NCBI GenBank assembly: GCA_963835065.1
Contig: CAWIEK010000054.1
Location: 32,001-96,000, forward strand
Direction: 5' to 3'
Source of the DNA: an uncultured Chthonomonadaceae bacterium
Lineage (GTDB): Bacteria > Armatimonadota > Chthonomonadetes > Chthonomonadales > Chthonomonadaceae
DNA length: 64,000 nt
Positions 1-64,000 of this stretch are shown piece after piece (positions within the stretch are counted from its first letter, which is position 1; each line of letters begins with the position of its first letter). A model generated the notes under the pieces. It ran no database searches. It had not been told where the DNA came from and worked only from the letters and a program-made list of their open reading frames with translations. The position numbers and the translations under genes were made by a program.

Positions 1-707
1 TCCTGCCTGCCGCACAAAAACCGCGCGGCCTGATTATCTGCTGTCATGGCGTGGATAGCGACCGAAGTGACCTGCTGGAAACCGCCGTGATTTTGCATAA
101 GGCGGGTTACGCCGCGCTGCTGTTCGATTTTCGGGCGCGGGGCGAAAGCGGGGGCAGGCTTTGTACATTGGGCTATCGCGAAGTGGACGATTTATTGGCC
201 GCGATTCGCTATGCGCAGGCGCGTCCCGATTTACGGCAGGTTCCCATCGGGTTGCTTGGCGAGTTTATGGGCGCGGCGGTGGCCTTGATGGGCGCGGCGC
301 GCTGCCCGGATGTGAAGGCCGTGATTGCGGAAAGCCCGTTTGCCCGTCTTGACCATGCGGTAAGCAACCATTTTCGGAGCGTGTTCGGGTTTGCCGCGCC
401 CATCTTTGCCTTTCCCACGCGGATACTAGGCCAGATGTTGATTGGCAAAAGCTGCGCCGACATTGCGCCCGTTGAAGAAATCAGCCGTATCTCGCCACGT
501 CCTTTGCTTCTCATTGAGGACGGTTCCGACAAACTTTGCCCGCCCGAAGAAACGCAGGCGTTGCTTACCGCTTCCGGTTCACCCAAACAGTTATGGCATG
601 TTCCCAATGCCGGCCACATCAGTTCGCAAAACGTTGCCCCCGGCGAATACGCCCGCCGCATCACTGGATTCTTCAACACCTCCCTGCCTCGTCAAGGCGT
701 TCATTGA
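1..707 (+). CDS. alpha/beta hydrolase (5'-truncated by the window edge)
   Basis: CHG, FDFRARGESGG, GxxMGAA elbow, ESPF and C-terminal His motifs; the nucleophile position reads Phe (GEFMG). Confidence 0.8.
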   Translation, partial: LPAAQKPRGLIICCHGVDSDRSDLLETAVILHKAGYAALLFDFRARGESGGRLCTLGYREVDDLLAAIRYAQARPDLRQVPIGLLGEFMGAAVALMGAARCPDVKAVIAESPFARLDHAVSNHFRSVFGFAAPIFAFPTRILGQMLIGKSCADIAPVEEISRISPRPLLLIEDGSDKLCPPEETQALLTASGSPKQLWHVPNAGHISSQNVAPGEYARRITGFFNTSLPRQGVH

Positions 708-1033
708 TTCCAATAAGGAAGTTCAACAAGTAAGTATAACCGGCAAGCATTACAGTAGACAATCCTATCATTCTCCCGACAATAATTATGCGCTTACTGA
801 TGTGTTCCAGAAGCGCGACGACGGGCTATTCTGTTTCAGCCGGAGGGGTTTTGCGCAACGTCACAAACCGGGATTTCCCCGCGTTTAGGGCGTTGCCGGG
901 CCAGACTAGCACGGTCGTATTTCTATGACAAGAAGCCGTCAGGCTTTTTATACTGGTTTGTCACCGGTGTCAGACGCAGGCAATCGCCTTAATCCGATAT
1001 TCGGGGGCAAGAGTCATACGGGAGAACAAAACA

Positions 1034-1288
1034 ATGGTAATTACCGGTGTACCCAACACGCAAAGATCGGATTTCCGCCATGTCGGCTCACGGGCAGGCA
1101 ATGCGGGAACTTCGGGCGACACAACGCAGGAGATCAGCGCGGCAACTATCCGCGCCGCGCATAAAGGAACGCTCGTAGGGTTTGCGCAAGCGCAGTGGGT
1201 CGAGTTTCAGCGCGGAGCCAATCCCGACCCGCGCCACAATGCTCCTGCGCCTTCAGTCAACGGCTCTGCGGTGAACCTGAGCGTTTGA
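1034..1288 (+). CDS. small hypothetical protein
   Basis: 84-aa ORF with a GGAG RBS upstream of the ATG; no recognised domain. Confidence 0.4.
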   Translation: MVITGVPNTQRSDFRHVGSRAGNAGTSGDTTQEISAATIRAAHKGTLVGFAQAQWVEFQRGANPDPRHNAPAPSVNGSAVNLSV

Positions 1289-1311
1289 AACAGGCTTGAG
1301 ATATTAGATAT

Positions 1312-2269
1312 TAAGTAAATCGTGGGTCAAAGTTCGTAGAAAGAGGTGGAGGATTTGTGCCACCTATGTACCGCGTCACTTTGACTGCTGAACAACGTAT
1401 CGAACTCGACCGCCGCGCCCACCAAGCCGCTGTTGCGCCGTGTACGCGCGACCGCCTGGAGAGGCTGCGCCTGTCGGATGCGGGCGGGAGCCTCCCCAAG
1501 ATTGCCCGCCATCTGCGCCAGCATGAACAAACGGTGCGCTTTTGGATCAAAGCCTACCGCGACGGCGGCTTTGACGCCCTGCGCAACAAACCGCGCGGCG
1601 GCAAAACGTCGGTGTTGACGCCGGAGGTGCGCGATGCCCTGGTTGCCGAAGTCAGCAAAGGGGAGCGCACCTGGACAGCGCGGCAACTCGCCGACTGGCT
1701 GGCGGAACACCATCAGGTGCATCTGAGCGCCGATTGGCTACGGGTTCATCTCAAACGCGCGGATTTGCGCTACAAGCGTACCAGCCGCAGTCTCAAACAT
1801 AAGCAAAAGGCCGAGGAGGTGGCTCACAAGCAAGCCGCCAGCGAGACCTTGAAAAAGGGGCGATGCCGGGTTGATCAACGTGGTAGATGCCGATGAAGCC
1901 GGGTTTGCGCCCACCTTGCCCGTGTGTTATAAGTAACCCGTTGGTGTAAGTTCGTAGGTTTCGAGATTGAGTTTCTACGAAGTTTGGCCTTCGGTCTACT
2001 TACTCGGTTCATAAGAGCCAGACCGTCCAAGACGCCTTGCCGCAACGCGAAGCCGCGGATGTGTGGCTCGTGTCGCTGCCGTCCTACTCGCCGCAACTCT
2101 CTGAGATCGAGCCGATCTGCAACGCGGTCAAGCATCATCAGATGCCCACGCGCAGTTATAAGGAAATAGCCGACCGCAAAGCCGCCGTAGACAAGTCACT
2201 GCAAGAAAAGGCCGAGCATCTGCGCCAAGCGCAAGAGAAAACTACGAACTTACAACAACGGCCTACTTA
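1312..2269 (+). mobile_element. IS630-family element, internally deleted
   Basis: Inverted ends TAAGTAAATCGTGGGTCAAAGTTCGTAG and CTACGAACTTACAACAACGGCCTACTTA. HTH ORF 1357-1896, AAAAAGGGG slip site near 1852, DEAGF and LPSYSPQLSEIE DDE motifs. Confidence 0.88.
1930..2002. mobile_element. 73-bp MITE with IS630-type ends nested in the IS630
   Basis: TAAGTAACCCGTTGGTGTAAGTTCGTAG...CTACGAAGTTTGGCCTTCGGTCTACTTA resembles the host IS ends; bounded by TA. Confidence 0.75.
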
Positions 2270-2276
2270 ATTAGTC

Positions 2277-2465
2277 TTCACCACAGAGACACAGAGACAC
2301 AGAGGTTTCACAGAGAAGACAAGGAGAAGGGGAGACAAGGAGAAGAGGAGAAGAGGAGAGGGAAGTCGGCGTAGCTACGCTTCTTGCGCGTTTCCTGATC
2401 TCTCTTCTGATTTCTCCTCTTCCCCCCTCTGTGAAACCTCTGTGTCTCTGTGTCTCTGTGGTGAA
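2277..2465. repeat. palindromic cassette with 9-mer (CACAGAGAC) arms and an inner 8-mer (GGAGAAGA) array
   Basis: TTCACCACAGAGACACAGAGACACAGAGGTTTCACAGAG is inverted at 2427-2465; near-identical arms occur at 62244-62473. Confidence 0.9.
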
Positions 2466-3043
2466 AGTATGACCCGGCAGACAAGCGCTGTCAGGCTGAA
2501 GCCGAGCGTCCAGCCGGCGAGGACATCGGAAGGGTAGTGGACGCCGACATAGACCCGTGAATAGCCGATAATCAGGGGCAGCAGGAGCGCAAGCCACGCC
2601 CATCGCGTCCGTCTGCGAAACGCCCAGATTAGAATGGTGGCGGCGCAGGCAGTCACAGCGGAGTGCGAAGACGGAAAAGATGATGTGCCAAGCGGAGCCC
2701 AATGCTCAGGCAACCGAGCGCCCGGCACAACCGACTCTTTTTCGCCGTTCACAATCAGAACAGCGCTGGGGCGTGGGCGGTGAAACAGGGGCTTGATAAC
2801 GTTGCTGCTGACGGTATTGATAAGGGGAAGCATCACGACAAGCAGCGCGAGAACAGTTCGCCCGCGCTTGCCATCGCGCGCCCACAGCAGCCACAACAGG
2901 GGCAGCATAATAACCCAAAACCACACATAATGGTGCGCGTTGGTAACATTGGGCAGAACCGCGTCGAACAAGCCGTTGTGCAGCCGCTCATTAAACAGGA
3001 CGAATATCTGACGGTCTAAACTCACGGCAGTCTGGTTCTCCAA
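2375..3043 (-). CDS. PAP2-family phosphatase (undecaprenyl-PP phosphatase-like)
   Basis: KPLFHRPRP, SFPSSH and SRVYVGVHYPSDV motifs; the C-terminal tail is encoded by the repeat cassette. Confidence 0.92.
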   Translation of the reverse strand: MENQTAVSLDRQIFVLFNERLHNGLFDAVLPNVTNAHHYVWFWVIMLPLLWLLWARDGKRGRTVLALLVVMLPLINTVSSNVIKPLFHRPRPSAVLIVNGEKESVVPGARLPEHWAPLGTSSFPSSHSAVTACAATILIWAFRRRTRWAWLALLLPLIIGYSRVYVGVHYPSDVLAGWTLGFSLTALVCRVILSPQRHRDTEVSQRGEEEKSEERSGNAQEA

Positions 3044-3208
3044 AATTCACAGGCAGGAACATTCACAGGATTGTTTCTGTCTGCTTCGTTATGCGAAAGA
3101 CAGCCGGGGCTTTCACTTTGTTTCGGAAGTTTACACCGATACAAGAGATAAGGTGTAAGGGAGAAGGGATAAGCAATGCTCACTACCGAACACCAAACGC
3201 CAATGTAG

Positions 3209-4738
3209 TTATGTTAGCGTTGCCAGAAAAGCGTCGAAGGCGGTCAGAGCGCGTTCGCCTTTTAGCCGCGCCTTTTCCCGCTTGTCGCGTATGACGGGGC
3301 CGGGAAGTTCCGGCACGATGCCCCAATTGCTGTTCATAGGCGAAAAGTGCTTCGGGTCGGTTTCGACCAGGTAATAGCACAGGGAGCCCAGCACGGACTC
3401 GCGGGGCGGGATAGCGGGCGATAGTCCAACGCATTGCCGATGCGCGTTCAAACCGGCGAGGATGCCGATGGCGGCGGACTCAAGATAGCCTTCCACGCCC
3501 GTCATTTGCCCGGCCAGGAAAATCCCCGGATGCTGGCGCAACTGGCACGTCAGGTCGAGCAGGCGCGGCGCATTGACATACGTGTTGCGGTGCATCACGC
3601 CGAAACGGACAAATTCGGCGTGTTCCAAACCGGGAATCATCTGCAAAATGCGCTTCTGTTCGCCCCATTTCAAGCGCGTTTGAAAGCCCACCAATCCCCA
3701 CAACGTGCCTTCTTTATTTTCCTGACGTAATTGTACGACGGCATACGGGCGGCGGCCTGTGCGCGGATCGGACAGGCCGATAGGTTTCATTGGCCCAAAG
3801 GCAAGGGTGCGCGGCCCGCGCCGCGCCAGTTCCTCAATCGGGACGCACATCTCGAAGAACACCATTTTGGCCGCGTTTGTATCCGCATCCCCGGCTTCAA
3901 AGTCGTGAACGGGCGCTTTTTCCGCCCCGTTCAGGGCTTCCCAAAACGCCAGATATTCATCCTTTTCAAACGGGCAATTCAGATAATCCGCGCTAGCTTC
4001 GGGAGCGCCGCCACAGCCGATGCCTTCGGCGGGTTGAGGGTTTTCAGTTGATAGTTGATAGTTGATAGTTGATAGGGCATCCTCTTCTGTTCCCTGTGCC
4101 CTGTGCCCTGTGCCCTGTTCTTCTGTCTTCTCTTCTTCTTTTCTTCTTTTCTTCTCTTCTTCTCCCTGCTCCCTTAATCCTGACCCCTTGCCCCGGCGTG
4201 AGGCGCGAAACACTTTGCTCAAGTCCAGGCTGTCGTAGGTGACGGTGGGGGCGACGGCGTCGTAGAAGGCGAGCGAGTCGCCTCCGGTCAGGCGGGCGAT
4301 TTCAGCGGCAAGGGCGTCGGATGTGAGCGGGCCGGTGGCTAAAATCAGGGGGCGCGTGGCCGGGAGGGACGTGACTTCCTCGCGTATCAGGGTAATGTTG
4401 GGATGGGCTTCGAGGGCGCAGGTCACTTCGCGGGCGAACGGTTCGCGGTCTACGGCCAGGGCTTCCCCGGCGGGAACGCGGTGACGCTCGGCGATGGGTA
4501 AAATCAGGGAGCCAAGCCGCCGCATCTCTTCTTTGAGGACGCCGCTCGCATTGGTCAGCAGGTTGGACTTGAAGGAGTTGGAGCAGACCAGTTCGGCCAA
4601 ATCGCCCGTCTGATGCACCGGCGTTTTCTTTAGCGGGCGCATTTCGTACAGCGTTACTTTGCTGCCTTCCTGCGCCGCCGCCCACGCCGCTTCCACGCCC
4701 GCAAACCCGCCGCCCACAACCGTAATGTGTTCTTCCAT
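3209..4738 (-). CDS. trmFO: FAD-dependent tRNA m5U54 methyltransferase TrmFO with a ~60-aa repeat-derived insertion
   Basis: GGGFAGVEAA, LAELVCSNS, YLNCP, GFQTRLKWGEQ and GVMHRNTY motifs. Confidence 0.97.
   Translation of the reverse strand: MEEHITVVGGGFAGVEAAWAAAQEGSKVTLYEMRPLKKTPVHQTGDLAELVCSNSFKSNLLTNASGVLKEEMRRLGSLILPIAERHRVPAGEALAVDREPFAREVTCALEAHPNITLIREEVTSLPATRPLILATGPLTSDALAAEIARLTGGDSLAFYDAVAPTVTYDSLDLSKVFRASRRGKGSGLREQGEEEKKRRKEEEKTEEQGTGHRAQGTEEDALSTINYQLSTENPQPAEGIGCGGAPEASADYLNCPFEKDEYLAFWEALNGAEKAPVHDFEAGDADTNAAKMVFFEMCVPIEELARRGPRTLAFGPMKPIGLSDPRTGRRPYAVVQLRQENKEGTLWGLVGFQTRLKWGEQKRILQMIPGLEHAEFVRFGVMHRNTYVNAPRLLDLTCQLRQHPGIFLAGQMTGVEGYLESAAIGILAGLNAHRQCVGLSPAIPPRESVLGSLCYYLVETDPKHFSPMNSNWGIVPELPGPVIRDKREKARLKGERALTAFDAFLATLT
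4032..4187. repeat. composite tandem-repeat cassette in frame within trmFO
   Basis: (GTTGATA)4, spacer, (CCCTGTG/T)~4, then TCTTCTTT 8-mers. Confidence 0.9.
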
Positions 4739-4790
4739 AATTTTGTTCTATTGCCCTTACTGCTTCCTAATATGTCGGCAGAATAGGTGT

Positions 4791-5069
4791 TTACGCGGCT
4801 TCCTGCGCCGCGTCAATGGCGTCAAAAGCGGGAATCAGCAGCACTTTCAGGTGCGCTTCATCCGCCAGCATGATCTCTACATCTGCCAACGCTTCGTAGT
4901 AAGGAAACAGCTTGCGCGGTTCTTTGTCCAGAAGCACCGGAACTTTCCAGCCAAATTCATCCTGCTGTACTTCTTCCTCAATCACGGTGAACGTAATACC
5001 GTCCGGGTGACAATCTTTCAGGTACTGGCGAACGGTTTCAGCGACGGAATGTTCATTTTGCTCTGGCAT
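4791..5069 (-). CDS. hypothetical protein (~92 aa) whose 3' end is duplicated at 5761-5827
   Basis: ORF with a GGAGAG RBS, ending LIPAFDAIDAAQEAA. Confidence 0.7.
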   Translation of the reverse strand: MPEQNEHSVAETVRQYLKDCHPDGITFTVIEEEVQQDEFGWKVPVLLDKEPRKLFPYYEALADVEIMLADEAHLKVLLIPAFDAIDAAQEAA

Positions 5070-5134
5070 TGGTTCTCTCCAGATCACGTAAGAAGATAGT
5101 GGCGCGTCGTATACATTCCAAGCTTACTTCACGC

Positions 5135-5446
5135 TCACTTGTCCGGCTCTTCGCTTGTAGGAAATAAGTCTTCCACTCTACGCGCTCCATGCAGGACGCG
5201 CAACACGCGAATTCCATTTGGGATTTTGCGATAATAGATGACATAACTGCCAACCGGAAAACTGCGCAGGCCCACAGATAGTTCTTCACGACTGCGCCCG
5301 ATACCGGGAGCGTCCGCAATCGCCTTCATATTACTCCGTAAGCGCTTAATGTGCCGGCTTGCGGCGGTGGCGCTATCTTGGGCGATATATTCCCTGATGT
5401 TCGCCAAATCATCAATCGCTTGCTCTGCAAGCTCGTACTTGCTCAT
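5135..5446 (-). CDS. parE: ParE/RelE-family toxin
   Basis: A..DL..I.EYIAQDS..AA, PGIGRSREEL, GSYVIYY and RVLHGAR motifs. Confidence 0.92.
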   Translation of the reverse strand: MSKYELAEQAIDDLANIREYIAQDSATAASRHIKRLRSNMKAIADAPGIGRSREELSVGLRSFPVGSYVIYYRKIPNGIRVLRVLHGARRVEDLFPTSEEPDK

Positions 5447-5740
5447 TTAGAAACTCGCTTCTTGCGGCTGAGGGCGTTGGATTTTTCCTGCTTCAATGTC
5501 TGCGAACAAGGCATCCAGTTCTGCGTCATTGAAACTGCGGTATTCGCCGCGCGCAAATTGGTCATCGGCAACAGCGAGTTCGCAACGCAGTTCCTCTAGT
5601 GGTAACGGGTCGTCATGCTGCTCCGGCAGGGACAGCAGGTGCAGGGCCACATCCAGAACTTCGCTGGCATCGGCAAAATCACCTTCTGCCACTTTCCGGT
5701 TGATAATTGCTTCCTGATCGGGAGTGAGTGTAATGGTCAT
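5447..5740 (-). CDS. ParD-like (CC2985-type RHH) antitoxin
   Basis: MTITLTP..EA.I..KVAEG.F..ASEV...AL.LL motif, directly upstream of parE. Confidence 0.85.
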   Translation of the reverse strand: MTITLTPDQEAIINRKVAEGDFADASEVLDVALHLLSLPEQHDDPLPLEELRCELAVADDQFARGEYRSFNDAELDALFADIEAGKIQRPQPQEASF

Positions 5741-5837
5741 GGTATTCGTCCTCTCCTCTGTGTTGGCAGAATAGGTGTTTACTCCGCTTCCCGCGCCGCG
5801 TCAATAGCGTCAAAAGTGGGGAACAGCCTGCTTAACG

Positions 5838-7187
5838 CTACGCCACGTGAGCCTCGACGGGTAGGCGGACGAGGAAGGTGCTGCCCTGTCCCGGTTCGCT
5901 TTCGCAGGTGATTGTGCCGCCGTGCAGTTCCACGAGGCTTTTCACCAGATACAGGCCCAAACCTGTGCCGGGAATGTTCTTTATCGCATCCCGGTCTATG
6001 CGCTCGTACTGCCGGAACAAGCGCCCGCACTGCTCCTGCGACATGCCCACCCCCGCATCCTTCACGCTGATAACAATTTGCCCATCCCCTTCCCAACGCG
6101 CCGTCAGGCGGATTTCGCCGCCGTCCGGGGAGTATTTGATGGCGTTGCTGAGGAGGTTGGAGAATATCTGGTTCAGTTTGTCCTCGTCCGCCGTAATCGT
6201 GGAGGGAAGGTCGTCGGCCAGGTCGGTGACGATGCTATGCCGGGGCGTGAAAAACTTGTAGAACTTGTGCCGCCGCGCCAGCTTTTCCAGCAGGCCGGGC
6301 AGTTCTATTTCTTTCAGCGACAGGGACAGGGGCCGCCCCGCTTCCAGTCGGGACACGTCCAGCAGTTCGTTAATCATATCCAGCAGGCGGTCCGAATCGG
6401 CTTCTATCGCCTCAAAAAACTCCTGCTTGGTTTCCTCGTCCAGCGTGTGTTCTTCATCGGCGAGCATGGTCTGCACGTAGCCCCGAATCGTGGTCAGGGG
6501 ATTGCGCAGTTCGTGGGCGACAAACCCGATGAAATCCGACTTCAAGCGGCTCGCTTCTTCCAACGCCAGGCGCTGCGTTTCCTGACTGTGCAGTTCGTCC
6601 TGAAGCCGCAGGCGCTCCTCAAGGCTGCCGCGCAGGTTGTCGTACAAGCGGGCGTTTTGTATGGCGACAGCCGCTTGATTGGCGAAAGCCGACAGCATAT
6701 CCAGATGCCGCTCCGTAAACACGCCCGACTTCAAGCGGTTGTCAATGTAAATGATGCCCAACAAGCGCCCCTGCGCAATCAGGGGAACGCAGCAGACGGA
6801 GCGCAAATGGGTCAATTGGACGCTTTGCCGGTTGGCGAAGCGAGGATCCTCCATCGCGTTGACGGAAAGAATAGGCTGCCGCGTATCCAGCGCGCTTTCC
6901 ACGATGTAACGGCTAATTTCGGCTTCATTCGCGCCGCCGATATTGCCGAGCGTGGCTTCCAGCGCCCTTTTCTCGATGTGGCGCAGAGCCTCGCCCCACA
7001 CGCGGCCCGTTTCTATATCCACCAGCAGAATAAAGCCGCGCTCCGCGCCCACAAAGCTGATGACCTGCTCAATGGCGGTTTCCAGCACTTGTTTCAAGTC
7101 CAAACTGGAATTGAGCAGTTGTCCCAATTGCAGCAGGGTCGCAAGGTAATCGGTCGGTTCAATTTCGGCGGGCAAAGTGTCCGGCAT
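5838..7187 (-). CDS. GAF-domain sensor histidine kinase
   Basis: GAF domain, HELRNPLT H-box, NLLSNAIKYS, DAGVG and GTGLGL boxes. Confidence 0.95.
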   Translation of the reverse strand: MPDTLPAEIEPTDYLATLLQLGQLLNSSLDLKQVLETAIEQVISFVGAERGFILLVDIETGRVWGEALRHIEKRALEATLGNIGGANEAEISRYIVESALDTRQPILSVNAMEDPRFANRQSVQLTHLRSVCCVPLIAQGRLLGIIYIDNRLKSGVFTERHLDMLSAFANQAAVAIQNARLYDNLRGSLEERLRLQDELHSQETQRLALEEASRLKSDFIGFVAHELRNPLTTIRGYVQTMLADEEHTLDEETKQEFFEAIEADSDRLLDMINELLDVSRLEAGRPLSLSLKEIELPGLLEKLARRHKFYKFFTPRHSIVTDLADDLPSTITADEDKLNQIFSNLLSNAIKYSPDGGEIRLTARWEGDGQIVISVKDAGVGMSQEQCGRLFRQYERIDRDAIKNIPGTGLGLYLVKSLVELHGGTITCESEPGQGSTFLVRLPVEAHVA

Positions 7188-7215
7188 GACAGCGCAATCT
7201 CCTTAAAGTGAGGAA

Positions 7216-7339
7216 GATATTAGATATTAGGCATTAGATATTAGGCACAAGCCAATGCCTGAACACTCTAAATTTCATGGAAACGAATGATGCGATAGAC
7301 ATGCAGGCTATTTGCGTGTATTCGCGTGTATTTGCGGCT
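7216..7339. repeat. 7-mer (GATATTA/GGCATTA) and 10-mer (TATTCGCGTG) tandem arrays
   Basis: Direct tandem units visible in the intergenic sequence. Confidence 0.75.
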
Positions 7340-7363
7340 GAATGGGCTACATGTCTTTTACGT

Positions 7364-9784
7364 TTAATGGGTCGCGCCTACATCCCCGAATTCGGCGGGC
7401 GGCGGCGGATTCCTGCGTCCGCGTCGGGGTGGCTGTCCCGGCCCGCGTCGGCTGCCGTCGGGGTTGCGACCAAACACGATGGGATTGCTGCCGATGAGCC
7501 GGATCACCACATCATGCGGCTGCATCAATTGCCCGCCGATCAGGGCGCGGTTCGACGCCAATTGCTGCGCCACTTGATCGCTGAACAGATGTATATTCTG
7601 GCGAACAACCTGTTGTCTTTGTTCCCCGGTCAGGTCGGGCGCAATGGCAAGCGGCTGCGGCGGAGGCAGTTCAAACGTCGGAGGCAGGTTTTTGAGTTCC
7701 TTCTTGGACGCGACAATCAGCACGGCTCCCCGGCTGTTGGCAAGGGTTTTCGGCAGGAGCAAGGGAATGGAATAGGCGGTTTTGGGCGCGGCGGCAAAGT
7801 ATTCATACCCGGCGAACAGCCGCGTGGCGTTACGCTGCCGGGGTGGAAGCAGGTAAAAATAGGCGTAGCAGTCTACGTCGTTTTGCAGACTGATGTGAAT
7901 AGCGCTGGCGTCGTTCCTGTTGATACGCGCCACTTTCATGCCAATCACAAGCGGCGGCTTTGATTCTTCCGCGACACTGGGCAATGCGGGCAATTTAACA
8001 GGCTTGGCGCTGCTTTTCGCGCCGGTTCCGCTTTTTGCGGCGGCGGTGGTTTTCGCGTCATCCGTAGTTTTCACGCCACTCCCGGTCAGGCTATTCGCAG
8101 GACTATTTGCCTTTCCACTCGCGCTCGGCATGGATTTCAGCGCGCGGGCGGCTTCCAGTTCCCGCTGCAGCGTTTTAATAAGCGCCATTTCCTGCTGCTG
8201 CTGCTTGCGCCACGCTTCGCGCTCCGCATCAACGGCGTGTTCCTTAACCTTTGCCTGTTCCCCGGTTTTGGCAGTTGTGCCGGCTGTGGATTTTACGCTT
8301 TCGCTGGAACCTTGTTTTGGCGGCGCGGCAACGCTTTTGCCGGACGGCGTACTCATGACGTTTGCGGATGCGCTTGCCTTGCCTTGCGGCGTGGAACCTT
8401 CCGGCTTTGTCGCAGACGGTGTGGAAGCGCTGGCAATAGAGTTGCCGACAGCCGTATCACGCTGCTTGACAGGAACCGGGGAAGATACAGACGGCTTCGT
8501 CACGGCAACGGCAGAAGGCCGCCAGTGTCCCATTGCCAGCGCCGACACTGCGCCCAACGCGCCAATTCCTGCCACTGCCGCGCCGCGCCGCTTCCAGACT
8601 AAGGCAGGGTTTGCAGACGTTGGCTTGTCGGACTGCGCTTGCGAATCTTTTACAAGGACTGTTGGCTGCGCCGCCTGCGCCGCAGTCGCCGCGCTGAAAT
8701 CGGCAGTATTCATCCCCGTTACAGCAGTCTGTTGAACGAGGGATGGGGATATTTCGGCGGTCTGTGACGCTTCCGCTGTTTGCCGGGCCGTCAGCAGGGC
8801 GGCAAGGTCGGCAGTGGGCGCGATAACGGGAGCGAATGGCACGACTTGCGTAAGAGCCGACGCAGCGATTCCGCCAACCCCTTCCCCACCCGCAAGCAGG
8901 CGATCTATCCTAACGGCAAGCGTATCGCCCTGCGACGGCGTTTGTTCCAGCGCGTTTCGAACCTCTTCCGCGCTTTGGGGTCGCTCCCCCGTCTCCTTTG
9001 CCATCATGCGCGTCAGCAGTCCATCCAGCGCGTTCAAGGCTTCCTGCGTCGCGGCGTCAGCGGGAACGGACAGGCGATCCCGCAGGGAGGGCGGCGGCTC
9101 CGTCAGATGTTTCAGCAGTACCGTACCCGGATTGTCGCCCGTAAACGGCTGCGCGCCCGTGACGAACTCGAAGAACACGACGCCGAGCGCGTACACATCC
9201 GCCCGGGCGTCCAGTTTGTCGCCGCGCAATTGTTCGGGAGCCATGTACGCAAGGGTTCCCGCCACCGTACTCGACTGGTTCTTCGACATATCGCCCAGCA
9301 GCCGCGCAAGCCCGAAGTCCATCAGTTTTAAGGTACCGTCGTCGCAGATGAAAATGTTTTCGGGTTTGATGTCGCGGTGCAGTACGCCCCGCTTGTGCGC
9401 GGCTTCCAGAGCGCGGCAGAGCGGCAGGGCGATCTGAGAAAACCGGGGGCAATGGGGAGTGCGCGGGCAGGTTCCGTCCTGCAAAAATTGCCGCAGGGAA
9501 TGTCCCGACAGCAGTTCCATGACCAGAAACACGGTATTGGCGTCCGCGTCCTCGGCCATATCGAAAATCGTGACAATATTGGGGTGCATCAGGCCGGCCA
9601 ACGCCTGCGCTTCCCGCAAAAACCGGACGCGCGCCGACTCCATCTGCATCAGGTGCGGCGCGATCATTTTCAGCGCCACATCCCGGCGCAGGCGGGTATC
9701 ATGGGCGCGATACACGATGCCCATACCGCCGACGCCGATTTGCGCTTCAATTTCATACCGGCCTGCGACGGTTGTTCCAAGCAT
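7364..9784 (-). CDS. Hanks-type Ser/Thr protein kinase with a TM segment and low-complexity C-terminal region
   Basis: GVGGMGIVY, VALK, HRDIKPEN, DFGLA and YMAPE motifs. Confidence 0.95.
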   Translation of the reverse strand: MLGTTVAGRYEIEAQIGVGGMGIVYRAHDTRLRRDVALKMIAPHLMQMESARVRFLREAQALAGLMHPNIVTIFDMAEDADANTVFLVMELLSGHSLRQFLQDGTCPRTPHCPRFSQIALPLCRALEAAHKRGVLHRDIKPENIFICDDGTLKLMDFGLARLLGDMSKNQSSTVAGTLAYMAPEQLRGDKLDARADVYALGVVFFEFVTGAQPFTGDNPGTVLLKHLTEPPPSLRDRLSVPADAATQEALNALDGLLTRMMAKETGERPQSAEEVRNALEQTPSQGDTLAVRIDRLLAGGEGVGGIAASALTQVVPFAPVIAPTADLAALLTARQTAEASQTAEISPSLVQQTAVTGMNTADFSAATAAQAAQPTVLVKDSQAQSDKPTSANPALVWKRRGAAVAGIGALGAVSALAMGHWRPSAVAVTKPSVSSPVPVKQRDTAVGNSIASASTPSATKPEGSTPQGKASASANVMSTPSGKSVAAPPKQGSSESVKSTAGTTAKTGEQAKVKEHAVDAEREAWRKQQQQEMALIKTLQRELEAARALKSMPSASGKANSPANSLTGSGVKTTDDAKTTAAAKSGTGAKSSAKPVKLPALPSVAEESKPPLVIGMKVARINRNDASAIHISLQNDVDCYAYFYLLPPRQRNATRLFAGYEYFAAAPKTAYSIPLLLPKTLANSRGAVLIVASKKELKNLPPTFELPPPQPLAIAPDLTGEQRQQVVRQNIHLFSDQVAQQLASNRALIGGQLMQPHDVVIRLIGSNPIVFGRNPDGSRRGPGQPPRRGRRNPPPPAEFGDVGATH

Positions 9785-9797
9785 AGAAAGACCTCGA

Positions 9798-9914
9798 AGT
9801 AGTCAGTAGTCAGTAGTCAGTAGTCAGTAGAAATGTTTGTGCATACCAACTTTACGCACTATGCCAGGCTGCCAGTCAAGGATGATTTCTACTGACTACT
9901 GACTACTGACTACT
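9798..9914. repeat. inverted pair of (AGTAGTC)n heptamer arrays
   Basis: (AGTAGTC)~4.7 at 9798-9830 and the reverse complement at 9889-9914, which supplies the hemB stop codon. Confidence 0.92.
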
Positions 9915-10879
9915 TTCCTCGCATACTCCACCGCATGATACGTCAAAATAATATCCGCGCCCGCGCGCTTGAAGGCGGTGAGGGTTTCAGCAATCACGCG
10001 GGCCTCGTCAATCCAGCCGTTGCGGGCGGCGGCTTTGACCATGCTGTACTCGCCCGATACATTATAAACGGCGAGCGGCACATCAAACGTTTCGCGGGCA
10101 TCTCGCAGAATGTCCAGATACGCCAGTCCCGGCTTGACCATCACCATGTCCGCGCCCTCATCAATGTCCTGCGCGATTTCCCGCAAGGCTTCGCGGCGAT
10201 TAGGCGGGTCCATCTGGTACGAGCGCCGATCTCCCATTTGCGGGGCGCTGTCCGCCGCTTCGCGGAACGGGCCATAAAAGCCGCTGGCGTATTTCGCGCT
10301 GTAGGCCATAATCGGCAGGTGTTCAAAGCCGTTCAGGTCAAGCGCCTGGCGTATGGCGGACACCCGCCCGTCCATCATATCGGATGGCGCGATAATATCC
10401 GCGCCCGCTTCGGCATAAGTGACGGCGGCCCGCGCCAAAAGTTCAAGCGTCGGATCGTTGGCAACCGTGTGAACGCCGTTGCGCATTTCCAGTACGCCGC
10501 AATGCCCGTGACTGGTGTACTCGCACAAACACACGTCCGGCACGATCAGCAATTTGTCGCCAACCGCGCGACGGACGGCGCGAATCGCCTGCGGCACAAT
10601 GCCCTGCGCATGGTAGCCACTGCTGCCAACCTCGTCCTTTTCTGCCGGGATGCCGAACAGCATGATTGCCGGAATGTCCAGGCTTGCCACTTCTTCCACA
10701 GCGCGGCATAAATCATCCACCGTATAGCGGAAAATACCCGGCATGGAGGCAATTTCGCGGCTCTGCTTTTCTTCGGTCACGAACATCGGGTACAGCAAAT
10801 CATCCGTTGTCACGCCATGTTCGCGCACCAATCGCCGCATCGCCTCACTGCTGCGCAATCGTCGCCCGCGTTTCATCAT
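9896..10879 (-). CDS. hemB: porphobilinogen synthase
   Basis: DVCLCEYTSHGHCG, APSDMMDGR, MVKPG and YNVSGEY motifs. Confidence 0.98.
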   Translation of the reverse strand: MMKRGRRLRSSEAMRRLVREHGVTTDDLLYPMFVTEEKQSREIASMPGIFRYTVDDLCRAVEEVASLDIPAIMLFGIPAEKDEVGSSGYHAQGIVPQAIRAVRRAVGDKLLIVPDVCLCEYTSHGHCGVLEMRNGVHTVANDPTLELLARAAVTYAEAGADIIAPSDMMDGRVSAIRQALDLNGFEHLPIMAYSAKYASGFYGPFREAADSAPQMGDRRSYQMDPPNRREALREIAQDIDEGADMVMVKPGLAYLDILRDARETFDVPLAVYNVSGEYSMVKAAARNGWIDEARVIAETLTAFKRAGADIILTYHAVEYARKVVSSQ

Positions 10880-10896
10880 GGGTCTTGTTCGCTTTC

Positions 10897-11494
10897 TACG
10901 GTATGCGCCGTGACCGCCGCAACAACAGGATCATCGCTGCTAATGACGCTCCTGCACTATCAATCATGACGTCTCTTACACAACCATCACGACCGGGTAC
11001 AAAGGTTTGATGCCATTCATCGAAGCGGCAGACAGAACGGCAAAATCAAGCGCTATGCCGATCGCTGCTGATCACGCTTCTGCCAACTATACCGATCATA
11101 GTAGCGTCTGCTTTACAGAACCATCACGACCGAGTACAAAGGTTTGATGCCATTCATCCGAAGCGGCAAACAGAACGGCAAAAACAAACGCTACGCCGAT
11201 GCTTTTTCGATATTGCCAATTAGTCAGAACCTGTAATGCTGCCGTACACAATGTAACCAAGATAGCGTATTCAGTCGCATGCCATCCCTTCACGATGAAA
11301 AACCAACTGACCAGCCAAAATTGTGCAAACCACTGCTGGAAGGCATTATCTTTACTCAATCCCTGTACAAAATGGACAAATGTGCTGAATGGAATTACAA
11401 AGGAAGAGGTAACAAAGATGAGTGTCAGCCACACTCCCACCATACGTAAGATACGCCATCGAGATTTGTTGACGGTTTCGTTATGAAATTTCAA
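10897..11494 (-). pseudogene. VanZ-family membrane protein, split by an internal duplication
   Basis: KGWHATEYAIL and ASDEWHQTFV..RDG motifs. The true C-terminus (RDVMIDSAG...) follows a second copy of the segment at 10976-11062. Confidence 0.7.
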
Positions 11495-11643
11495 TCTGGC
11501 TCACCAGCGCGTTCCTCCCAATTGGCCGCGTGTCCAGAGTTCACCCAACCGGTGCTTTTCCAGCCACACGCTCAGGTCATCAGCCGAAAGCCGCGTCATT
11601 TCTGTCTGCCCATTGTGCTTTATATCTTGTGTTGCTATATCCG

Positions 11644-13356
11644 CTACTTTCGTATCGTGTCGAAATGCTTCTCAATCGCCGCAACGAGGCCGGGAATGGT
11701 ATGCTCTTCGGCTTCAATATCCACGTTCAGGCCGAACTCGCGCAGGGTTTGCGCCGTAACCGGCCCGATGGCGGCAATGGTCGTGCTGCCAACGAGTTCA
11801 GATAGGGTGTTGGGTGTTGGGTGTTGGGTGTTGGGTTCCCCTGACCCCTGAACCCTGAACCCTGAACCCTGCTCCAACGCTTGCGCGAAATTGCGTACCG
11901 TTGACGACGCTGTGAAGGTTAAGACGTTTATCTCGCCGTTTTGTAACTGCTGCTTCAAGCGGTCGGAGGCCTCGCCGTCCATGCGGGTTTCGTAGGCGGC
12001 GATTACGTCTACGGTTGCGCCCCGTTCGCGCAGTTGGTCGGGCAGGATTTCGCGGGCTTCGCGGGCGCGGGGCAATAAAATGCGCTGCCCGGTCAAGTCA
12101 GAATCCGGCCACTCGGCAAGGATGGCTTCGGCAACCGCTTCAGTCGGCATGAAATCGGCGCGAAGTCCCAAATGCTGGCGGAGGGCGTCGGCAGTGGCAG
12201 GGCCAATGGCGGCAATGCGGGTCGCGTGGAAGGCGCGGGCGTCACGGTTAAGAACCTTCAGGCGTTCGGCTAAGACAGGAACCGTGTTCGCGCTGGTGAC
12301 AATCATCCATTGGTAGCGTTCAAGGTTGGAAAGCGCCTCGTCCAATTCGCTCATGTCGTCTAATCGGGCGATTTCGATGGCGGGAAATTCCAGCGGTTCC
12401 GCGCCCCGGATTCGCAGCAAATCCGATAGGGCGCTGGCCTGTTCCCGCGCCCGTGTGACCACAATCTTCTTGCCGAACAGGGGGCGCGAAGCCGGGTCAT
12501 CGAACCAGCGCAGGCGTTCGCGCAGTTTCACCACGTCGCCAACCACGCACACGGCGGGCGGCGTCAACCCGGCGCGTTTCACGTCCTCCACGATGGTTGC
12601 TAAGGTTCCCGTTACTACCTGCTGCCGCGTCCACGTGCCCCACTGCACAAGAGCAACGGGCGTTTGCGGGTCGCGTCCATTTTCCTGCAAACGGGAAGCG
12701 ATGTCAGGCAGGGCTTCCACGCCCATCAGAAAAATCAGCGTATCCCCTGCGTGGGCAATGTTGGCCCAGTTGCGGCGCTGCTCGGCTTCTCCCGGCGCGC
12801 GGGTTCCCGATTCGCGGCTGTCGTCGCGCTCATGCCCCGTGACAATGGCAAACGAAGACGCCATATCCCGGTGCGTGACGGGAATCCCGGCATACGCGGG
12901 CGCGGCAATCGCCGACGTAACCCCCGGCACAATCTCAAAGGGAACGCCCGCGTCCCGGCACTCCTCGGCCTCCTCACCGCCCCTGCCGAACACAAACGGG
13001 TCGCCGCCCTTCAGTCGCGCCACGTTCTTGCCCTGCTTTGCCCGATCCAGCAGCAGCGCGTTAATATCCGGCTGCTTCATAGCGTGATGGGCGCTCACCT
13101 TGCCGACATACACTTTTTCCGCGTCTGCCCGCGCATAATCCAGCAGCGAGGGATGCGCCAAACGGTCATACACCACCACATCCGCCGTTTGCAGCAAATG
13201 CCGCCCCCGCACCGTAATCAATCCCGGATCCCCCGGACCCGCGCCGATAAGGTAAACCGTGCCAGGGTGAGGATTTTGAGTTGATAGTTGATAGTTGATA
13301 GTTGATAGGGATTGTTCTGTTCCCTGTTCCCTGTTCCCTGTTCCCTGTTCTTCCAC
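11644..13356 (-). CDS. cobA: uroporphyrinogen-III C-methyltransferase / synthase fusion (CobA-HemD)
   Basis: [32 protein letters not shown] and FTASSTV motifs; repeat-derived N-terminus and an internal insert. Confidence 0.95.
11805..11870. repeat. in-frame cassette (GGGTGTT)4 + (CCCTGAA)~4 in the HemD domain
   Basis: Encodes [22 protein letters not shown]. Confidence 0.9.
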
Positions 13357-13386
13357 TTATCCCTCTTCCCTTTTCCCTTTTCCCTT
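13279..13386. repeat. cassette (GTTGATA)4 / (CCCTGTT)4 / (TTCCCTT)3 spanning the cobA start and wecB end
   Basis: Encodes [24 protein letters not shown] and KGKGKREEG. Confidence 0.9.
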
Positions 13387-14178
13387 ATGCCCGCGTACCA
13401 TCAGTACGAAGCGGGGGAGCAGCATGACTTTGCCGATTTTGCGGGGATTTTTGAGGACGCGCCACAGCCATTCCAATTTTAATTGGCGCATGAATTTTGG
13501 GGCGCGTTTTACCGTATCGGAAAGCACGTCCAGAGTACCGCCCACGCCGATTAAGACGGGAACGCCCAGCGTGGCGCGGTGCTTGGCGATCCATTTTTCC
13601 TGTTTAGGAATGCCCATCGCCACGCACAGCACGTCCGGGCGGCAGGCGCGAATATCATTCAGAACCGTTGGCAAATCCGCGTCCGTAAAAAAGCCGTTGC
13701 GCGCGCCGACGATCTGCGCGCCGGGGTATTTTGCTTCCATGCGGGCTTTAGCGGCGTCCGCAATTCCGGGCGCGGCTCCCAAAAAATAGAGTTTCTGCCC
13801 ATGCTGCGCGGAACGTTCGCACAAGCGCTCGACAATTTCCACGCCGGAAACCCGCTCGGAAAGAGCATTTTCCTGCTGCCGCGACGCCCACAGAATGCCT
13901 TCGCTGTCGGGCGTAATCAAGTCAGCGTTGGCGACAATAGCGCGAAGTTCCTCATCCTGCTGCGCCATGACCAGCATGGACGCATCCGCCGTCACGACAT
14001 GATGCGGCGTTCCGGCGCGAATGAAACCGTCAATGGTGTCCAGCGCGTCTCGCATGGTGACGCGGTGAACGGGCATGTCTAAAATATGGATGGTGGGCAG
14101 AGTGGCAGGCATAGCGAATGGGGCAGACGTTACCGAAGTCGCAGATAAGGTTGTCATTAGGGTGCTTCTTGTTTCCAC
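13357..14178 (-). CDS. WecB/TagA/CpsF-family glycosyltransferase
   Basis: ADLITPD, AMGIPKQEKW, GVGGTLD and LEWLWR motifs; start uncertain. Confidence 0.93.
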   Translation of the reverse strand: METRSTLMTTLSATSVTSAPFAMPATLPTIHILDMPVHRVTMRDALDTIDGFIRAGTPHHVVTADASMLVMAQQDEELRAIVANADLITPDSEGILWASRQQENALSERVSGVEIVERLCERSAQHGQKLYFLGAAPGIADAAKARMEAKYPGAQIVGARNGFFTDADLPTVLNDIRACRPDVLCVAMGIPKQEKWIAKHRATLGVPVLIGVGGTLDVLSDTVKRAPKFMRQLKLEWLWRVLKNPRKIGKVMLLPRFVLMVRGHKGKGKREEG

Positions 14179-14333
14179 GCCGCGCTGCGATAGAGTACAA
14201 TAGAAGGTGAGACAAGCGACGTTGAAAATGGAATTGAAAAGCGCAGCGACAGCCTACACTATCAGTACGCTTTAGCGCGGCGCATTGGCAAATTTGCAGG
14301 CCATGGGCCTGTAGCTAGTATACCCGACAGAAA

Positions 14334-14445
14334 GGGGTCAGGATTCAGGATTCAGGGGTCAGGCAAATACATGCCTTACTTGTTCTATCGTATACTGTAG
14401 AACGGGCTTACGAAGCAATACCCTGAATCCTGAATCCTGAATCCT
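14334..14445. repeat. inverted (GGATTCA/GGGGTCA) / (CCTGAAT) heptamer pair
   Basis: Arrays at 14334-14363 and 14421-14445; the same family occurs at 32640-32760. Confidence 0.85.
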
Positions 14446-14464
14446 TTGCGAAAAAGGTTATCCC

Positions 14465-16066
14465 GTGATAAGTTCAAGACGGCTGGCCCGCGAATGGGCC
14501 TTAAAAATATTATATCAGAGGGAGCATGTCACGCCTGCCGCGCAAGCGGCGCTGGAAACCGCGCGCCGCGAAATCGAGCGGGCGGGGGAGCGCTTGCGCC
14601 AGCAAATCATGCGCGAAGCCGTAGAGATCGCGGTGGGCGCATTGCGGAGCGGGCAGGAGCAGTTGGAGCGCGAAGTGACGCAGGCCGGCTACAGTTTTAC
14701 GGAAACCCGCGAACTGCTGCACGACCTGCGCAATAATGCCAATGCCGTGCGCAACAAGCGCCCCATACCCCTCGTGGTTCGGGAGATGGCGCAGGCGTTT
14801 GCCCTGCTCGACGAACTGCGGATGCAGGGCGAGCGGCTTACGCCTCCGCTGCGCGCCGAAACCGTAAGCGGCTTTCTGTCGGAAGCGCGCGAACGGCTGC
14901 AAGACCATGCCCGCGTTGTGCGCGAACGGCTTGAGCAGGAAATGGTGAACGACGCGCAGGAACGCCTGCGGCTGGAATTCGTGCAGCGCGGTTCTCATGC
15001 GGCGAGTGGTTCCCTTGTGGAGCAAATCTGTCTGGATGTGTTCACGTCCGGCCTGCGCGACCTACTGCCCGAAGCAAGCCCGCCCTTGGAGCGCGCGCTT
15101 GCCCTTGCCGCTTCGCGCCTGTTGAGCGAGGTCCCGTACTGGCAGGAGCAGCGCATTGACCGTCTGTTCCGCGAACCGTCGTCCGCCCTGCCGAATACGG
15201 CACGGCGCATCCGCATCAGCGCCGTTGCCCAGACGTTCGGGCTGTCGGAAGGGGAAATCGCCGGCCTGCCCGCCTTGCAGCCGCCGCGCCTGCTGTCGGC
15301 GGCATCGGGCGGGCTTGTCGCGCCGGAAGCAGGACAGGGTTCCGATCCTCTGAACGCCCTCATCGCGCAATTGTCTGCCGAAGACACTGCCCGCCTGCAG
15401 GCGTTTGCGCGGCAGGCGCGGCAAAACCTGCCCGAACGCCTGGAAGCGGAGTTCCGTAAGGAAGGCATCGCGTTCGTGCAGGCAGTGGTTGCCAACCGTC
15501 CGTCCGGCGTGTCCCATGCGGACATGCAGGCGTATTTGCGAACTCAGCGCGAAACATTCAACCGGGCGCAGGCGGAGCGTTGGAAAAAGGTCGGCGCGAT
15601 TGTAGAAAAGCAGATTGGGGATTGGCTGCGAACATCCGGTTTCGCGCTCCGTCTGGTGCAGGGCGTGTCTGCCAGACAAAGCGAAATTGACGCCGCCATT
15701 GTCGCCCTGTCTGCCGGCTGGAATCTGGAGCGGCAAGTGGCTGTAGACCGCAGCATCCTGCGCATCGGCGGCTACGAGATGCTATTCATGGACAACATTC
15801 CCACTGCCGCGTCCATCAATGAAGCCGTCGAACTCGCCAAAAAGTACAGCACAACTAAGTCCGGGCGTTTCGTCAATGGCGTTTTGGGCGCGCTCGCTGT
15901 CCAGGTCGGCAGCAAAGCCGCCGCGCCCGCCGAACCGCAAACATCCGCCACCGACAACGCCGCAAATGACAATGACGACTTAATTGACATCTCCGAAGAC
16001 GAAGAGGTTGATATAGACGAAAACTCTTCCGACAGCGACCGCAGTATGGATGAGGAAAACGGATAA
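14465..16066 (+). CDS. nusB: transcription antitermination factor NusB with a ~370-aa internal insertion
   Basis: N-terminal RRLAREWALKILYQ; C-terminal VDRSILR, INEAVELAKKY and FVNGVLG; directly upstream of folD. Confidence 0.85.
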   Translation: MISSRRLAREWALKILYQREHVTPAAQAALETARREIERAGERLRQQIMREAVEIAVGALRSGQEQLEREVTQAGYSFTETRELLHDLRNNANAVRNKRPIPLVVREMAQAFALLDELRMQGERLTPPLRAETVSGFLSEARERLQDHARVVRERLEQEMVNDAQERLRLEFVQRGSHAASGSLVEQICLDVFTSGLRDLLPEASPPLERALALAASRLLSEVPYWQEQRIDRLFREPSSALPNTARRIRISAVAQTFGLSEGEIAGLPALQPPRLLSAASGGLVAPEAGQGSDPLNALIAQLSAEDTARLQAFARQARQNLPERLEAEFRKEGIAFVQAVVANRPSGVSHADMQAYLRTQRETFNRAQAERWKKVGAIVEKQIGDWLRTSGFALRLVQGVSARQSEIDAAIVALSAGWNLERQVAVDRSILRIGGYEMLFMDNIPTAASINEAVELAKKYSTTKSGRFVNGVLGALAVQVGSKAAAPAEPQTSATDNAANDNDDLIDISEDEEVDIDENSSDSDRSMDEENG

Positions 16067-17031
16067 TGGCAGAAGAGCAGGCAACAGAAGGAAATGCTGA
16101 ACGCGGAATGATGAGTGATGAATTGAATTCCCATTCATCACTCAGCACTCAGCACTCATCACTTCCTTCCCCCTCAACCCTCCTCGACGGCATGGCAACC
16201 GCGCGAACCCTGCGGGCGGAAATCGCCGAACAGGTGCGGGACGTAAAGGCGAAGGGCGTCATTCCGCATCTGGCTGCCGTGCTGATCGGGGCGGACCCCG
16301 CCTCAGAAACGTATGTCGCCATGAAGCAGAAGGCGTGTAAATGGGTGGGCATGGACAGCAGCGTTCACCGCCTGCCCACCGATACCACGCAGGCCGAAGC
16401 GGAAGCCCTCGTAGAACGCTTAAACGCCGATCCTGCCATAAGCGGCATTTTGGTGCAGCATCCCCTGCCCAAACATCTGCATGAGCCGGCGGTTCTGGAT
16501 CGCGTATCCCCCGGCAAAGACATTGACGGCATCAGTCGCATGAGTCTGGGCGGACTTATCAACAACGAACCCGCGTTTCCGTCCTGCACCCCGGCAGGCA
16601 TCATCGAACTGCTGGACAGATACCACATTCCCATTGAGGGCAAAACGGCGGTTGTCGTGGGACGCAGTATCATTTTGGGCAAGCCCGTCGCCATGATGCT
16701 GCTCAACCGCAACGCTACCGTCACGATCTGCCATTCGCGGACGCCCAATCTGGCCGAAGTGACGCGGCAGGCGGACATTCTCGTGGCGGCAGTGGGGCGC
16801 GCGGAACTGATTACCGGCGACATGATCAAGCCGGGCGCAGCCGTCATGGACGCGGGCTACAATCGCGTTGAGGGCAGGGGCGGCGATGTGGGCGACGTGC
16901 ATTTCGAGTCCGCTTCCCGCGTAGCGGCTTACATCACGCCCGTTCCCGGCGGCGTCGGCCCCATGACCATTGCCATGCTCCTGCGCAACACGCTCCATGC
17001 GGCTCAGGCAACCCTTGCCTCTTCCCCTTGA
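16066..17031 (+). CDS. folD: bifunctional methylene-THF dehydrogenase/cyclohydrolase with a repeat-derived N-terminal extension
   Basis: GILVQHPLP, KDIDG, CTPAG and ITPVPGGVGPMT motifs. Confidence 0.97.
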   Translation: MAEEQATEGNAERGMMSDELNSHSSLSTQHSSLPSPSTLLDGMATARTLRAEIAEQVRDVKAKGVIPHLAAVLIGADPASETYVAMKQKACKWVGMDSSVHRLPTDTTQAEAEALVERLNADPAISGILVQHPLPKHLHEPAVLDRVSPGKDIDGISRMSLGGLINNEPAFPSCTPAGIIELLDRYHIPIEGKTAVVVGRSIILGKPVAMMLLNRNATVTICHSRTPNLAEVTRQADILVAAVGRAELITGDMIKPGAAVMDAGYNRVEGRGGDVGDVHFESASRVAAYITPVPGGVGPMTIAMLLRNTLHAAQATLASSP

Positions 17032-17224
17032 TATTCCCAACCAAAAATCCTGTTTCTCATCTATTTCTCATAAAACAGCCTTGTCAACAAAGGGATAAGG
17101 CTTCGCAAAAGCGAATAGGAACACGCACTGCACAGGCCGGCATTTGCCGGCCTGTATAATTTTGTAAAAAATTTCTAATTTCAAGCCGCCCTCATTGCGT
17201 CTCCAATCGCATAAATAAGTTGCT

Positions 17225-17272
17225 CCCCTCTCCTGGCGCGCAGCGCGGTCAGGAGAGGGGCCGGGGGTGAGG
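17225..17272. repeat. REP-like palindrome CCCCTCTCCTG...CAGGAGAGGGG-CCGGGGGTGAGG
   Basis: 11-bp perfect stem; related partial copies at 21646-21674 and, inverted, at 59982-60028. Confidence 0.7.
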
Positions 17273-17292
17273 CAAACCGAAGGAGCAAAGCC

Positions 17293-19959
<2,667 letters not shown>

Positions 19960-20158
19960 AGGAAGAAAAGAAGAAAAGGAGAAAAGGAGAGGGGAGAAAA
20001 ACCACAGAGGGCAGGGAGAACACGGAGAAGGTTGAAAGCAATCGACGTGGAAATACCGGCTTGTAGGCGCTTCGCGCCTATGTTATATCTTGAACTATTC
20101 AGGTATAATTCAACAAGCTATTTTCCTGTCGCTGCATTGAGAGAAGGGAGGAACGATC

Positions 20159-20422
20159 ATGCCAACCGAAGCGCGTCGCAGAGGGCCGAAGAAGCGACTT
20201 ATAGAACCGGTGAGGTTGTCTACGCAGTTGGAAAAGTCTACTATTGACAAGCTCGCCTCGTATTGTGAAGAACATCGTATTCCGCTGACAGTGGGATTTA
20301 CCAGAGCAATAGAGATGTTAGTACAACCGGAAAACGGGCGCGTGACCGCTCTGGCGAGTGAGCAGGCATTGCGCAAGATATGGGACACGCCGGAAGAGGA
20401 TGAAGCGTGGCAGCATTTGTAA
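20159..20422 (+). CDS. putative antitoxin (RHH-like, DUF2281-type tail)
   Basis: LASEQALRKIWDTPEEDEAWQHL tail; overlaps the downstream toxin gene. Confidence 0.75.
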   Translation: MPTEARRRGPKKRLIEPVRLSTQLEKSTIDKLASYCEEHRIPLTVGFTRAIEMLVQPENGRVTALASEQALRKIWDTPEEDEAWQHL

Positions 20423-20745
20423 AAGGGGATATTGTCGTAGTTCCCTTCCCGTTTTCTGTCGGCCCCGGTTCCAAGCGTCGGCCAGCGCTCGTCGTGGCGT
20501 CGTGGCCGTTTGCGGGCAGCACGGATTACCTGCTGTGTCTTATCTCCAGCCAGGCCGTAAACGCCCCGTATATCATGCGACTGGAAGCGAGCGACATTCA
20601 GGGCGGTACACTCAGCCGCCAGAGTTATGTGCGCCCATCTTATCTATTTGCTGCCGATGAAGGGATGATTGTTTACAAAGTGGGAACATTGGAAAGTGGC
20701 AAGTTCACGCAAGTAGTGGAGACAATCATCGGCGTGTTGCAGTAG
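20407..20745 (+). CDS. PemK/MazF-family toxin
   Basis: KGDIVVVPFPFS...KRRPALVV motif. Confidence 0.9.
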   Translation: MAAFVKGDIVVVPFPFSVGPGSKRRPALVVASWPFAGSTDYLLCLISSQAVNAPYIMRLEASDIQGGTLSRQSYVRPSYLFAADEGMIVYKVGTLESGKFTQVVETIIGVLQ

Positions 20746-20772
20746 ATAAATTGTGATCCAACGAGCAACACC

Positions 20773-21636
20773 ATGAACAAACGCCGCTTCAAACGCTCTA
20801 TCCTCCTTGCTTGCGGCCTGTTGCTCGTACTGGTGAATATGCCGGGTTTGTTGCTGTGGAAAGCAAAGCGACAGTACGCCCTCAACCGCCAACTGATTGC
20901 CGCTCTTGAACGCTACGATAATAAGCAGGCGCTTTCCCTCGTTAATGCCGGAGCCGACTCGAACACGCGCTACAACGCTTCGCCTGCGCCTTCCCTGCCG
21001 CAACTGGCGCGGCAGCTACTTCATCGTTCACCGCCGCTTGTAGATGACAGTTCTACGGCGTTCCTGTTTGTTTGTGGAGCGCACTGGCATTTTTCAGATC
21101 GTTTCATCATTGTGCGTGAAAAAAAATCGGAAGAGGGGCTTTTAGTTCGTACTATGCTGGCGAATGGCGGGGATTGCAACGCCAGAGACTCACAAGATGT
21201 ATCCGCTCTGCATTGGGCTATTTGGCGTGACTATTCGGAGACGGTTCAACTTCTTCTGGAATATGGCGCGAACGTCAACGATCAAGATAGAGAAGGCAAG
21301 ACACCGCTGATGTTAGCTGTTGAGGTACGCGACACGGGCATGACGCGCCTTCTGCTAGAGCATGGCGCGAACGTTTCTATGGCAGATAAATAGGGCGATA
21401 CTGCTTTGCATTTCGCTGTAAGTAGCGACTATGGTGAAGATCGCCTCCATCTTCTAATGGCACATGGAGGCGATCCGAATTATCGTAACAAGAAGGGCGT
21501 TACTCCAATCATGCTTGCCCAACAGGCGGGGCGTCCCGACCTTGTAGCGCTGCTGCGGGGAAACGGTAGGTTCTACCCTCATCCGGCCTATATACAGCAA
21601 CGCACAATGTCAGCGTACTTACACTCTTCTTGGTAA
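20773..21636 (+). pseudogene. membrane-anchored ankyrin-repeat protein with an in-frame TAG at 21391
   Basis: SALHWA and GKTPLMLA, then *GDTALHFA and GVTPIMLA continue in the same frame. Confidence 0.75.
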
Positions 21637-21758
21637 CGCGGGAACGGTCAGGGAGAAGGGCTGGGGTTGAGGGTACGCGCTCGCAGCAGGAATTACTTTT
21701 GAGGCATCAGAATCATGCAGACAGTGTGACGCTGCTGTGAAAGGGCGCAAAGAAACCT

Positions 21759-22001
21759 ATGAACAAAGGCCGGCTTCAACGTTCGGCCCTCCTTGCTTGC
21801 AGCCTGCTGTTGTTGGTGGTGGCTGTGCCTTGTGTACTGACGTGGCGAGAATGGCGACAGGAGCATCTTAATCGCGCTCTAATCACGGCGCTTCAACGTA
21901 ATAAGGCTCAGGAGGCTATGGCATTGCTGGAGCAAGGAGTGGATGCGAAAACCCACGCTGCCACTCCTGATACACGCTCCTTTCGACAGATGCTCTGGGA
22001 T
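21759..22001 (+). pseudogene. paralogous ankyrin-protein N-terminus truncated by IS3
   Basis: MNK.R..RS.LLAC.LL...RQ..LNR.LI.AL matches the 20773 ORF and ends at the IS end. Confidence 0.75.
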
Positions 22002-23277
22002 TATAATGTACCCAAGAATTCGGACAATGGTTTAAGGTGGTGGCTGTGTCACAATGAACATAGGAGAACCCATCATGTCTACAATCCGTAAACGCTATTC
22101 TGCCGAATTCAAGGCCAAGTTGGCTCTGGAAATGGTCAAAGGCAACCACACTCTCGCCGAGATTGCCAGTGACGCGCAAGTACATCCCAATCTGCTGATG
22201 CAGTGGAAGAAACAACTGCTCGACAGCCTGCCCACCGTCTTTGCCGACAAGCGGGTCAAGGACAACAAAGACCAGGAAGAGAAAGAAGCCCAACTCTACC
22301 AGCAGATCGGCCAACTCAAAGTCGAACTCGACGTCCTTCCCTTTCCGGCTCAAAAAAAATCAGGCCGCCTCGGTTGAGACATTGCGGCAGCGGGTCGAAA
22401 CCGACCATGCGCAGATCAGTATTGCCCGTCAATGTGACCTGTTGGGCTTGTCGCGTTCGGGCTACTACTACCAGCCGACAGGCGAAAGCGAACTCAATAT
22501 GCTTCTCATGCGCCTGATAGATAAGGAGTACACCGCCCATCCGTTCTTCGGCTGTCGCAAAATGGTACATGTGCTGCGCACAGACGGGTATGTCGTCAAC
22601 AAGAAGCGGATTGCCCGCTTGATGGCGGTCATGGGCTTGCAGGCGATGGTTCCGGGTCCGAATACGAGTCGTTCCTGTCCTGAGAACCCGGTGTACCCGT
22701 ACCGGCTGCGCGGTGTCAAGATCACAGCGGTCAATCAGGTGTGGAGTTGTGACCTCCCCTCTATTCCCTTACCGAAAGGATTTGTGTACCTGTTCGCCAT
22801 TCTCGATTGGTATAGCCGCTTCGTCCTGAACTGGCAACTTTCCAACACACTCGACCCCACCTTCTGTCTCGAAGGACTGGATCAGGCACTGGGAAGCGGC
22901 AAGCCCACGATCTTCAATAGTGATCAAGGCGTCCAATTTACCAGCAAAGAGTTCACCGGTCGCTTGCTATCCGCTGACATTACGATCAGCATGGATGGGC
23001 GGGGCCGGGCGCTGGACAACATCTTCGTGGAACGCTTATGGCGAACGGTCAAGTATGAAGACGTCTATCTGAAAGGCTACGAAACGCCCAAAGAAGTGTA
23101 CAGCGGATTGTGCGACTACTTTCAGTTCTATAATGAAGCGCGGCCGCATCAGGCATTGGGCTACAAAACGCCGGCCCAAGTGTATCACCAATCGCTCGGT
23201 TGTTAGAGTACCGACAACCGACACAACGGCCACCTTAAACAACGCGAAAATTTGTCTTGACAAAGGGGGACACTATA
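22002..23277 (+). mobile_element. IS3-family insertion sequence (OrfA 22075-22377, OrfB to 23206)
   Basis: RKRYSAEFKAKLALE; A8 slippery site near 22352; rve motifs WSCD, NSDQGVQF and ERLWRTVKYE; imperfect IRs TATAATGTACCC... / ...GGGGACACTATA; no target duplication seen. Confidence 0.93.
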
Positions 23278-23297
23278 CTCGTTGCCTGTATGGATAG

Positions 23298-23339
23298 AAA
23301 CAAAAATTCCTCCACTCCTAAACTTCAGGAATGGAGGAA
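23298..23339 (-). terminator. intrinsic terminator after the orphan recA tail
   Basis: Stem TTCCTCCA..TGGAGGAA followed by a T-run on the minus strand. Confidence 0.7.
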
Positions 23340-23358
23340 CAGAGTGATAGTTACTAAC

Positions 23359-23642
23359 GAAAACCTTAACCCTCGTCTTCGTCCTCTTCCTCAACTTCGG
23401 CCAGATTGACGATGGGGATTTCCGCGCCCTTGTTGCGGATGCGGCCTTCGATCTCGTCCATCAGCGGCTCATTGTCTTCCAAGAAGGTACGCGCGTTTTC
23501 CCGTCCCTGCCCAAGCCGAATGTCGTTGAACGAGAAGTAAGCGCCCGCCTTGTGGATGATGCCCATGTCCACGCCCATGTCCAGCATACTGCCCGAACGG
23601 CTGATGCCCTTGCCGAACATGATGTCGAACTCGGCCTGCCGG
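23359..23642 (-). repeat. orphan duplicate of the recA 3' end (direct repeat of 30144-30427)
   Basis: 284 bp with 7 differences by my alignment; encodes [12 protein letters not shown]...EEEDEDEG. Confidence 0.95.
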
Positions 23643-23738
23643 CATGAGAACGTTCCACATTGCAGGAACAAACCGAAGTGGCGTATAATAGGACACAACA
23701 AAAACAAAACCGAAGAAGATTAGCCAGAGGAGATTAGC

Positions 23739-24032
23739 ATGGATGAGGCGACCTATAAACAGTGGTGTCCGTTGCACTGGCGAAGCGCGTTAGGGGAACC
23801 GTTAAGCGCGGAAGAACAGGCGCGTTATGAGGCGGGATTGCGGCAGTTGGAAGCGGAGGAAAATATCGGATTCGACATGGCGGGGTTACAACAAGTTCGT
23901 GAGCAAATCCGGCAAACGGAGGCGGAACGGCAGCAGTTGGAAGCACGGCGTCAGGAGTTGGAAGCCCGTATCGCGCGACTGGAAGCCGCGATGAGTGAGC
24001 GCGACAAGCAGGCTCTCGGAATTGGACGTTAG
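23739..24032 (+). CDS. small coiled-coil protein (paralog A)
   Basis: GAGGAG RBS; N-terminal ~40 aa nearly identical to the 24625 ORF. Confidence 0.8.
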   Translation: MDEATYKQWCPLHWRSALGEPLSAEEQARYEAGLRQLEAEENIGFDMAGLQQVREQIRQTEAERQQLEARRQELEARIARLEAAMSERDKQALGIGR

Positions 24033-24034
24033 GC

Positions 24035-24568
24035 GTGGCGCACCCGAAACATGAACAGGTGCGCCGACGTTACGCCTTTTGCTGCGGCTATTGTGGCGTG
24101 TCGGAGGAAAGCGCGGGCGGCGAACTAACGATTGACCATTATCAGCCGGTTTCTGCCGGTGGCGATAACAGCGACGACAATCTGGTGTACGCCTGCTGGC
24201 GCTGCAACCTCTACAAAAGCGACAATTTTCCTTCTGCTGCCGGTATTGCCATTGGACACCGTCTGCTGCATCCGCTATTGGATGATGTCAGCGCCCACAT
24301 ACTGGCGAACGAAATCACCGGCTATCTGGAACCCCGCACGGAAACAGGGCATTTTCACATTCTCACGCTACACCTGAACCGTCCGGCCTTGATAATCCAC
24401 CGTCAACGCTACTGGCTGCGTTCCCTGTCCGATGACGTGCTGCGAATGAATGTGGAAGATGTTCAAAGGCTGCGCAGTCTGCTTGCCGATGCTGAAGCGC
24501 GTTTGCTTCTCATCGAGACAGGTGTAAACATTGCTGCGGACTCGAACAGGCCAGACAGTGAAGAGTAA
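24035..24568 (+). CDS. HNH endonuclease
   Basis: CGYCG, IDHYQP...GG....NLVYACWRCN..K motifs. Confidence 0.92.
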   Translation: MAHPKHEQVRRRYAFCCGYCGVSEESAGGELTIDHYQPVSAGGDNSDDNLVYACWRCNLYKSDNFPSAAGIAIGHRLLHPLLDDVSAHILANEITGYLEPRTETGHFHILTLHLNRPALIIHRQRYWLRSLSDDVLRMNVEDVQRLRSLLADAEARLLLIETGVNIAADSNRPDSEE

Positions 24569-24624
24569 CCTGAGCGGCGTAGCGAATGTAACAGCGTAAG
24601 AATGTCACAAAGGAGGCAGGCATA

Positions 24625-24900
24625 ATGGAGGAGTCAGCATATAAACAATGGTGGCCGTTGCATCGGCGAACGGCAGTGGGCGAGCCACTGAGCGCGGAAG
24701 AACAGGCGCGTTATGAGGCAGGATTGTGCCAATTAGAAGCGGAAGAACCGCCCATCCAAAGTAGCATTGATGAATTGCGGCAGGCGCGGCAACAAATGTT
24801 AGCGGCGCAAGCAGAGTACCATCAGTTACAACGGCAATACGAAGCCATGCAAGCCGAAATAACAACCTTGGAAGCGCATCTTGATGAACCTACAAAGTAG
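24625..24900 (+). CDS. small coiled-coil protein (paralog B)
   Basis: YKQWWPLH.R.A.GEPLSAEEQARYEAGL.QLEAEE; AAGGAGG RBS. Confidence 0.78.
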   Translation: MEESAYKQWWPLHRRTAVGEPLSAEEQARYEAGLCQLEAEEPPIQSSIDELRQARQQMLAAQAEYHQLQRQYEAMQAEITTLEAHLDEPTK

Positions 24901-25007
24901 TTGTTAAAAGTCGGAAAGTAAGCAGGTAAATAGGCATGTGTCAGAGAATTAAGCCATATCTACTCTGAGGTTCTTGCCACAACACTGTCGCGGAGGTTGA
25001 TACAACA

Positions 25008-28000
25008 ATGATTAGTAAAGAGGCATCTTTTATACGACAAGGCTTTGACCATCTTGGTGAACTAAACGCTAAATTGCGTGATCTCCGGGGTTTTGATACT
25101 CTCGCAAATGAACTTCTTCAAAATGCTGATGATGCCAAGGCTACGCAAGTTGTATTCGATGTTCGTGACAACTTTCTTATGGTTGAAAACAATTCTGTTT
25201 TTCAGGATTGTGGCGACATAACTCAGGATGAATGTTCATGGGTGTTTGATCCTGCTATCAAGCATCGGTGTGACTTCCATCGTTTCATAAATATGGCAGG
25301 CGGAGACAAACGAAACCAAGAGGGAACAACCGGAGCCTTCGGTTTTGGCTTTGTATCTGTTTATCAGCTTACGAACCATCCTGAACTGATTTCGGGAACT
25401 CGCCATTGGCAGATGCACCCGGAGGATACAGAAGACAAACGCATCCATATACAGGAGATGTCAGAACCCTTCAATGGAACGCGGTTCATTTTCCCATGGG
25501 CAACCGATCCAGAATGTACATTACGCAGACGCTTGGGTTCTCCTGCTATCCGCCCGGAACAAATTGAAGATTTTGCTGCAAAAGTGTCTGTAAGTATTCC
25601 GCAATCTATCCTTTTTCTGCATCATATCAAGCGTGTTGAGATCAGAAGAAACGGCGTACTTATCAAAGTTGTTGAGCGGACGCGAGAAGGTAATACTACA
25701 ACAATCTTTGATGGAAAACAAGCGACTATCTGGCATGTTTTTGAGGGGAACTTCGATTCTCAAGCCGCTTTTTTAAGAAACTTACATAACGGCTACATTG
25801 AGGATAAAAGACAATCGAAGGTCTTGATTGCTATTTGTCATGATGCTGCAAATGTGCAAGGATTGTACTATGCTACATTGCCGACACAGCATCAAACTAA
25901 CCTGCCAGTTCATGTAAATGCCGACTTCTACCCCGAATCTAGCCGGAAGAACCTTGCGTTTGGCGTAGGGTACGAAGGTGATTGGAACATGGCTGCTATT
26001 GCTGCCGCTGCCGAAGCGCTTGCCAACGCCTTACCCGAACTTTGCAACCTTCTTGGCTATCAGAGCGTTTGGCGGTTGATTAAGCAGGTGGAGCAAGCGC
26101 ATCGTAACGCTCAAGGGCAAATCAAGCAGACTGCAACGAAGTATTGGGAGGTTTTGAAACCTGTTGTGAGTCGCTCGGCCATTGTCTATACATCAACAGG
26201 AGAGTGGCGCACACCCGATAAAGCGCATTTGCTTGACAAACGGGAAATAGAGCAACCATGCTTGCCAATATTGGAACAACTGAATTTACCAATTGTTCAC
26301 CCGGAACTGAATACCTACCACTCTATTTTGACGTCGGTTGAAGTTAACGTTCTTAATGCCTTTGATCTTAGCGAGGCTCTTACGAACTACGGGCTTGATG
26401 AACCTGTTAGTGCTGATGAGGCTCCGCATTGGCTGCGTGACCCGGAGCAGCATGAGTTGCTTGCTGCGGAAGTTGCTATTTTGTTGGGGCGGGTCAACCA
26501 AAGTTCCTCGCTTGCCAAGCAGAAAATGAGCGACTGCGCCATTGCCAAATCCACAAACGGCAGGTTCTGTCCTCCCTCTGTTCTGTGGAACGCTTCGTTG
26601 GAAGTTGTGAGCGCGTTTGAACCTTTAGGAATGACTGCGAAATTTGCCGCGTTTGACAATCCAGTGGGAATTAAGAAGTTAGTCAGGGACTTTGATGTTG
26701 CAGCCCTCTTAACGCTTTTGGAACAGGTATCTCCAGACACCTTCGCGCATCTGTGGACACAAGACGCAACACAGATATTAGACTTAATTGGCCTATGCGC
26801 CGCCTACAAAGCTACCTTTCGTCAGGATACACAGGCACGGGAAAGACTACGCAAACTAAAAATATGGCCCGCGGGCGACAGATTACATTCGCTGCACCTA
26901 CTTGATGTTCCCGGCAACTTTGTTGATCCGTTCGGGCTTGCCACACTCGTTGATGAGCGAGTTGTCTCGGAGTACCACAAATTCTTGACAGAGGATTTGA
27001 AGGCGCAAGAGCTTACTATTCAACACTATGCGGGCAAAAAGATTCCAGAGTGGTGTAACTCAGGCACTCAGATCAACGCGGCCGATTGCCAGCGCCTGCT
27101 CACTGAACTTGCAAAACACATAAACACCCTGCAAAATGAGACGCAAGTAAAAAGCGCCCTAGCAACCTGTGCGCTGATTCCCTGTCAAGACAACACTCTT
27201 CGTGCCGCGAAAGCTGTCTATTTCGCCTCGGAAGAAGTATCAAAGCTTTTAGGTCAGAACGCGCCTGTTGCAGTGATTCCCGATGAAAGCAAACTCAGTG
27301 TTGAACCTTTTCTAAAATGGCTCGGTGTTGCCACACTTCCACGTCCTGCCGATGTTATGGCGCGAATCAGTACGATAAGCCAACAGCCCTCGGCAGTGGC
27401 TGCAAACCGCGAATCGATGCAGAAGATTTTCTACAGATTGGGCAAATACTGGGATAAGTATAGCCCTGAGCAGCATAAAGAGTTTGAAGCGCTACGTACA
27501 CATAAATGGCTGCCTGTTGAAGACAGATATGATCGCTGGTTTGCGCCTTCCGAAGTGCATACACTAATCCAAAAGCATCTTTTCGCGACAACCGGACTGT
27601 TTTTGGATGTTCCTTACAATGAGCAGAATGAAGTTTCAGCATTAAGGCAGTTCTTGCCAATCGAAACAAGACCGTCCTGCGAACTTGTTGTCAGGCATCT
27701 TCAGAATTTTGCGAATGAAGACAAAGAGGTTCATAGAGCCGTTTATGCCTTCTTAAATGAAGCTGCTCAGAATGGCAACCCGGCAGTACAACGTCTTAAA
27801 GGGCAACGCTGCCTTTCATTAGGAGGCAAGGGATACGTTCAGCCTGATCAAGTTTTTTGGAAGCAACACAAATTCCATCCCTATCTGCTCTCACTGAGCA
27901 GTGACTTTGAAGCCTATCGTGACTTGCTGAAAGTTCTTCAAGTACGTGAAGAACCACAGGCGGCAGACGCTATTGACTTGCTTCGTACGATAGCGGATAC

Positions 28001-29749
28001 CAACGACAATAAGCGTCTCGATGACGCCAAGCATGCCACTATTATGGAGAGTTGGGCGCTGATTAGTGACGCGCTGCAACAAGGATTGATAACCTCCGGG
28101 GCATTAGAGCCGTTACGCGCATGTAAGGTAGTTCCGAATCAGGAGGGATACCTTCAACTACCACGATGGATGTTCTTTGAAGATAAGCCTAACCTTGCAG
28201 AGCGTTTTGGCGATTTTTTGAAGGATAACGTCATATCTCGAACGCCATCCACGGGGCTGGGAATGGAACTTGCAGGGGTACTCCCCTGAAGTTGAGCCGT
28301 TGAAATCAATTTGGTAGAATGTACCGACCCCATACCTGCAGAGGATTTACAGCAGGTTTTACAGGAACGTCAACACCTGATTGAGCGCGTAATCTACCCG
28401 GAACGAACTGAAGATCGACGTTGGAACACTGACGCGCTGGATCTGTTGAAACTCCAATGGTGTTCATGGCTTGAAGTTGGCTATACCCTGAAAGCGTTCA
28501 ACCGAGCAACTCCGGGAGACACAGAAGCGGTTGATACTTTTTATGATTTTGCTGACAATACCTTGTATATCCAACGCAGCAGCGAGGTACCGTGGCTTGA
28601 GATTTCCAGTGGGCTGGCTTATGTGATGAACCGAGACGCCAAAGAAGGCACGGTTGCAGCAACTCTTGCCTATGCATTAAGTGCGCAGTCGTTCCAAAAA
28701 GGCAGTCAGGCACTTGATAAGTTAAAAGTACCGCCGCTTCAAGCAGATGAAGAATATGAAGCCGCTTTGTCTATTCCTGCCAGTATGGGCGGTATTGATA
28801 CTTCGGAAACAGACGGCTTTGAAGTCAACACCGATATTGAAGATGGGCCGATAGATGACGCCGTTGATGAGGAAAAGCAAGAGCAACAAACCAACAAATC
28901 TGATGAAGTGCGTGTCGCCTTCAATAGTGAAAGTAAACATCAACAGGCACAACACCCCATAAGGGAAGTGGCAGATTCAACTCACTCATCTTCTACAGAA
29001 GCTAATGATTCGATGAGCGACAGACCTTTACCTACAGAGGCGTCTGATAAGCCTGCTAACACCAGCAAGGCGAATGACAAGGGCATGAATAGCAAGGAAC
29101 AACGGACGTTCCAAATATGCCTGCCAACACTTCCAAAAATGTGCAGGCGGACACACCGCATAACATACAACATGAACCACGTTCGCCTGAGAACACAGCA
29201 AAACGCTCAATTTCAGAAGCCGAATCACAGCACAATAAGGCACAGCATACCCCTTCACGCTCTGCGCCAGATCACAACTCGGAAAGTCGCGCCGATTACG
29301 CGGGACGAATGCGTTCTTACGTCTTTTCGACATCAACAACTAAGGCGGATGAAGAGACGCGCCGACGCAATACGGAGCCGATTGACAAAGCAGGGATGGG
29401 GCGTGTTCTTGCCGCCGAGCAACAGGCAGGGCGTATACCCGAAGCCATGCCGCACAATAACCCTGGCTACGACATTTACTCGCTTGACGCAACAGGTGAA
29501 AACGAGCGTTATATCGAAGTGAAGTCGCTTTCCAGCAATTGGCAGGTAAAGGGAGTTCTGGTTTCCGCAACGCAGTTCACGATGGCGCAACGTTTGGGGC
29601 AAAAGTTCTGGCTATACGTTGTTGAACGGGCAGATCAGGATGATTTTTGTATTACACGCATCCAAAATCCCGCGCAACGTGTCAATGAATTTATGTTTGA
29701 TGATGGCTGGCGGGCTTGCATGGAAGGAGAAGATGTAGGAGAAGATTAA
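25008..29749 (+). pseudogene. sacsin-like GHKL ATPase ... DUF3883 (NOV C-terminal) nuclease, interrupted
   Basis: ELLQNADDA, GAFGFGFVSVY and LPVHVNADF at the N-terminus; NNPGYDIYS...YIEVKS at the C-terminus; two in-frame TGA at 28287 and 28293 and a frameshift near 29100. Confidence 0.8.
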
Positions 29750-29997
29750 CACATCACATGACGATATTGTGGACAGTTGCACTCTGCTACCAGACGTTTG
29801 TAGTGGAGCAGGGCGCGGCGTACTTCGGGCGTGAGTTCACCCGGCGGCTGGGACAAGGTACGGAGAAACACTTCGCCTTCTTCCTGCGTCAGGATGCGCC
29901 GGCTTTGCGCCATTGCTTCGGGATCGGTATACGCGCCGCCCTCGCACTCTTCTTCTGCCGATGTTTCTTCCAATTCGCGCTTAATAGTCGCTGCCAT
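29746..29997 (-). CDS. DUF1778/TacA-like orphan antitoxin-like protein
   Basis: ILTQEEGEVFLRTLSQPPGELTPEVRRAL resembles the DUF1778 C-terminus. Confidence 0.5.
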   Translation of the reverse strand: MAATIKRELEETSAEEECEGGAYTDPEAMAQSRRILTQEEGEVFLRTLSQPPGELTPEVRRALLHYKRLVAECNCPQYRHVMC

Positions 29998-30068
29998 TGT
30001 GTTTCGCCTCCTCTGCACAGTATAACACGGCACATGGCAAAGTTTCAACAAGTGAGCAATGCGCCGCC

Positions 30069-30109
30069 AAAACAAAAACACCCCTTCTCCTAATGTTGGA
30101 AGAAGGGGT
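30069..30109 (-). terminator. recA intrinsic terminator
   Basis: ACCCCTTCT/AGAAGGGGT stem followed by TTTTTGTTTT on the minus strand. Confidence 0.8.
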
Positions 30110-30150
30110 ATGTCTACGAGTGGACGCCCGGTGAGGGGATTTAGAAAACC

Positions 30151-31213
30151 TTAAATCTCGTCTTCGTCCTCTTCCTCGACTTCGGCCAGATTGACGATGG
30201 GGATTTCCGCGCCCTTGTTGCGGATGCGGCCTTCGATCTCGTCCATCAGCGGCTCATTGTCTTCCAGGAAGGTGCGCGCGTTTTCCCGTCCCTGCCCAAG
30301 CCGAATGTCGTTGAACGAGAAGTACGCGCCCGCTTTGTGGATGATGCCCATGTCCACGCCCATGTCCAGCATACTGCCCGAACGGCTGATGCCCTTGCCG
30401 AACATGATGTCGAACTCGGCCTGCCGGAAGGGGGGCGCGACCTTGTTCTTGACGATCTTCACCTTGACCCGCGCTCCGACCGCATCGGTTCCGTTCTTGA
30501 CGGTTTCCGTGCGGCGCACTTCCATGCGGACGCTGGCGTAATACTTCAAGGCCATGCCGCCGCTCGTGGTTTCCGGGTTGCCGAACATCACGCCGATCTT
30601 CTGGCGCAACTGGTTGATGAAAATGGCCGCCGTGTTCGTGCGGTTGATGCTGCCCGCCACTTTGCGCAGGGCTTGCGACATCAGGCGCGCGTGAACGCCC
30701 ATGTGCGAGTCGCCCATGTCGCCTTCCAGTTCCGATTTCGGGAACGAGGGCGGCAACGGAGTCCAGCACCACGATGTCAATGGCGCTTGACCGGATCAGC
30801 GCGTCCATGATGTCCAGCGCTTCCTCGCCCGTTGTCGGCTGCGAGATGAACAGGTTGTCAATGTCCACGCCCAGGTTCTTGGCGTATTCCGGGTCAATGG
30901 CGTGTTCCACGTCCACATACGCGCACACGCCGCCCTTTTTCTGCGCCTGCGCGATGGTCTGGAGCGCAATCGTGGTTTTACCCGACGACTCCGTGCCGTA
31001 AATTTCCGTGATGCGTCCGCGCGGAATGCCGCCCACGCCCAATGCCATGTCGAGGGCGATGGAGCCGGTGGAAATGGAGTCCACCTGCAGGCGCATGGAC
31101 TGTCCCAGGCGCACCACGCTGCCTTTGCCGAACTGCTTCTCAATGCCGGAGAGCGCCATGTCGAGCGCTTTGGTTTTTTTGGCGTCTAACTTGCCGATTT
31201 CTTCGATTGCCAC
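30151..31213 (-). CDS. recA: recombinase RecA (apparent 1-nt frameshift near 30740)
   Basis: [34 protein letters not shown] and KNKVAPPF motifs. Confidence 0.97.
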
Positions 31214-31355
31214 GTGGAGTGGTCCTTTCTGGCTTCGCCGAAGTTCTGACGAAGCGGGTCACGTGAGGACGCAGCGGCGTTCCACCTGCCGCCGCCCCCG
31301 CGCTGCCCGTACATGACTACAGCGAGGGAACGACGCACAAGCTGCCTGCGGCAGA

Positions 31356-31472
31356 GGTATCAGGTATCAGGTATCAGGTTTCAGGAAATGCTTCTTCTTA
31401 CATGGAATTATTGTCCCTGTAAAGTAAAGGAGTAGCACAACCTGACACCTGACACCTGACACCTGACACCTG
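31356..31472. repeat. inverted (GGTATCA)n / (CCTGACA)n heptamer pair upstream of recA
   Basis: Arrays at 31356-31385 and 31440-31472. Confidence 0.85.
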
Positions 31473-31531
31473 CGCCCGGGAACACGGGTGGCCTCCGGTT
31501 TAGCGCACAGGGTCAAACATAGAAAATCTGT

Positions 31532-32134
31532 CTACCTATTATACTCGCTGCGCGTTCCAAACGCAAATGATTTTACAAGGGTGTGTACCGCGCCGTCAGG
31601 ACGGAGTTCCGACTGCATCAGCGCGCACTCCTGCGCCGAAAACGCGCCCAATGCGCTGCGAAATTCCGGTTCGCTTTGCAGCATGGGCAGGTTTTTGGCG
31701 ACCATTTCGCTGCCTTCCCGCGTTTTCATGCGCGCAAGGGTGATATGCGGGATGTAAGGCTTGGTTTCCGCCGCAAATCCCTGTTTGGCGAGTTCTACAT
31801 TGATATACTGCGCGGTCTGCTGCATAACCGGAACGCCCGCCGTCGCGCCGACCCATAAAACTTGCGGATTGCGCTGTTTGGGAAACGCGCCGATGTGCCC
31901 AACGTCGAGTGTCCATTCCACCGAACGCGCCGATGCCCGCTCCACGCCCGCAATGACAGCCGCCAATTCGCTATCTTCCACATCGCCCAAAAACTTCAAT
32001 GTGAAATGAAACTGTTCGGGCGCAGTCCAGCGAACGCCTTCCGTGCCAATCACGTCGCGCAGCCGCGTTTGAACCTGCTTCATCGCGTCGCGTATCTCGT
32101 CCGGCAGCAGTATCGCCACAAAAAGCCGTTTCAT
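31532..32134 (-). CDS. thpR: RNA 2',3'-cyclic phosphodiesterase
   Basis: RLFVAI, HFTLKFLG and PHITLAR (2H motifs); upstream of recA. Confidence 0.93.
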   Translation of the reverse strand: MKRLFVAILLPDEIRDAMKQVQTRLRDVIGTEGVRWTAPEQFHFTLKFLGDVEDSELAAVIAGVERASARSVEWTLDVGHIGAFPKQRNPQVLWVGATAGVPVMQQTAQYINVELAKQGFAAETKPYIPHITLARMKTREGSEMVAKNLPMLQSEPEFRSALGAFSAQECALMQSELRPDGAVHTLVKSFAFGTRSEYNR

Positions 32135-32135
32135 C

Positions 32136-32627
32136 TCAGTCGTCTTGTGCCGCCGCGTTCGCGTGAAGCGCTGGTTCGTGGGCGCGGTAATACTGAAACA
32201 CCTGATCTACGCTGAACGTGTCCGGGTCTTTGGGAATAAACAGGACGGGTTCCAGCGGGTCGTAGTCAAGCGGGCCTTCCATCATGACCACGTTTTCGCT
32301 GAACACTTTGTACCGCTTTTCCAGTTCGCCCAGGGCGGAAAAAATAACGGCGTAAATGGCAGCCGTCAGCGTTTCCTGATTGGCGCGCTCACCCGTCAGC
32401 GTCTCCACCGAGATGGCGGCAAGTACGCCCACCAGGTTCAGCGCCTCCTCACCCTTGCGCTCATTGGTACGCACCACATTCAGCAGCACCGAATCCGGCA
32501 GCAATTCCAGCGCCATTTCCCACTGCGAATCTTCCGGCAGTTCCTGCACCTGCAGCAGGGCATCCCGCATTTGATCTGCCGCTTCTAAATCAGCCGCCGA
32601 AATGTTCGGCTTCGGATAACGTCTCAA
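32136..32627 (-). CDS. hypothetical protein
   Basis: 163-aa ORF with an AAGGAG RBS, abutting thpR. Confidence 0.7.
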   Translation of the reverse strand: MRRYPKPNISAADLEAADQMRDALLQVQELPEDSQWEMALELLPDSVLLNVVRTNERKGEEALNLVGVLAAISVETLTGERANQETLTAAIYAVIFSALGELEKRYKVFSENVVMMEGPLDYDPLEPVLFIPKDPDTFSVDQVFQYYRAHEPALHANAAAQDD

Positions 32628-32760
32628 AACAGGCTCCTTGTCAGGGGTCAGGATTCAGGGGTCAGGGGTCAGGGACGTTGTGCCCAATTGCTCTCAATTT
32701 TCACAAGTGAAGTGCCAATACACGGGCGTATTTCCCTGACCCCTGAAATCCTGACCCCTC

Positions 32761-34128
<1,368 letters not shown>

Positions 34129-34898
34129 GGGTTCGCGTCCTCTGTGTTTGAAAATTGAAACGATTCGAACGTACTACGACGCAATCCCGCCATGGGGTTC
34201 AAAACTCCTGTGTATTCTTTAGCCGGTCGGCCCTTGACTGCCCACCGAGCCGCGAATGTAAGGTCAGGGACGCGGGCAAAGTCTTGGCTGCCGCGAACTA
34301 TACTACCGGCGTCTGAGAAAGCGGTAATGGGGTAAAATGAAGGTATGAATCGCCTACTCACCGTTCCCGACGAAGAACGCGCAGCGCTCACGCGCCGTTT
34401 CGTGGGTACACGCGCCGTTTGATGTTCTCTACTGCGAACGGAGGATGCGCGCCTTGCTGCGGCGTCTGGGCTACTCCCGCCAAAAAGCGCCTCTGGTACG
34501 CGCCTTAGACACAAAGCCCCTGTTGGAGTTGGTTCCCAATCCCTGCCAACACCTCTCCGTCAAAATGCTAACCATCGAATCCGTTTCCGTCTGCTGGAAC
34601 GCCAAAGTATGAGAATATGCTTTATATGCTAAAACGCGCTCCAATATGTTTGGAGGTGGTCGTCATCTTCCGCCTTACTGAATACCGTCAGACAGCCGCT
34701 GAAAACTCTCTTGCACGATTTGTCGAATTCCGGTTCGGCGGTTTCCGGTTCCGACGTTGGATTCGATAGTGAAGGAGAAGTCATCCTGAGTTTGGCGGCG
34801 CTTTAGCACACGAAAAACGTTTGCTGAACGGGTGACTTTTGACTTCGGGCGCACCGACGGCTCCGGCTTCGGGTAGCTCATCAAGAAGGAGAGATGAC

Positions 34899-35384
34899 AT
34901 GGTAAAGCCAGCAAAGAACACGATCTGTCTGTGGTACGATGGAGACGCCGAGGACGCGGCGCGATTTTACGCCGAGACCTTTCCCGACTCAGCCGTCCGC
35001 GCGGTGCACCGCGCCCCGGGGGACTTTCCTTCGGGGAAGCAAGGGGATGTGTTGACGGTCGAGTTCACCGTGATAGGGATTCCTTGCCTCGGACTCAATG
35101 GCGGACCTGCGTTCAAACACAGCGAAGCCTTCTCGTTTCAGGTCGCCACCGCGGATCAGGCGGAAACGGATCGTTACTGGAACGCCATCGTCAGCAATGG
35201 TGGCGAAGAGAGCGCGTGCGGTTGGTGCAAGGATAAGTGGGGATTGTCCTGGCAGATCACACCGGTCGCTCTGATCCAAGCGATAACCGATCCCGATCCT
35301 GCTGCCGCCAAACGCGCCTTCGAGGCGATGATGCAGATGCAAAAGATAGACATCGCTACCATCGAGGCGGCTCGTCGCGGTTGA
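34899..35384 (+). CDS. VOC/PhnB-like (3-demethylubiquinone-9 3-methyltransferase family) protein
   Basis: CLWYDGDAE.AA.FY, LNGGP and CGWCKDKWGLSWQI motifs. Confidence 0.93.
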   Translation: MVKPAKNTICLWYDGDAEDAARFYAETFPDSAVRAVHRAPGDFPSGKQGDVLTVEFTVIGIPCLGLNGGPAFKHSEAFSFQVATADQAETDRYWNAIVSNGGEESACGWCKDKWGLSWQITPVALIQAITDPDPAAAKRAFEAMMQMQKIDIATIEAARRG

Positions 35385-35461
35385 GCGTGCCTCCCATAAG
35401 CGCAAGGGGAACAGGGTAGGTGACCGCGCATACACTCGGACCTGAGCCTACGGGCAATTCT

Positions 35462-35507
35462 GAACATCGGTTCAAAGGGAGCAAGCTGCTCCGTTGAACC
35501 GATGTTC
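35462..35507. other. long intergenic hairpin
   Basis: GAACATCGGTTCAA..GGAGCA / TGCTCC..TTGAACCGATGTTC. Confidence 0.7.
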
Positions 35508-35548
35508 CTCTTCCAGAAACCCTACCATAGAACTATGAGAAAAGAACT

Positions 35549-36151
35549 ATGAGAAAAATAATCGTCCTATCATTCATTACCTTAGACGGAGTCATGCAAG
35601 CGCCGGGCGGACCTGAAGAAGATACGTCAAGTGGCTTCAAGTACGGTGGGTGGGTTGCGCCGTATTTTGCCGAAGCGGACGAAGCGGCCGGTGAGCTCAT
35701 GGCAAAACAGATGAAGTCCGCCGACCTTCTTTTAGGCAGGAAAACATTCGAGATTTTCGCTTCCTACTGGCCTGAACACGCAGACTATTGGCCGGGCATC
35801 AATGACGTCACGAAATATGTCATGAGCAGCACTATGGAAAAGTCCGATTGGAAGAACTCGGTTTTCCTCAAAAGCGTGGACGATATCAAAAACCTCAAGA
35901 ATTCAGAAGGTTCTGACATCCAGGTCCACGGCAGCAGCAACCTGGCCCAGACATTGTTCAGGCATGATCTGGTCGATGAGCTATGGCTTAAAACCTTCCC
36001 GGTCACGCTCGGTACGGGCAAGCGCTTGTTCGGTGAGGGCACGATGGCAGCAGCCTTTACGTTAACGGAGAGCCTGGTAACACCAGGCGGTGTGATCTTC
36101 GCCAACTACAAGCGAGTCGGAGAAGTCAAGACAGGTACTGTCGGAGTTTAA
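35549..36151 (+). CDS. dihydrofolate reductase family (RibD C-terminal) protein
   Basis: TLDGVMQAPGG, LLLGRKTF and PVTLGTGKRLF motifs. Confidence 0.93.
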   Translation: MRKIIVLSFITLDGVMQAPGGPEEDTSSGFKYGGWVAPYFAEADEAAGELMAKQMKSADLLLGRKTFEIFASYWPEHADYWPGINDVTKYVMSSTMEKSDWKNSVFLKSVDDIKNLKNSEGSDIQVHGSSNLAQTLFRHDLVDELWLKTFPVTLGTGKRLFGEGTMAAAFTLTESLVTPGGVIFANYKRVGEVKTGTVGV

Positions 36152-36312
36152 GGGGAACTCCCCACTCTTAGCAGGGAGGATGCTCTCGTTATTTCAGCAA
36201 TCCATACGCCTGTTAAGTTCGGATTGTCGCTACAGGCAGGGGACTTGAGTTCCGCTTCGGACATGCCCTTGCCATTATAGATAACGGCAACGCGCGACTT
36301 TGCCCATCAATG

Positions 36313-36765
36313 TTACTGATCTCGAACAGCAGCCAGGGCACGTCGAATTTGTCGGCGGGCGAGCGTCAGGTTTTTCCGCAGATTGTGTTCCCAAACACGC
36401 GCGGGGCGTATGCTCATGCCTTTAAGTTTGGCGTTGATTTCACGATCCCGCTTCTTGTTGCGGGCCGTTTTTGCCGCCCAATACTCTTTGTTGTTGATGG
36501 GCATGATGAAGTGACGAGGGCAGCGATGGAAGAAACAGCCGTCCGCAAAGACGGCTAAATGCAGTTCAGGCAGGTAGAAGTCAGGTTTTCCGGGCAAAGC
36601 GGCAACTCGCTCTTCTATCGTTTGCTCCGGGAACATGGTACGAAGAAGGTTTCCTAATCGCAGTTCAGGCGTTGTACCTGAACTGCGGATGCGAGACATA
36701 TTGTAGCGGCGCTGTTCGGGGGTATGGCTGTCAGGCCGCGTCTTCGTCGCATAATGGCTTTCCAA
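36313..36765 (-). CDS. vsr: very-short-patch-repair endonuclease
   Basis: MSRIRSSGTTPE, LPGKPD, DGCFFH and VWEH motifs; start uncertain. Confidence 0.9.
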   Translation of the reverse strand: MESHYATKTRPDSHTPEQRRYNMSRIRSSGTTPELRLGNLLRTMFPEQTIEERVAALPGKPDFYLPELHLAVFADGCFFHRCPRHFIMPINNKEYWAAKTARNKKRDREINAKLKGMSIRPARVWEHNLRKNLTLARRQIRRALAAVRDQ

Positions 36766-36798
36766 CGTACGTAGCCGAGGGAAGGAGAAGTTTAGAGA

Positions 36799-37360
36799 AT
36801 GGCGGATTCTCCGATGACAGAGGCGCACAAACGCGCCTTGATCGTGGCGTATTACCTGTCTCGCTTTGACCGCAAAGGGGTTCGCGCGCTTGGGTACGCA
36901 ACTTCAAAAGAAGCCTTTGTTGAGATAGGCAGAGCATTAGGCGTGAAAACAGCCACCATCAAGCACATGCGCGAACTCGTTCGATCCCTACTGTTCACAG
37001 GTGTGCGTCGGTTGGTATCAGCGTCCCATTCTGCGCTCACGCGCCAATGTCATTCAAGCCTACGACGAGACAAGCGAAGCGGCCTTAGCAGAAATCGTCC
37101 GCGAGTTGCTGAACAGAAGTGGAGAAGCCGTTGAATCGTACATAGCTCCGGTAAGTGGGGGTTGAGGCCAATGCGGAACTGTCGCTTGACGATGAAAACG
37201 CCTTTGCCGCGCGACTGCGAACCGGCGAGACTGCCGAAACCTTCTTCATGCAGCAGTTTCCAACCCTTGCGATGTTTGCGGGCAGCAGGCTGGAAGACAC
37301 GCGCAAGTTCGGTATTGGCTTTGACTTCCGCGCTTCCTTTCCGCTCTGCTTTCGTCTTGT
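36799..37360 (+). pseudogene. frameshifted, truncated DUF3883-type protein
   Basis: AYYLSRFD..., FDPY...GWYQRP and RLRTGETAE...GIGFDF spread over three frames. Confidence 0.55.
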
Positions 37361-37399
37361 AATACCGCGATTACGCGCGGGTCTCTTGCCCACATTTGC

Positions 37400-37660
37400 A
37401 GCTTACCGGTTTCCAGAAACAGTTCCTTCAAGTTCTCCATTGCGTCAATCATCATTATTTCCTCTCGAAAGCTCACCTTCCTCCTCGACAATGAACACAT
37501 GGTCGGCGCACAGTTCCGGGATGTTGAGGCTGCTGTCCTCGAAGCGCACATTAGCGGATTCGATACCGGCCAATCGCAGCGCCGCATGAGGCTGGTCGCG
37601 AAACAGCCGCTTGACGCAACGATCTATCAGATTCGGAATGTCGCTGTCCGTATCGCTCAT
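37400..37660 (-). pseudogene. Rpn-like (PD-(D/E)XK transposase-related) N-terminal fragment
   Basis: DRCVKRLFRDQP...ELCADHVF motif; truncated. Confidence 0.45.
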
Positions 37661-37708
37661 AGAGTCCCGCCCACCTTTTCACGACTCCATACTTTTCATA
37701 CTGCCAGA

Positions 37709-38014
37709 CTACGACCTGACGCGATAAACGGGAAAGCCTCCAATAGCCGCCTTTTCAAAGCCATCAGGACGCGCCTTTAGGACGGCAGCAACCATATTCA
37801 CAGGCAAACCTGTCGCTTCGGCAACCCCTTCTGACGTATGCCATTGGCCTTTCGTCCGGGAATTGATAATCTCGACAGCTTCGGCAATCTCGACCGGGGC
37901 GGCGAACGGCACACCTGCGCGTTCCTTCGCGTCCGTTGCAGAGGCAACGGTGTATGGTAGGAACTTAGGCCTTCTACGAGGGAATTTGCTTTTGGGACGT
38001 GGTATGTTGTTCAT
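37709..38014 (-). CDS. small hypothetical protein, possible wHTH
   Basis: TSEGVAEATGLPVNMVAAVL resembles an HTH. Confidence 0.5.
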   Translation of the reverse strand: MNNIPRPKSKFPRRRPKFLPYTVASATDAKERAGVPFAAPVEIAEAVEIINSRTKGQWHTSEGVAEATGLPVNMVAAVLKARPDGFEKAAIGGFPVYRVRS

Positions 38015-38122
38015 AGCAGGATTATACGTTGCGCGTCGTGTTCTTGTCAACATAACTCTCAGAGCAACCGCAGGAAGTATTCTTGTTGTCTAACCGCCAA
38101 AATGCACACTCGTTGCATCGTC

Positions 38123-38260
38123 TGAACCATGATTTTACATGATTTAGAGGATGAGCATGAGGCGCTATTCTGTGCGAGGGCCTCTCTCATTAGCGGCATG
38201 TTTTGGCGATGGGCTTCCTCAATCATGGTAATCATCTAAATCATGTAAAATCATGGTTCG
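38123..38260. repeat. inverted 9-mer (AATCATGGT-like) array pair
   Basis: GAACCATGATTTTACATGATTTAGA and its reverse complement at 38235-38259. Confidence 0.85.
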
Positions 38261-38276
38261 GACATCCGTTCGCCTC

Positions 38277-41200
38277 CTATGGCCGCCTCGTCTTCGGAAA
38301 ATCGGCCTCATCCGAATACCAGACCTTCGCTGTTCCGTCACTACTCCCGGTGACGATACGTTTGCCATCGGGGGAGAACGCCACCGCCCTGACCTCGCCA
38401 TTATGCCCTTTAAGAGTGAGCGTCTCCTGCCCTGTTTCAGCGTCCCATACCTTGCTGTCTCCACTCCCGGTAACGATACGCTTGCCATCGGGTGAGTACG
38501 CAACGCAACTAATTGCGCCGGAACTTCCTTTGAGAGTGAGGAGTTCACGTCCTGTTACCGCATCCCAAACTTTCGCGGTGGTATCATCGCTGTCCATGGC
38601 TCGCCAGCCTGTACTGCCTGTGACGATACACTTGCCATCGGGTGAGTACGCCACAGAGCTGATTGCGCTGGAACTTCCTTTAAGAGTGAGTACCTCTCGC
38701 CCGGTAGCGGCATCCCACACTTTCGTGCCGTCGGAACTGGCGGTGACGATATATTTGCCGTTGGGTGAGAACGTTATGCAGTCGCTCCAAGACTTAATAG
38801 TAAGTATTGCTCGCCCGGTGGCAGTCTCCCATACCTTTGCTGTGCTGTCCTCACTTTTTGTGGCAATATGCTTGCCATCAGGCGAGAACGCCACAGAATA
38901 GACAGCGCCTGCATGTCCTTTGAGGGTGAGCATCTCACGTCCTATTGCCGCATCCCATATCTTCGCCGTGTTGTCCCAGCTGCCAGTTACAATATATTTG
39001 TCATCGGGAGAATATGCCACTGAACTGACGCCACTGGTATGTCCCTTGAGGGTAAGGTGCTCTTGTCCCGTTGCGGTATCCCATACCTTCGCCGTGCCAT
39101 CATCACTTCCGGTGACGATATTTTTACCCTTGGGAGAGAACGCGACGGAGAGTACCTTACCTTTATGTCTTTTGAGGGTGAGTGTCTCTCGTCTCTTTTA
39201 TGTGAGTTCCGCGCACGTCTGCTGCACAATGGAGCCGAGCAGCGCCTCTTCGAGAGGCTGTTGAGCTTGGGACGCGAACGCGGCTGGCTCAAGGTACGGG
39301 GCAAGCAGCGTACCGACAGCACACACGTCGTGGCGGCGGTACGCGCCCTCAACCGACTGGAAGGTGTCGGCGAGACCCTGCGTCATGCACTTAACACCCT
39401 GGCCGAAGCGGATCCGCAGTGGTTAGGAGCGCATCTTCCTTCCGAGTGGATCGACCGCTACGCCAAGCGCTTCGCCAGTGTGCGTCTGCCTCAGGGCAAA
39501 GAGGCGCGCGAAGCGCTGGCTCTATCCATTGGCGAAGATGGCTTTCCTCTTGCTCGCCTGGCTCCAACAACCGAGTACCCCCACAGCGCTCAACCTCCTG
39601 CCCGAAATCACGGTGTTGCGGCAGGTATGGATCCAGAATTTTGCCTTTGTGGAGGGCAAACTCACCTGGCGCGACACCAAGGATATGCCTTCTGCCGCCC
39701 AGTCCATCAACTCGCCTCATGATCCCCAAGCGCGCTACAGCATCAAACGCGAGACCACTTGGTGCGGTTACAAGGCGCATCTGAGTGAAACCTGCGATGA
39801 AGACGCTCCGCGCCTGATTACGCAGGTACAGACAACGGTCGGCACCACGCAAGACAGCGACATGACCGCCCAGAATCCATGCCGACCTCGAAGCCGCGGA
39901 CCGCTTACCGTCGCGGCATTTTGTGGACAGTGGGTATCTGGATGCCCAACTCCTCGTAGAAAGTCCGCAGGACTATGCCGTTGATCTCTATGGTCCTGTG
40001 CCGCGGGAGAACAGTTGGCAGGCCGTGGCGGCAGAGGGCTTTGCCGCCTACGACTTTGCGGTGGATTGGGAGAACCACAAAGTCACCTGTCCCGCGTGGC
40101 AAAACCAATGTCAAATGGTTAGAGGCGCCAGGATGCGGCGGGCAATCCGATGATAAACGTAGGGTTTGCCCGTGCCGAATGTGACGCGTTGTGAGGCGCG
40201 GGAACTCGGTTGTGGCATCCCAAACCTTTGCCGTTTTGTCACCACTTCCGGTGAGAATATGCTTGCTATCGGGAGAGAATGCTACGGAATAGATACAACT
40301 TGCATGTCCCTTTAATGTGAGAATTTCCTGCCCGGTTGTGGCATCCCACATCTTCGCTGTTTTGTCGTAACTTCCGGTGACGATACGTTTGCCATCAGGA
40401 GAGAACGCCACACATCTAACATCTCTGGTATGTCCTTTGAGGGTGAGCATCACACGTCCGGTCGCGACGTCCCAGACCTTGGCGGTGATACCGTAACCGT
40501 CCGTGATGATGCGTTTGCCATCGGGAGAGAACGCTACAGAACTGAATCCTTCAGGACCCTTGAGGGTGAGTTTCACTTGCCCTGTCGCAGCATCCCATAC
40601 TTTCGCTGTGCCAGCATGACTTCCAGTTAGGAGATATTTGCCGTCAGGAGAGTACATCACAGAACTGACGTCCCTAGTATGTCCTTTGAGAGTGAGCAGC
40701 TCTCGTCCTGTAGCTGCATCCCACACTCTCGCTGTGCCGTCGCCACTTCCAGTGGCAAGGCGCTTGCCATCGCGAGAGAATGCTAAAGTTTCAACCATCT
40801 GTGTACTCCCCTTCAGAGTGAGCATATTAAGGTGGAGCATCTCTCGTCCAGTATCAGCATCCCATATCCTCACTGGGTTATTAAAACCGCCTGAACTTTC
40901 AAAGCTGCTTGTAGCGATGCGTGTGCAGTCGGGTGAGACTGCTACGGAGTTGACCGCTATATGATGCCCTTTGAGAGTGAGAATCTCCCGACCGGTGGCT
41001 GCATCCCACACTTTGGCTGTGGTGTCGGCACTGCCTGTGACAATGCGTTTACCATCGGGAAAGTAGGCTACAGAGAGGACATCGCTTCTATGCCCCGCAA
41101 GAGATAACAGCGCAAGGTGGCTGAGACGATTCCAGTAGCCCCACTCGTAACCATGAAATCGACTCTGTCGCGTGTCTGCCAGCAGATCCGTGACATCGCT

Positions 41201-42558
41201 GAGGTCATTTGTTTCCCAATCGCGCTGAATGAGATTCATGCGGGCAATGTAGGAGGTACGTTCTGCGGTATCGGCCTGTATTTGGGCTTCCGTGGTAGCC
41301 TTACGGGCGAGGTCTGCGTTGTGGTTGGCGAGACGTGCCTGTGAAAAGCCATAGACAGCCAGCCTGATGACGACCGCGAGAACCGCACTGCTCAGGGTCA
41401 AAGCGCGTATAAGCCCCTGTCGGTAGGCGATACGCTGCCGCCGCAATTCCGCGCCCGGTATATGCGCTCGTACCCATTCACGGTCGAACACATGCGCATA
41501 GATACGGTTGCGGACTTTCAGTTCCCCACGCTCCACGCGGACGATTCCCGATAGTTTCAGTATGCTCGTCAGCGCGTTGGTTTCATCGTCTGCAACCCGC
41601 GCGTTTTGCCGCACTCTGGCGTACAAATCCAGCAGCGCCGTCAGGTCTACCTCGCTTTGCAGTAGACGGTTGCGCACAAACTGAAGGTTGTCGTCGCTTT
41701 CCATGGCTTTGTGCGCCAGAAACAGATTTGCGCACAGTCGGTCTACATCCTCATCCCGCAACGCCGCCGTGTCCTCCGCCACCAATTTGCACAGGCGCTG
41801 CGTCAGGTAGGGATGCCCGCCCGTCCAGTAGAGAACCCGGTTCAGGAGGGCGTACCCGTCGCGATCCGTCATGCTGATCCCTACGGATAGCGTAGCGGCC
41901 TCTTCGGGAGTGAAGTCGGTCAATTCGATGCGACGCCCGATGTTGAAGGGTGTCATCAGGGTGTTCTGAATCAGGTCGTTTGGCGTCGCCACCCCTAACA
42001 GGCAAAATGTCAACTTCTCGTACTCTGGTTCCTGCGCCCGCCGGTTGTAGCACTCCCGAATCGCCGCAAAGAATTCGTCCGTTGAGAACGGCAGCGAGCG
42101 CACAATGTCTATCTCATCCACGAACACCACAATAGGATTGGAACTGACTGCTAAAGTACGACATCGCGGATTGCCGCCATCCAGCGCTGCATCGGCCCCA
42201 GCGCCTTGTGGGACTGCCAGTAGTCGTCCAACTCGTCTTCAATCCGCAAATGCCGGCCCAATTGTTCCAACAGTCCGTAGTACCACTGCTCGACAGAGAG
42301 GTTCTGCCCCAGCGCGGTGAGATCAAGAACCGCGACCGCAACGCCCTCCTCCCGCAGCCGGTTAGCGGTCCGAACCATGAGCGAAGATTTGCCCATCTGC
42401 CGCGACGTAAGCACATAGCAGAACTGCCCGCCGCGCAGCCCTTCCAGAAGGTTGTGATCGGCCTGCCGGGTGACATAAGAGGGCGCATCGCCGGGCAGCG
42501 TTCCGCCGGGAATAAAGAAGGGCCGATTGCCGGCAGCAGATAAATCGTTTGGTTTCAT
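38277..42558 (-). pseudogene. AAA_35-like ATPase + TM + WD40-repeat protein, interrupted
   Basis: [16 protein letters not shown] and WTGGHPYLTQ motifs; many LKGH...VAFSPDGK...KVWD repeats; 1-nt frameshift near 42150 and an insertion at ~39194-40206. Confidence 0.88.
39194..40206 (+). mobile_element. internal fragment of an IS1182-family transposase (frameshifted)
   Basis: LCEFRARL, RGKQRTDSTHV, SPHDPQARY, GYKAHLSETCD and VDSGY motifs. Confidence 0.85.
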
Positions 42559-44369
42559 AACAGACTCCTGGTAAGATAGAGAGTATAGAGTTGACAGCGG
42601 GGGTGGATGTCTGCCGGTGTTTCCCCGACCATGACACCCGCGCTGCGAAGACGGTAAAAACTTTCGGCGGACGGACAACCCTGCCCGCGCAGCAGGTCCC
42701 GAACCACTTCCATCAGGTCGGTATCCTGCCGGAGCGCAAGCAGCATCCGCTCCAGATGGTCGCCGAAAATGCCGTCGTCGCGCTCCGCCTGCGCTTCGAT
42801 AGCGGCCATGTCCAGCCCGCGCGCCTTCATCTCGTGCAGCGCGCGCCGAACAAGGTAGGGATGGCCTCCCACGAGATCGAAAAGACGGGCGACTTCCTCC
42901 CTGCCCGCAAGCGGCGTCCCGTAACGCCGGTTGAGGTCGGCTGCCTGCTCCCCTGTCAGGTCGTCGAGCGCGACGCGCGTACCGACGTTGAAGGGCGATT
43001 GGTTCAGGTCGGTGATGAAAAGCCGCGCTTCAGTCGCATACGCCATTACCAGCGTCAGGCGGCTGATCAGACCTTCCGGGGCGAAGGAGCGCTCGTTATA
43101 CCAGGCGCGAAATAGTCCGAATACGTCGCTGCGATACTCGCAGGGTAAGAGGCGATCCACCTCATCCAGCCCCCAGACAACCGGCGTGTCCGCTTTGTTT
43201 AACACCGCATTGCGCAGAAACCGCTCGAAGTTGGCCCCGGGCGCGCGATCCGGGTTCCATGCCTGCCGGGGAGAAGCGTCCAGTTCCAGTTGATCGGCTA
43301 TCAATTGCGCCAGCGCCAGGAAGAAGGTTTCGACCGTCTCAAAGTCCGCCGCCGCCAGCTTCTGCAAGTCTGTGAGAATCAGGTGCGCGCCTGCCTGCCT
43401 TGCCTGATCAAGCCCGCGAACCAGCAGACTGGTTTTACCGATTTGCCGGGGGCCTTTCACCAGAACGATGCTGTCGCGCCGGGCAATGGCGGCGCGGAAC
43501 TCCCCGTCTGCCAGTCGCGGGATGTAGAAGGGCGACTTGAGCGGAACCGCGCCCCCAACCGGCTCGTAGCCCGTAAAATCCGGCAGCAGTTCCACCGCAA
43601 CATGTGTCGGCTTCTCCTGCAATCGGTTGTACAGCGCGGTCATGTCGGCAGGGGGTTCCAGCCTGCCGCGCCGGTAGAGGTAGTCGCGATAATGCGCGTA
43701 GACGGTCATCGCTTCCAGTCGTTCTCCGGCCTCCGCAAGCGCCTCCATAAGCTGACGCCACGCCGTTTCAAGTAGGGGCATTTCGATTACCAGCCGGCGC
43801 AGATAGCGCGCGGCAGCCGTGTATTCGTGTTCCGCAGCCGCCTGTTCCGCCAGTTGCCGCAGCGCGTTTACGTAGAGATTCCGGTATCTTTCCCGCGCTT
43901 TGACGACCCAGCCTTCCTCCCAGCCTTCCAGCAGCGGCCCCCTGTAGAGCGACACGGCTTGCTCCATCGCGGCCCGGTCGCCCTGCGCCAGCGCCTGCTC
44001 GAAGGCGATAGTGTCCACGAACACGCCGTCAGCGCGAAAGACGACGGTTCCATTTGTCGCTTCGATGCGCCGCCCCTCGTTTGCAAGCGTCTGCCGCAAT
44101 TTGCGGACACTCTGGCGCAGACTGGCGAGCGCCTTTTCGATCTCTACAGGCATCGAATCCTGTTCCGTCCAGAAGGTTTGCGCCAGCGCTGTGGCGCGGA
44201 GCGCCTGGTCAGGATGCAGGGCGAGAAAGGCGAGCAGCGAGGCTCCAGACCGCAGGCGCAGTTCCGGCAACAATTGGCCGTTGCGCAGCGCCTCAAACGC
44301 CCCGAATAACCGAATGGTCAGTGGGACATCGTTTATTTCGCTCTTGGATATCGCAGGTGGCGAAAACAT
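42555..44369 (-). CDS. SARP-type wHTH-BTAD regulator fused to an AAA_35-like ATPase
   Basis: [30 protein letters not shown] and GGHPYL motifs; ATGA overlap with the next gene. Confidence 0.9.
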
Positions 44370-44387
44370 CCTTACTCCTGATAATGC

Positions 44388-44440
44388 CGGTGTTCGGTAT
44401 TCGGTGTTCGGTATTCGGTGTTGGGTATTGGGTGTTCGAA
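44388..44440. repeat. (GGTGTTC/GGTATTC)n heptamer array
   Basis: About 7 tandem units upstream of the SARP gene. Confidence 0.85.
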
Positions 44441-44746
44441 CAATCCGGCATCTTCATGCTCTAAGGCGCGCGCAGCGCATGGAGGCTAATCAAGATCGTT
44501 CGCTACATCAGTATAAGCGGATTTGAGGCTGTTTTCGTCTTGGTCACAGTTTCGTCACGGGTTTATTTTCGTGTCATTCAGGGGCAGGGGTGACAGTGAG
44601 GGTTGGCGAGGGAATCGAGAGATTGACATGCTTCTTACAGATAGAACAGCCTGACTTTTAACCCGTTCCCTGTCTCGTCCCTCTTCCTCCGCTCGTTTCT
44701 GCCGATAATTCCAGTCGGCAAGGACGAAGCGGGAGGAAAAACCATC

Positions 44747-45298
44747 GTGAGCGCGGAGATAGGTTTGGAACGGAATACGGGCAGGAAGAACGCGCTGCCC
44801 TCAAGCAGTGAACGGGTGCGCGAATACGCGGCGGGGCGCGAGTTCACGCGGCGGTTCCGTAATCTGCTGTGCGAACTGCGGATGCAGCCGGGGATACATC
44901 AGCGGGCGGAAACCCTGCTGACGGAATTTGCCGAAGCGCATCCCCATCTGCGCGCCTCTTATCTGTCGCGGGACGTGGACGAATCGTACTTCAGCGACGG
45001 AAGCTGCGGCTGGGAAGCGAACGCGCGGCCCAAATTGCAGGGCATTGCCATTGAGGGCGAAAACCTGTTCGAGTTTCTGGCCTTTTCCAACGGCCTGCGG
45101 ATGCACTCCACGCCCCTGCAAACGATTATGAACGTGGAAGAATTGTGGCTGGAACCCGCGCCCGATCAGCCGTTCGTGTTTCGCGCCTGCCTGTTCCACA
45201 GCTTTCCCGCCACCACGATTCTATACGCGCTGCACCCGGACGTACAGGAATCCGCCGTCGCCTTTTTGCAGCGATTGAAATACCTGCGGGGGTTTTAA
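44747..45298 (+). CDS. hypothetical protein
   Basis: 183-aa ORF with a GGAGG RBS and host-like codon usage. Confidence 0.65.
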   Translation: MSAEIGLERNTGRKNALPSSSERVREYAAGREFTRRFRNLLCELRMQPGIHQRAETLLTEFAEAHPHLRASYLSRDVDESYFSDGSCGWEANARPKLQGIAIEGENLFEFLAFSNGLRMHSTPLQTIMNVEELWLEPAPDQPFVFRACLFHSFPATTILYALHPDVQESAVAFLQRLKYLRGF

Positions 45299-45304
45299 CG
45301 CGCC

Positions 45305-45664
45305 ATGCCACGCCCGCATTATGCCCCGACAGGCGGCCCTATCCGCGCCGCATGGAATACCCCGGACGCCCGCAAGCGCCACCGCGCCCTCCCCGCCCTG
45401 TCGTCGCGCGGTTCCGCAGCGCCTTCCAGACCTGCGGAAGATGCCGCGCCCGAATTGCAGGTTTCGGCAGCCAAGCCGCACAGCCGGGACGCGGCGCGTT
45501 CCGAACCTTCTTCCCAACAGCCTGCTTGCCTTCCCCCGGCCTCCCGTCAACACCCGGTTGACGCGCTTCCGGTGAACCATCATCGCTTTTTGTTGTGGAT
45601 TACCGCCTGCCTGTGCCTGGCCGCCCTGCTGTTCACCCTTGCCGTTTTCACTTATCGCGGCTAA
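45305..45664 (+). CDS. hypothetical protein with a C-terminal TM helix
   Basis: FLLWITACLCLAALLFTLAVF. Confidence 0.55.
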   Translation: MPRPHYAPTGGPIRAAWNTPDARKRHRALPALSSRGSAAPSRPAEDAAPELQVSAAKPHSRDAARSEPSSQQPACLPPASRQHPVDALPVNHHRFLLWITACLCLAALLFTLAVFTYRG

Positions 45665-45699
45665 AAAACGCAGGCTTGTTCTTGCCAATCTATTGAAGG

Positions 45700-46698
45700 T
45701 TAAATTGTTTCCTTAAAGGCGGAGTGGGGGTGGGTAAGCAGGCGATTCATCAGGGCTTCATCGGGAGTGATATCGAGGTGGCGCAGCGCCAGTAAGACCG
45801 CGCCGGCAGCCGAGGACAGGAGGGGCGTTGCCAGTCGGTACGTGTTCGGCGCGCGGGAATCAAGCGTTTCGGCAACCGCCTGCTGCATATACGGACTGCG
45901 GGCCGCGCTGCCGATCAGCGCCACCGAGATTGGAAGCGAAACAAACGCCTGTCCGAGCAAATGGACGCTGATGCCTATCAGTTCCGCCGCCTCCCGGCAC
46001 GTCCGGCGGGGCAGGGGCGCTCCTTCCAGCGCAAACCGCGTGACGAGGGGAGCCATGCGCCCCCATTTGTGAATTTTGTCCGTCCACGTCTGCGCGCCCC
46101 ACTCGGAGGCCATTTGCCACAGGGCTGCCGTGTTCTCCACTTCCCAAAAATCAAGAACGGCCTGCACAAACGCGCCGTCTTCGGCAACGGCCTCGCCCAC
46201 CAAAAGCCGATGCAGGCAGCGCAGCGTCAGGGCGCGCGCCGCCGTATCCGCATACTGGTTGAAATCATAATTGCGCAGTTCTCGCCCGGCCTCGTTGACG
46301 CCGAACGTGATTGCGCCCGTGCCCGCGATAACAATAATGCCGGGTTGGGACAGCAGCGCGCCCGCGTGAGCCACAACCGCGTCGTTGACGTGCAGGCGCG
46401 GCCCGCCAAGTTCCGCATTGTCGGTCAGACGGCGCGCCCATTCCTGATCTTCGGGCTTGTCCAGCCCTGCCAGTCCCGCAACCAGAGCGCGAACATCCGC
46501 CATGCCCCGCCCGATTTGCGCAAGCGCGGCTGCAATCGCCGTTTGCAGATGCTCCCGCGCGTCTGCTTCCCGATTGTGCGATAAGCTCGCGCCGCCTGAC
46601 TCGGCATATCCAAGCGTTTGTCCGTCAAGCCCGCAGCACAAGGCGCGGGTCACGGTTCCGCCCCCGTCCAATCCGACAACAACCCCGCGCTCGTCCAT
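45700..46698 (-). CDS. BadF/BadG-family N-acetylglucosamine kinase-like protein
   Basis: GLDGGGTVT, GLAGLD, NDA and IAGTG motifs. Confidence 0.88.
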   Translation of the reverse strand: MDERGVVVGLDGGGTVTRALCCGLDGQTLGYAESGGASLSHNREADAREHLQTAIAAALAQIGRGMADVRALVAGLAGLDKPEDQEWARRLTDNAELGGPRLHVNDAVVAHAGALLSQPGIIVIAGTGAITFGVNEAGRELRNYDFNQYADTAARALTLRCLHRLLVGEAVAEDGAFVQAVLDFWEVENTAALWQMASEWGAQTWTDKIHKWGRMAPLVTRFALEGAPLPRRTCREAAELIGISVHLLGQAFVSLPISVALIGSAARSPYMQQAVAETLDSRAPNTYRLATPLLSSAAGAVLLALRHLDITPDEALMNRLLTHPHSAFKETI

Positions 46699-46716
46699 GC
46701 GTTGCTTTCCTCACTT

Positions 46717-46864
46717 CGTAATTCTTCACCACCAAGACGCCAAGAACACCAAATAAAGCAGGCGCTGCCAACAGATCAGAATGCGTCAAGCTTTTAACAT
46801 CTTCCGCAATTCTACAACGTCCTTCTTCTTGGTGTTCTTGGAGGCTTGGTGGTGAAGAATTACC
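46717..46864. repeat. inverted 9-mer (CCAAGAnnn) cassette
   Basis: GTAATTCTTCACCACCAAGACGCCAAGAACACCAA ... TTGGTGTTCTTGGAGGCTTGGTGGTGAAGAATTAC. Confidence 0.85.
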
Positions 46865-47032
46865 TCACTTCTTTTTTGCGGTTCCATGCGGGGCAGAAGC
46901 GGCGGGCGCGTCCAGATCGGATTCGGCTTTATGCAGCGAATTGGTGTAGGCATTGATACCCCACAAACCGGCGACGATAGCCGCAATCGCCACGACAAGG
47001 CCGATTATCAGCTTCATAGATTTGCCCGACAT
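46865..47032 (-). CDS. small membrane protein
   Basis: AGGAG RBS and a single TM helix. Confidence 0.6.
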   Translation of the reverse strand: MSGKSMKLIIGLVVAIAAIVAGLWGINAYTNSLHKAESDLDAPAASAPHGTAKKK

Positions 47033-47291
47033 GATTTGTCTCCTGAAAACGCGAACAAAATGGAATGGTTTAGAATTCGTCAAAGCAACACAGGAATCCT
47101 GCTTCATTCCACCCCGATGTAACAGTTCAGGGTTGTGAGTATCTTTTTAGCGTCTGCCTCGTAATGCGCTTGGCAAGTCTGATAAAGAGAGGAAACCCCT
47201 TTCGATGAGAATGGTATTTTTATGCTGATGATTTGTAAATAGGTTTGAACATATTTTTTTCAAGGTCACAGTTGCCGGTACATTGGGATAT

Positions 47292-47427
47292 TCCGCTCTG
47301 TAACGCAACACAGCCTTGCGGCATAAACGCAAGGCTGTTTTTACGTCACGCTATGGGTTTGTCGGCTTACGCGGCGGGAACTTCCTGCCCGACTTGGAGA
47401 GCCAGCTGTTCGGCTAATTCCAGATTG
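47292..47427. repeat. diverged direct repeat of 48609-48840 (glycosyltransferase 3' end plus downstream hairpin)
   Basis: Both copies encode NLELAEQLALQVGQEVPAA* and carry the AGCCTTGCG..CGCAAGGCT hairpin. Confidence 0.9.
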
Positions 47428-47523
47428 TGCCTGCCGCTTAATCTGTTTCGTTTCGGCAGCCTATGGTATAATCAAAGCAGGATTGCATGGTGATACTGCA
47501 ATAATCACTGCGAAGGAAGGTGC

Positions 47524-48066
47524 ATGTCCGAAAACAACGCCGACAGTCTTCTCGATTATCTTTTATCCGCTTCTGCGCTCCCGTTGCCACCTGCCAGAGA
47601 AGCCGAAGAAGTGGTTCAGGAAATTCTTTCCTGCCTGTACAATCCGGCGCGTAGCGGTGGCGTTACCTATAACCTGTACTTTGGCGATCAGTGGGGACAG
47701 CCCTTATACGCTGTTGGCTTGAACAATGATTGGACTGAGGAGGCGGATGCAGCGCAACTGAGTTATGCGCTCCGTGAGTTTTTGCATAAGCATCAGGGAT
47801 GGCTCAGTAATCCGCGTTGCTGTATCGGCGTGTGGCGCGGTGGTGCAGAAGGCGATTTTGTGGCTATCCTGGACGTTTCCGTACTCGTCTACAATGAAGA
47901 GGTAGCGCGTCGCTTCGGCAGAGATAGCAACCAGATTGCCATTTTCTCCCTGCAAGAAGGCCGCGAAATTCCAACAGAAGGAACCGGCGAATCCACCGCA
48001 GCGCGCTTGCGCCGTTTGGAACAGGAAGACCGCATAACGCTAGATTTAGGAGCAGACAATGAGTGA
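47524..48066 (+). CDS. hypothetical protein
   Basis: 180-aa ORF with a GGAAGG RBS, overlapping the next ORF. Confidence 0.7.
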   Translation: MSENNADSLLDYLLSASALPLPPAREAEEVVQEILSCLYNPARSGGVTYNLYFGDQWGQPLYAVGLNNDWTEEADAAQLSYALREFLHKHQGWLSNPRCCIGVWRGGAEGDFVAILDVSVLVYNEEVARRFGRDSNQIAIFSLQEGREIPTEGTGESTAARLRRLEQEDRITLDLGADNE

Positions 48067-48367
48067 AACAATTCTATCGCCGGACGCTGCCACAGAGGAA
48101 CCGTCGCGCCTGTATACGCGATGGCGGGGCGTGACCGTTTCGCATATAGAGTACGGCAACCCTCTCCACCTGACCTTTGTTATTGCTCTGACATTGGACA
48201 ATGGCGCAATCAGGCACTTTTCCAAAGCGGTGTGGGTAACGGATGCCATTTTGCAGGAACGTTTGCGCCGCGAAGTCAGACCCGGCGACCACATCCGCGT
48301 CCATCTGGAAACCGATTGGGCGGACGCTGACATTCCAACGGTTCTCAAAGATTTCTGTCTCGCATAG
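48059..48367 (+). CDS. hypothetical protein (OB-fold-like size)
   Basis: AGGAG RBS; 102 aa. Confidence 0.65.
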   Translation: MSETILSPDAATEEPSRLYTRWRGVTVSHIEYGNPLHLTFVIALTLDNGAIRHFSKAVWVTDAILQERLRREVRPGDHIRVHLETDWADADIPTVLKDFCLA

Positions 48368-48383
48368 GAGCATTTCGGCGAAG

Positions 48384-48830
48384 ATGCAGCATACCTGTCC
48401 TGTTTGTGGATACGATCAGCTTGCAGAACCTCCGGCAGATAACATGATTTATCCGTGTTGCGGGACGGAGTTCGGCTATCACGATTTCTCCTTCTCGTAT
48501 ATCGAACTGCGGCTGAAATGGCTTGACGCGGGCGCTCAGTGGCACAGCCGCCTTTTGCCGTCTGCACACTGGTCGGCAGAAACGCAACTTTCTCGTGCCG
48601 AATTGCTGCCGCTCTGTAACGCAAGACAGCCTTGCGGCCTAAACCGCAAGGCTATTGTCACGTCACGCTATAGTTTTGTTGGCTTAGAGCCTATACCGAT
48701 AGGGCTTGTCCTTGCGTCTGAAAGACGCTTGCACTTTCCTGCCGGGTATTTTCAATACCCGGCCAATTGGGATAGGCTCTTACGCGGCGGGAACTTCCTG
48801 CCCGACTTGGAGCGCCAACTGCTCGGCTAA
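48384..48830 (+). CDS. small Cys-rich (CPVCG...PCCGTEFG) protein reading through into the repeat
   Basis: AGGAG RBS and zinc-ribbon-like motifs; the natural end is probably near 48610. Confidence 0.6.
   Translation: MQHTCPVCGYDQLAEPPADNMIYPCCGTEFGYHDFSFSYIELRLKWLDAGAQWHSRLLPSAHWSAETQLSRAELLPLCNARQPCGLNRKAIVTSRYSFVGLEPIPIGLVLASERRLHFPAGYFQYPANWDRLLRGGNFLPDLERQLLG
48687..48779. mobile_element. 93-bp MITE with a TTA target duplication
   Basis: TIRs GAGCCTATACCGAT / ATTGGGATAGGCTC; TTA on both sides; absent from the paralogous site at 47367. Confidence 0.85.
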
Positions 48831-51800
48831 CTCCAGATTGTTGCGGGCTTCCTGATGAGTTGGGTATTGGGCGAGCGCCTGCCGGTAGGATACGACGGCG
48901 GCGGCATAGGCTTCCGTGCGGAAGTAGCAGTTGCCCAGCACGAAGAAGCCGCCCTCCTGTTCGGGGCTGACTTCCAATCCGGCAAGATAGGTTTCCGCCG
49001 CCTTGTCGTACACGCCCAATTGGTACATCAGGTCGCCCGCGTTGAAGTAGGCGTTGCCATACGTCGGGTCGCGCTGAATGGCCTCGGCGTAGTATTCCAG
49101 CGCTTCGCCCGGCGCGTTCAATCCTGCCAGTACGCGCCCCAAATTGACGCGCGCTTCCACCGACTCGGGACGCAGGCGCAGCAGGTTTTCGAACGCGGCG
49201 CGCGCTTCGTCCAGCAGATCGAGCTGTTCGCAGCAGGCCGCCAGTCGCGCCTGCGCCTCGTCATCGTCGGGTTTCTGCCATGCGGTGTGGCGCAGGTGCG
49301 GCAGGGCGCGTTCGTACTCCTTGCCCGCGTAATAGATCATGCCCAAATCGCGGATCGCGTCGTCGTGGGCCGGGCTTTGCGCCAGAACCATTTCCAATTC
49401 TTCACTTGCTTCCCACGTCCGATCCTGCTGCGTCAGGATGATGGCAAGCAGATACCGCGCTTCCACCATATTCGGCTGCTCTTCCAGGACTTCTTGACAG
49501 CACGGAATGGCTTCCACATGCCGATCCTGCCCGACAAGCGCCAGCGCAAGCCCGTACCGCGCCTTGTACGTGGACGCGCCCGCATCCCCGGTCTGCGTAA
49601 AGTGCGTATCGCTTGTTTCTTCGCGCCCTATGTCAATCGCCGCCCGGAACGCCATTTCCGCCGCCTCGTACTGTTCCGTGTGCAGCAGGCAGTAGCCGCG
49701 CGAAAATTCAATGCCCGCCTGCCGGAACCCTTTGGCGTCCGCCATCGCGCACACGTCCAAACCTTCCCAGGGCTGCTGCATCCGGTGCAGGGCGGTGGAC
49801 CATTCGACAAACAGGGTGACGCCGAACTCTTCCTCCTTGCCCACGCCCGGCGCGGCCAGGCTGAAATTGCGCGCGGCGTTGTCCATATCACCGAAGGTAA
49901 AGTAGGCGTTGCCAAGATTGAACAAATGGAAATCCCGGAAACCTTCGTCCGGGCACTCCTCCACTTCCCGCGTCAGCATACGGATAAACCGCTCGTGCTT
50001 GTTGCGCAGCGTCATGATCTCGCCCGCATACCCGAAGTGGTCAATCAGCAGGCCGTCGAACCGCGCATACGTGTAGCCCAACGCCTGCAAGGAGCGCAGG
50101 TTCTGCTCGTGGATACGCCCCTCGAACTTTACGCCATCCACGCGCCGAAACAGGCGGCAGGCATGGTGAACCGCCATTTCGCCGCCCATCTCCTGCCCGG
50201 GTTTGGGCCGCGCCGCGGACGTAAGCCAGTTGTGAAACTTGACCATGTAGCCGCCCACTTCGGCAGGCGCGTTCCGCATGGCCTCGCGGAACAGAGGCCC
50301 GCTCCCCGGCGCAATCTCTTCGTCCGCATCCAGCCACAACACCCAATTGCCTGTCGCGTGTTCCAGCGACAGATTGCGCGCTTCGGCAAAATCGTCGTTC
50401 CATTCATAGGGCACGATCTTCGCGCCATATTCGCGGGCAATGTCCAGCGTCCCATCCGTCGAGCCGGTGTCCACAATCACAACCTCGTCCACAACGTCTT
50501 TCACCGATTCCAGACAGTTACGCAGGAACCGCTCCTCGTTTTTGACGATCATACACAGGGAAAGTGATGAGTGATGAGTGATGAGTGATGAATGGTCCTG
50601 TTCTTCTGTTCCCTGTTCCCTGTTCCCTGTTCCCTTTATCGCTTCTTCCGCCCGCTCATACCGCTCCATCAGGCTGCGATAGGCGGGGGCGCGCTTGACG
50701 GCGGCGCGCTGCCTGTCGGGAACGCCGCGCAGCAGTTTGCGGGCTTTTTGCAGCACGGCGGTTTGGGCGCGCTCCACCGTGCGGCGCAGGTTGGGGTCGT
50801 CGGGCGTGGCCGCAAAGGCGAGAAGCACGTTTTCCAGCGCTTCTTCCGGCTGGCCTTCCGCCAGCAGAATAAAGCCCAGGTTGTGATGAAAGTCACGGGT
50901 ATTAGGCGACGCGGCAATGCCCTGATGCAGCAGTTCCAGAGCGCGCGTTTTATCCCCGTTCGGTAACACGCGGCGGCAAGCGCGTTCACCACGTCCCAAT
51001 CGTCCGCCCGCTCGATCAGGCAGGCATCCAGTTCTTCGACGGCGTTTTTCCAATCGCCGTTACGCGCGGTTTCCAGCGCGGCCTGTTTGCGGTCCTCGTA
51101 CATATCCCCGGCAGCTCGCAGTCCGGGCGTGGCAAAACTTCCCGGCAGGTTCAGCCCGCCCAACCCGGTATTTTGCCACCCCCCGCCCAGGCTCAAACCG
51201 CCCAGACCCATAGGGAGGTTGAGGGTTGAGGGTTGAGGGTTGAGAGGGGAAGACAATGCTGAATGCTGAGTGATGAGTGATGAATGGGATTCTGATTCAT
51301 CATTCATCATTCCGCGTTCAGCACTGATTTTCCCTGTTCCCTGTTCCCTGTTCCCTGTTCCCTCACCCAGCGCGGACAGGCGCTCACCGGCAATCTGCGC
51401 GGCGTGATGCCAGGTATGTTTGGCCGCGATGTCGCGGGCGGCTTGCGCGCCTTTGGCCTGCGCTTCTTCCGGGTGGGCGGCGACGTGGCGGAGCAGTTCG
51501 CTCAGGGCGGCGCGGTCAGGTTCGGCCCAGAACGGATAATCTACCGTCGGCATGTTGCCGACGTTCTTTTCCGCCATGCGCTGCGCTTCGGCGGGGATGA
51601 GATAACTATTCCCGGAGTTAGCGAAATCGAGAGCCGCGCCGAAATCAGTAACGATAGTTGGCTTGCCGCAGGCCATCGCTTCCGCAATCGGCAGGCCGTA
51701 TCCCTCGCCCCGGTACGGATGTGCCAGGCAGTCACACGCGGCGTACAAACCAGCCAGTTCCGCTTCGCTCATGTCCTCATTGATATATACAATGTGCGCG

Positions 51801-52615
51801 CCATTGGGCTTGGCCTGCAATGCCCGAATCAAGGCTCCCGCGCCCTGATTGGCATAAAAGCTGTCCGCGCCGAAGTCCTTGACAATCAGTACAACCGGGT
51901 CCTGCGCCGTAAACGCCCGGTCATAAGCGTCCAGCAGTATATCAATCCCCTTTCGCGCAATCGTGCCGCCAACGAACAGGAACTTATAAAGTTGAGGGTT
52001 GAGAGTTGAGAGTTGAGGGTGATTGTCTGTTCCCTGTTTCCTGTTCCCTATTCCCTCACTAATGCCCGGATGAAACACACCGGTATTGACGCCATTGGGC
52101 ACGACGATGACTTTTTCGCCCGGAACGCCGCTGGTGATATAGGTGTCGCGCACAAATTGGGAGGGAACCCAGATTTCGTCTACGCCGCGCTCAATCGCGC
52201 TGACCCAATGGCGCGGCAGAGAACCGAATTCCCAAGGCTGAATGAGAACCAGCTTGCCGCTTGCTGTGGGCGCAAACTCCGGGGGCCAGCGATGCCGAAC
52301 CGTCACGGCGGGCGCGGACGCGGCCTCGCCCATGCGGGCCGCGAGGGACGCAAAACGCGCTTCGCCGCGCAGGGCAGGCAGGGGCGCGTCGTAGTGTTCC
52401 AGGCGCAGGTCGAAGCGTTCGGCAAAGGCCGGCGTATCGAGCAGCGCCAGCGTGAGTTCGCGATTCACAAGCGCCAGGCTATGCTGCACGAAAAACGCGC
52501 CGTTCCACGCAACGGTTTGCCGCTCCGAATAAGAATGGCTATGGGAATGGATTGCCGGAAACAACGGTTCCGAACCAAAATGCAGGGGCATGGGAAACTC
52601 CTCACGGGAAGACAT
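48780..52615 (-). CDS. large GT4-TPR-GT2-TPR glycosyltransferase (1-nt frameshift near 50957)
   Basis: GT4 PYRGEGYGLP.AEAMACG; GT2 SLCMIVKNEE, DTGSTDGT and LDADE; TPRs; the frames join at a G homopolymer; in-frame repeat cassettes near 50563, 51215 and 51990. Confidence 0.85.
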
Positions 52616-52710
52616 CAGGCATTAGGCATTAGGCATTAGAGAAGAAGATAGAAGACAGAAGTGAATTCATCCTCCTCTAATGCCTAATACCTAATGCCTG
52701 ATGCCTAACT
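52616..52710. repeat. inverted (ATTAGGC)n / (GCCTAAT)n heptamer pair
   Basis: The right arm supplies the C-terminus and stop (ELGIRH*) of the upstream gene. Confidence 0.88.
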
Positions 52711-55373
52711 CTTCTATCGTCAAAATCGGCACACAGCGCGCCTGCGCCAGTTCGCGCCAGAAGGGGGGCAATTGGTCGGCGATGAGCGCGTCGGCGACGT
52801 GCAGCAGTTTCCAGCAATCGGTTTGCGGAAGCGGCTGATGCAGCAGGGTGATGTTGGGCAGGCGGTCGGCTGTGATTGCCAGAGTTTGCCGCAGGAATTG
52901 CTCCATTTCCCACAGCAAGGCTTGCGCGTTCGGATGCGTGGCGGGGTCGGCCCGCAGCATCAGCAGAACCGGGTCTGTGGGCGCGTAGGCCAGTGTGAAG
53001 GCGCGTACCAGCGTCTGCCACTCCTCGGCGCGATTCCAGTCCGGCAGGGCCAGCAGACGCTTGATGGCGACGGGCGAACTTACACCGGCCTGCTGTTGCG
53101 GCGCTTCTTCCGCTTGTGGCCCTTCTTCCGCTTGCGGCATAGCCTGCCTCGGAGAAGTTACATCGCCTTGCTGTCGCTGCAATGCCTGCGCCTGACGCCG
53201 TAATGTCTGCGTGGCGGGAATGAGAGGCGCGTATACCGGACAGCCATTCAAAATTGCCAGCCATTCGTCCAGTCCGGTGAGGGCATCATTCGCGCGCTCC
53301 ACGTCCAGGCACAGACGCGCCGATTCTTCTCGCGCCTGCACATGAAACGGCGAAGCCGTCAGGGTTGACCGGTAGGCGGCAAGCGCTTCTTCCACCCGGC
53401 CCAGGGCGCGCAAGGCGCAGGCAAGGGCGTTATGCGCTTCGCCCAATGCAGGCATTTCCGCAACAGCGATTTCGGCATGACGCGCGCTGTCCGCGAACTG
53501 CCCCCGCGCAAACGTGATTTCCGCCAGGGTCAGATGGACTCGGCACGTCAGCAACGCTTGCATCTCAGAGCGCCAAGCCTCGCTTTCGGGCGCGTGTTCG
53601 CCATAAATGCGTTCCAACGCCACATCGAACCATTGAAAACAGCGCGGAAACACGACGCCCTGCAGCTGCCAGGTTGCTAAATAGTTGATAGTTGATAGTT
53701 GATAGTTGATAGGGAGGAGGGAACTATGAACTTTCTGCGTCCCACCGCTTTGTGATTCGGCCTGCAACTGCTCCTGAACTTCCCGCAGAGTGTTCTCGCC
53801 TTCCTCCGTTCTGCCTCCCGCAAAATACAAGTATGCCAGATTGAGCCGGGCCAGTACGTACTCCGGCTCTTCTTGCGCCAGTTGCCGCGCCAGCCCAATC
53901 GCCGCCTGCAATTTTTGCCGCCCATACTGCGGCGATACCGCGCACCGCGCCATCTCCCCGGCAAGTACCGATTTGAAGAGGTTGAGAGTTGAGGGTTGAG
54001 GGTTGAGGGGAACAAGAGTTGATAGTTGATAGTTGATAGTTGATAGGGTATCCTCTCCTGCATGTATCTTGTATCTTGTATCTTGTATCTCTTCCCTTTT
54101 CCCTTTTCCCTTTTCCCTTACCCCTTCTTCCGCCTTACTGTACACGGCGACGTTACAGGTCAGCAGCCAATGCGTGGCGAGCTGAAGGGATTGCTGCGCG
54201 GCGGGCAGGCGGCAGAAGGCGCGCGGAGGAAGCGAACCGGCCCGGCGAGAAGCGACGAATGGCTCCAACCGGTTGAGCAGGTCGGCAAAATGATGCGCGT
54301 AACTGTGCTGTGTGACTCGTTCGCGGCCATTGCGGGCGGTTTGTTCGCGCTCAAATCTGTTTTCGGGCGCGAGGTAATGAGCGAGCAGGTCTTCCAGATT
54401 GCTGTCGTTGTACAAAACGCAATGCTGGAGATCCGCGTACACATCGCGGATTTCGCGGTTTTCGGCTTCGTAGAACATCAATGCGCCGCAGGCCGGGGCC
54501 TCATACGCCCGCATGTTGGCTTCGCCCCGGATGCTGCGGTTGAACACGATTTTGGCGCGGTTCATCAGCCGAACGTACTCATCCCCGTAAACGCCACTGG
54601 TCAGCACAACTTTATAGCGCGTGGATAAAGCCGCCACCCGCGCCAGCCACCGCGCCCGCTCCCATTGTATGGCGTGATTGAAGTTGCCGATCATCAGAAT
54701 GTCTATGTCGCGCTCGATGAAGTCGGTGTTCAGGTATTCGGGTGTTCGGTGTTCAAGGTGTTCGGTATTCGATGTTTGGTATTGGGTGTTTGGTATTGGG
54801 TATTTGGTGTTTGGTGTTTGGTGTTGGGTGTTCGGGTGCAGGAAGGCGGGACGCAGGATTGCGCAGAACGCGGTGCTTGTCTGGTTCGTGCGCCCAGAGC
54901 AGGCTGTGCAGGACGCTGGTAAATCCCATGTCGCGCAAACGCTCACAGCCCACACGATCCGCCACCAGAACGTCGAAGAGGCTGCCTACCGCCCGCATTG
55001 CCTGCCCACCCAGATTCCAATCCCCGAACACGCCCACTGTCAAACAATCGGCGTCTTCCAGTCCGGCGGGAATCGGGTTGTACTCAGGACTCCAGTGGAT
55101 GTATACTTCCGGCATCCAGCCGACAGGGCATTGCGCCAGTACGTCCGTCCACTCCCTATCCGGCGTGACATTCAGATGGGCGTACCCGGCCCCAAACGCC
55201 AGAATGTCATCCCCGGCCTTTTCCCGGCCCGGCAGCGAACGCTTTTCCGCCACTTGCGGCATCTGATTGGTATATCCGACGAGGAGGCGCATAGCAGTCT
55301 CCGAAGTAGTCAGAAGTGAGTAGTCAGTAGTCAGTAGAAATGCCTGTCTACTTAAGTTGTGCGGCATAGTCAT
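52691..55373 (-). CDS. CgeB/Glyco_trans_1_2-like glycosyltransferase with TPRs; frame break within a heptamer array
   Basis: RAKIVFNRS..GEANMRAYEA motif; the N-terminal ORF stops at 54753 within the array at 54725-54836. Confidence 0.78.
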
Positions 55374-55427
55374 GGCTTACAAGAAGAGGTTCCTCTACTG
55401 ACTACTGACTACTCACTTCTGACTACT
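55305..55427. repeat. perfect 33-bp inverted pair of (AGTAGTC)n arrays sharing one variant unit
   Basis: 55305-55337 is the exact reverse complement of 55395-55427. Confidence 0.92.
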
Positions 55428-56770
55428 CTCCTTACTTCTTCTTCAATCCTTGCCGCGACAGGCGCATACGTGAAATGGGTTTCCAGATGGGCGCGGGCGG
55501 CTTCGCCTAAACTTCGGCCTTCCGCGCGGTCTTCAAAGGCGCGGCGCATCAATTGCCGCAGGTGGGCGCAGGACGGCTCCGCCCAACGGTGGCCGCGATA
55601 CGTGGGGGTTTCGCGCCAGGCGGCTTCGGGCACATCCACGACTTCGTACTCCAGAACGTAGCTGTTGGCCGCGTTCATAAATTCCGTTTGGCCGCTCCAG
55701 CCGGTTGCGATCACGGGCAGTCCCATCGCCATCGCTTCCATGTACGGGCGGCCCCAACCCTCGCCCCGCGACGGCATCACGTAGCAATCGGCGGCGCGGT
55801 ACAGATGGGGCATACGCGCATCCGGTACATTCGCGTCCTGCAGGACAATATCGGGAATGTGATTCAGGTCGCCTTTCAAAACTTCGGAGATGTAGGACGC
55901 CATGCAGTCCAGCATCTGCGCCCCCGTATAGCCGAGCGAACTGTGCGTTTTGACAATCAGCGCGACCTCTTCCCCAACCTGAAACTCCTCCACAAACGCC
56001 CGCAGCAGAACGTCCCACCCCTTGCGCAATGTCCAATCGAAGACGGCCAGAAAATTGAAACCGCGCGCGCCATTGATTTGGAGGGGAACGCAACCGGGAT
56101 TGTACGGCGCTAAATCAATTGCGCCCGGAACCACGCGCAGCTTGTCCCGCTCCACGCCCGCGCCCGCAAACGTTTCCACGTTGAACGCGCTCGGAACCCA
56201 CACGGCATCCATCCGGTTACACGCCTGCGCCCAGCCTTCAGGCAGGCGATCCGTTTCAAACATCGTGCGGCCTATGTTGGCGCGGGCGTTAGGGTCGCGC
56301 TCAAATAGGGGCGCAAGAATATGGCAGACGGAAATTCCTCCCCGAAGCGCGGGCTGCCGCATCAACTGCTGCAAAATCCGCTCCCGTTCGGCGGGCAGGA
56401 CAACGGCCTTATCGCTCCAGCGAATCGCCCGCGCCGCCACCTTCACCCCCGCCTGATGCAAGGCAAACAGAAAATGCCGCGCCTCGTCCGCATACCCGCT
56501 TGGATCGCGCAGGGGAGCGCGCCAGGTCAGGGGAAAGGATGAAGGATGAAGGATGAAGGATGAAGAGTCTGTAGCTGATAGTTGATGGTTGATAGTTGAG
56601 CGCATTTCTTCTGTCTTCTGTCTTCTGCCCTTCTTTCCTATGTATCGGAAAGCGCGGCGTGGAAATTTAGCGGTTTGCAACGGCCTGTAAGACTTACCGG
56701 TTTGCAGGCGGTTGTCTTGTGATGTTTCCAGCCTGTCTGAAGCGCGTTTGAATTCTGCCGACAATTCCAC
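55409..56770 (-). CDS. GT4-family glycosyltransferase with a repeat-containing N-terminal region
   Basis: MFETDRLP, RKGWDVLL and PSRGEGWGRP..EAMA motifs; start uncertain. Confidence 0.9.
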   Translation of the reverse strand: MELSAEFKRASDRLETSQDNRLQTGKSYRPLQTAKFPRRAFRYIGKKGRRQKTEEMRSTINHQLSATDSSSFILHPSSFPLTWRAPLRDPSGYADEARHFLFALHQAGVKVAARAIRWSDKAVVLPAERERILQQLMRQPALRGGISVCHILAPLFERDPNARANIGRTMFETDRLPEGWAQACNRMDAVWVPSAFNVETFAGAGVERDKLRVVPGAIDLAPYNPGCVPLQINGARGFNFLAVFDWTLRKGWDVLLRAFVEEFQVGEEVALIVKTHSSLGYTGAQMLDCMASYISEVLKGDLNHIPDIVLQDANVPDARMPHLYRAADCYVMPSRGEGWGRPYMEAMAMGLPVIATGWSGQTEFMNAANSYVLEYEVVDVPEAAWRETPTYRGHRWAEPSCAHLRQLMRRAFEDRAEGRSLGEAARAHLETHFTYAPVAARIEEEVRRVVRSE

Positions 56771-56910
56771 CGGAGTATTTATTGACTATGACAACAGCGC
56801 CACTGGGACACAACCCGCCGGATGAATCGCTTACGGATCGCGCGTCTATAAAAATGGCACTACCGTAAAACCATAGAACCCTAAAACCCTGAAACCCTAA
56901 GAAAAGGAAA

Positions 56911-57282
56911 ATGGATATGGCAAAACGAGTTTTGATTACGGACGACGCGCTGTTTATGCGGGTCACGCTGCGCAACATTCTGACAAAAGGCGGCTATGAG
57001 GTGGTTGCCGAAGCCGCGAATGGACTGGAAGCGGTGGCGCGGTATCAGGAGTTTCGGCCCGATCTGGTGACAATGGACATCACGATGCCGGAAATGGACG
57101 GAATCACCGCGCTGAAGGAGATTCGGGCGCGCGATCCCCACGCCAACGTTGTTATCTGTACCGCGATGGGGCAAAAATCTATGGTGATGGAAGCGATGTC
57201 TGCCGGGGCCAGAGACTTCATTGTGAAACCGTTTCAGCCGGACAAAGTGATTGAAGCGGTGCAGAAGCTGATTGGAGCATAA
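56911..57282 (+). CDS. cheY: chemotaxis response regulator CheY
   Basis: DDALFMR, MDITMPEMDG, AMGQ and VKPF motifs. Confidence 0.92.
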   Translation: MDMAKRVLITDDALFMRVTLRNILTKGGYEVVAEAANGLEAVARYQEFRPDLVTMDITMPEMDGITALKEIRARDPHANVVICTAMGQKSMVMEAMSAGARDFIVKPFQPDKVIEAVQKLIGA

Positions 57283-57291
57283 CGTGGCGCA

Positions 57292-57765
57292 ATGAAAATT
57301 CAGTACATCAATCCGTTTGTAACCGCCTCGTTTACGGTCATCGAGCAGGCACTGGGCATGAAGGCGCAGAAGGGGCCGCTTGCCATGCGGCCGGAACTGT
57401 TCACCACGCAGCAATGCAACATTCTCATCGGCCTGACCGGCAACGTGCATGGACAGATCATCTATGGCATGAGCCTGACCACTGCGGACAAAATCGCTTC
57501 CCTTATGCTGGGACAGCAGGTACGCACATTTAATCAACTGGCGGCAAGCGCGATTGCCGAATTAGGCAACATGATTACGGGCAATGCTTCCGCGCTGCTG
57601 GCCGAAGCCGGAATCGTCTGTGATATTACCCCGCCCACTGTCGTGCGCGGCGCCAACCTGAAAATGACCACGCTGGCAATTCCCGCGCTCGTCGTGCCGC
57701 TGTGCCTGGAATTAGGCGAGATCGAGCTGACGGTGTGTTTGGAGGAGGTAGACGGTAGACGGTAG
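57292..57765 (+). CDS. cheX: chemotaxis phosphatase CheX
   Basis: YINPF, IGLTG and SAIAELGNMITG motifs. Confidence 0.92.
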   Translation: MKIQYINPFVTASFTVIEQALGMKAQKGPLAMRPELFTTQQCNILIGLTGNVHGQIIYGMSLTTADKIASLMLGQQVRTFNQLAASAIAELGNMITGNASALLAEAGIVCDITPPTVVRGANLKMTTLAIPALVVPLCLELGEIELTVCLEEVDGRR

Positions 57766-57873
57766 ACGGTAGACGGTAGGAGAACTCCTTCTTGTAAGCT
57801 ACTACTGAAGTTGAGAACTGTGAACGGTAGACGAGTATTTCTACCGTCTACTATCTACCGTCTACCGTCTACC
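57747..57873. repeat. inverted (GGTAGAC)n / (GTCTACC)n pair between convergent cheX and prs
   Basis: Arrays at 57747-57779 and 57841-57873; the cheX stop lies in the left arm. Confidence 0.92.
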
Positions 57874-57878
57874 TCCTC

Positions 57879-58874
57879 CTAATCAAACAAACTCGTAATA
57901 GACAAATCATTGCTGGCGCGGTGGATGGCTTCGCCGAAGAGGGACGCGACGGAAAGAACCTTTATTTTGGGGTGGTACTTTTCGGGCGGCAGGGGAACGC
58001 TGTCCGTAATGACCACTTCGGCCACTTCGGGGCGGGAACAGATGCGCTCCACCGCGTTGCGGGCTAAAATGCCGTGCGTGGCGGCAATGTAGATTTCGGG
58101 GCGGCAGCCGTGCGCGAGGAGGGCGTCTACCGCCTGAATGATGCTGCCGCCCGTCGTAATCATGTCCTCGATGATAATGGGAATTTTGCCCCGCACGTCG
58201 CCGGCCAGGTGCGTCACTTCCGAAACCATGTGGCCGGGATGGTGCTTGTAGCCGACGGCAAGCGGCGCTTTCAGCGTCTGCACCACTTTGCGCACCTTCT
58301 TCACGCGCCCCTCGTCCGGGGAAACAACCACGATGTTGTCCATGCCGGTATCCCATTTGGAGCCGAAATAATCTATAAACAGCCCGACGGCTTCCAGATG
58401 GTCTACGGGAATGTTGAAAAAGCCTTCGATGGTATCGGCGTGTAAATCCAGGCACATTACGCGGTGCGCGCCTGCGGCTTCAATCAGGTCGGCAACCAGT
58501 TTGGCGGTAATGGGTTCGCGGGGCAGTGCCTTTTTTTCCTGCCGCGCGTAGCCGTAGTAGGGGATGACCGGGGTAATGCGCCAGGTGCTGGCGCGGCGCA
58601 GGGCGTCAATGGCGGACAGCAGCACGATCAAGTTGGTGTCTACGGGCGGGCAGGTCGGCTGAATGATATAGGCGTCGGTGCCTCTCACGCTTTCATCGAA
58701 GCGCACATAGTTTTCGCCGTCGGCAAACTGGCTGTAGTGCATCTTCCCAAGCGGCAGGCCAAGCCACTCCGCTACGGACTGCGCCAGGGCGGGGTTGCCC
58801 GGCCCGGCAAAAATCTTCACTTCACTGTTTCCGCCCGGTTGGTTCTGGTTCAACGCGCGTCCCTTCTTCTCCAT
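57879..58874 (-). CDS. prs: ribose-phosphate pyrophosphokinase
   Basis: FADGE, PYYGYARQ, DLH, VSPD.G and EDMITTGGS motifs. Confidence 0.96.
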   Translation of the reverse strand: MEKKGRALNQNQPGGNSEVKIFAGPGNPALAQSVAEWLGLPLGKMHYSQFADGENYVRFDESVRGTDAYIIQPTCPPVDTNLIVLLSAIDALRRASTWRITPVIPYYGYARQEKKALPREPITAKLVADLIEAAGAHRVMCLDLHADTIEGFFNIPVDHLEAVGLFIDYFGSKWDTGMDNIVVVSPDEGRVKKVRKVVQTLKAPLAVGYKHHPGHMVSEVTHLAGDVRGKIPIIIEDMITTGGSIIQAVDALLAHGCRPEIYIAATHGILARNAVERICSRPEVAEVVITDSVPLPPEKYHPKIKVLSVASLFGEAIHRASNDLSITSLFD

Positions 58875-59187
58875 GCTTGCAGGAACACGCGCGTCAGCGT
58901 GGACGGCAACAGTTTGTTCCTTTGTAATTTTCTCTACACTAAAGTATAGCCTAAAAGTATAGCCTATCGGGTTTCAGCGTGTCAACGACAGCATGCTTGG
59001 TGACTGATGGCTGGTAGTTGGTGGCTGGTGATTGGAAATAATACTTACAGCCTCTTGTCAGAACCTGTGCATTATGTTAGAATACTCCTACCCTACAGCG
59101 AATTGTATTCGCTTCGGCGTAGATTTGGTTTTCGATTGATTCAGTTGTGGTCGGTGTGCTTTTGTTTTCGCGAAAGGACGTGTACCC

Positions 59188-59874
59188 ATGACGTGCCCCC
59201 ATTGTGGTTTTCTGATGTCGCCGCTCGATAGTGACTGCGCCCGTTGCCGTCATCGCGGCTATGTGCCGCCTCCTCCGCCTTCCGCCCCAATCCCCAACGC
59301 CCAACACCCAACACCCGCTTATGCCCAAACACCTAATCCCCAATACCCAACCACGCAGCCCTCCCTGCATACCCTGACGGTTGTGGCGTGTTTGATGAGC
59401 ATGGTGGCGTTCGCGAGTCTGGCGATGTTCGGCCTGATGCTGCGTGAACGGCGCATGGTTCGGCAGGAAGCGCAAATCGCTGCCCGGCAGGAAGCGGAAA
59501 TCGCCGCCCTGCGCCGGCAATATGTCGTAGCGCCGGAAGCGCAATTCAACGCGCCCGCTCAGGTTCTGACGCCACAGCCGCAAATCATCCATGTTGAGGT
59601 AAATTCTCCCGCCTACCCGGTTTACGTTCCAACGCCTGTGTACCCGGTGTACGATCCCTTCGCTGAACATAGACGCCTGCACAATGAATTGCTGTACCAA
59701 CAGCAGCAGATGTTCCGGCAGCAAAACGAGGACATGATGCGCCTTCACGCGGCCAATGTGGAGCGCATGAACGCCGACATGCAGCGTATGCGAGACCGGA
59801 TGCAGGATGCGCGCCAGCAAACGCAAAGCGTCCGCGACCTTCACGACCCCTTCAACCCCTTCGGGCGTTTCTGA
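59188..59874 (+). CDS. zinc-ribbon + TM hypothetical protein with an in-frame (CCCAAYA/C)n linker
   Basis: CPHCG...CARC; TM segment; linker at 59285-59352. Confidence 0.75.
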   Translation: MTCPHCGFLMSPLDSDCARCRHRGYVPPPPPSAPIPNAQHPTPAYAQTPNPQYPTTQPSLHTLTVVACLMSMVAFASLAMFGLMLRERRMVRQEAQIAARQEAEIAALRRQYVVAPEAQFNAPAQVLTPQPQIIHVEVNSPAYPVYVPTPVYPVYDPFAEHRRLHNELLYQQQQMFRQQNEDMMRLHAANVERMNADMQRMRDRMQDARQQTQSVRDLHDPFNPFGRF

Positions 59875-60045
59875 ACCGCCGTCCTCCTTCTGCTTTGCAA
59901 TTTATGCGACACAACAGCAGCCCGCGTCCTTCCCACCAGCAAGGGAACGACGCGGGCTGTTTTGCGGCAAGTTCCAATTGGCCCTCAACCCCTGCCCCCT
60001 TCTCTCCAAAAACATGAGCAAAGGGGAGCGTGCCGGGGCAGGCTC

Positions 60046-60810
60046 TTAGAACAACTCATGGCTGCCGGTAAAGGTCCCGGAGAACTTCACGGAGTACAGG
60101 ATCGTGGCCTTGTTGGACAGCCAATCCAGGTCGGTGTTGGCGCCACCCTGCGCGCCGTCGCTTTTGCACCAGATAACCAGTGTCCCACTGATGCTCACGC
60201 CATTCTTGGCAAGGGTCATCGTCAGGTCGGCATTGTTGTTACCGGACAGCCCTACCATGCGGTAAAACGGATTGAAGCCGGTGATTGCCGTGGAACTGGT
60301 GATGCCGGTGAAGAAATTCGAGTTCAGCACCGCGTCAACGTTTGGATTGGCTTTCGCGTAAATGACCGTTCCCTGCGTGGTATTCTTCGTCCAGACCGAA
60401 GCCAGATCGCTGGTGTAATAGCCATAAAAGGCTGTGTTGCTGGCAAAGGACGCGGTTCCCGAAGTCGCCTGCCCCGCCTGCGCTCCGTAATTATCCAGGC
60501 CGCCGCCAATGTTGAGCGCGAGGTCCGTAGCGTTCGTGCCCCGCGCGTTCAAGCGCGCAGCCAGATACAGTTTGCCGGTGCGAGCGGGCAGCGTTTTGGT
60601 TTCAATCAGTTTGTAGTTGCCGTCGTAGCGCTGATAATAGCCACTGGTGGTGATGTTGATGACATAGCGCGTATGCGTCTGCTGCGCCTGTGCGCAGGCG
60701 GCGCTGCACAGGGCCAACAATGTCAGCATTGCGGCCAGCGCGCGGGTTTGCAGGGCATGGCTGCGAAGGGAAGCCATGTGGGTCAGAAGGGAAGCGAATC
60801 GGGTGTTCAT
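60046..60810 (-). CDS. secreted hypothetical protein
   Basis: GAGGA RBS, signal peptide (…CSAACAQA) and a beta-rich mature region. Confidence 0.75.
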   Translation of the reverse strand: MNTRFASLLTHMASLRSHALQTRALAAMLTLLALCSAACAQAQQTHTRYVINITTSGYYQRYDGNYKLIETKTLPARTGKLYLAARLNARGTNATDLALNIGGGLDNYGAQAGQATSGTASFASNTAFYGYYTSDLASVWTKNTTQGTVIYAKANPNVDAVLNSNFFTGITSSTAITGFNPFYRMVGLSGNNNADLTMTLAKNGVSISGTLVIWCKSDGAQGGANTDLDWLSNKATILYSVKFSGTFTGSHELF

Positions 60811-61192
60811 AACGTGTCCTCTCTTTTCTCTTGTCGTCGAAGCGCCGGGGCGAAGAACACAGCCGCCGCGTAAAACAACGCTGTTGGATAGAAGCGTTGC
60901 GCAGGTTTGTGTTGTGTCCAGTATAAGCGAATTCGAGCGGAGAACACGTGAGGAAACACACGGCGCAATGTGATTTCGCGCACAATTCAAGCCTATTTTG
61001 AAAGACGCGGAAACAGCCCGCAAAGACAGAGGAAAGACAGATTCAGGTAAGCGGCAGAAGCGCGAATGTGGTACGATAAAGAGGAAATACGTGTGGATTC
61101 GTATACCTTTACAACTTGAATTTCAAGTTTATCGTCCTATAAATGTAGAAATTCAGTACAGTATTCGCGCGTACACAGGAAGTCGAAGTATT

Positions 61193-62239
61193 ATGCAGGA
61201 AGTCAGTCTTGCCGGGGTTGAAATTGCAAGGATTGAACCCCGAAACATCATGCCGAATGTTTCGGCAGGGCAGCCGCTGGAAGGGTTTTGTCAGCAGGTT
61301 GGCAGGCAGATGGAAGGGCGGGGCTGGCATATTCTGTCGCCGTCCGCAATGGCCGAGCGGATCGCGCAGGAGTTTCGGCAGCGATTTGCCCTGCCCACTC
61401 CCCTCCATTCTTCCCTGCTCGACCTGCTGCAAATTCTGGACATTGCGCTCATCCGCCACGAGGCTGTTGTGGAACCGGTCACGCTGGACTGCGACCCGCA
61501 AACAGGGCAATGGCAGCTTCACCTGTCCGCGCAGCCCGACGCCCGCCAAAACATCCGAATTTTGCAGGGCTTGTTTACGCTCGTCTTCTGGCGGTGCGCG
61601 TACCGCGTGTCGTGGTGGAACGATTGGCGGGAACTGCATGGCGTGGAGAATCCCCGGCGCATGGCGGATGCGTTCGCGTATGCCGTCGCCATGCCGCCCG
61701 ACATTTTGCGCCAGCGCGCCCGTGAGTTCGGGTTGAACATTTGGGAAATGGCCGACGCTTTGGGCGTCACTCCCTCCGGCGCGTTTTACGGCCTGCGCCG
61801 CTATGCGCGTTTCCCGTTCCCGTACTTCCTCGCCCGCCTTGATTTCACGCCCGAACTGGATCAGCAGCAGTTCTTTTTCGATCCCCGCGCCGTGCGCGCC
61901 AAAGTGTGGGCCAAGTTCCTCGCTCGCCCGGAAAATACGCCGGACGATCAGCCCACTACGCTTGACCCGCTGGCCCGCTTTCCGCGCCAGAACAGCATCG
62001 TGGAAGTGAAAAGCTACCCCTACCGCGCCATCAAGTTCCGGCAGCCGCTTATCTGGACCGCCGACAACCTGCTCGGCTTGCCCCTGCCGCAGCCCACCTG
62101 TTTTGTCGCCCGCCCCAATCAGCGCGGAACACAACTGCTGCTCCAGGCCGTTCCCCTCGGCGCGCACCACTTTTTAATGGATCGCGCCCTCCAACTCCAG
62201 CAGGAACAGGCGCGAACCCAACAGAAAAAAGCGGGGTAA
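61193..62239 (+). CDS. ImmA/IrrE (M78)-like protein lacking HExxH
   Basis: ADAFAYAVAMP and MADALGVTPSGA match the IrrE pattern. Confidence 0.55.
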   Translation: MQEVSLAGVEIARIEPRNIMPNVSAGQPLEGFCQQVGRQMEGRGWHILSPSAMAERIAQEFRQRFALPTPLHSSLLDLLQILDIALIRHEAVVEPVTLDCDPQTGQWQLHLSAQPDARQNIRILQGLFTLVFWRCAYRVSWWNDWRELHGVENPRRMADAFAYAVAMPPDILRQRAREFGLNIWEMADALGVTPSGAFYGLRRYARFPFPYFLARLDFTPELDQQQFFFDPRAVRAKVWAKFLARPENTPDDQPTTLDPLARFPRQNSIVEVKSYPYRAIKFRQPLIWTADNLLGLPLPQPTCFVARPNQRGTQLLLQAVPLGAHHFLMDRALQLQQEQARTQQKKAG

Positions 62240-62243
62240 ATTT

Positions 62244-62473
62244 TTCACCACAGAGGCACAGAGACACAGAGGTTTCACAGAGAAATACGAGGGAGAGAAG
62301 AAGATAGAAGATATAAGATATTAGCGGGACTGCCTGCAAGCGTGTTGTCTCCTTGAATAATCCTGTTTAATCCTTCTAATCCCGTTAATCCTGTCTATTT
62401 CTTCTCCTTTTCTCCTTTTTTCTTTTCTTCTTCTCTCTGTGAAACCTCTGTGTCTCTGTGCCTCTGTGGTGAG
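62244..62473. repeat. palindromic 9-mer cassette with nested 7-, 8- and 9-mer arrays
   Basis: Same outer arms as 2277-2465; inner GAAGATA, TAATCCTGT and TTCTCCTT arrays. Confidence 0.9.
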
Positions 62474-62476
62474 GTC

Positions 62477-63778
62477 TCAAATCTCCCCGACTGTGCCGAG
62501 TTCCTGCGCGACGTGTTCCAGGCGGACTTCGCGCTGCGCTTTGGTAGCCTGATTTCGGATGGATACGACGCCGCGCGGCACTTCCTGATCGCCGACCAGA
62601 ACAGCGTAGCGCGCGCCTAAATCATCGGCGCGCTTGATTTGTTTTTTGAAGTTGCCGCCCTTGTAGTCCATATCGGACGCGATGCCCGCCTGCCGCAATT
62701 GTCCCAACAGTTTGACGGCTGCGGGGCGCGTGATGCTTTCATCCCCAAGCGTAATCAGGAAGGCAAGGGGCCGCTCGTCCTCAACCGGCAATTCAATGCC
62801 AAGCGCTTCCAAAGTGATTAAGCACCGCTCCATGCCAAGCCCGAAGCCGATACCGGGGGTTGGCGGGCCGCCGCACTCTTCCACCAGTCCATCGTAACGC
62901 CCGCCGCCGCCCAATGCGTCCTGCGCGCCGAGATTTTTGCCCTTGATCTCGAACGCCGTTTTGGTATAATAGTCGAAGCCGCGTACCAATGTCGGGTCAA
63001 TCACGAACGGCACGTCCAGCGCGGTCAGATAGGTTTGCAGCTTGTCGAAGTGCGCCTGCGAGTCGGCGTCCAGATAATCGGTCAGTTTGGGCGCGTTTTG
63101 CAGCAGGCGCAGGTCGTTGGCGTTTTTGGTATCCAGCATCCGCAGGGGATTCACTTCAAAACGGTGCTGGCCTTCCCCGCTCATTTCCGACAAAAACGGG
63201 CCGACGAACTCGCGAAGGGCTTGTTTGTAACCGGCGCGGGAATCGGGCGTACCCACGGAATTGACGCGCAGTTCCATTTCCGTTATGCCCAATGCGCGAT
63301 AGAAACGCATGGCAAGCGCAATTACTTCCGCGTCTATGGCCGGGTCTTCCGCCCCGAACGCTTCCACGCCTAATTGCTGGTGCTGCCGATACCGCCCTTT
63401 TTGCCCTCGCTCGTAGCGAAAATTCTGCCCGATGTAGTACATTTTGAGGACGGGGTTGTCCACAAGCAGATTTTCCTGGATGCAGGCGCGGGCGACGGGA
63501 GCCGTGCCTTCAGGTTTCATGGTCAGGCTGCGGTCGCTGCCTTCGCGTACGAACGTAAACATCTCCTTGCTGACAATGTCCGTCGCTTCGCCAACCGCGC
63601 GCTTGAACAGGTCGGTAAGTTCCAGAATCGGGGTGCGGATTTCGCGGTAGCCGAACTGTCGGCATGTATCGCGGAAAACGCCTTCCACATAGCGCCACTT
63701 GGCGGTTTGCAGCCACGTTTCTTTCGGTGGCGCAACGGGCAGCACGTCATACGTATCCGGCGGGCGAGAGTATTTCAT
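62477..63778 (-). CDS. hisS: histidine--tRNA ligase
   Basis: DIVSKEMF, PEGTA, FRYER, LVRGFDYY and GGGRYDGL motifs. Confidence 0.97.
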   Translation of the reverse strand: MKYSRPPDTYDVLPVAPPKETWLQTAKWRYVEGVFRDTCRQFGYREIRTPILELTDLFKRAVGEATDIVSKEMFTFVREGSDRSLTMKPEGTAPVARACIQENLLVDNPVLKMYYIGQNFRYERGQKGRYRQHQQLGVEAFGAEDPAIDAEVIALAMRFYRALGITEMELRVNSVGTPDSRAGYKQALREFVGPFLSEMSGEGQHRFEVNPLRMLDTKNANDLRLLQNAPKLTDYLDADSQAHFDKLQTYLTALDVPFVIDPTLVRGFDYYTKTAFEIKGKNLGAQDALGGGGRYDGLVEECGGPPTPGIGFGLGMERCLITLEALGIELPVEDERPLAFLITLGDESITRPAAVKLLGQLRQAGIASDMDYKGGNFKKQIKRADDLGARYAVLVGDQEVPRGVVSIRNQATKAQREVRLEHVAQELGTVGEI

Positions 63779-64000
63779 AATAGAATGTCCTTTGGCAAGA
63801 TGAGCATTGAACCTGTATTGTACGGCACAATGAAAAGACAAGTCAAATGCTTACGCCGTGTGCAGCGTATACAGCCATAAGGAAGGCAGGTGGCATGACC
63901 ACACAAACAGGAAACGAACAAATGGAACGGCCCTGGCGCACGGAATTACTGGTATGCGCGGCGACGTGGATGGAACTGCGGTCATGGTGGCCGCGTGAAG

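Follow-up and report, generated by a model that had tools for sequence, protein, structure and literature searches.

The sites that hold heptamer-array cassettes in this genome are refilled with different cassettes in relatives and in duplicated contigs, a feature central to the system and not visible to the reader who made the original prediction from the sequence of the window (the 64,000-nucleotide stretch of an uncultured Chthonomonadaceae bacterium analysed here).

Exchange of cassettes at persistent sites

Of 157 orthologous sites, 110 are also occupied in the sister species G002, with clearly different units at 72, and 47 are without an array there; the controls give 14 of 114 for junctions free of arrays and 1 of 194 for points inside genes. 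Cassettes exchanged at one site often have almost no sequence in common, and among the paralogues of one domain nine of 12 carry inserts in the same loop, of four kinds plus a relic. Near-identical duplicated contigs also differ in cassette content at some sites. Between C25 and C37, with flanks 96–99% identical, one site holds a four-helix-bundle gene in one and a gene-less cassette in the other, with a second case of gene-bearing versus gene-less content at one site found between G002 and G000. The frameshifted C29 allele may be a consensus artefact. The presence of different cassettes in the same loops and gene gaps of close relatives is likely to stem from selfish elements overwriting their own old landing sites; as a counterpoint, permissive loops alone could concentrate independent insertions.

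About one third of one site-unique spacer is changed between two alleles with 99% identical flanks and different arms, and plain replacement by another genomic copy is therefore insufficient. By eye, flank divergence is raised beside two of four changed sites. A divergence halo around changed sites was considered and rejected, with the pooled profile (4 changed and 51 unchanged sites) falling from 5% to 0.7% against a flat 0.5–0.8%, a difference inflated by undetected cassette parts. Inspection by eye of 17 “empty” (shorter) orthologous sites, several resembling decayed cassettes, revealed no clear target duplication, and no TA ends were seen at cassettes.

The folD-type core cassette

The original prediction held that folD and an unrelated glycosyltransferase share one cassette, spacer included. 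This is borne out, with 77 of 89 alignment columns identical between folD 16095-16182 (+) and the glycosyltransferase 51323-51235 (-), across both arms and the 9-base spacer, and the peptides given for the two cassettes are correct, both lying in open frames. The third (CCCTCAA) arm is likewise present in both, with its length differing (~1.5 units in folD, 4 in the glycosyltransferase). The features of the two loci are:

16066..17031, + strand: folD host gene, with the cassette as its N-terminal extension
16078..16093, + strand: probable remnant of an older left arm, of the 13317/51330 type
16094..16123, + strand: left arm of the folD-type core, four purine-rich heptamer units
16124..16132, + strand: 9-base spacer forming the hairpin loop, homologous throughout the folD-type family
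16133..16169, + strand: right arm of the core, an inverted counterpart of the left arm in four pyrimidine-rich units (hairpin z = -6.4)
16170..16182, + strand: vestigial outer right module of ~1.5 units, ahead of the FolD catalytic domain
50669..52615, - strand: glycosyltransferase host frame, probably extended by 48780-51053 after a shift of one base
51217..51244, - strand: outer right module of the glycosyltransferase cassette, 4 units
51255..51324, - strand: folD-type core, in the linker after the family-1 domain
51330..51363, - strand: outer left module, 4.9 units, encoding a stop-free, hydrophilic peptide

The left arm of the older type found at the folD site is intact in both G001 and G002. 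The variant unit of the folD left arm, third from the inside, leaves the host frame stop-free, and the exact spacer-plus-arm junction of this copy occurs six times in the genome.

The folD-type core has 58 matches genome-wide, 55 of them independent and 56 within open frames, and none among the 40 relatives searched; the family thus spread once this lineage had separated from its sister species. The folD/glycosyltransferase pair is unremarkable within it, the glycosyltransferase copy being the 31st most similar to the folD copy among 53. The plan of four units, spacer, and four inverted units is constant across the 54 independent copies that were parsed, and the position of the variant unit is invariant. 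When the units are removed, as the earlier reader had proposed as a means of refutation, the spacers remain alike (mean pairwise score 0.39 compared with 0.14 when shuffled, the highest of 200 shuffles reaching 0.145), so that copying between loci, as opposed to local slippage alone, withstands this test and is supported by the constant layout and homologous spacers of the 54 copies. The further suggestion that whole composites move as one is not supported in the form given: spacer class does not predict the outer left module (p=0.66), every one of the 54 cores differs from all the others, and a 57-base spacer family is found between at least five different arm units. The block that travels is the core only, with the outer arms mixed and matched. 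The lack of any identical pair among the 54 cores is odd for an active element, and counts against the explanation favoured below.

The folD cassette is not a long-read artefact, as a contig of an independent public run (~92% identical) reads from nusB into the folD cassette; depth there rises to 479 compared with ~9, with many other contigs piling up on the cassette. An origin of the variant unit by coding adaptation was rejected, with the 29-base folD-type arm also found at 67 loci in records of Acidobacteriota, Planctomycetota, Chloroflexota, and KSB1, only 11 of which are open for 150 bases either side. The variant unit is part of an old alphabet, of which coding selection merely picks the layout. 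None of these 67 loci has a gene-bearing parent of the arm within 700 bases, and the arm is on none of this genome's six PF05635/PF13366 genes.

Other cassettes in the window

The match claimed earlier between the trmFO and cobA cassettes stands, at 89% identity over 92 bases, as do the common flanks, outer and inner, of the AGTAGTC arrays at 9798 and 55305. Further cassettes of the window are:

4029..4164, - strand: in-frame composite in a variable loop of trmFO (8-mer left, 7-mer left, and 7-mer right modules)
9798..9914, no strand: inverted cassette at a gene junction, with the arm unit that flanks the C8 four-helix-bundle gene
11803..11875, - strand: second cobA/hemD composite, in an internal loop
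13262..13350, - strand: N-terminal composite of cobA, with different modules at the same place in G002
33925..34023, - strand: three-module in-frame composite after an N-terminal SHOCT-like domain
50563..50637, - strand: further in-frame composite, in the linker before a family-2 glycosyltransferase domain
53981..54126, - strand: four-module in-frame composite in a TPR/glycosyltransferase-like gene
55305..55427, no strand: inverted cassette with 34-base arms 100% complementary, variant unit included, and a spacer of the 57-base family
57747..57873, no strand: inverted cassette with an arm unit unlike that of 55305 and a spacer from the 55305 family

At the trmFO site, G002 carries other modules inside identical boundaries, and at 9798..9914 it has only a short possible relic. 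The internal loop of cobA/hemD spans 56 residues in this genome compared with 40 in relatives. The spacers of 9798 and 55305 (57-58 bases), both among the members from which the profile of their family was built, are weakly alike as a pair (p=0.013 with the common inner flank, p=0.13 without it).

Genome-wide arrays

Heptamer arrays are not due to chance, with 2,409 (a few of them ordinary coding repeats) found in 8.0 Mb and none in the triplet-shuffled genome. Internal cassettes are present in ~5% of called genes (about 250-315), the calls coming from a rough custom caller that missed the glycosyltransferase of the window. Inside proteins stop-free, hydrophilic orientations prevail and the frame is kept, as shown by the hydrophilic orientation being used in 353 cases compared with 25 where both orientations are stop-free, and by site length differences divisible by three at 33 of 37 coding sites. 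Of 586 spacers, 196 are linked to others, compared with 1-2 when shuffled, some of these links being undetected arms. In a homology search with FolD, the insert alone yielded 48 extra matches in this genome.

Gene-bearing mini-elements

The genome has three PF05635 genes above the cut-off, none of them in the window, and three PF13366 genes. All six lie between inverted repeat arms, which in five are built from 7-9-mer units of abundant genomic families; two PF05635 genes have 7-mer arms and the third an 8-mer arm. All three PF05635 genes are situated between protein genes and not inside an rRNA gene, with the product matching the four-helix bundle 2GSC (E=1.6e-18). We know of no catalytic activity for either the four-helix-bundle or the GxxExxY protein.

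The C8 four-helix-bundle gene has arms of the 9798 type, and a related 8-mer forms the arm of the nearest G002 match, at 72% over 103 residues. The corresponding arm families of the two genomes have a spacer family in common and occupy the same orthologous sites in seven of nine cases, compared with one of 33 (p=1e-5). Array density per Mb is ~25 in G001 (0.4 Mb read), 155 in G002 (1.6 Mb read), and 300 in this genome, with no PF05635 gene found in G001 (0.4 Mb read for arrays); any link of array density to the presence of the gene is drawn from these three genomes. For several dominant arm units this assembly, 92% complete, contains no matching gene, and the commonest units of G002 match neither of its two four-helix-bundle genes. 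A derivation of the 57-base spacer from gene-bearing elements was rejected, with no match inside the four elements tested (best E=13).

Origin of the cassettes

The explanation we favour, to which we give roughly even weight for and against, is that old cassettes serve as targets for gene-less forms derived from four-helix-bundle/GxxExxY mini-elements, with selection keeping stop-free, hydrophilic combinations. The common piece is a hairpin cassette without a gene that has been copied (four units and four inverted units on either side of a spacer), likely derived from tiny selfish elements with a four-helix-bundle or GxxExxY gene between similar arms. These elements would re-target sites with an existing cassette and then overwrite or enlarge it. 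Insertion would take place between the purine-rich and pyrimidine-rich arms, with older arms pushed outward to decay there, and modules may be shuffled through exchange between cassettes. The small proteins, as putative recognisers of the arms, may start the event by a nick or break that is then repaired from another cassette, and the peptides would be tolerated passengers of loops, linkers, and termini. In its favour are the copying of the core, the arms around all six genes, the re-use of sites, the gene-bearing and gene-less alleles, the parallel shift of arm unit in the C8-type gene and its family, and the signs of selection in coding copies. Apart from the non-identical cores, the points against it are the failure to find a gene-bearing parent for the folD-type arm or matching genes for several dominant units, the 57-base spacer unmatched inside the elements tested, the lack of a clear target duplication, the altered site-unique spacer, and the possible concentration of insertions by permissive loops.

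Host repair alone, in which arm hairpins break or stall forks, ordinary ectopic gene conversion or template switching among ~2,000 cassettes together with allele import from other strains does the rest, and the small genes are cargo, appears unlikely. It is in keeping with the mosaic make-up of the modules, whose junction sequences move together with the right-hand module, with the raised flank divergence at two of the four changed sites, which resembles imported alleles, and with the failure to find a parent for the folD-type arm. However, it leaves unexplained the arms of four to five units in 1,958 of the 2,409 arrays, the strict purine-left polarity (e.g. 211:1 and 139:0), the joint change of arm unit in the C8-type gene and its genome-wide family, and the near absence of common sequence in many exchanged cassettes.

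A templated polymerase, reverse-transcriptase- or telomerase-like and with an Avd-like four-helix-bundle helper, might instead write arms afresh around a resident spacer while copying the interior error-prone, which we regard as improbable. The old spacers of the 57-base family, at 65% to consensus (comparable to the fourfold-site distance of 0.34 to G002), always lie inside near-perfect arms (27/28 bases) of several units, the site-unique spacer described above is kept yet much altered between alleles with differing arms, in eight of 10 families variant units recur in mirror position on the opposite arm more than in shuffles (p<0.01), and there is a weak bAvd match (E=6e-5, below cut-off). 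Against this, one-sided variants outnumber mirrored ones in nine of 10 families, and neither of the genome's two reverse transcriptases adjoins the PF05635/PF13366 genes. The spacer changes have no adenine bias (A 0.32, C 0.38, G 0.35, T 0.26), and retroelement-type mutagenesis was rejected on this and on the lack of an adjacent reverse transcriptase. The idea that arms are generally rewritten in place while the spacer stays was also set aside as weak across species, with seven of 37 orthologous spacers beyond the 5% level (three of the seven being coding or same-family) compared with four in the reversed control.

It is more doubtful still that the cassettes are selected host signals, such as RNase III- or protein-binding hairpins at gene junctions, with interchangeable designs and coding copies as spill-over. 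The hairpins are strong (z -6 to -11), inverted pairs lie mainly outside genes (445 compared with 27 inside), arms remain perfect while spacers drift, and IVS stems with heptamers are RNase III substrates, as stated in the part of PMC4990558 consulted. However, an inverted partner is absent from 150 of 177 coding clusters, compared with 150 of 595 elsewhere, the cobA composite folds no better than shuffles (z -0.4), and the 47 sites arrayless in G002 are difficult to accommodate; selection of this kind accounts for retention, not spread. Local slippage with hairpin correction, building each array independently, is very improbable, since despite single-unit gains and losses between duplicated contigs and the partial mirroring of variants it does not account for the constant layout, common spacers, and junctions at 55 loci or the genome-specific unit repertoires; in the folD-type core, the persistence of spacer homology once the units are masked already contradicts it.

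Comparison with known systems

The gene-bearing elements have a close counterpart in the ORF-bearing 23S rRNA IVS of Coxiella, which carries the gene of the S23p four-helix-bundle protein and, in the part of PMC4990558 consulted, shares with our elements a PF05635 gene inside terminal inverted repeats with ~four tandem heptamers, and a patchy spread. In contrast, the genes described here lie between protein genes, with hundreds of gene-less forms, many in coding frames. Rickettsia palindromic elements (RPEs), described in the consulted part of PMC2229807 as ~100-base hairpin repeats inserted in-frame in conserved proteins and apparently tolerated, resemble our cassettes, as do intragenic MITEs, in the fusion of ~100-base hairpins into conserved proteins. 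RPEs are conserved single sequences in 19 frames, whereas here arms are modular, with dozens of units spread over about 250-315 genes, and a given site is refilled with other content.

Heptamer tandem repeats known in Xanthomonas, Nostoc, and Beggiatoaceae agree with ours in the four-unit preference, inverted pairs, gene-end location, and limits set by stop codons on orientation within genes. In the excerpts of PMC4692102 and PMC4679880 consulted, they figure as simple repeats or as regulatory signals, for the most part intergenic and with one motif per study, and, unlike here, are neither tied to the genes they flank nor described as replaced at orthologous sites. At the P6b stem-loop of the Nostoc tRNA-Leu intron, two unrelated heptamer classes repeatedly swap at one site of constant hairpin shape, with the origin given as unknown in the part of PMC4476775 consulted; that case concerns one locus in RNA, whereas here such switching occurs throughout the genome and extends to the loops of proteins.

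The core family is short, gene-less, multi-copy, and bounded by terminal inverted repeats, as are MITEs and RPEs, and is fused in-frame in conserved proteins; composites without an inverted partner lack such repeats. In REPIN-RAYT systems a single-copy gene is flanked by short inverted repeats, which also occur in large numbers as doublets without a gene. The likeness is a gene flanked by repeats abundant in gene-less form, but the transposase search here, which covered Y1 (PF01797) only, gave four matches with their own ends and not these arrays, the arms are tandem arrays, and many copies are coding. The genome has neither the reverse transcriptase beside an Avd-like gene nor the adenine-specific changes of a diversity-generating retroelement, and its loci share spacers and junctions, unlike slippage-driven contingency loci, which have no non-repeat sequence in common.

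Implications

Many bacteria carry an excess of heptamer arrays, for which no origin is agreed, and the IVS four-helix-bundle protein is structurally solved but has no function assigned, according to the parts of PMC4692102 and PMC4990558 consulted. The two are tied together here by direct comparisons, namely a site where one allele bears a gene and the other lacks it, and an arm unit changed jointly in a gene and its genome-wide family, which name one protein and one DNA to test against each other. Within the open literature covered, heptamer cassettes are reported neither as exchanged at orthologous protein sites nor as tied to four-helix-bundle/GxxExxY genes outside rRNA.

Core enzymes tolerate inserts of 15-60 residues that are exchanged in full for other sequences between close relatives, a finding relevant to protein annotation, homology searches, and the finding of permissive loops. 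We suggest, tentatively and with more doubt than conviction, that these cassettes may belong to an unrecognised class of mobile element, in which a four-helix-bundle/GxxExxY protein would read its own four-unit arms, home into old cassettes, and rewrite them. Such a class might be the source of the bacterial heptamer repeats, long without explanation, and of the switching between repeat classes. Across the genome it would reshuffle peptide loops in some one in twenty proteins, with changes between strains.

A shared core in unrelated genes

As originally noted, the cassette of folD recurs in an unrelated glycosyltransferase gene, with 77 of 89 alignment columns matching, spacer included, and the likeness between trmFO and cobA extends over 92 bases at 89% identity. 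Pfam identifies the hosts as FolD domains, a family-1 glycosyltransferase, GIDA, and a tetrapyrrole methylase plus HemD (the names valS, argS and similar, used for other cassette hosts, are presumed from motifs). The two folD-type copies each form a hairpin (z of −6.4 and −6.7), with no hairpin signal in the cobA composite (z of −0.4). The folD cassette is not an assembly product, because a 92%-identical contig from an independent run extends into it. At window 50900-51060 (minus strand) the glycosyltransferase frame (50669-52615) overlaps a TPR/family-2 glycosyltransferase frame (48780-51053), and the two would form one protein given a one-base shift near the G run at ~50955, which is probably an assembly error; comparable frame splits seem to occur in recA (30151-31213) and other genes.

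The folD-type core consists of four heptamer units, a 9-base spacer, and four inverted units. Its diagnostic left arm has 58 matches in the source genome (G000), 56 of them within frames open for at least 450 bases and read in a constant direction. The plain version of this arm carries stops in all frames, and its 143 matches lie antisense to such frames in 86 cases, in neither strand in 57, and in sense in none. The variant unit sits precisely where the host frame would meet two TGA codons, and was not seen at the next position tested. After removal of three duplicates and one unparsed copy, the 54 cores retain homologous spacers (score 0.39, compared with 0.14 when shuffled), with a mean identity of 86%, a median nearest-neighbour identity of 96%, and no identical pairs; ordered by likeness to the folD copy, the glycosyltransferase copy comes 31st of 53, and in the converse ordering the folD copy comes 21st. 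Copying between loci thus withstands analysis, and local slippage as the source of the arrays is highly improbable, whilst the further claim that whole cassettes move as blocks gives way to a modular, repeatedly overwritten structure.

Modular arrays throughout the genome

G000 (8.0 Mb, 92% complete) contains 2,409 heptamer and 497 octamer arrays, compared with 0 and 4 in a shuffled genome. Four or five units are present in 1,958 of the heptamer arrays, shorter ones having been removed by the detection threshold, and just 26 reach at least seven. In the 772 clusters with multiple arrays, the purine-rich orientation is nearly always leftmost. The outer left module is unlinked to spacer class (p = 0.66), linkage at p < 0.03 is seen in 5 of 15 feature pairs, and short junctions follow the right-hand module regardless of the left. 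Placed in register, most arm units genome-wide have common final two letters and a 4+3 base split though their sequences differ, possibly a shared recognition or cut register.

Further cassettes and neighbouring elements
Window 2277-2465 and 62245-62472: long inverted cassettes, 39-base 8-mer arms, 100% complementary
Window 38120-38263: 41-base inverted arms, period 9-10 bases, near WD40-like genes; a further period class of the same design
Window 23359-23642: second copy of the recA 3' end (30144-30427), 284 bases long and 98% identical; the element beside it is presumably IS3-like
G000 C49:676500-678500: three cassettes between genes of one operon, which we take from sequence to be ribosomal-protein genes
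G000 C49:681456-683452: reverse transcriptase by Pfam (L257), flanked by two frames, presumably cas2-like and cas1-like
G000 C50: second, stand-alone reverse transcriptase (L258), adjoining a cassette
G000 C42:76532 and C51:103107: RAYT-like Y1 transposase genes with their own 60-70-base inverted palindromes; related palindromes lie at a G002 junction

The 8-mer arms at 2277-2465 and 62245-62472 resemble those flanking a GxxExxY gene, and this arm family retains its unit at an orthologous site in the sister species (G002).

Well within called genes lie 560 heptamer arrays, in 258 of 5,029 genes (315 if 7-10-mers are counted). If neither orientation would introduce a stop, the hydrophilic one prevails by 353 to 25, and 150 of 177 coding clusters lack an inverted partner, compared with 150 of 595 elsewhere. 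This pattern is what would be expected as the residue of selection acting on a stream of recombined arms; cassettes as a host signal are very improbable. In many leader sequences, which we assume to be prepilin-type, cassette peptides lie immediately upstream of the cleavage motif, so that this is another permissive site used repeatedly.

Persistent sites with changing content

The folD N-terminus carries a different cassette in each of G000, G002, and the relative G001, with none seen by eye in the other 28 relatives and with 4 of 120 database homologues matching cassette peptides at this position. The trmFO site and both cobA sites likewise differ in content between G000 and G002, with unchanged boundaries. 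The sequence compared amounted to 1.6 Mb for G002 (total 7.5 Mb) and 0.4 Mb for G001 (total 6.6 Mb). Of the distinct cassette sites of G000, 157 have both flanks anchored in G002, where an array is present at 110 and missing at 47. Arrays are much rarer at the control positions, being present at 14 of the 114 array-free junctions and at 1 of the 194 intragenic points (p = 2e-22). The unit is the same in 14 of the occupied sites, differs by one mismatch in 24, and is more distant or of another period in 72. Within genes, 32 of 42 sites are occupied, with a length difference that is a multiple of three in 33 of 37. In G001, 5 of 13 sites are occupied. Within G000, among 12 paralogues of a domain that is presumably DUF1553-like, 9 carry inserts in one common loop, and these comprise four kinds as well as a relic.

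Duplicated segments that are nearly identical, and probably represent haplotypes of different strains, supply 83 cassette pairs, of which 48 are identical, 25 are at least 95% identical, 4 fall at 85-95%, and 6 below 85% (one of these six being paralogues that match more loosely). When the anchoring was made stricter, 4 of 55 cassettes changed. Outer relics are often common to species and inner modules different, which suggests that cassettes grow from the centre outward. At C9:113059 and C7:36984, spacers of a 57-base family occupy the same sites as in G002 in opposite orientations, suggesting either that the arms mediated an inversion or that the sites were refilled independently.

Association with small genes

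Three four-helix-bundle (PF05635) and three GxxExxY (PF13366) genes are all flanked by inverted repeat arms, which in five cases consist of 7-9-mer units. The gene on contig C25 and a gene-less cassette with another unit are alternative contents of one site (flanks 96-99% identical), and such an alternative also exists between G002 (gene) and G000 (gene-less cassette). The gene on C8 carries arms of the AGTAGTC type found at window 9798, with 126 arrays in G000 and none in the portion of G002 covered; the G002 protein that matches it best (72%) has arms of an 8-mer family, with 18 arrays in 1.6 Mb of G002 and 4 in all of G000. These two families occupy the same sites (7 of 9, versus 1 of 33), and across 42 sites there is a general correspondence of unit families between the genomes (p < 1e-4). 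The 57-base spacer family is common to both arm families, with 66 profile matches in G000 and 3 in G002; near-perfect 9798-type arms flank 53 of the 66 on both sides, and the remaining 13 lie between slightly divergent or different arrays. This spacer has no match to the interiors of the four elements compared. Among 41 genomes, PF05635 scores above the cut-off in 18; array density was measured in three genomes. Dominant arm units with no matching gene count against the link, as does the missing spacer match, and rewriting of cassettes by host conversion only is a possible, if rather unlikely, explanation.

Mechanism

The data show that the core is copied, that sites persist while their content is replaced, that alleles with and without a gene exist, and that selection acts in frames; we give an even chance to a mechanism in which the small proteins would drive exchange, old cassettes would serve as the target, and repair would copy in another cassette. 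Three findings are unaccounted for: perfect arms enclose old spacers, a site-unique spacer on C61/C36 changes fast, and identical core copies are absent. Templated synthesis of the arms is an improbable alternative. The PDB match of the four-helix-bundle protein is a pentamer of unknown function (PMC4990558); any correspondence between its five subunits and the four or five units of an arm is speculation.

Comparison with known systems

The cassette system works like REPIN-RAYT and MITE systems, and Rickettsia palindromic elements likewise end up inside proteins; however, the tested defining features of REPIN-RAYT and of diversity-generating retroelements are not found here, nor are the cassette genes located inside rRNA as in rRNA IVS. 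The available portions of earlier reports describe four-unit and inverted heptamer arrays (PMC4692102), an IVS stem containing heptamers (PMC4990558), heptamers in ORFs limited by stops (PMC4679880), in-frame MITE/RPE fusions (PMC2229807), and one tRNA-intron hairpin with repeated switches of repeat class (PMC4476775). A reverse-transcriptase preprint naming GxxExxY does not mention repeats in the portion available, and the combination of these features is nowhere described in the parts of the literature covered. The cassettes are copied rather than slipped, modular, and repeatedly overwritten.

The diagnostic arm was not found in 40 relatives, both congeners included, yet an exact 29-base version of it is present in other phyla, at 67 loci that have different spacers and lie mostly outside long frames; none of the 67 offers a gene-bearing parent of the folD-type arm, which also counts against the link to the small genes. 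Where it lies inside proteins, a Pfam domain spans the insert in three of four tested (histidine kinase ATPase, DHH, and PKS dehydratase). The arm units are therefore an old shared alphabet, from which G000 has amplified the single layout that fits a reading frame.

Follow-up and report, generated by a model that had tools for sequence, protein, structure and literature searches.

The genome of an uncultured Chthonomonadaceae bacterium (G000) contained, within the 64,000-nucleotide stretch of DNA analysed here (the window), a low-GC cargo bracketed by two allelic, selection-filtered recA tails. The best explanation, for which we put the chances at about even, is that the orphan tail is the scar of an integrase-free insertion-duplication: a fragment from a related strain would have been trimmed, circularised, and integrated by a single crossover in the tail. 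The features of the region (positions in the window) were as follows:

30151-31213, minus strand: recA, single-copy and the sole full copy in the assembly (Pfam RecA/RecA_C), with a +1 C frameshift near 30739-30742
30144-30427, minus strand: working recA tail, ending ...EDEI (repeat comparison)
30078-30111, minus strand: intrinsic terminator A, after the working tail (fold z -2.55)
29746-29997, minus strand: 83-aa ORF of no known family (domain scan), which also follows recA and terminator A in a run-X2 contig
25008-29749, plus strand: Tiamat tmtA, sacsin-type ATPase plus NOV_C/DUF3883 nuclease (PADLOC PDLC03969; Pfam SACS, NOV_C)
24625-24900, plus strand: another small coiled-coil gene (52% identity to that at 23739-24032; sequence comparison)
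24035-24568, plus strand: HNH endonuclease gene (domain and defence scans)
23739-24032, plus strand: small coiled-coil gene paired with the HNH gene (domain scan, homologues)
23643-23738, plus strand: cargo end, with the joint at 23642/23643 and then a promoter-like stretch (TTGCAG at 23660, TATAAT at 23684; sequence, homologous modules)
23359-23642, minus strand: orphan recA tail, ending ...EDEG, which begins right after the KVAPPF motif and lacks the 5' part (repeat comparison)
23306-23340, minus strand: intrinsic terminator B, after the orphan tail (fold z -3.33)
22002-23279, plus strand: IS3-family element with approximate ends, lying beyond the repeat pair and excluded from the island (domain scan, ORF list)

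The repeat was gapless over 284 bp, with a spacing of 6785 bp, and comprised the last 91 recA codons plus 7 nt beyond the stop. Seven nucleotide differences were found between the copies: five internal ones, all synonymous (K, AAA/AAG; A, GCG/GCT; R, CGC/CGT; L, CTG/TTG; V, GTC/GTT), and two within the final sense codon, I (ATT) versus G (GGT); a 93-bp perfect match was located at the 5' edge. This geometry was as described in the initial annotation, and so were the separate intrinsic terminators (30111-30078 and 23340-23306). The proposal made there that both tails come from functional alleles also gained support: all five internal differences were synonymous, where a null matched for substitution type predicts 2.3 (p=0.008). 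The initial annotation overlooked the IS3-family element, which starts approximately 30 bp past the terminator of the orphan, and the split reading frame of recA, in which an extra C at ~30739-30742 separates two ORFs. Since this base was absent from G002 and from contigs of both public runs, and since 19 of the 220 tested orthologues were frame-broken in this assembly, the frameshift is probably a consensus error.

The insert between the tails was 6501 bp with a GC content of 0.49 (vs. 0.57), and showed one abrupt non-homologous joint at 23642/23643. No integrase or transposase domain was detected in the six scanned cargo proteins and the small ORF, in agreement with the earlier description of the island, and the ORF list covered every frame of at least 50 aa; the cargo (coiled-coil, HNH, tmtA, and small ORF) also contained no methyltransferase. 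The three pieces of tmtA scored 1046, 84, and 211 bits with PDLC03969. The sacsin-type ATPase and C-terminal nuclease domain of TmtA were both found, but the reading frame of this Tiamat gene was not intact in the assembly, being interrupted by in-frame TGA codons (28287 and 28293) and shifted near 29100. The promoter-like stretch at the cargo end was conserved in homologous modules (at C44 and in G001) and was absent from the output of the consensus scan. In G013, two copies of the coiled-coil/HNH pair lie between ppdK tails, at 55-57% identity.

A genome-wide search for orphan 3' duplicates, as suggested in the initial annotation, revealed a marked asymmetry, and such tails were also found in independent genomes. 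Among 4894 genes of G000, orphan 3' tails numbered 31 downstream versus 6 upstream (binomial 31/37, p=4e-5); the other classes were 6 (head-upstream), 3 (head-downstream), and 9 and 8 (internal). For the synonymous test, the 31 rows were curated by eye to 23 cases by removing eight: an opposite-strand double count (C35:34928), a WD40 repeat (C40:16941), a 24-bp match (C34:29238), repeats extending into the adjacent gene or belonging to a larger duplication (C56:736, C68:81726, and C3:98259), and possible decayed paralogues (C60:137300 and C37:235604). In the curated set, 99 of 140 differences were synonymous, against a null mean of 41 and a maximum of 61 in 5000 draws; this excess indicates that the tails were working alleles. 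The uncurated 31 rows gave 127 synonymous versus 76 non-synonymous codons, and stop codons were swapped for other stops in several pairs. The host genes were unrelated (dnaA, ppdK, galT, a DHH-family gene, kdpD, an M16 peptidase gene, and others), and tail length varied among the ~23 loci (median of 87 bp), with a longest perfect run of 15-25 bp in 9/23. No joint motif was shared across the curated joints (best 6-mer p=0.07), and no enrichment of restriction-type palindromes was apparent there by eye. The cargo consisted mostly of toxin-antitoxin and defence modules. Of 30 PIN matches, 4 fell within the 1.3% of the genome around the curated tails (p=6e-4), and 4/18 HNH-family matches lay in tail zones. 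The rate in G000 was not significantly above that in relatives (4/1248, p=0.29) or at unrelated loci (1/883, p=0.08), with family-level sampling consisting of G023 (0.4 Mb).

Similar geometry had initially been claimed at three other loci in the window. One of these was clear:

47366-48841, minus strand: TPR/glycosyltransferase gene (48780-50969), the 63-bp tail of which is repeated at 47366-47428 (4/4 differences synonymous)

Its two tails (47366-47428 and 48779-48841) enclosed 1.35 kb with two small ORFs. The second locus (4773-4839 and 5761-5827) showed reversed geometry, and the third (10933-11200) was a non-coding tandem repeat.

Stacked arrays were found at ppdK, with two orphan tails in G000, one in the congener G001, and three in G013, which belongs to another genus. 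The orphans started at 341 and 201 nt (G000), 369 nt (G001), and 397, 327, and 271 nt (G013) before the gene end; because these starts differed, ppdK has no fixed att site, and the six differing junctions in three genomes are evidence against both site-specific integration and an assembly artefact. Synonymous/non-synonymous differences in the G013 tails were 21/4, 25/1, and 6/1. An empty site with a single tail was found for ppdK in G002, in which the gene continued directly into the sequence found after the distal orphan of G000 (188/219 nt); this distal orphan showed decay. Of 19 polarity comparisons, ppdK, AcrB, and subtilase were informative: the AcrB locus had the same polarity as ppdK when compared with G002 (34/39 nt), whereas the subtilase locus was opposite, with G002 matching the DNA after the working copy (305/361 nt). 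The extra ppdK pieces in G023, one a tail of another paralogue and one an IS-linked fragment 110 kb away, were rejected as orphans and left uncounted.

A second recA tail was present in 1/39 family genomes. No empty recA site was found in G001 or G002, in which unrelated DNA follows recA and the region is rearranged. Only two public runs contained even a small share of the stretch (0.09 and 0.06), with contigs derived from relatives, and none of these contigs spanned both recA tails or clearly crossed 23642. In one run-X2 contig, recA was followed by terminator A and the small ORF as in the working arrangement, which fits either a donor lineage or an old resident state. Another X2 joint, between a coiled-coil gene (24033) and the small ORF (29792), had just 30 nt on one side and was set aside. 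Among the matches listed, an X1 contig matched only 23358-23479, and may represent another orphan. The recA tail pattern was absent from metagenome and viral contigs in an exact scan, a protein scan returned distant loci only (<=71% identity), and the repeat was found at 0/62 control loci (mostly unrelated taxa) with at least 5 kb downstream. No second dnaA tail was detected in the 27 other family genomes with a match, a comparison of low sensitivity. ComEC was present in 3/3 genomes of the genus and Ku in none of the three; DprA was not found in G000 (92% complete), and was present in both congeners (2/3).

By the insertion-duplication route, a donor fragment from a related strain, comprising the recA end, its terminator, and downstream cargo, would have been trimmed and closed to a circle, with joints of the 23642/23643 type as the putative closure point. 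One homologous crossover in the tail would then keep the host gene whole and push the old tail and terminator to the far side. Repeated events may stack tails with the newest cargo nearest the gene, as ppdK and AcrB suggest. Duplications inside a gene would break it, so that only those of the tail (or head) would be expected to survive; the persistence of diverged tails, and of cargo with toxin-antitoxin or defence functions, may reflect their resistance to looping out. Recombination by RecA across the 93-bp perfect match is predicted to release a circle of 6785 bp and leave recA intact. The circle and single crossover proposed in the initial annotation have a laboratory precedent in E. coli: 56/60 clones had a lacZ-end duplication (109-950 bp in 14 sequenced clones), and the route described, degradation, re-circularisation, and a single crossover, was ten times commoner than HFIR (PMC3240628). 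Short tails (median as above) are poor RecA crossover substrates unless they eroded later.

This last point bears on linear integration of the HFIR type, with one homologous anchor, one illegitimate join, and no circle, which we regard as possible but somewhat unlikely. The anchor may be the recA body, with the join inside the resident tail, or may lie downstream, the orphan being the broken end of the donor fragment. Long tail homology is not needed, so the many short tails fit, as do ComEC and the subtilase polarity, and HFIR has been proposed to explain the orphan arrays of T6SS clusters in Vibrio (PMC5361080). However, its usual product, as described in PMC3240628, is a deletion with 3-10 bp of microhomology and not a duplication; a duplication was seen at recA, and a deletion would need an empty site to judge. 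No microhomology was demonstrable at the recA joint, since homologous cargo ends diverge before the join, and polarity excluded the downstream anchor at ppdK and AcrB. We consider improbable a site-specific element of the e14/icd type, with the integrase lost or borrowed in trans and an att core at the conserved KVAPPF/RQ motif, in spite of an anatomy like that of icd/icdC, including synonymous differences (PMC13626634), the perfect match at the 5' edge, and the use of recA as an integrase target (PMC4405046). Such elements would have to serve ~23 different genes with only six tyrosine and two serine recombinases, three of the six tyrosine enzymes being at tRNA genes; the six ppdK joints differed, no motif was shared by the curated joints, a second recA tail occurred in only one of the 39 family genomes, and no viral contig had the tail pattern. 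This reading was already strongly disfavoured genome-wide.

A break made by the cargo HNH nuclease or a restriction enzyme may instead have triggered the long duplication, a mechanism put forward for restriction-modification genes. Double-strand breakage has been suggested in PMC2853133, and the HNH matches in tail zones and the pair found twice in the G013 array point the same way; we nevertheless give this very little weight, since most cargoes lack an HNH or restriction gene, no cut-site motif was enriched at the joints, and break-and-copy predicts identical, not allelic, tails. Strain-chimeric assembly, with two haplotypes in tandem, appears just as improbable. The assembly is error-prone (19/220 orthologues, as above) and no independent read in the public runs spans the structure, but separate near-complete genomes carry the same ppdK structure with other joints and cargo, nested orphans are decayed and agree with the ancestral context in G002, and a chimera has no expected preference for the final 30-310 bp of a gene. 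Local tandem duplication and deletion, followed by neutral decay of the spare copy, is scarcely credible: although differences lean to A/T in orphans (67 vs. 45) and 4/5 internal recA changes were derived in the orphan, all to T, the synonymous excess persisted after substitution-type matching, which refutes it in aggregate, and several pairs showed stop-for-stop exchanges and the cargo composition is foreign.

Fewer than half of gene-acquisition hotspots encode an integrase (PMC5635113), and the usual model, a double crossover at flanking core genes, accounts for replacement and not addition. Orphan gene tails allow additive events to be counted and put in order, and each still carries part of the allele of the donor or resident. 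The asymmetry and synonymous-excess tests are applicable to any genome, and specific circles detectable by PCR are predicted. Taken alone, the recA case is ordinary; the added value lies in the count across the genome and in the stacking of tails at ppdK. The literature searched, which leaves out most subscription papers, yielded no survey of orphan tails on a genome-wide scale. It is doubtful, if conceivable, that in Chthonomonadaceae gene-tail insertion-duplication is a main, repeatable entry route for toxin-antitoxin and defence modules. In that scenario, the ends of core genes such as ppdK, recA, and dnaA would act as "integrons" without an integrase, in which cassettes accumulate in time order; a displaced allele tail naming its donor would bound each cassette, which could be excised as a circle and return to that gene end in a different cell.

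Insertion-duplication is not new in kind. Its outcome is similar to that of "insertion with long target duplication" (Furuta, Abe, Kobayashi 2010, PMC2853133), for which small inserts without mobile-element genes, long, variable direct repeats (45 to ~420 bp, sometimes non-identical), and addiction-type cargo were likewise described; amplification through the repeats was proposed there, and the species were mostly competent ones. The recA island has an insert below 20 kb (6501 bp), a duplication above 30 bp (284 bp), and no other mobile element, but not the homologues of R and M genes on which that class was defined; the cargo here is toxin-antitoxin, HNH, and Tiamat, and the repeats are 3'-end-biased, demonstrably allelic, ~23 per genome, and stacked in arrays. 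E. coli conjugation (PMC3240628) similarly gave variable gene-end duplications around foreign DNA with no integrase described, although with engineered, identical homology, whereas the alleles here are natural, 81-99% identical, and many of the tails shorter. In e14/icd (PMC13626634), a whole gene at one end and a C-terminal icdC fragment with synonymous differences at the other correspond to the whole recA and its orphan tail; however, e14 is a 15-kb prophage with a fixed site and SOS-induced excision that swaps the icd tail, and neither an encoded recombinase nor a fixed crossover position was found here (from the ppdK joints, recA offering one event only). The recA mobile element of Vibrio cholerae (PMC4405046) is alike only in being an island at recA: as described, it carries an integrase, is bounded by inverted repeats, and disrupts the host recA while supplying a complete divergent copy. 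None of these features is seen here, where one full recA and a tail only are present. The orphan arrays of T6SS/Rhs (PMC5361080) share older modules displaced from a conserved anchor, polarity, and freedom from integrase, but in those arrays an upstream anchor is combined with replacement of the effector end, whereas here tails of housekeeping genes are duplicated. Integrase-free hotspots (PMC5635113) also place cargo beside core genes by host recombination, without mobility proteins; the double crossover described for them replaces content and leaves no duplicated tail, whereas the route proposed here adds content.

The 284-bp direct repeat of the recA 3' end, reported in the initial annotation, was confirmed at its claimed coordinates, gap-free and with a spacing of 6785 bp; it spans the last 91 codons of recA and 7 nt beyond the stop, with a longest perfect stretch of 93 bp.

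30144-30427, minus strand: tail of the working recA gene
23359-23642, minus strand: orphan tail (a spare 3' end without the 5' part)
23366-23707, minus strand: open 113-codon frame containing the orphan
23739-24900: small coiled-coil gene and HNH nuclease

As also claimed there, each copy is followed by a separate terminator, and the five internal differences are all synonymous, with only the last codon altering the residue (I versus G). The chance expectation with substitution types fixed was 2.3 of five (p=0.008). The 113-codon frame would encode the entire C-terminal domain of RecA; no ribosome-binding site was seen for it on inspection by eye. An extra C near 30740 in recA is probably a consensus error, because the base is absent from the congener G002 and from contigs of two public runs, and 19 of 220 orthologues tested were frame-broken in the assembly of G000 (the genome carrying the window). 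The host is probably a member of the Armatimonadota, on weak evidence: two of the four best hits.

The cargo between the tails (6501 bp; GC of 0.49 versus 0.57 for the genome) contains two small coiled-coil genes, an HNH nuclease, an 83-aa ORF and the defence gene Tiamat tmtA, disrupted by two stops and one frameshift. No recombinase was found between the tails, in agreement with the earlier claim, and an IS3 element lies just outside the repeat pair. In G000, and also in G013 from another genus, a small coiled-coil gene coupled to an HNH nuclease is found repeatedly as cargo (18 HNH hits genome-wide in G000); this unnamed pair is a candidate toxin-antitoxin or defence pair. Tandem heptamer repeats occur at many intergenic sites of the window (e.g. 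9795-9919, 55302-55432 and 57738-57882), frequently arranged in inverted pairs with a spacing of 45-150 bp and sometimes extending inside ORF ends, and are reminiscent of cyanobacterial STRR elements.

Among 7091 genes of G000 called with a simple dicodon model, the 4894 of at least 150 aa were tested for a non-paralogous repeat on the same contig, at most 30 kb away and in at most three copies. Direct repeats comprised 31 tails with a copy downstream and 6 upstream, 6 heads upstream and 3 downstream, and 9 and 8 internal segments; inverted repeats totaled 7. Removal by eye of eight of the 31 left 23 curated cases, with tails of 32-313 bp (median 87) and cargo of 0.58-7.7 kb (median 1.4 kb; mean GC 0.51). 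This genome-wide search, of the kind proposed there, showed synonymous-biased divergence in the curated cases: 99 of 140 differences were synonymous versus a null of 41, and in several pairs the stop codon was exchanged for another stop.

Anchors (among others): dnaA, ppdK, galT, a DHH-family gene, kdpD, M16 peptidase, subtilase, a tyrosine recombinase gene
Cargo (among others): PIN, ParE and HNH genes, AAA_21 ATPases, an N6 methylase fragment

Apart from the tyrosine recombinase anchor, no integrase was found among 119 proteins scanned (20 loci and the window), and no motif was enriched among the tail joints. Tail zones make up 1.3% of the genome; 4 of the 30 PIN hits lie within them, as do 4 of the 18 HNH-family hits. 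Repeats of tRNA-Phe and of tRNA-Lys bound the integrase-bearing islands of G000, and another integrase, the third, adjoins tRNA-Arg; an array of 16 tRNA genes (G000:C49:430274-432286) has as neighbors a tyrosine integrase and an island of 15 kb with tRNA-Phe repeat boundaries. A 106-bp dnaA orphan lies 7.7 kb downstream of its gene (L134, G000:C68:32026-41552), and cargo was therefore captured beside dnaA. In two mirror-image cases (G000:C1:77461-84583 and C51:17593-25045), a gene head and its promoter recur upstream with cargo in between, and the differences are strongly skewed to synonymous ones (17/3 and 25/4). The geometry is reversed at 4773-4839 and 5761-5827 of the window, where the tail of a 92-codon gene is repeated upstream around a ParE pair; a similar 92-aa gene lies near ppdK in G023, a family-level relative.

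At ppdK of G000 (L132, G000:C63:128133-136391), two stacked orphans share 97% and 90% identity with the gene, and three different C-terminal alleles are present. The distal orphan is decaying and, together with the HEPN gene after it, matches the sequence directly 3' of ppdK in G002 (188/219 nt), which retains the ancestral context. In G002, 103 bp comprising the ppdK end and terminator are also found in inverted orientation upstream of the gene (L141/L142, G002:C1:1243856-1243958). In the congener G001, a separate duplication of 434 bp encloses an uncharacterized gene and a PIN gene. In G013, three orphans begin at positions 397, 327 and 271 nt from the end of the gene, and their differences are strongly biased to synonymous ones; between them lie an IS3 and two coiled-coil/HNH pairs that are homologs of the cargo at recA. 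This array, the clearest seen, is followed by Rhs fragments (L341:7950-18043; G013:C1:3479950-3490043). Polarity at the AcrB locus was as at ppdK and at the subtilase locus opposite to both, the other comparisons (n=19 in all) being uninformative.

A second recA tail was found in one of the 39 family genomes with a match, namely G000 itself, and in none of 62 unrelated recA loci. The order recA-recX-rny-ymdB is kept in G001, G017 and G021, G001 having in addition an insertion of small genes totaling ~2.3 kb. The survey of relatives suggested at the outset revealed a variable region downstream of recA but no empty site, owing to this variability and to the location of recX on a different contig in G000. 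Random samples gave tail rates of 1/488 genes (G001), 2/486 (G002) and 1/274 (G023), and unrelated loci with short flanks 1/883; the rate in G000 was not significantly higher than in these samples.

Such a structure requires one homologous and one non-homologous joint. Local duplication is excluded because the tails are allelically divergent. Many different genes are involved, and joints vary within a single gene, which excludes a site-specific enzyme as a general explanation. The probable cause is host recombination that uses no dedicated recombinase, by one of two routes. In the first, to which we would give an even chance, a donor fragment is trimmed, circularized and integrated by single crossover. 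In the closest experiment (PMC3240628), linear DNA with a lacZ end yielded mostly variable duplications of that end via trimming, ligation and single crossover; the recA tail of 284 bp, with its 93-bp perfect stretch, suits such a route. The second, a linear HFIR-type join with one homologous anchor and one illegitimate end, is the less probable of the two; it fits the short tails at other loci better, unless those have eroded. Internal duplications would tend to be purged, and addictive cargo may resist loop-out.

A literature search found no survey of such gene-tail scars, which is weak evidence of absence. The recA structure works like the 'insertion with long target duplication' of PMC2853133, while its insert is not of the R-plus-M kind; it looks similar to icd/icdC (PMC13626634), differing in having no recombinase, and does not resemble the Vibrio recA element (PMC4405046). 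The present analysis adds a quantified asymmetry, a synonymous test matched for substitution type, and the stacking of arrays at a single gene in two genera.
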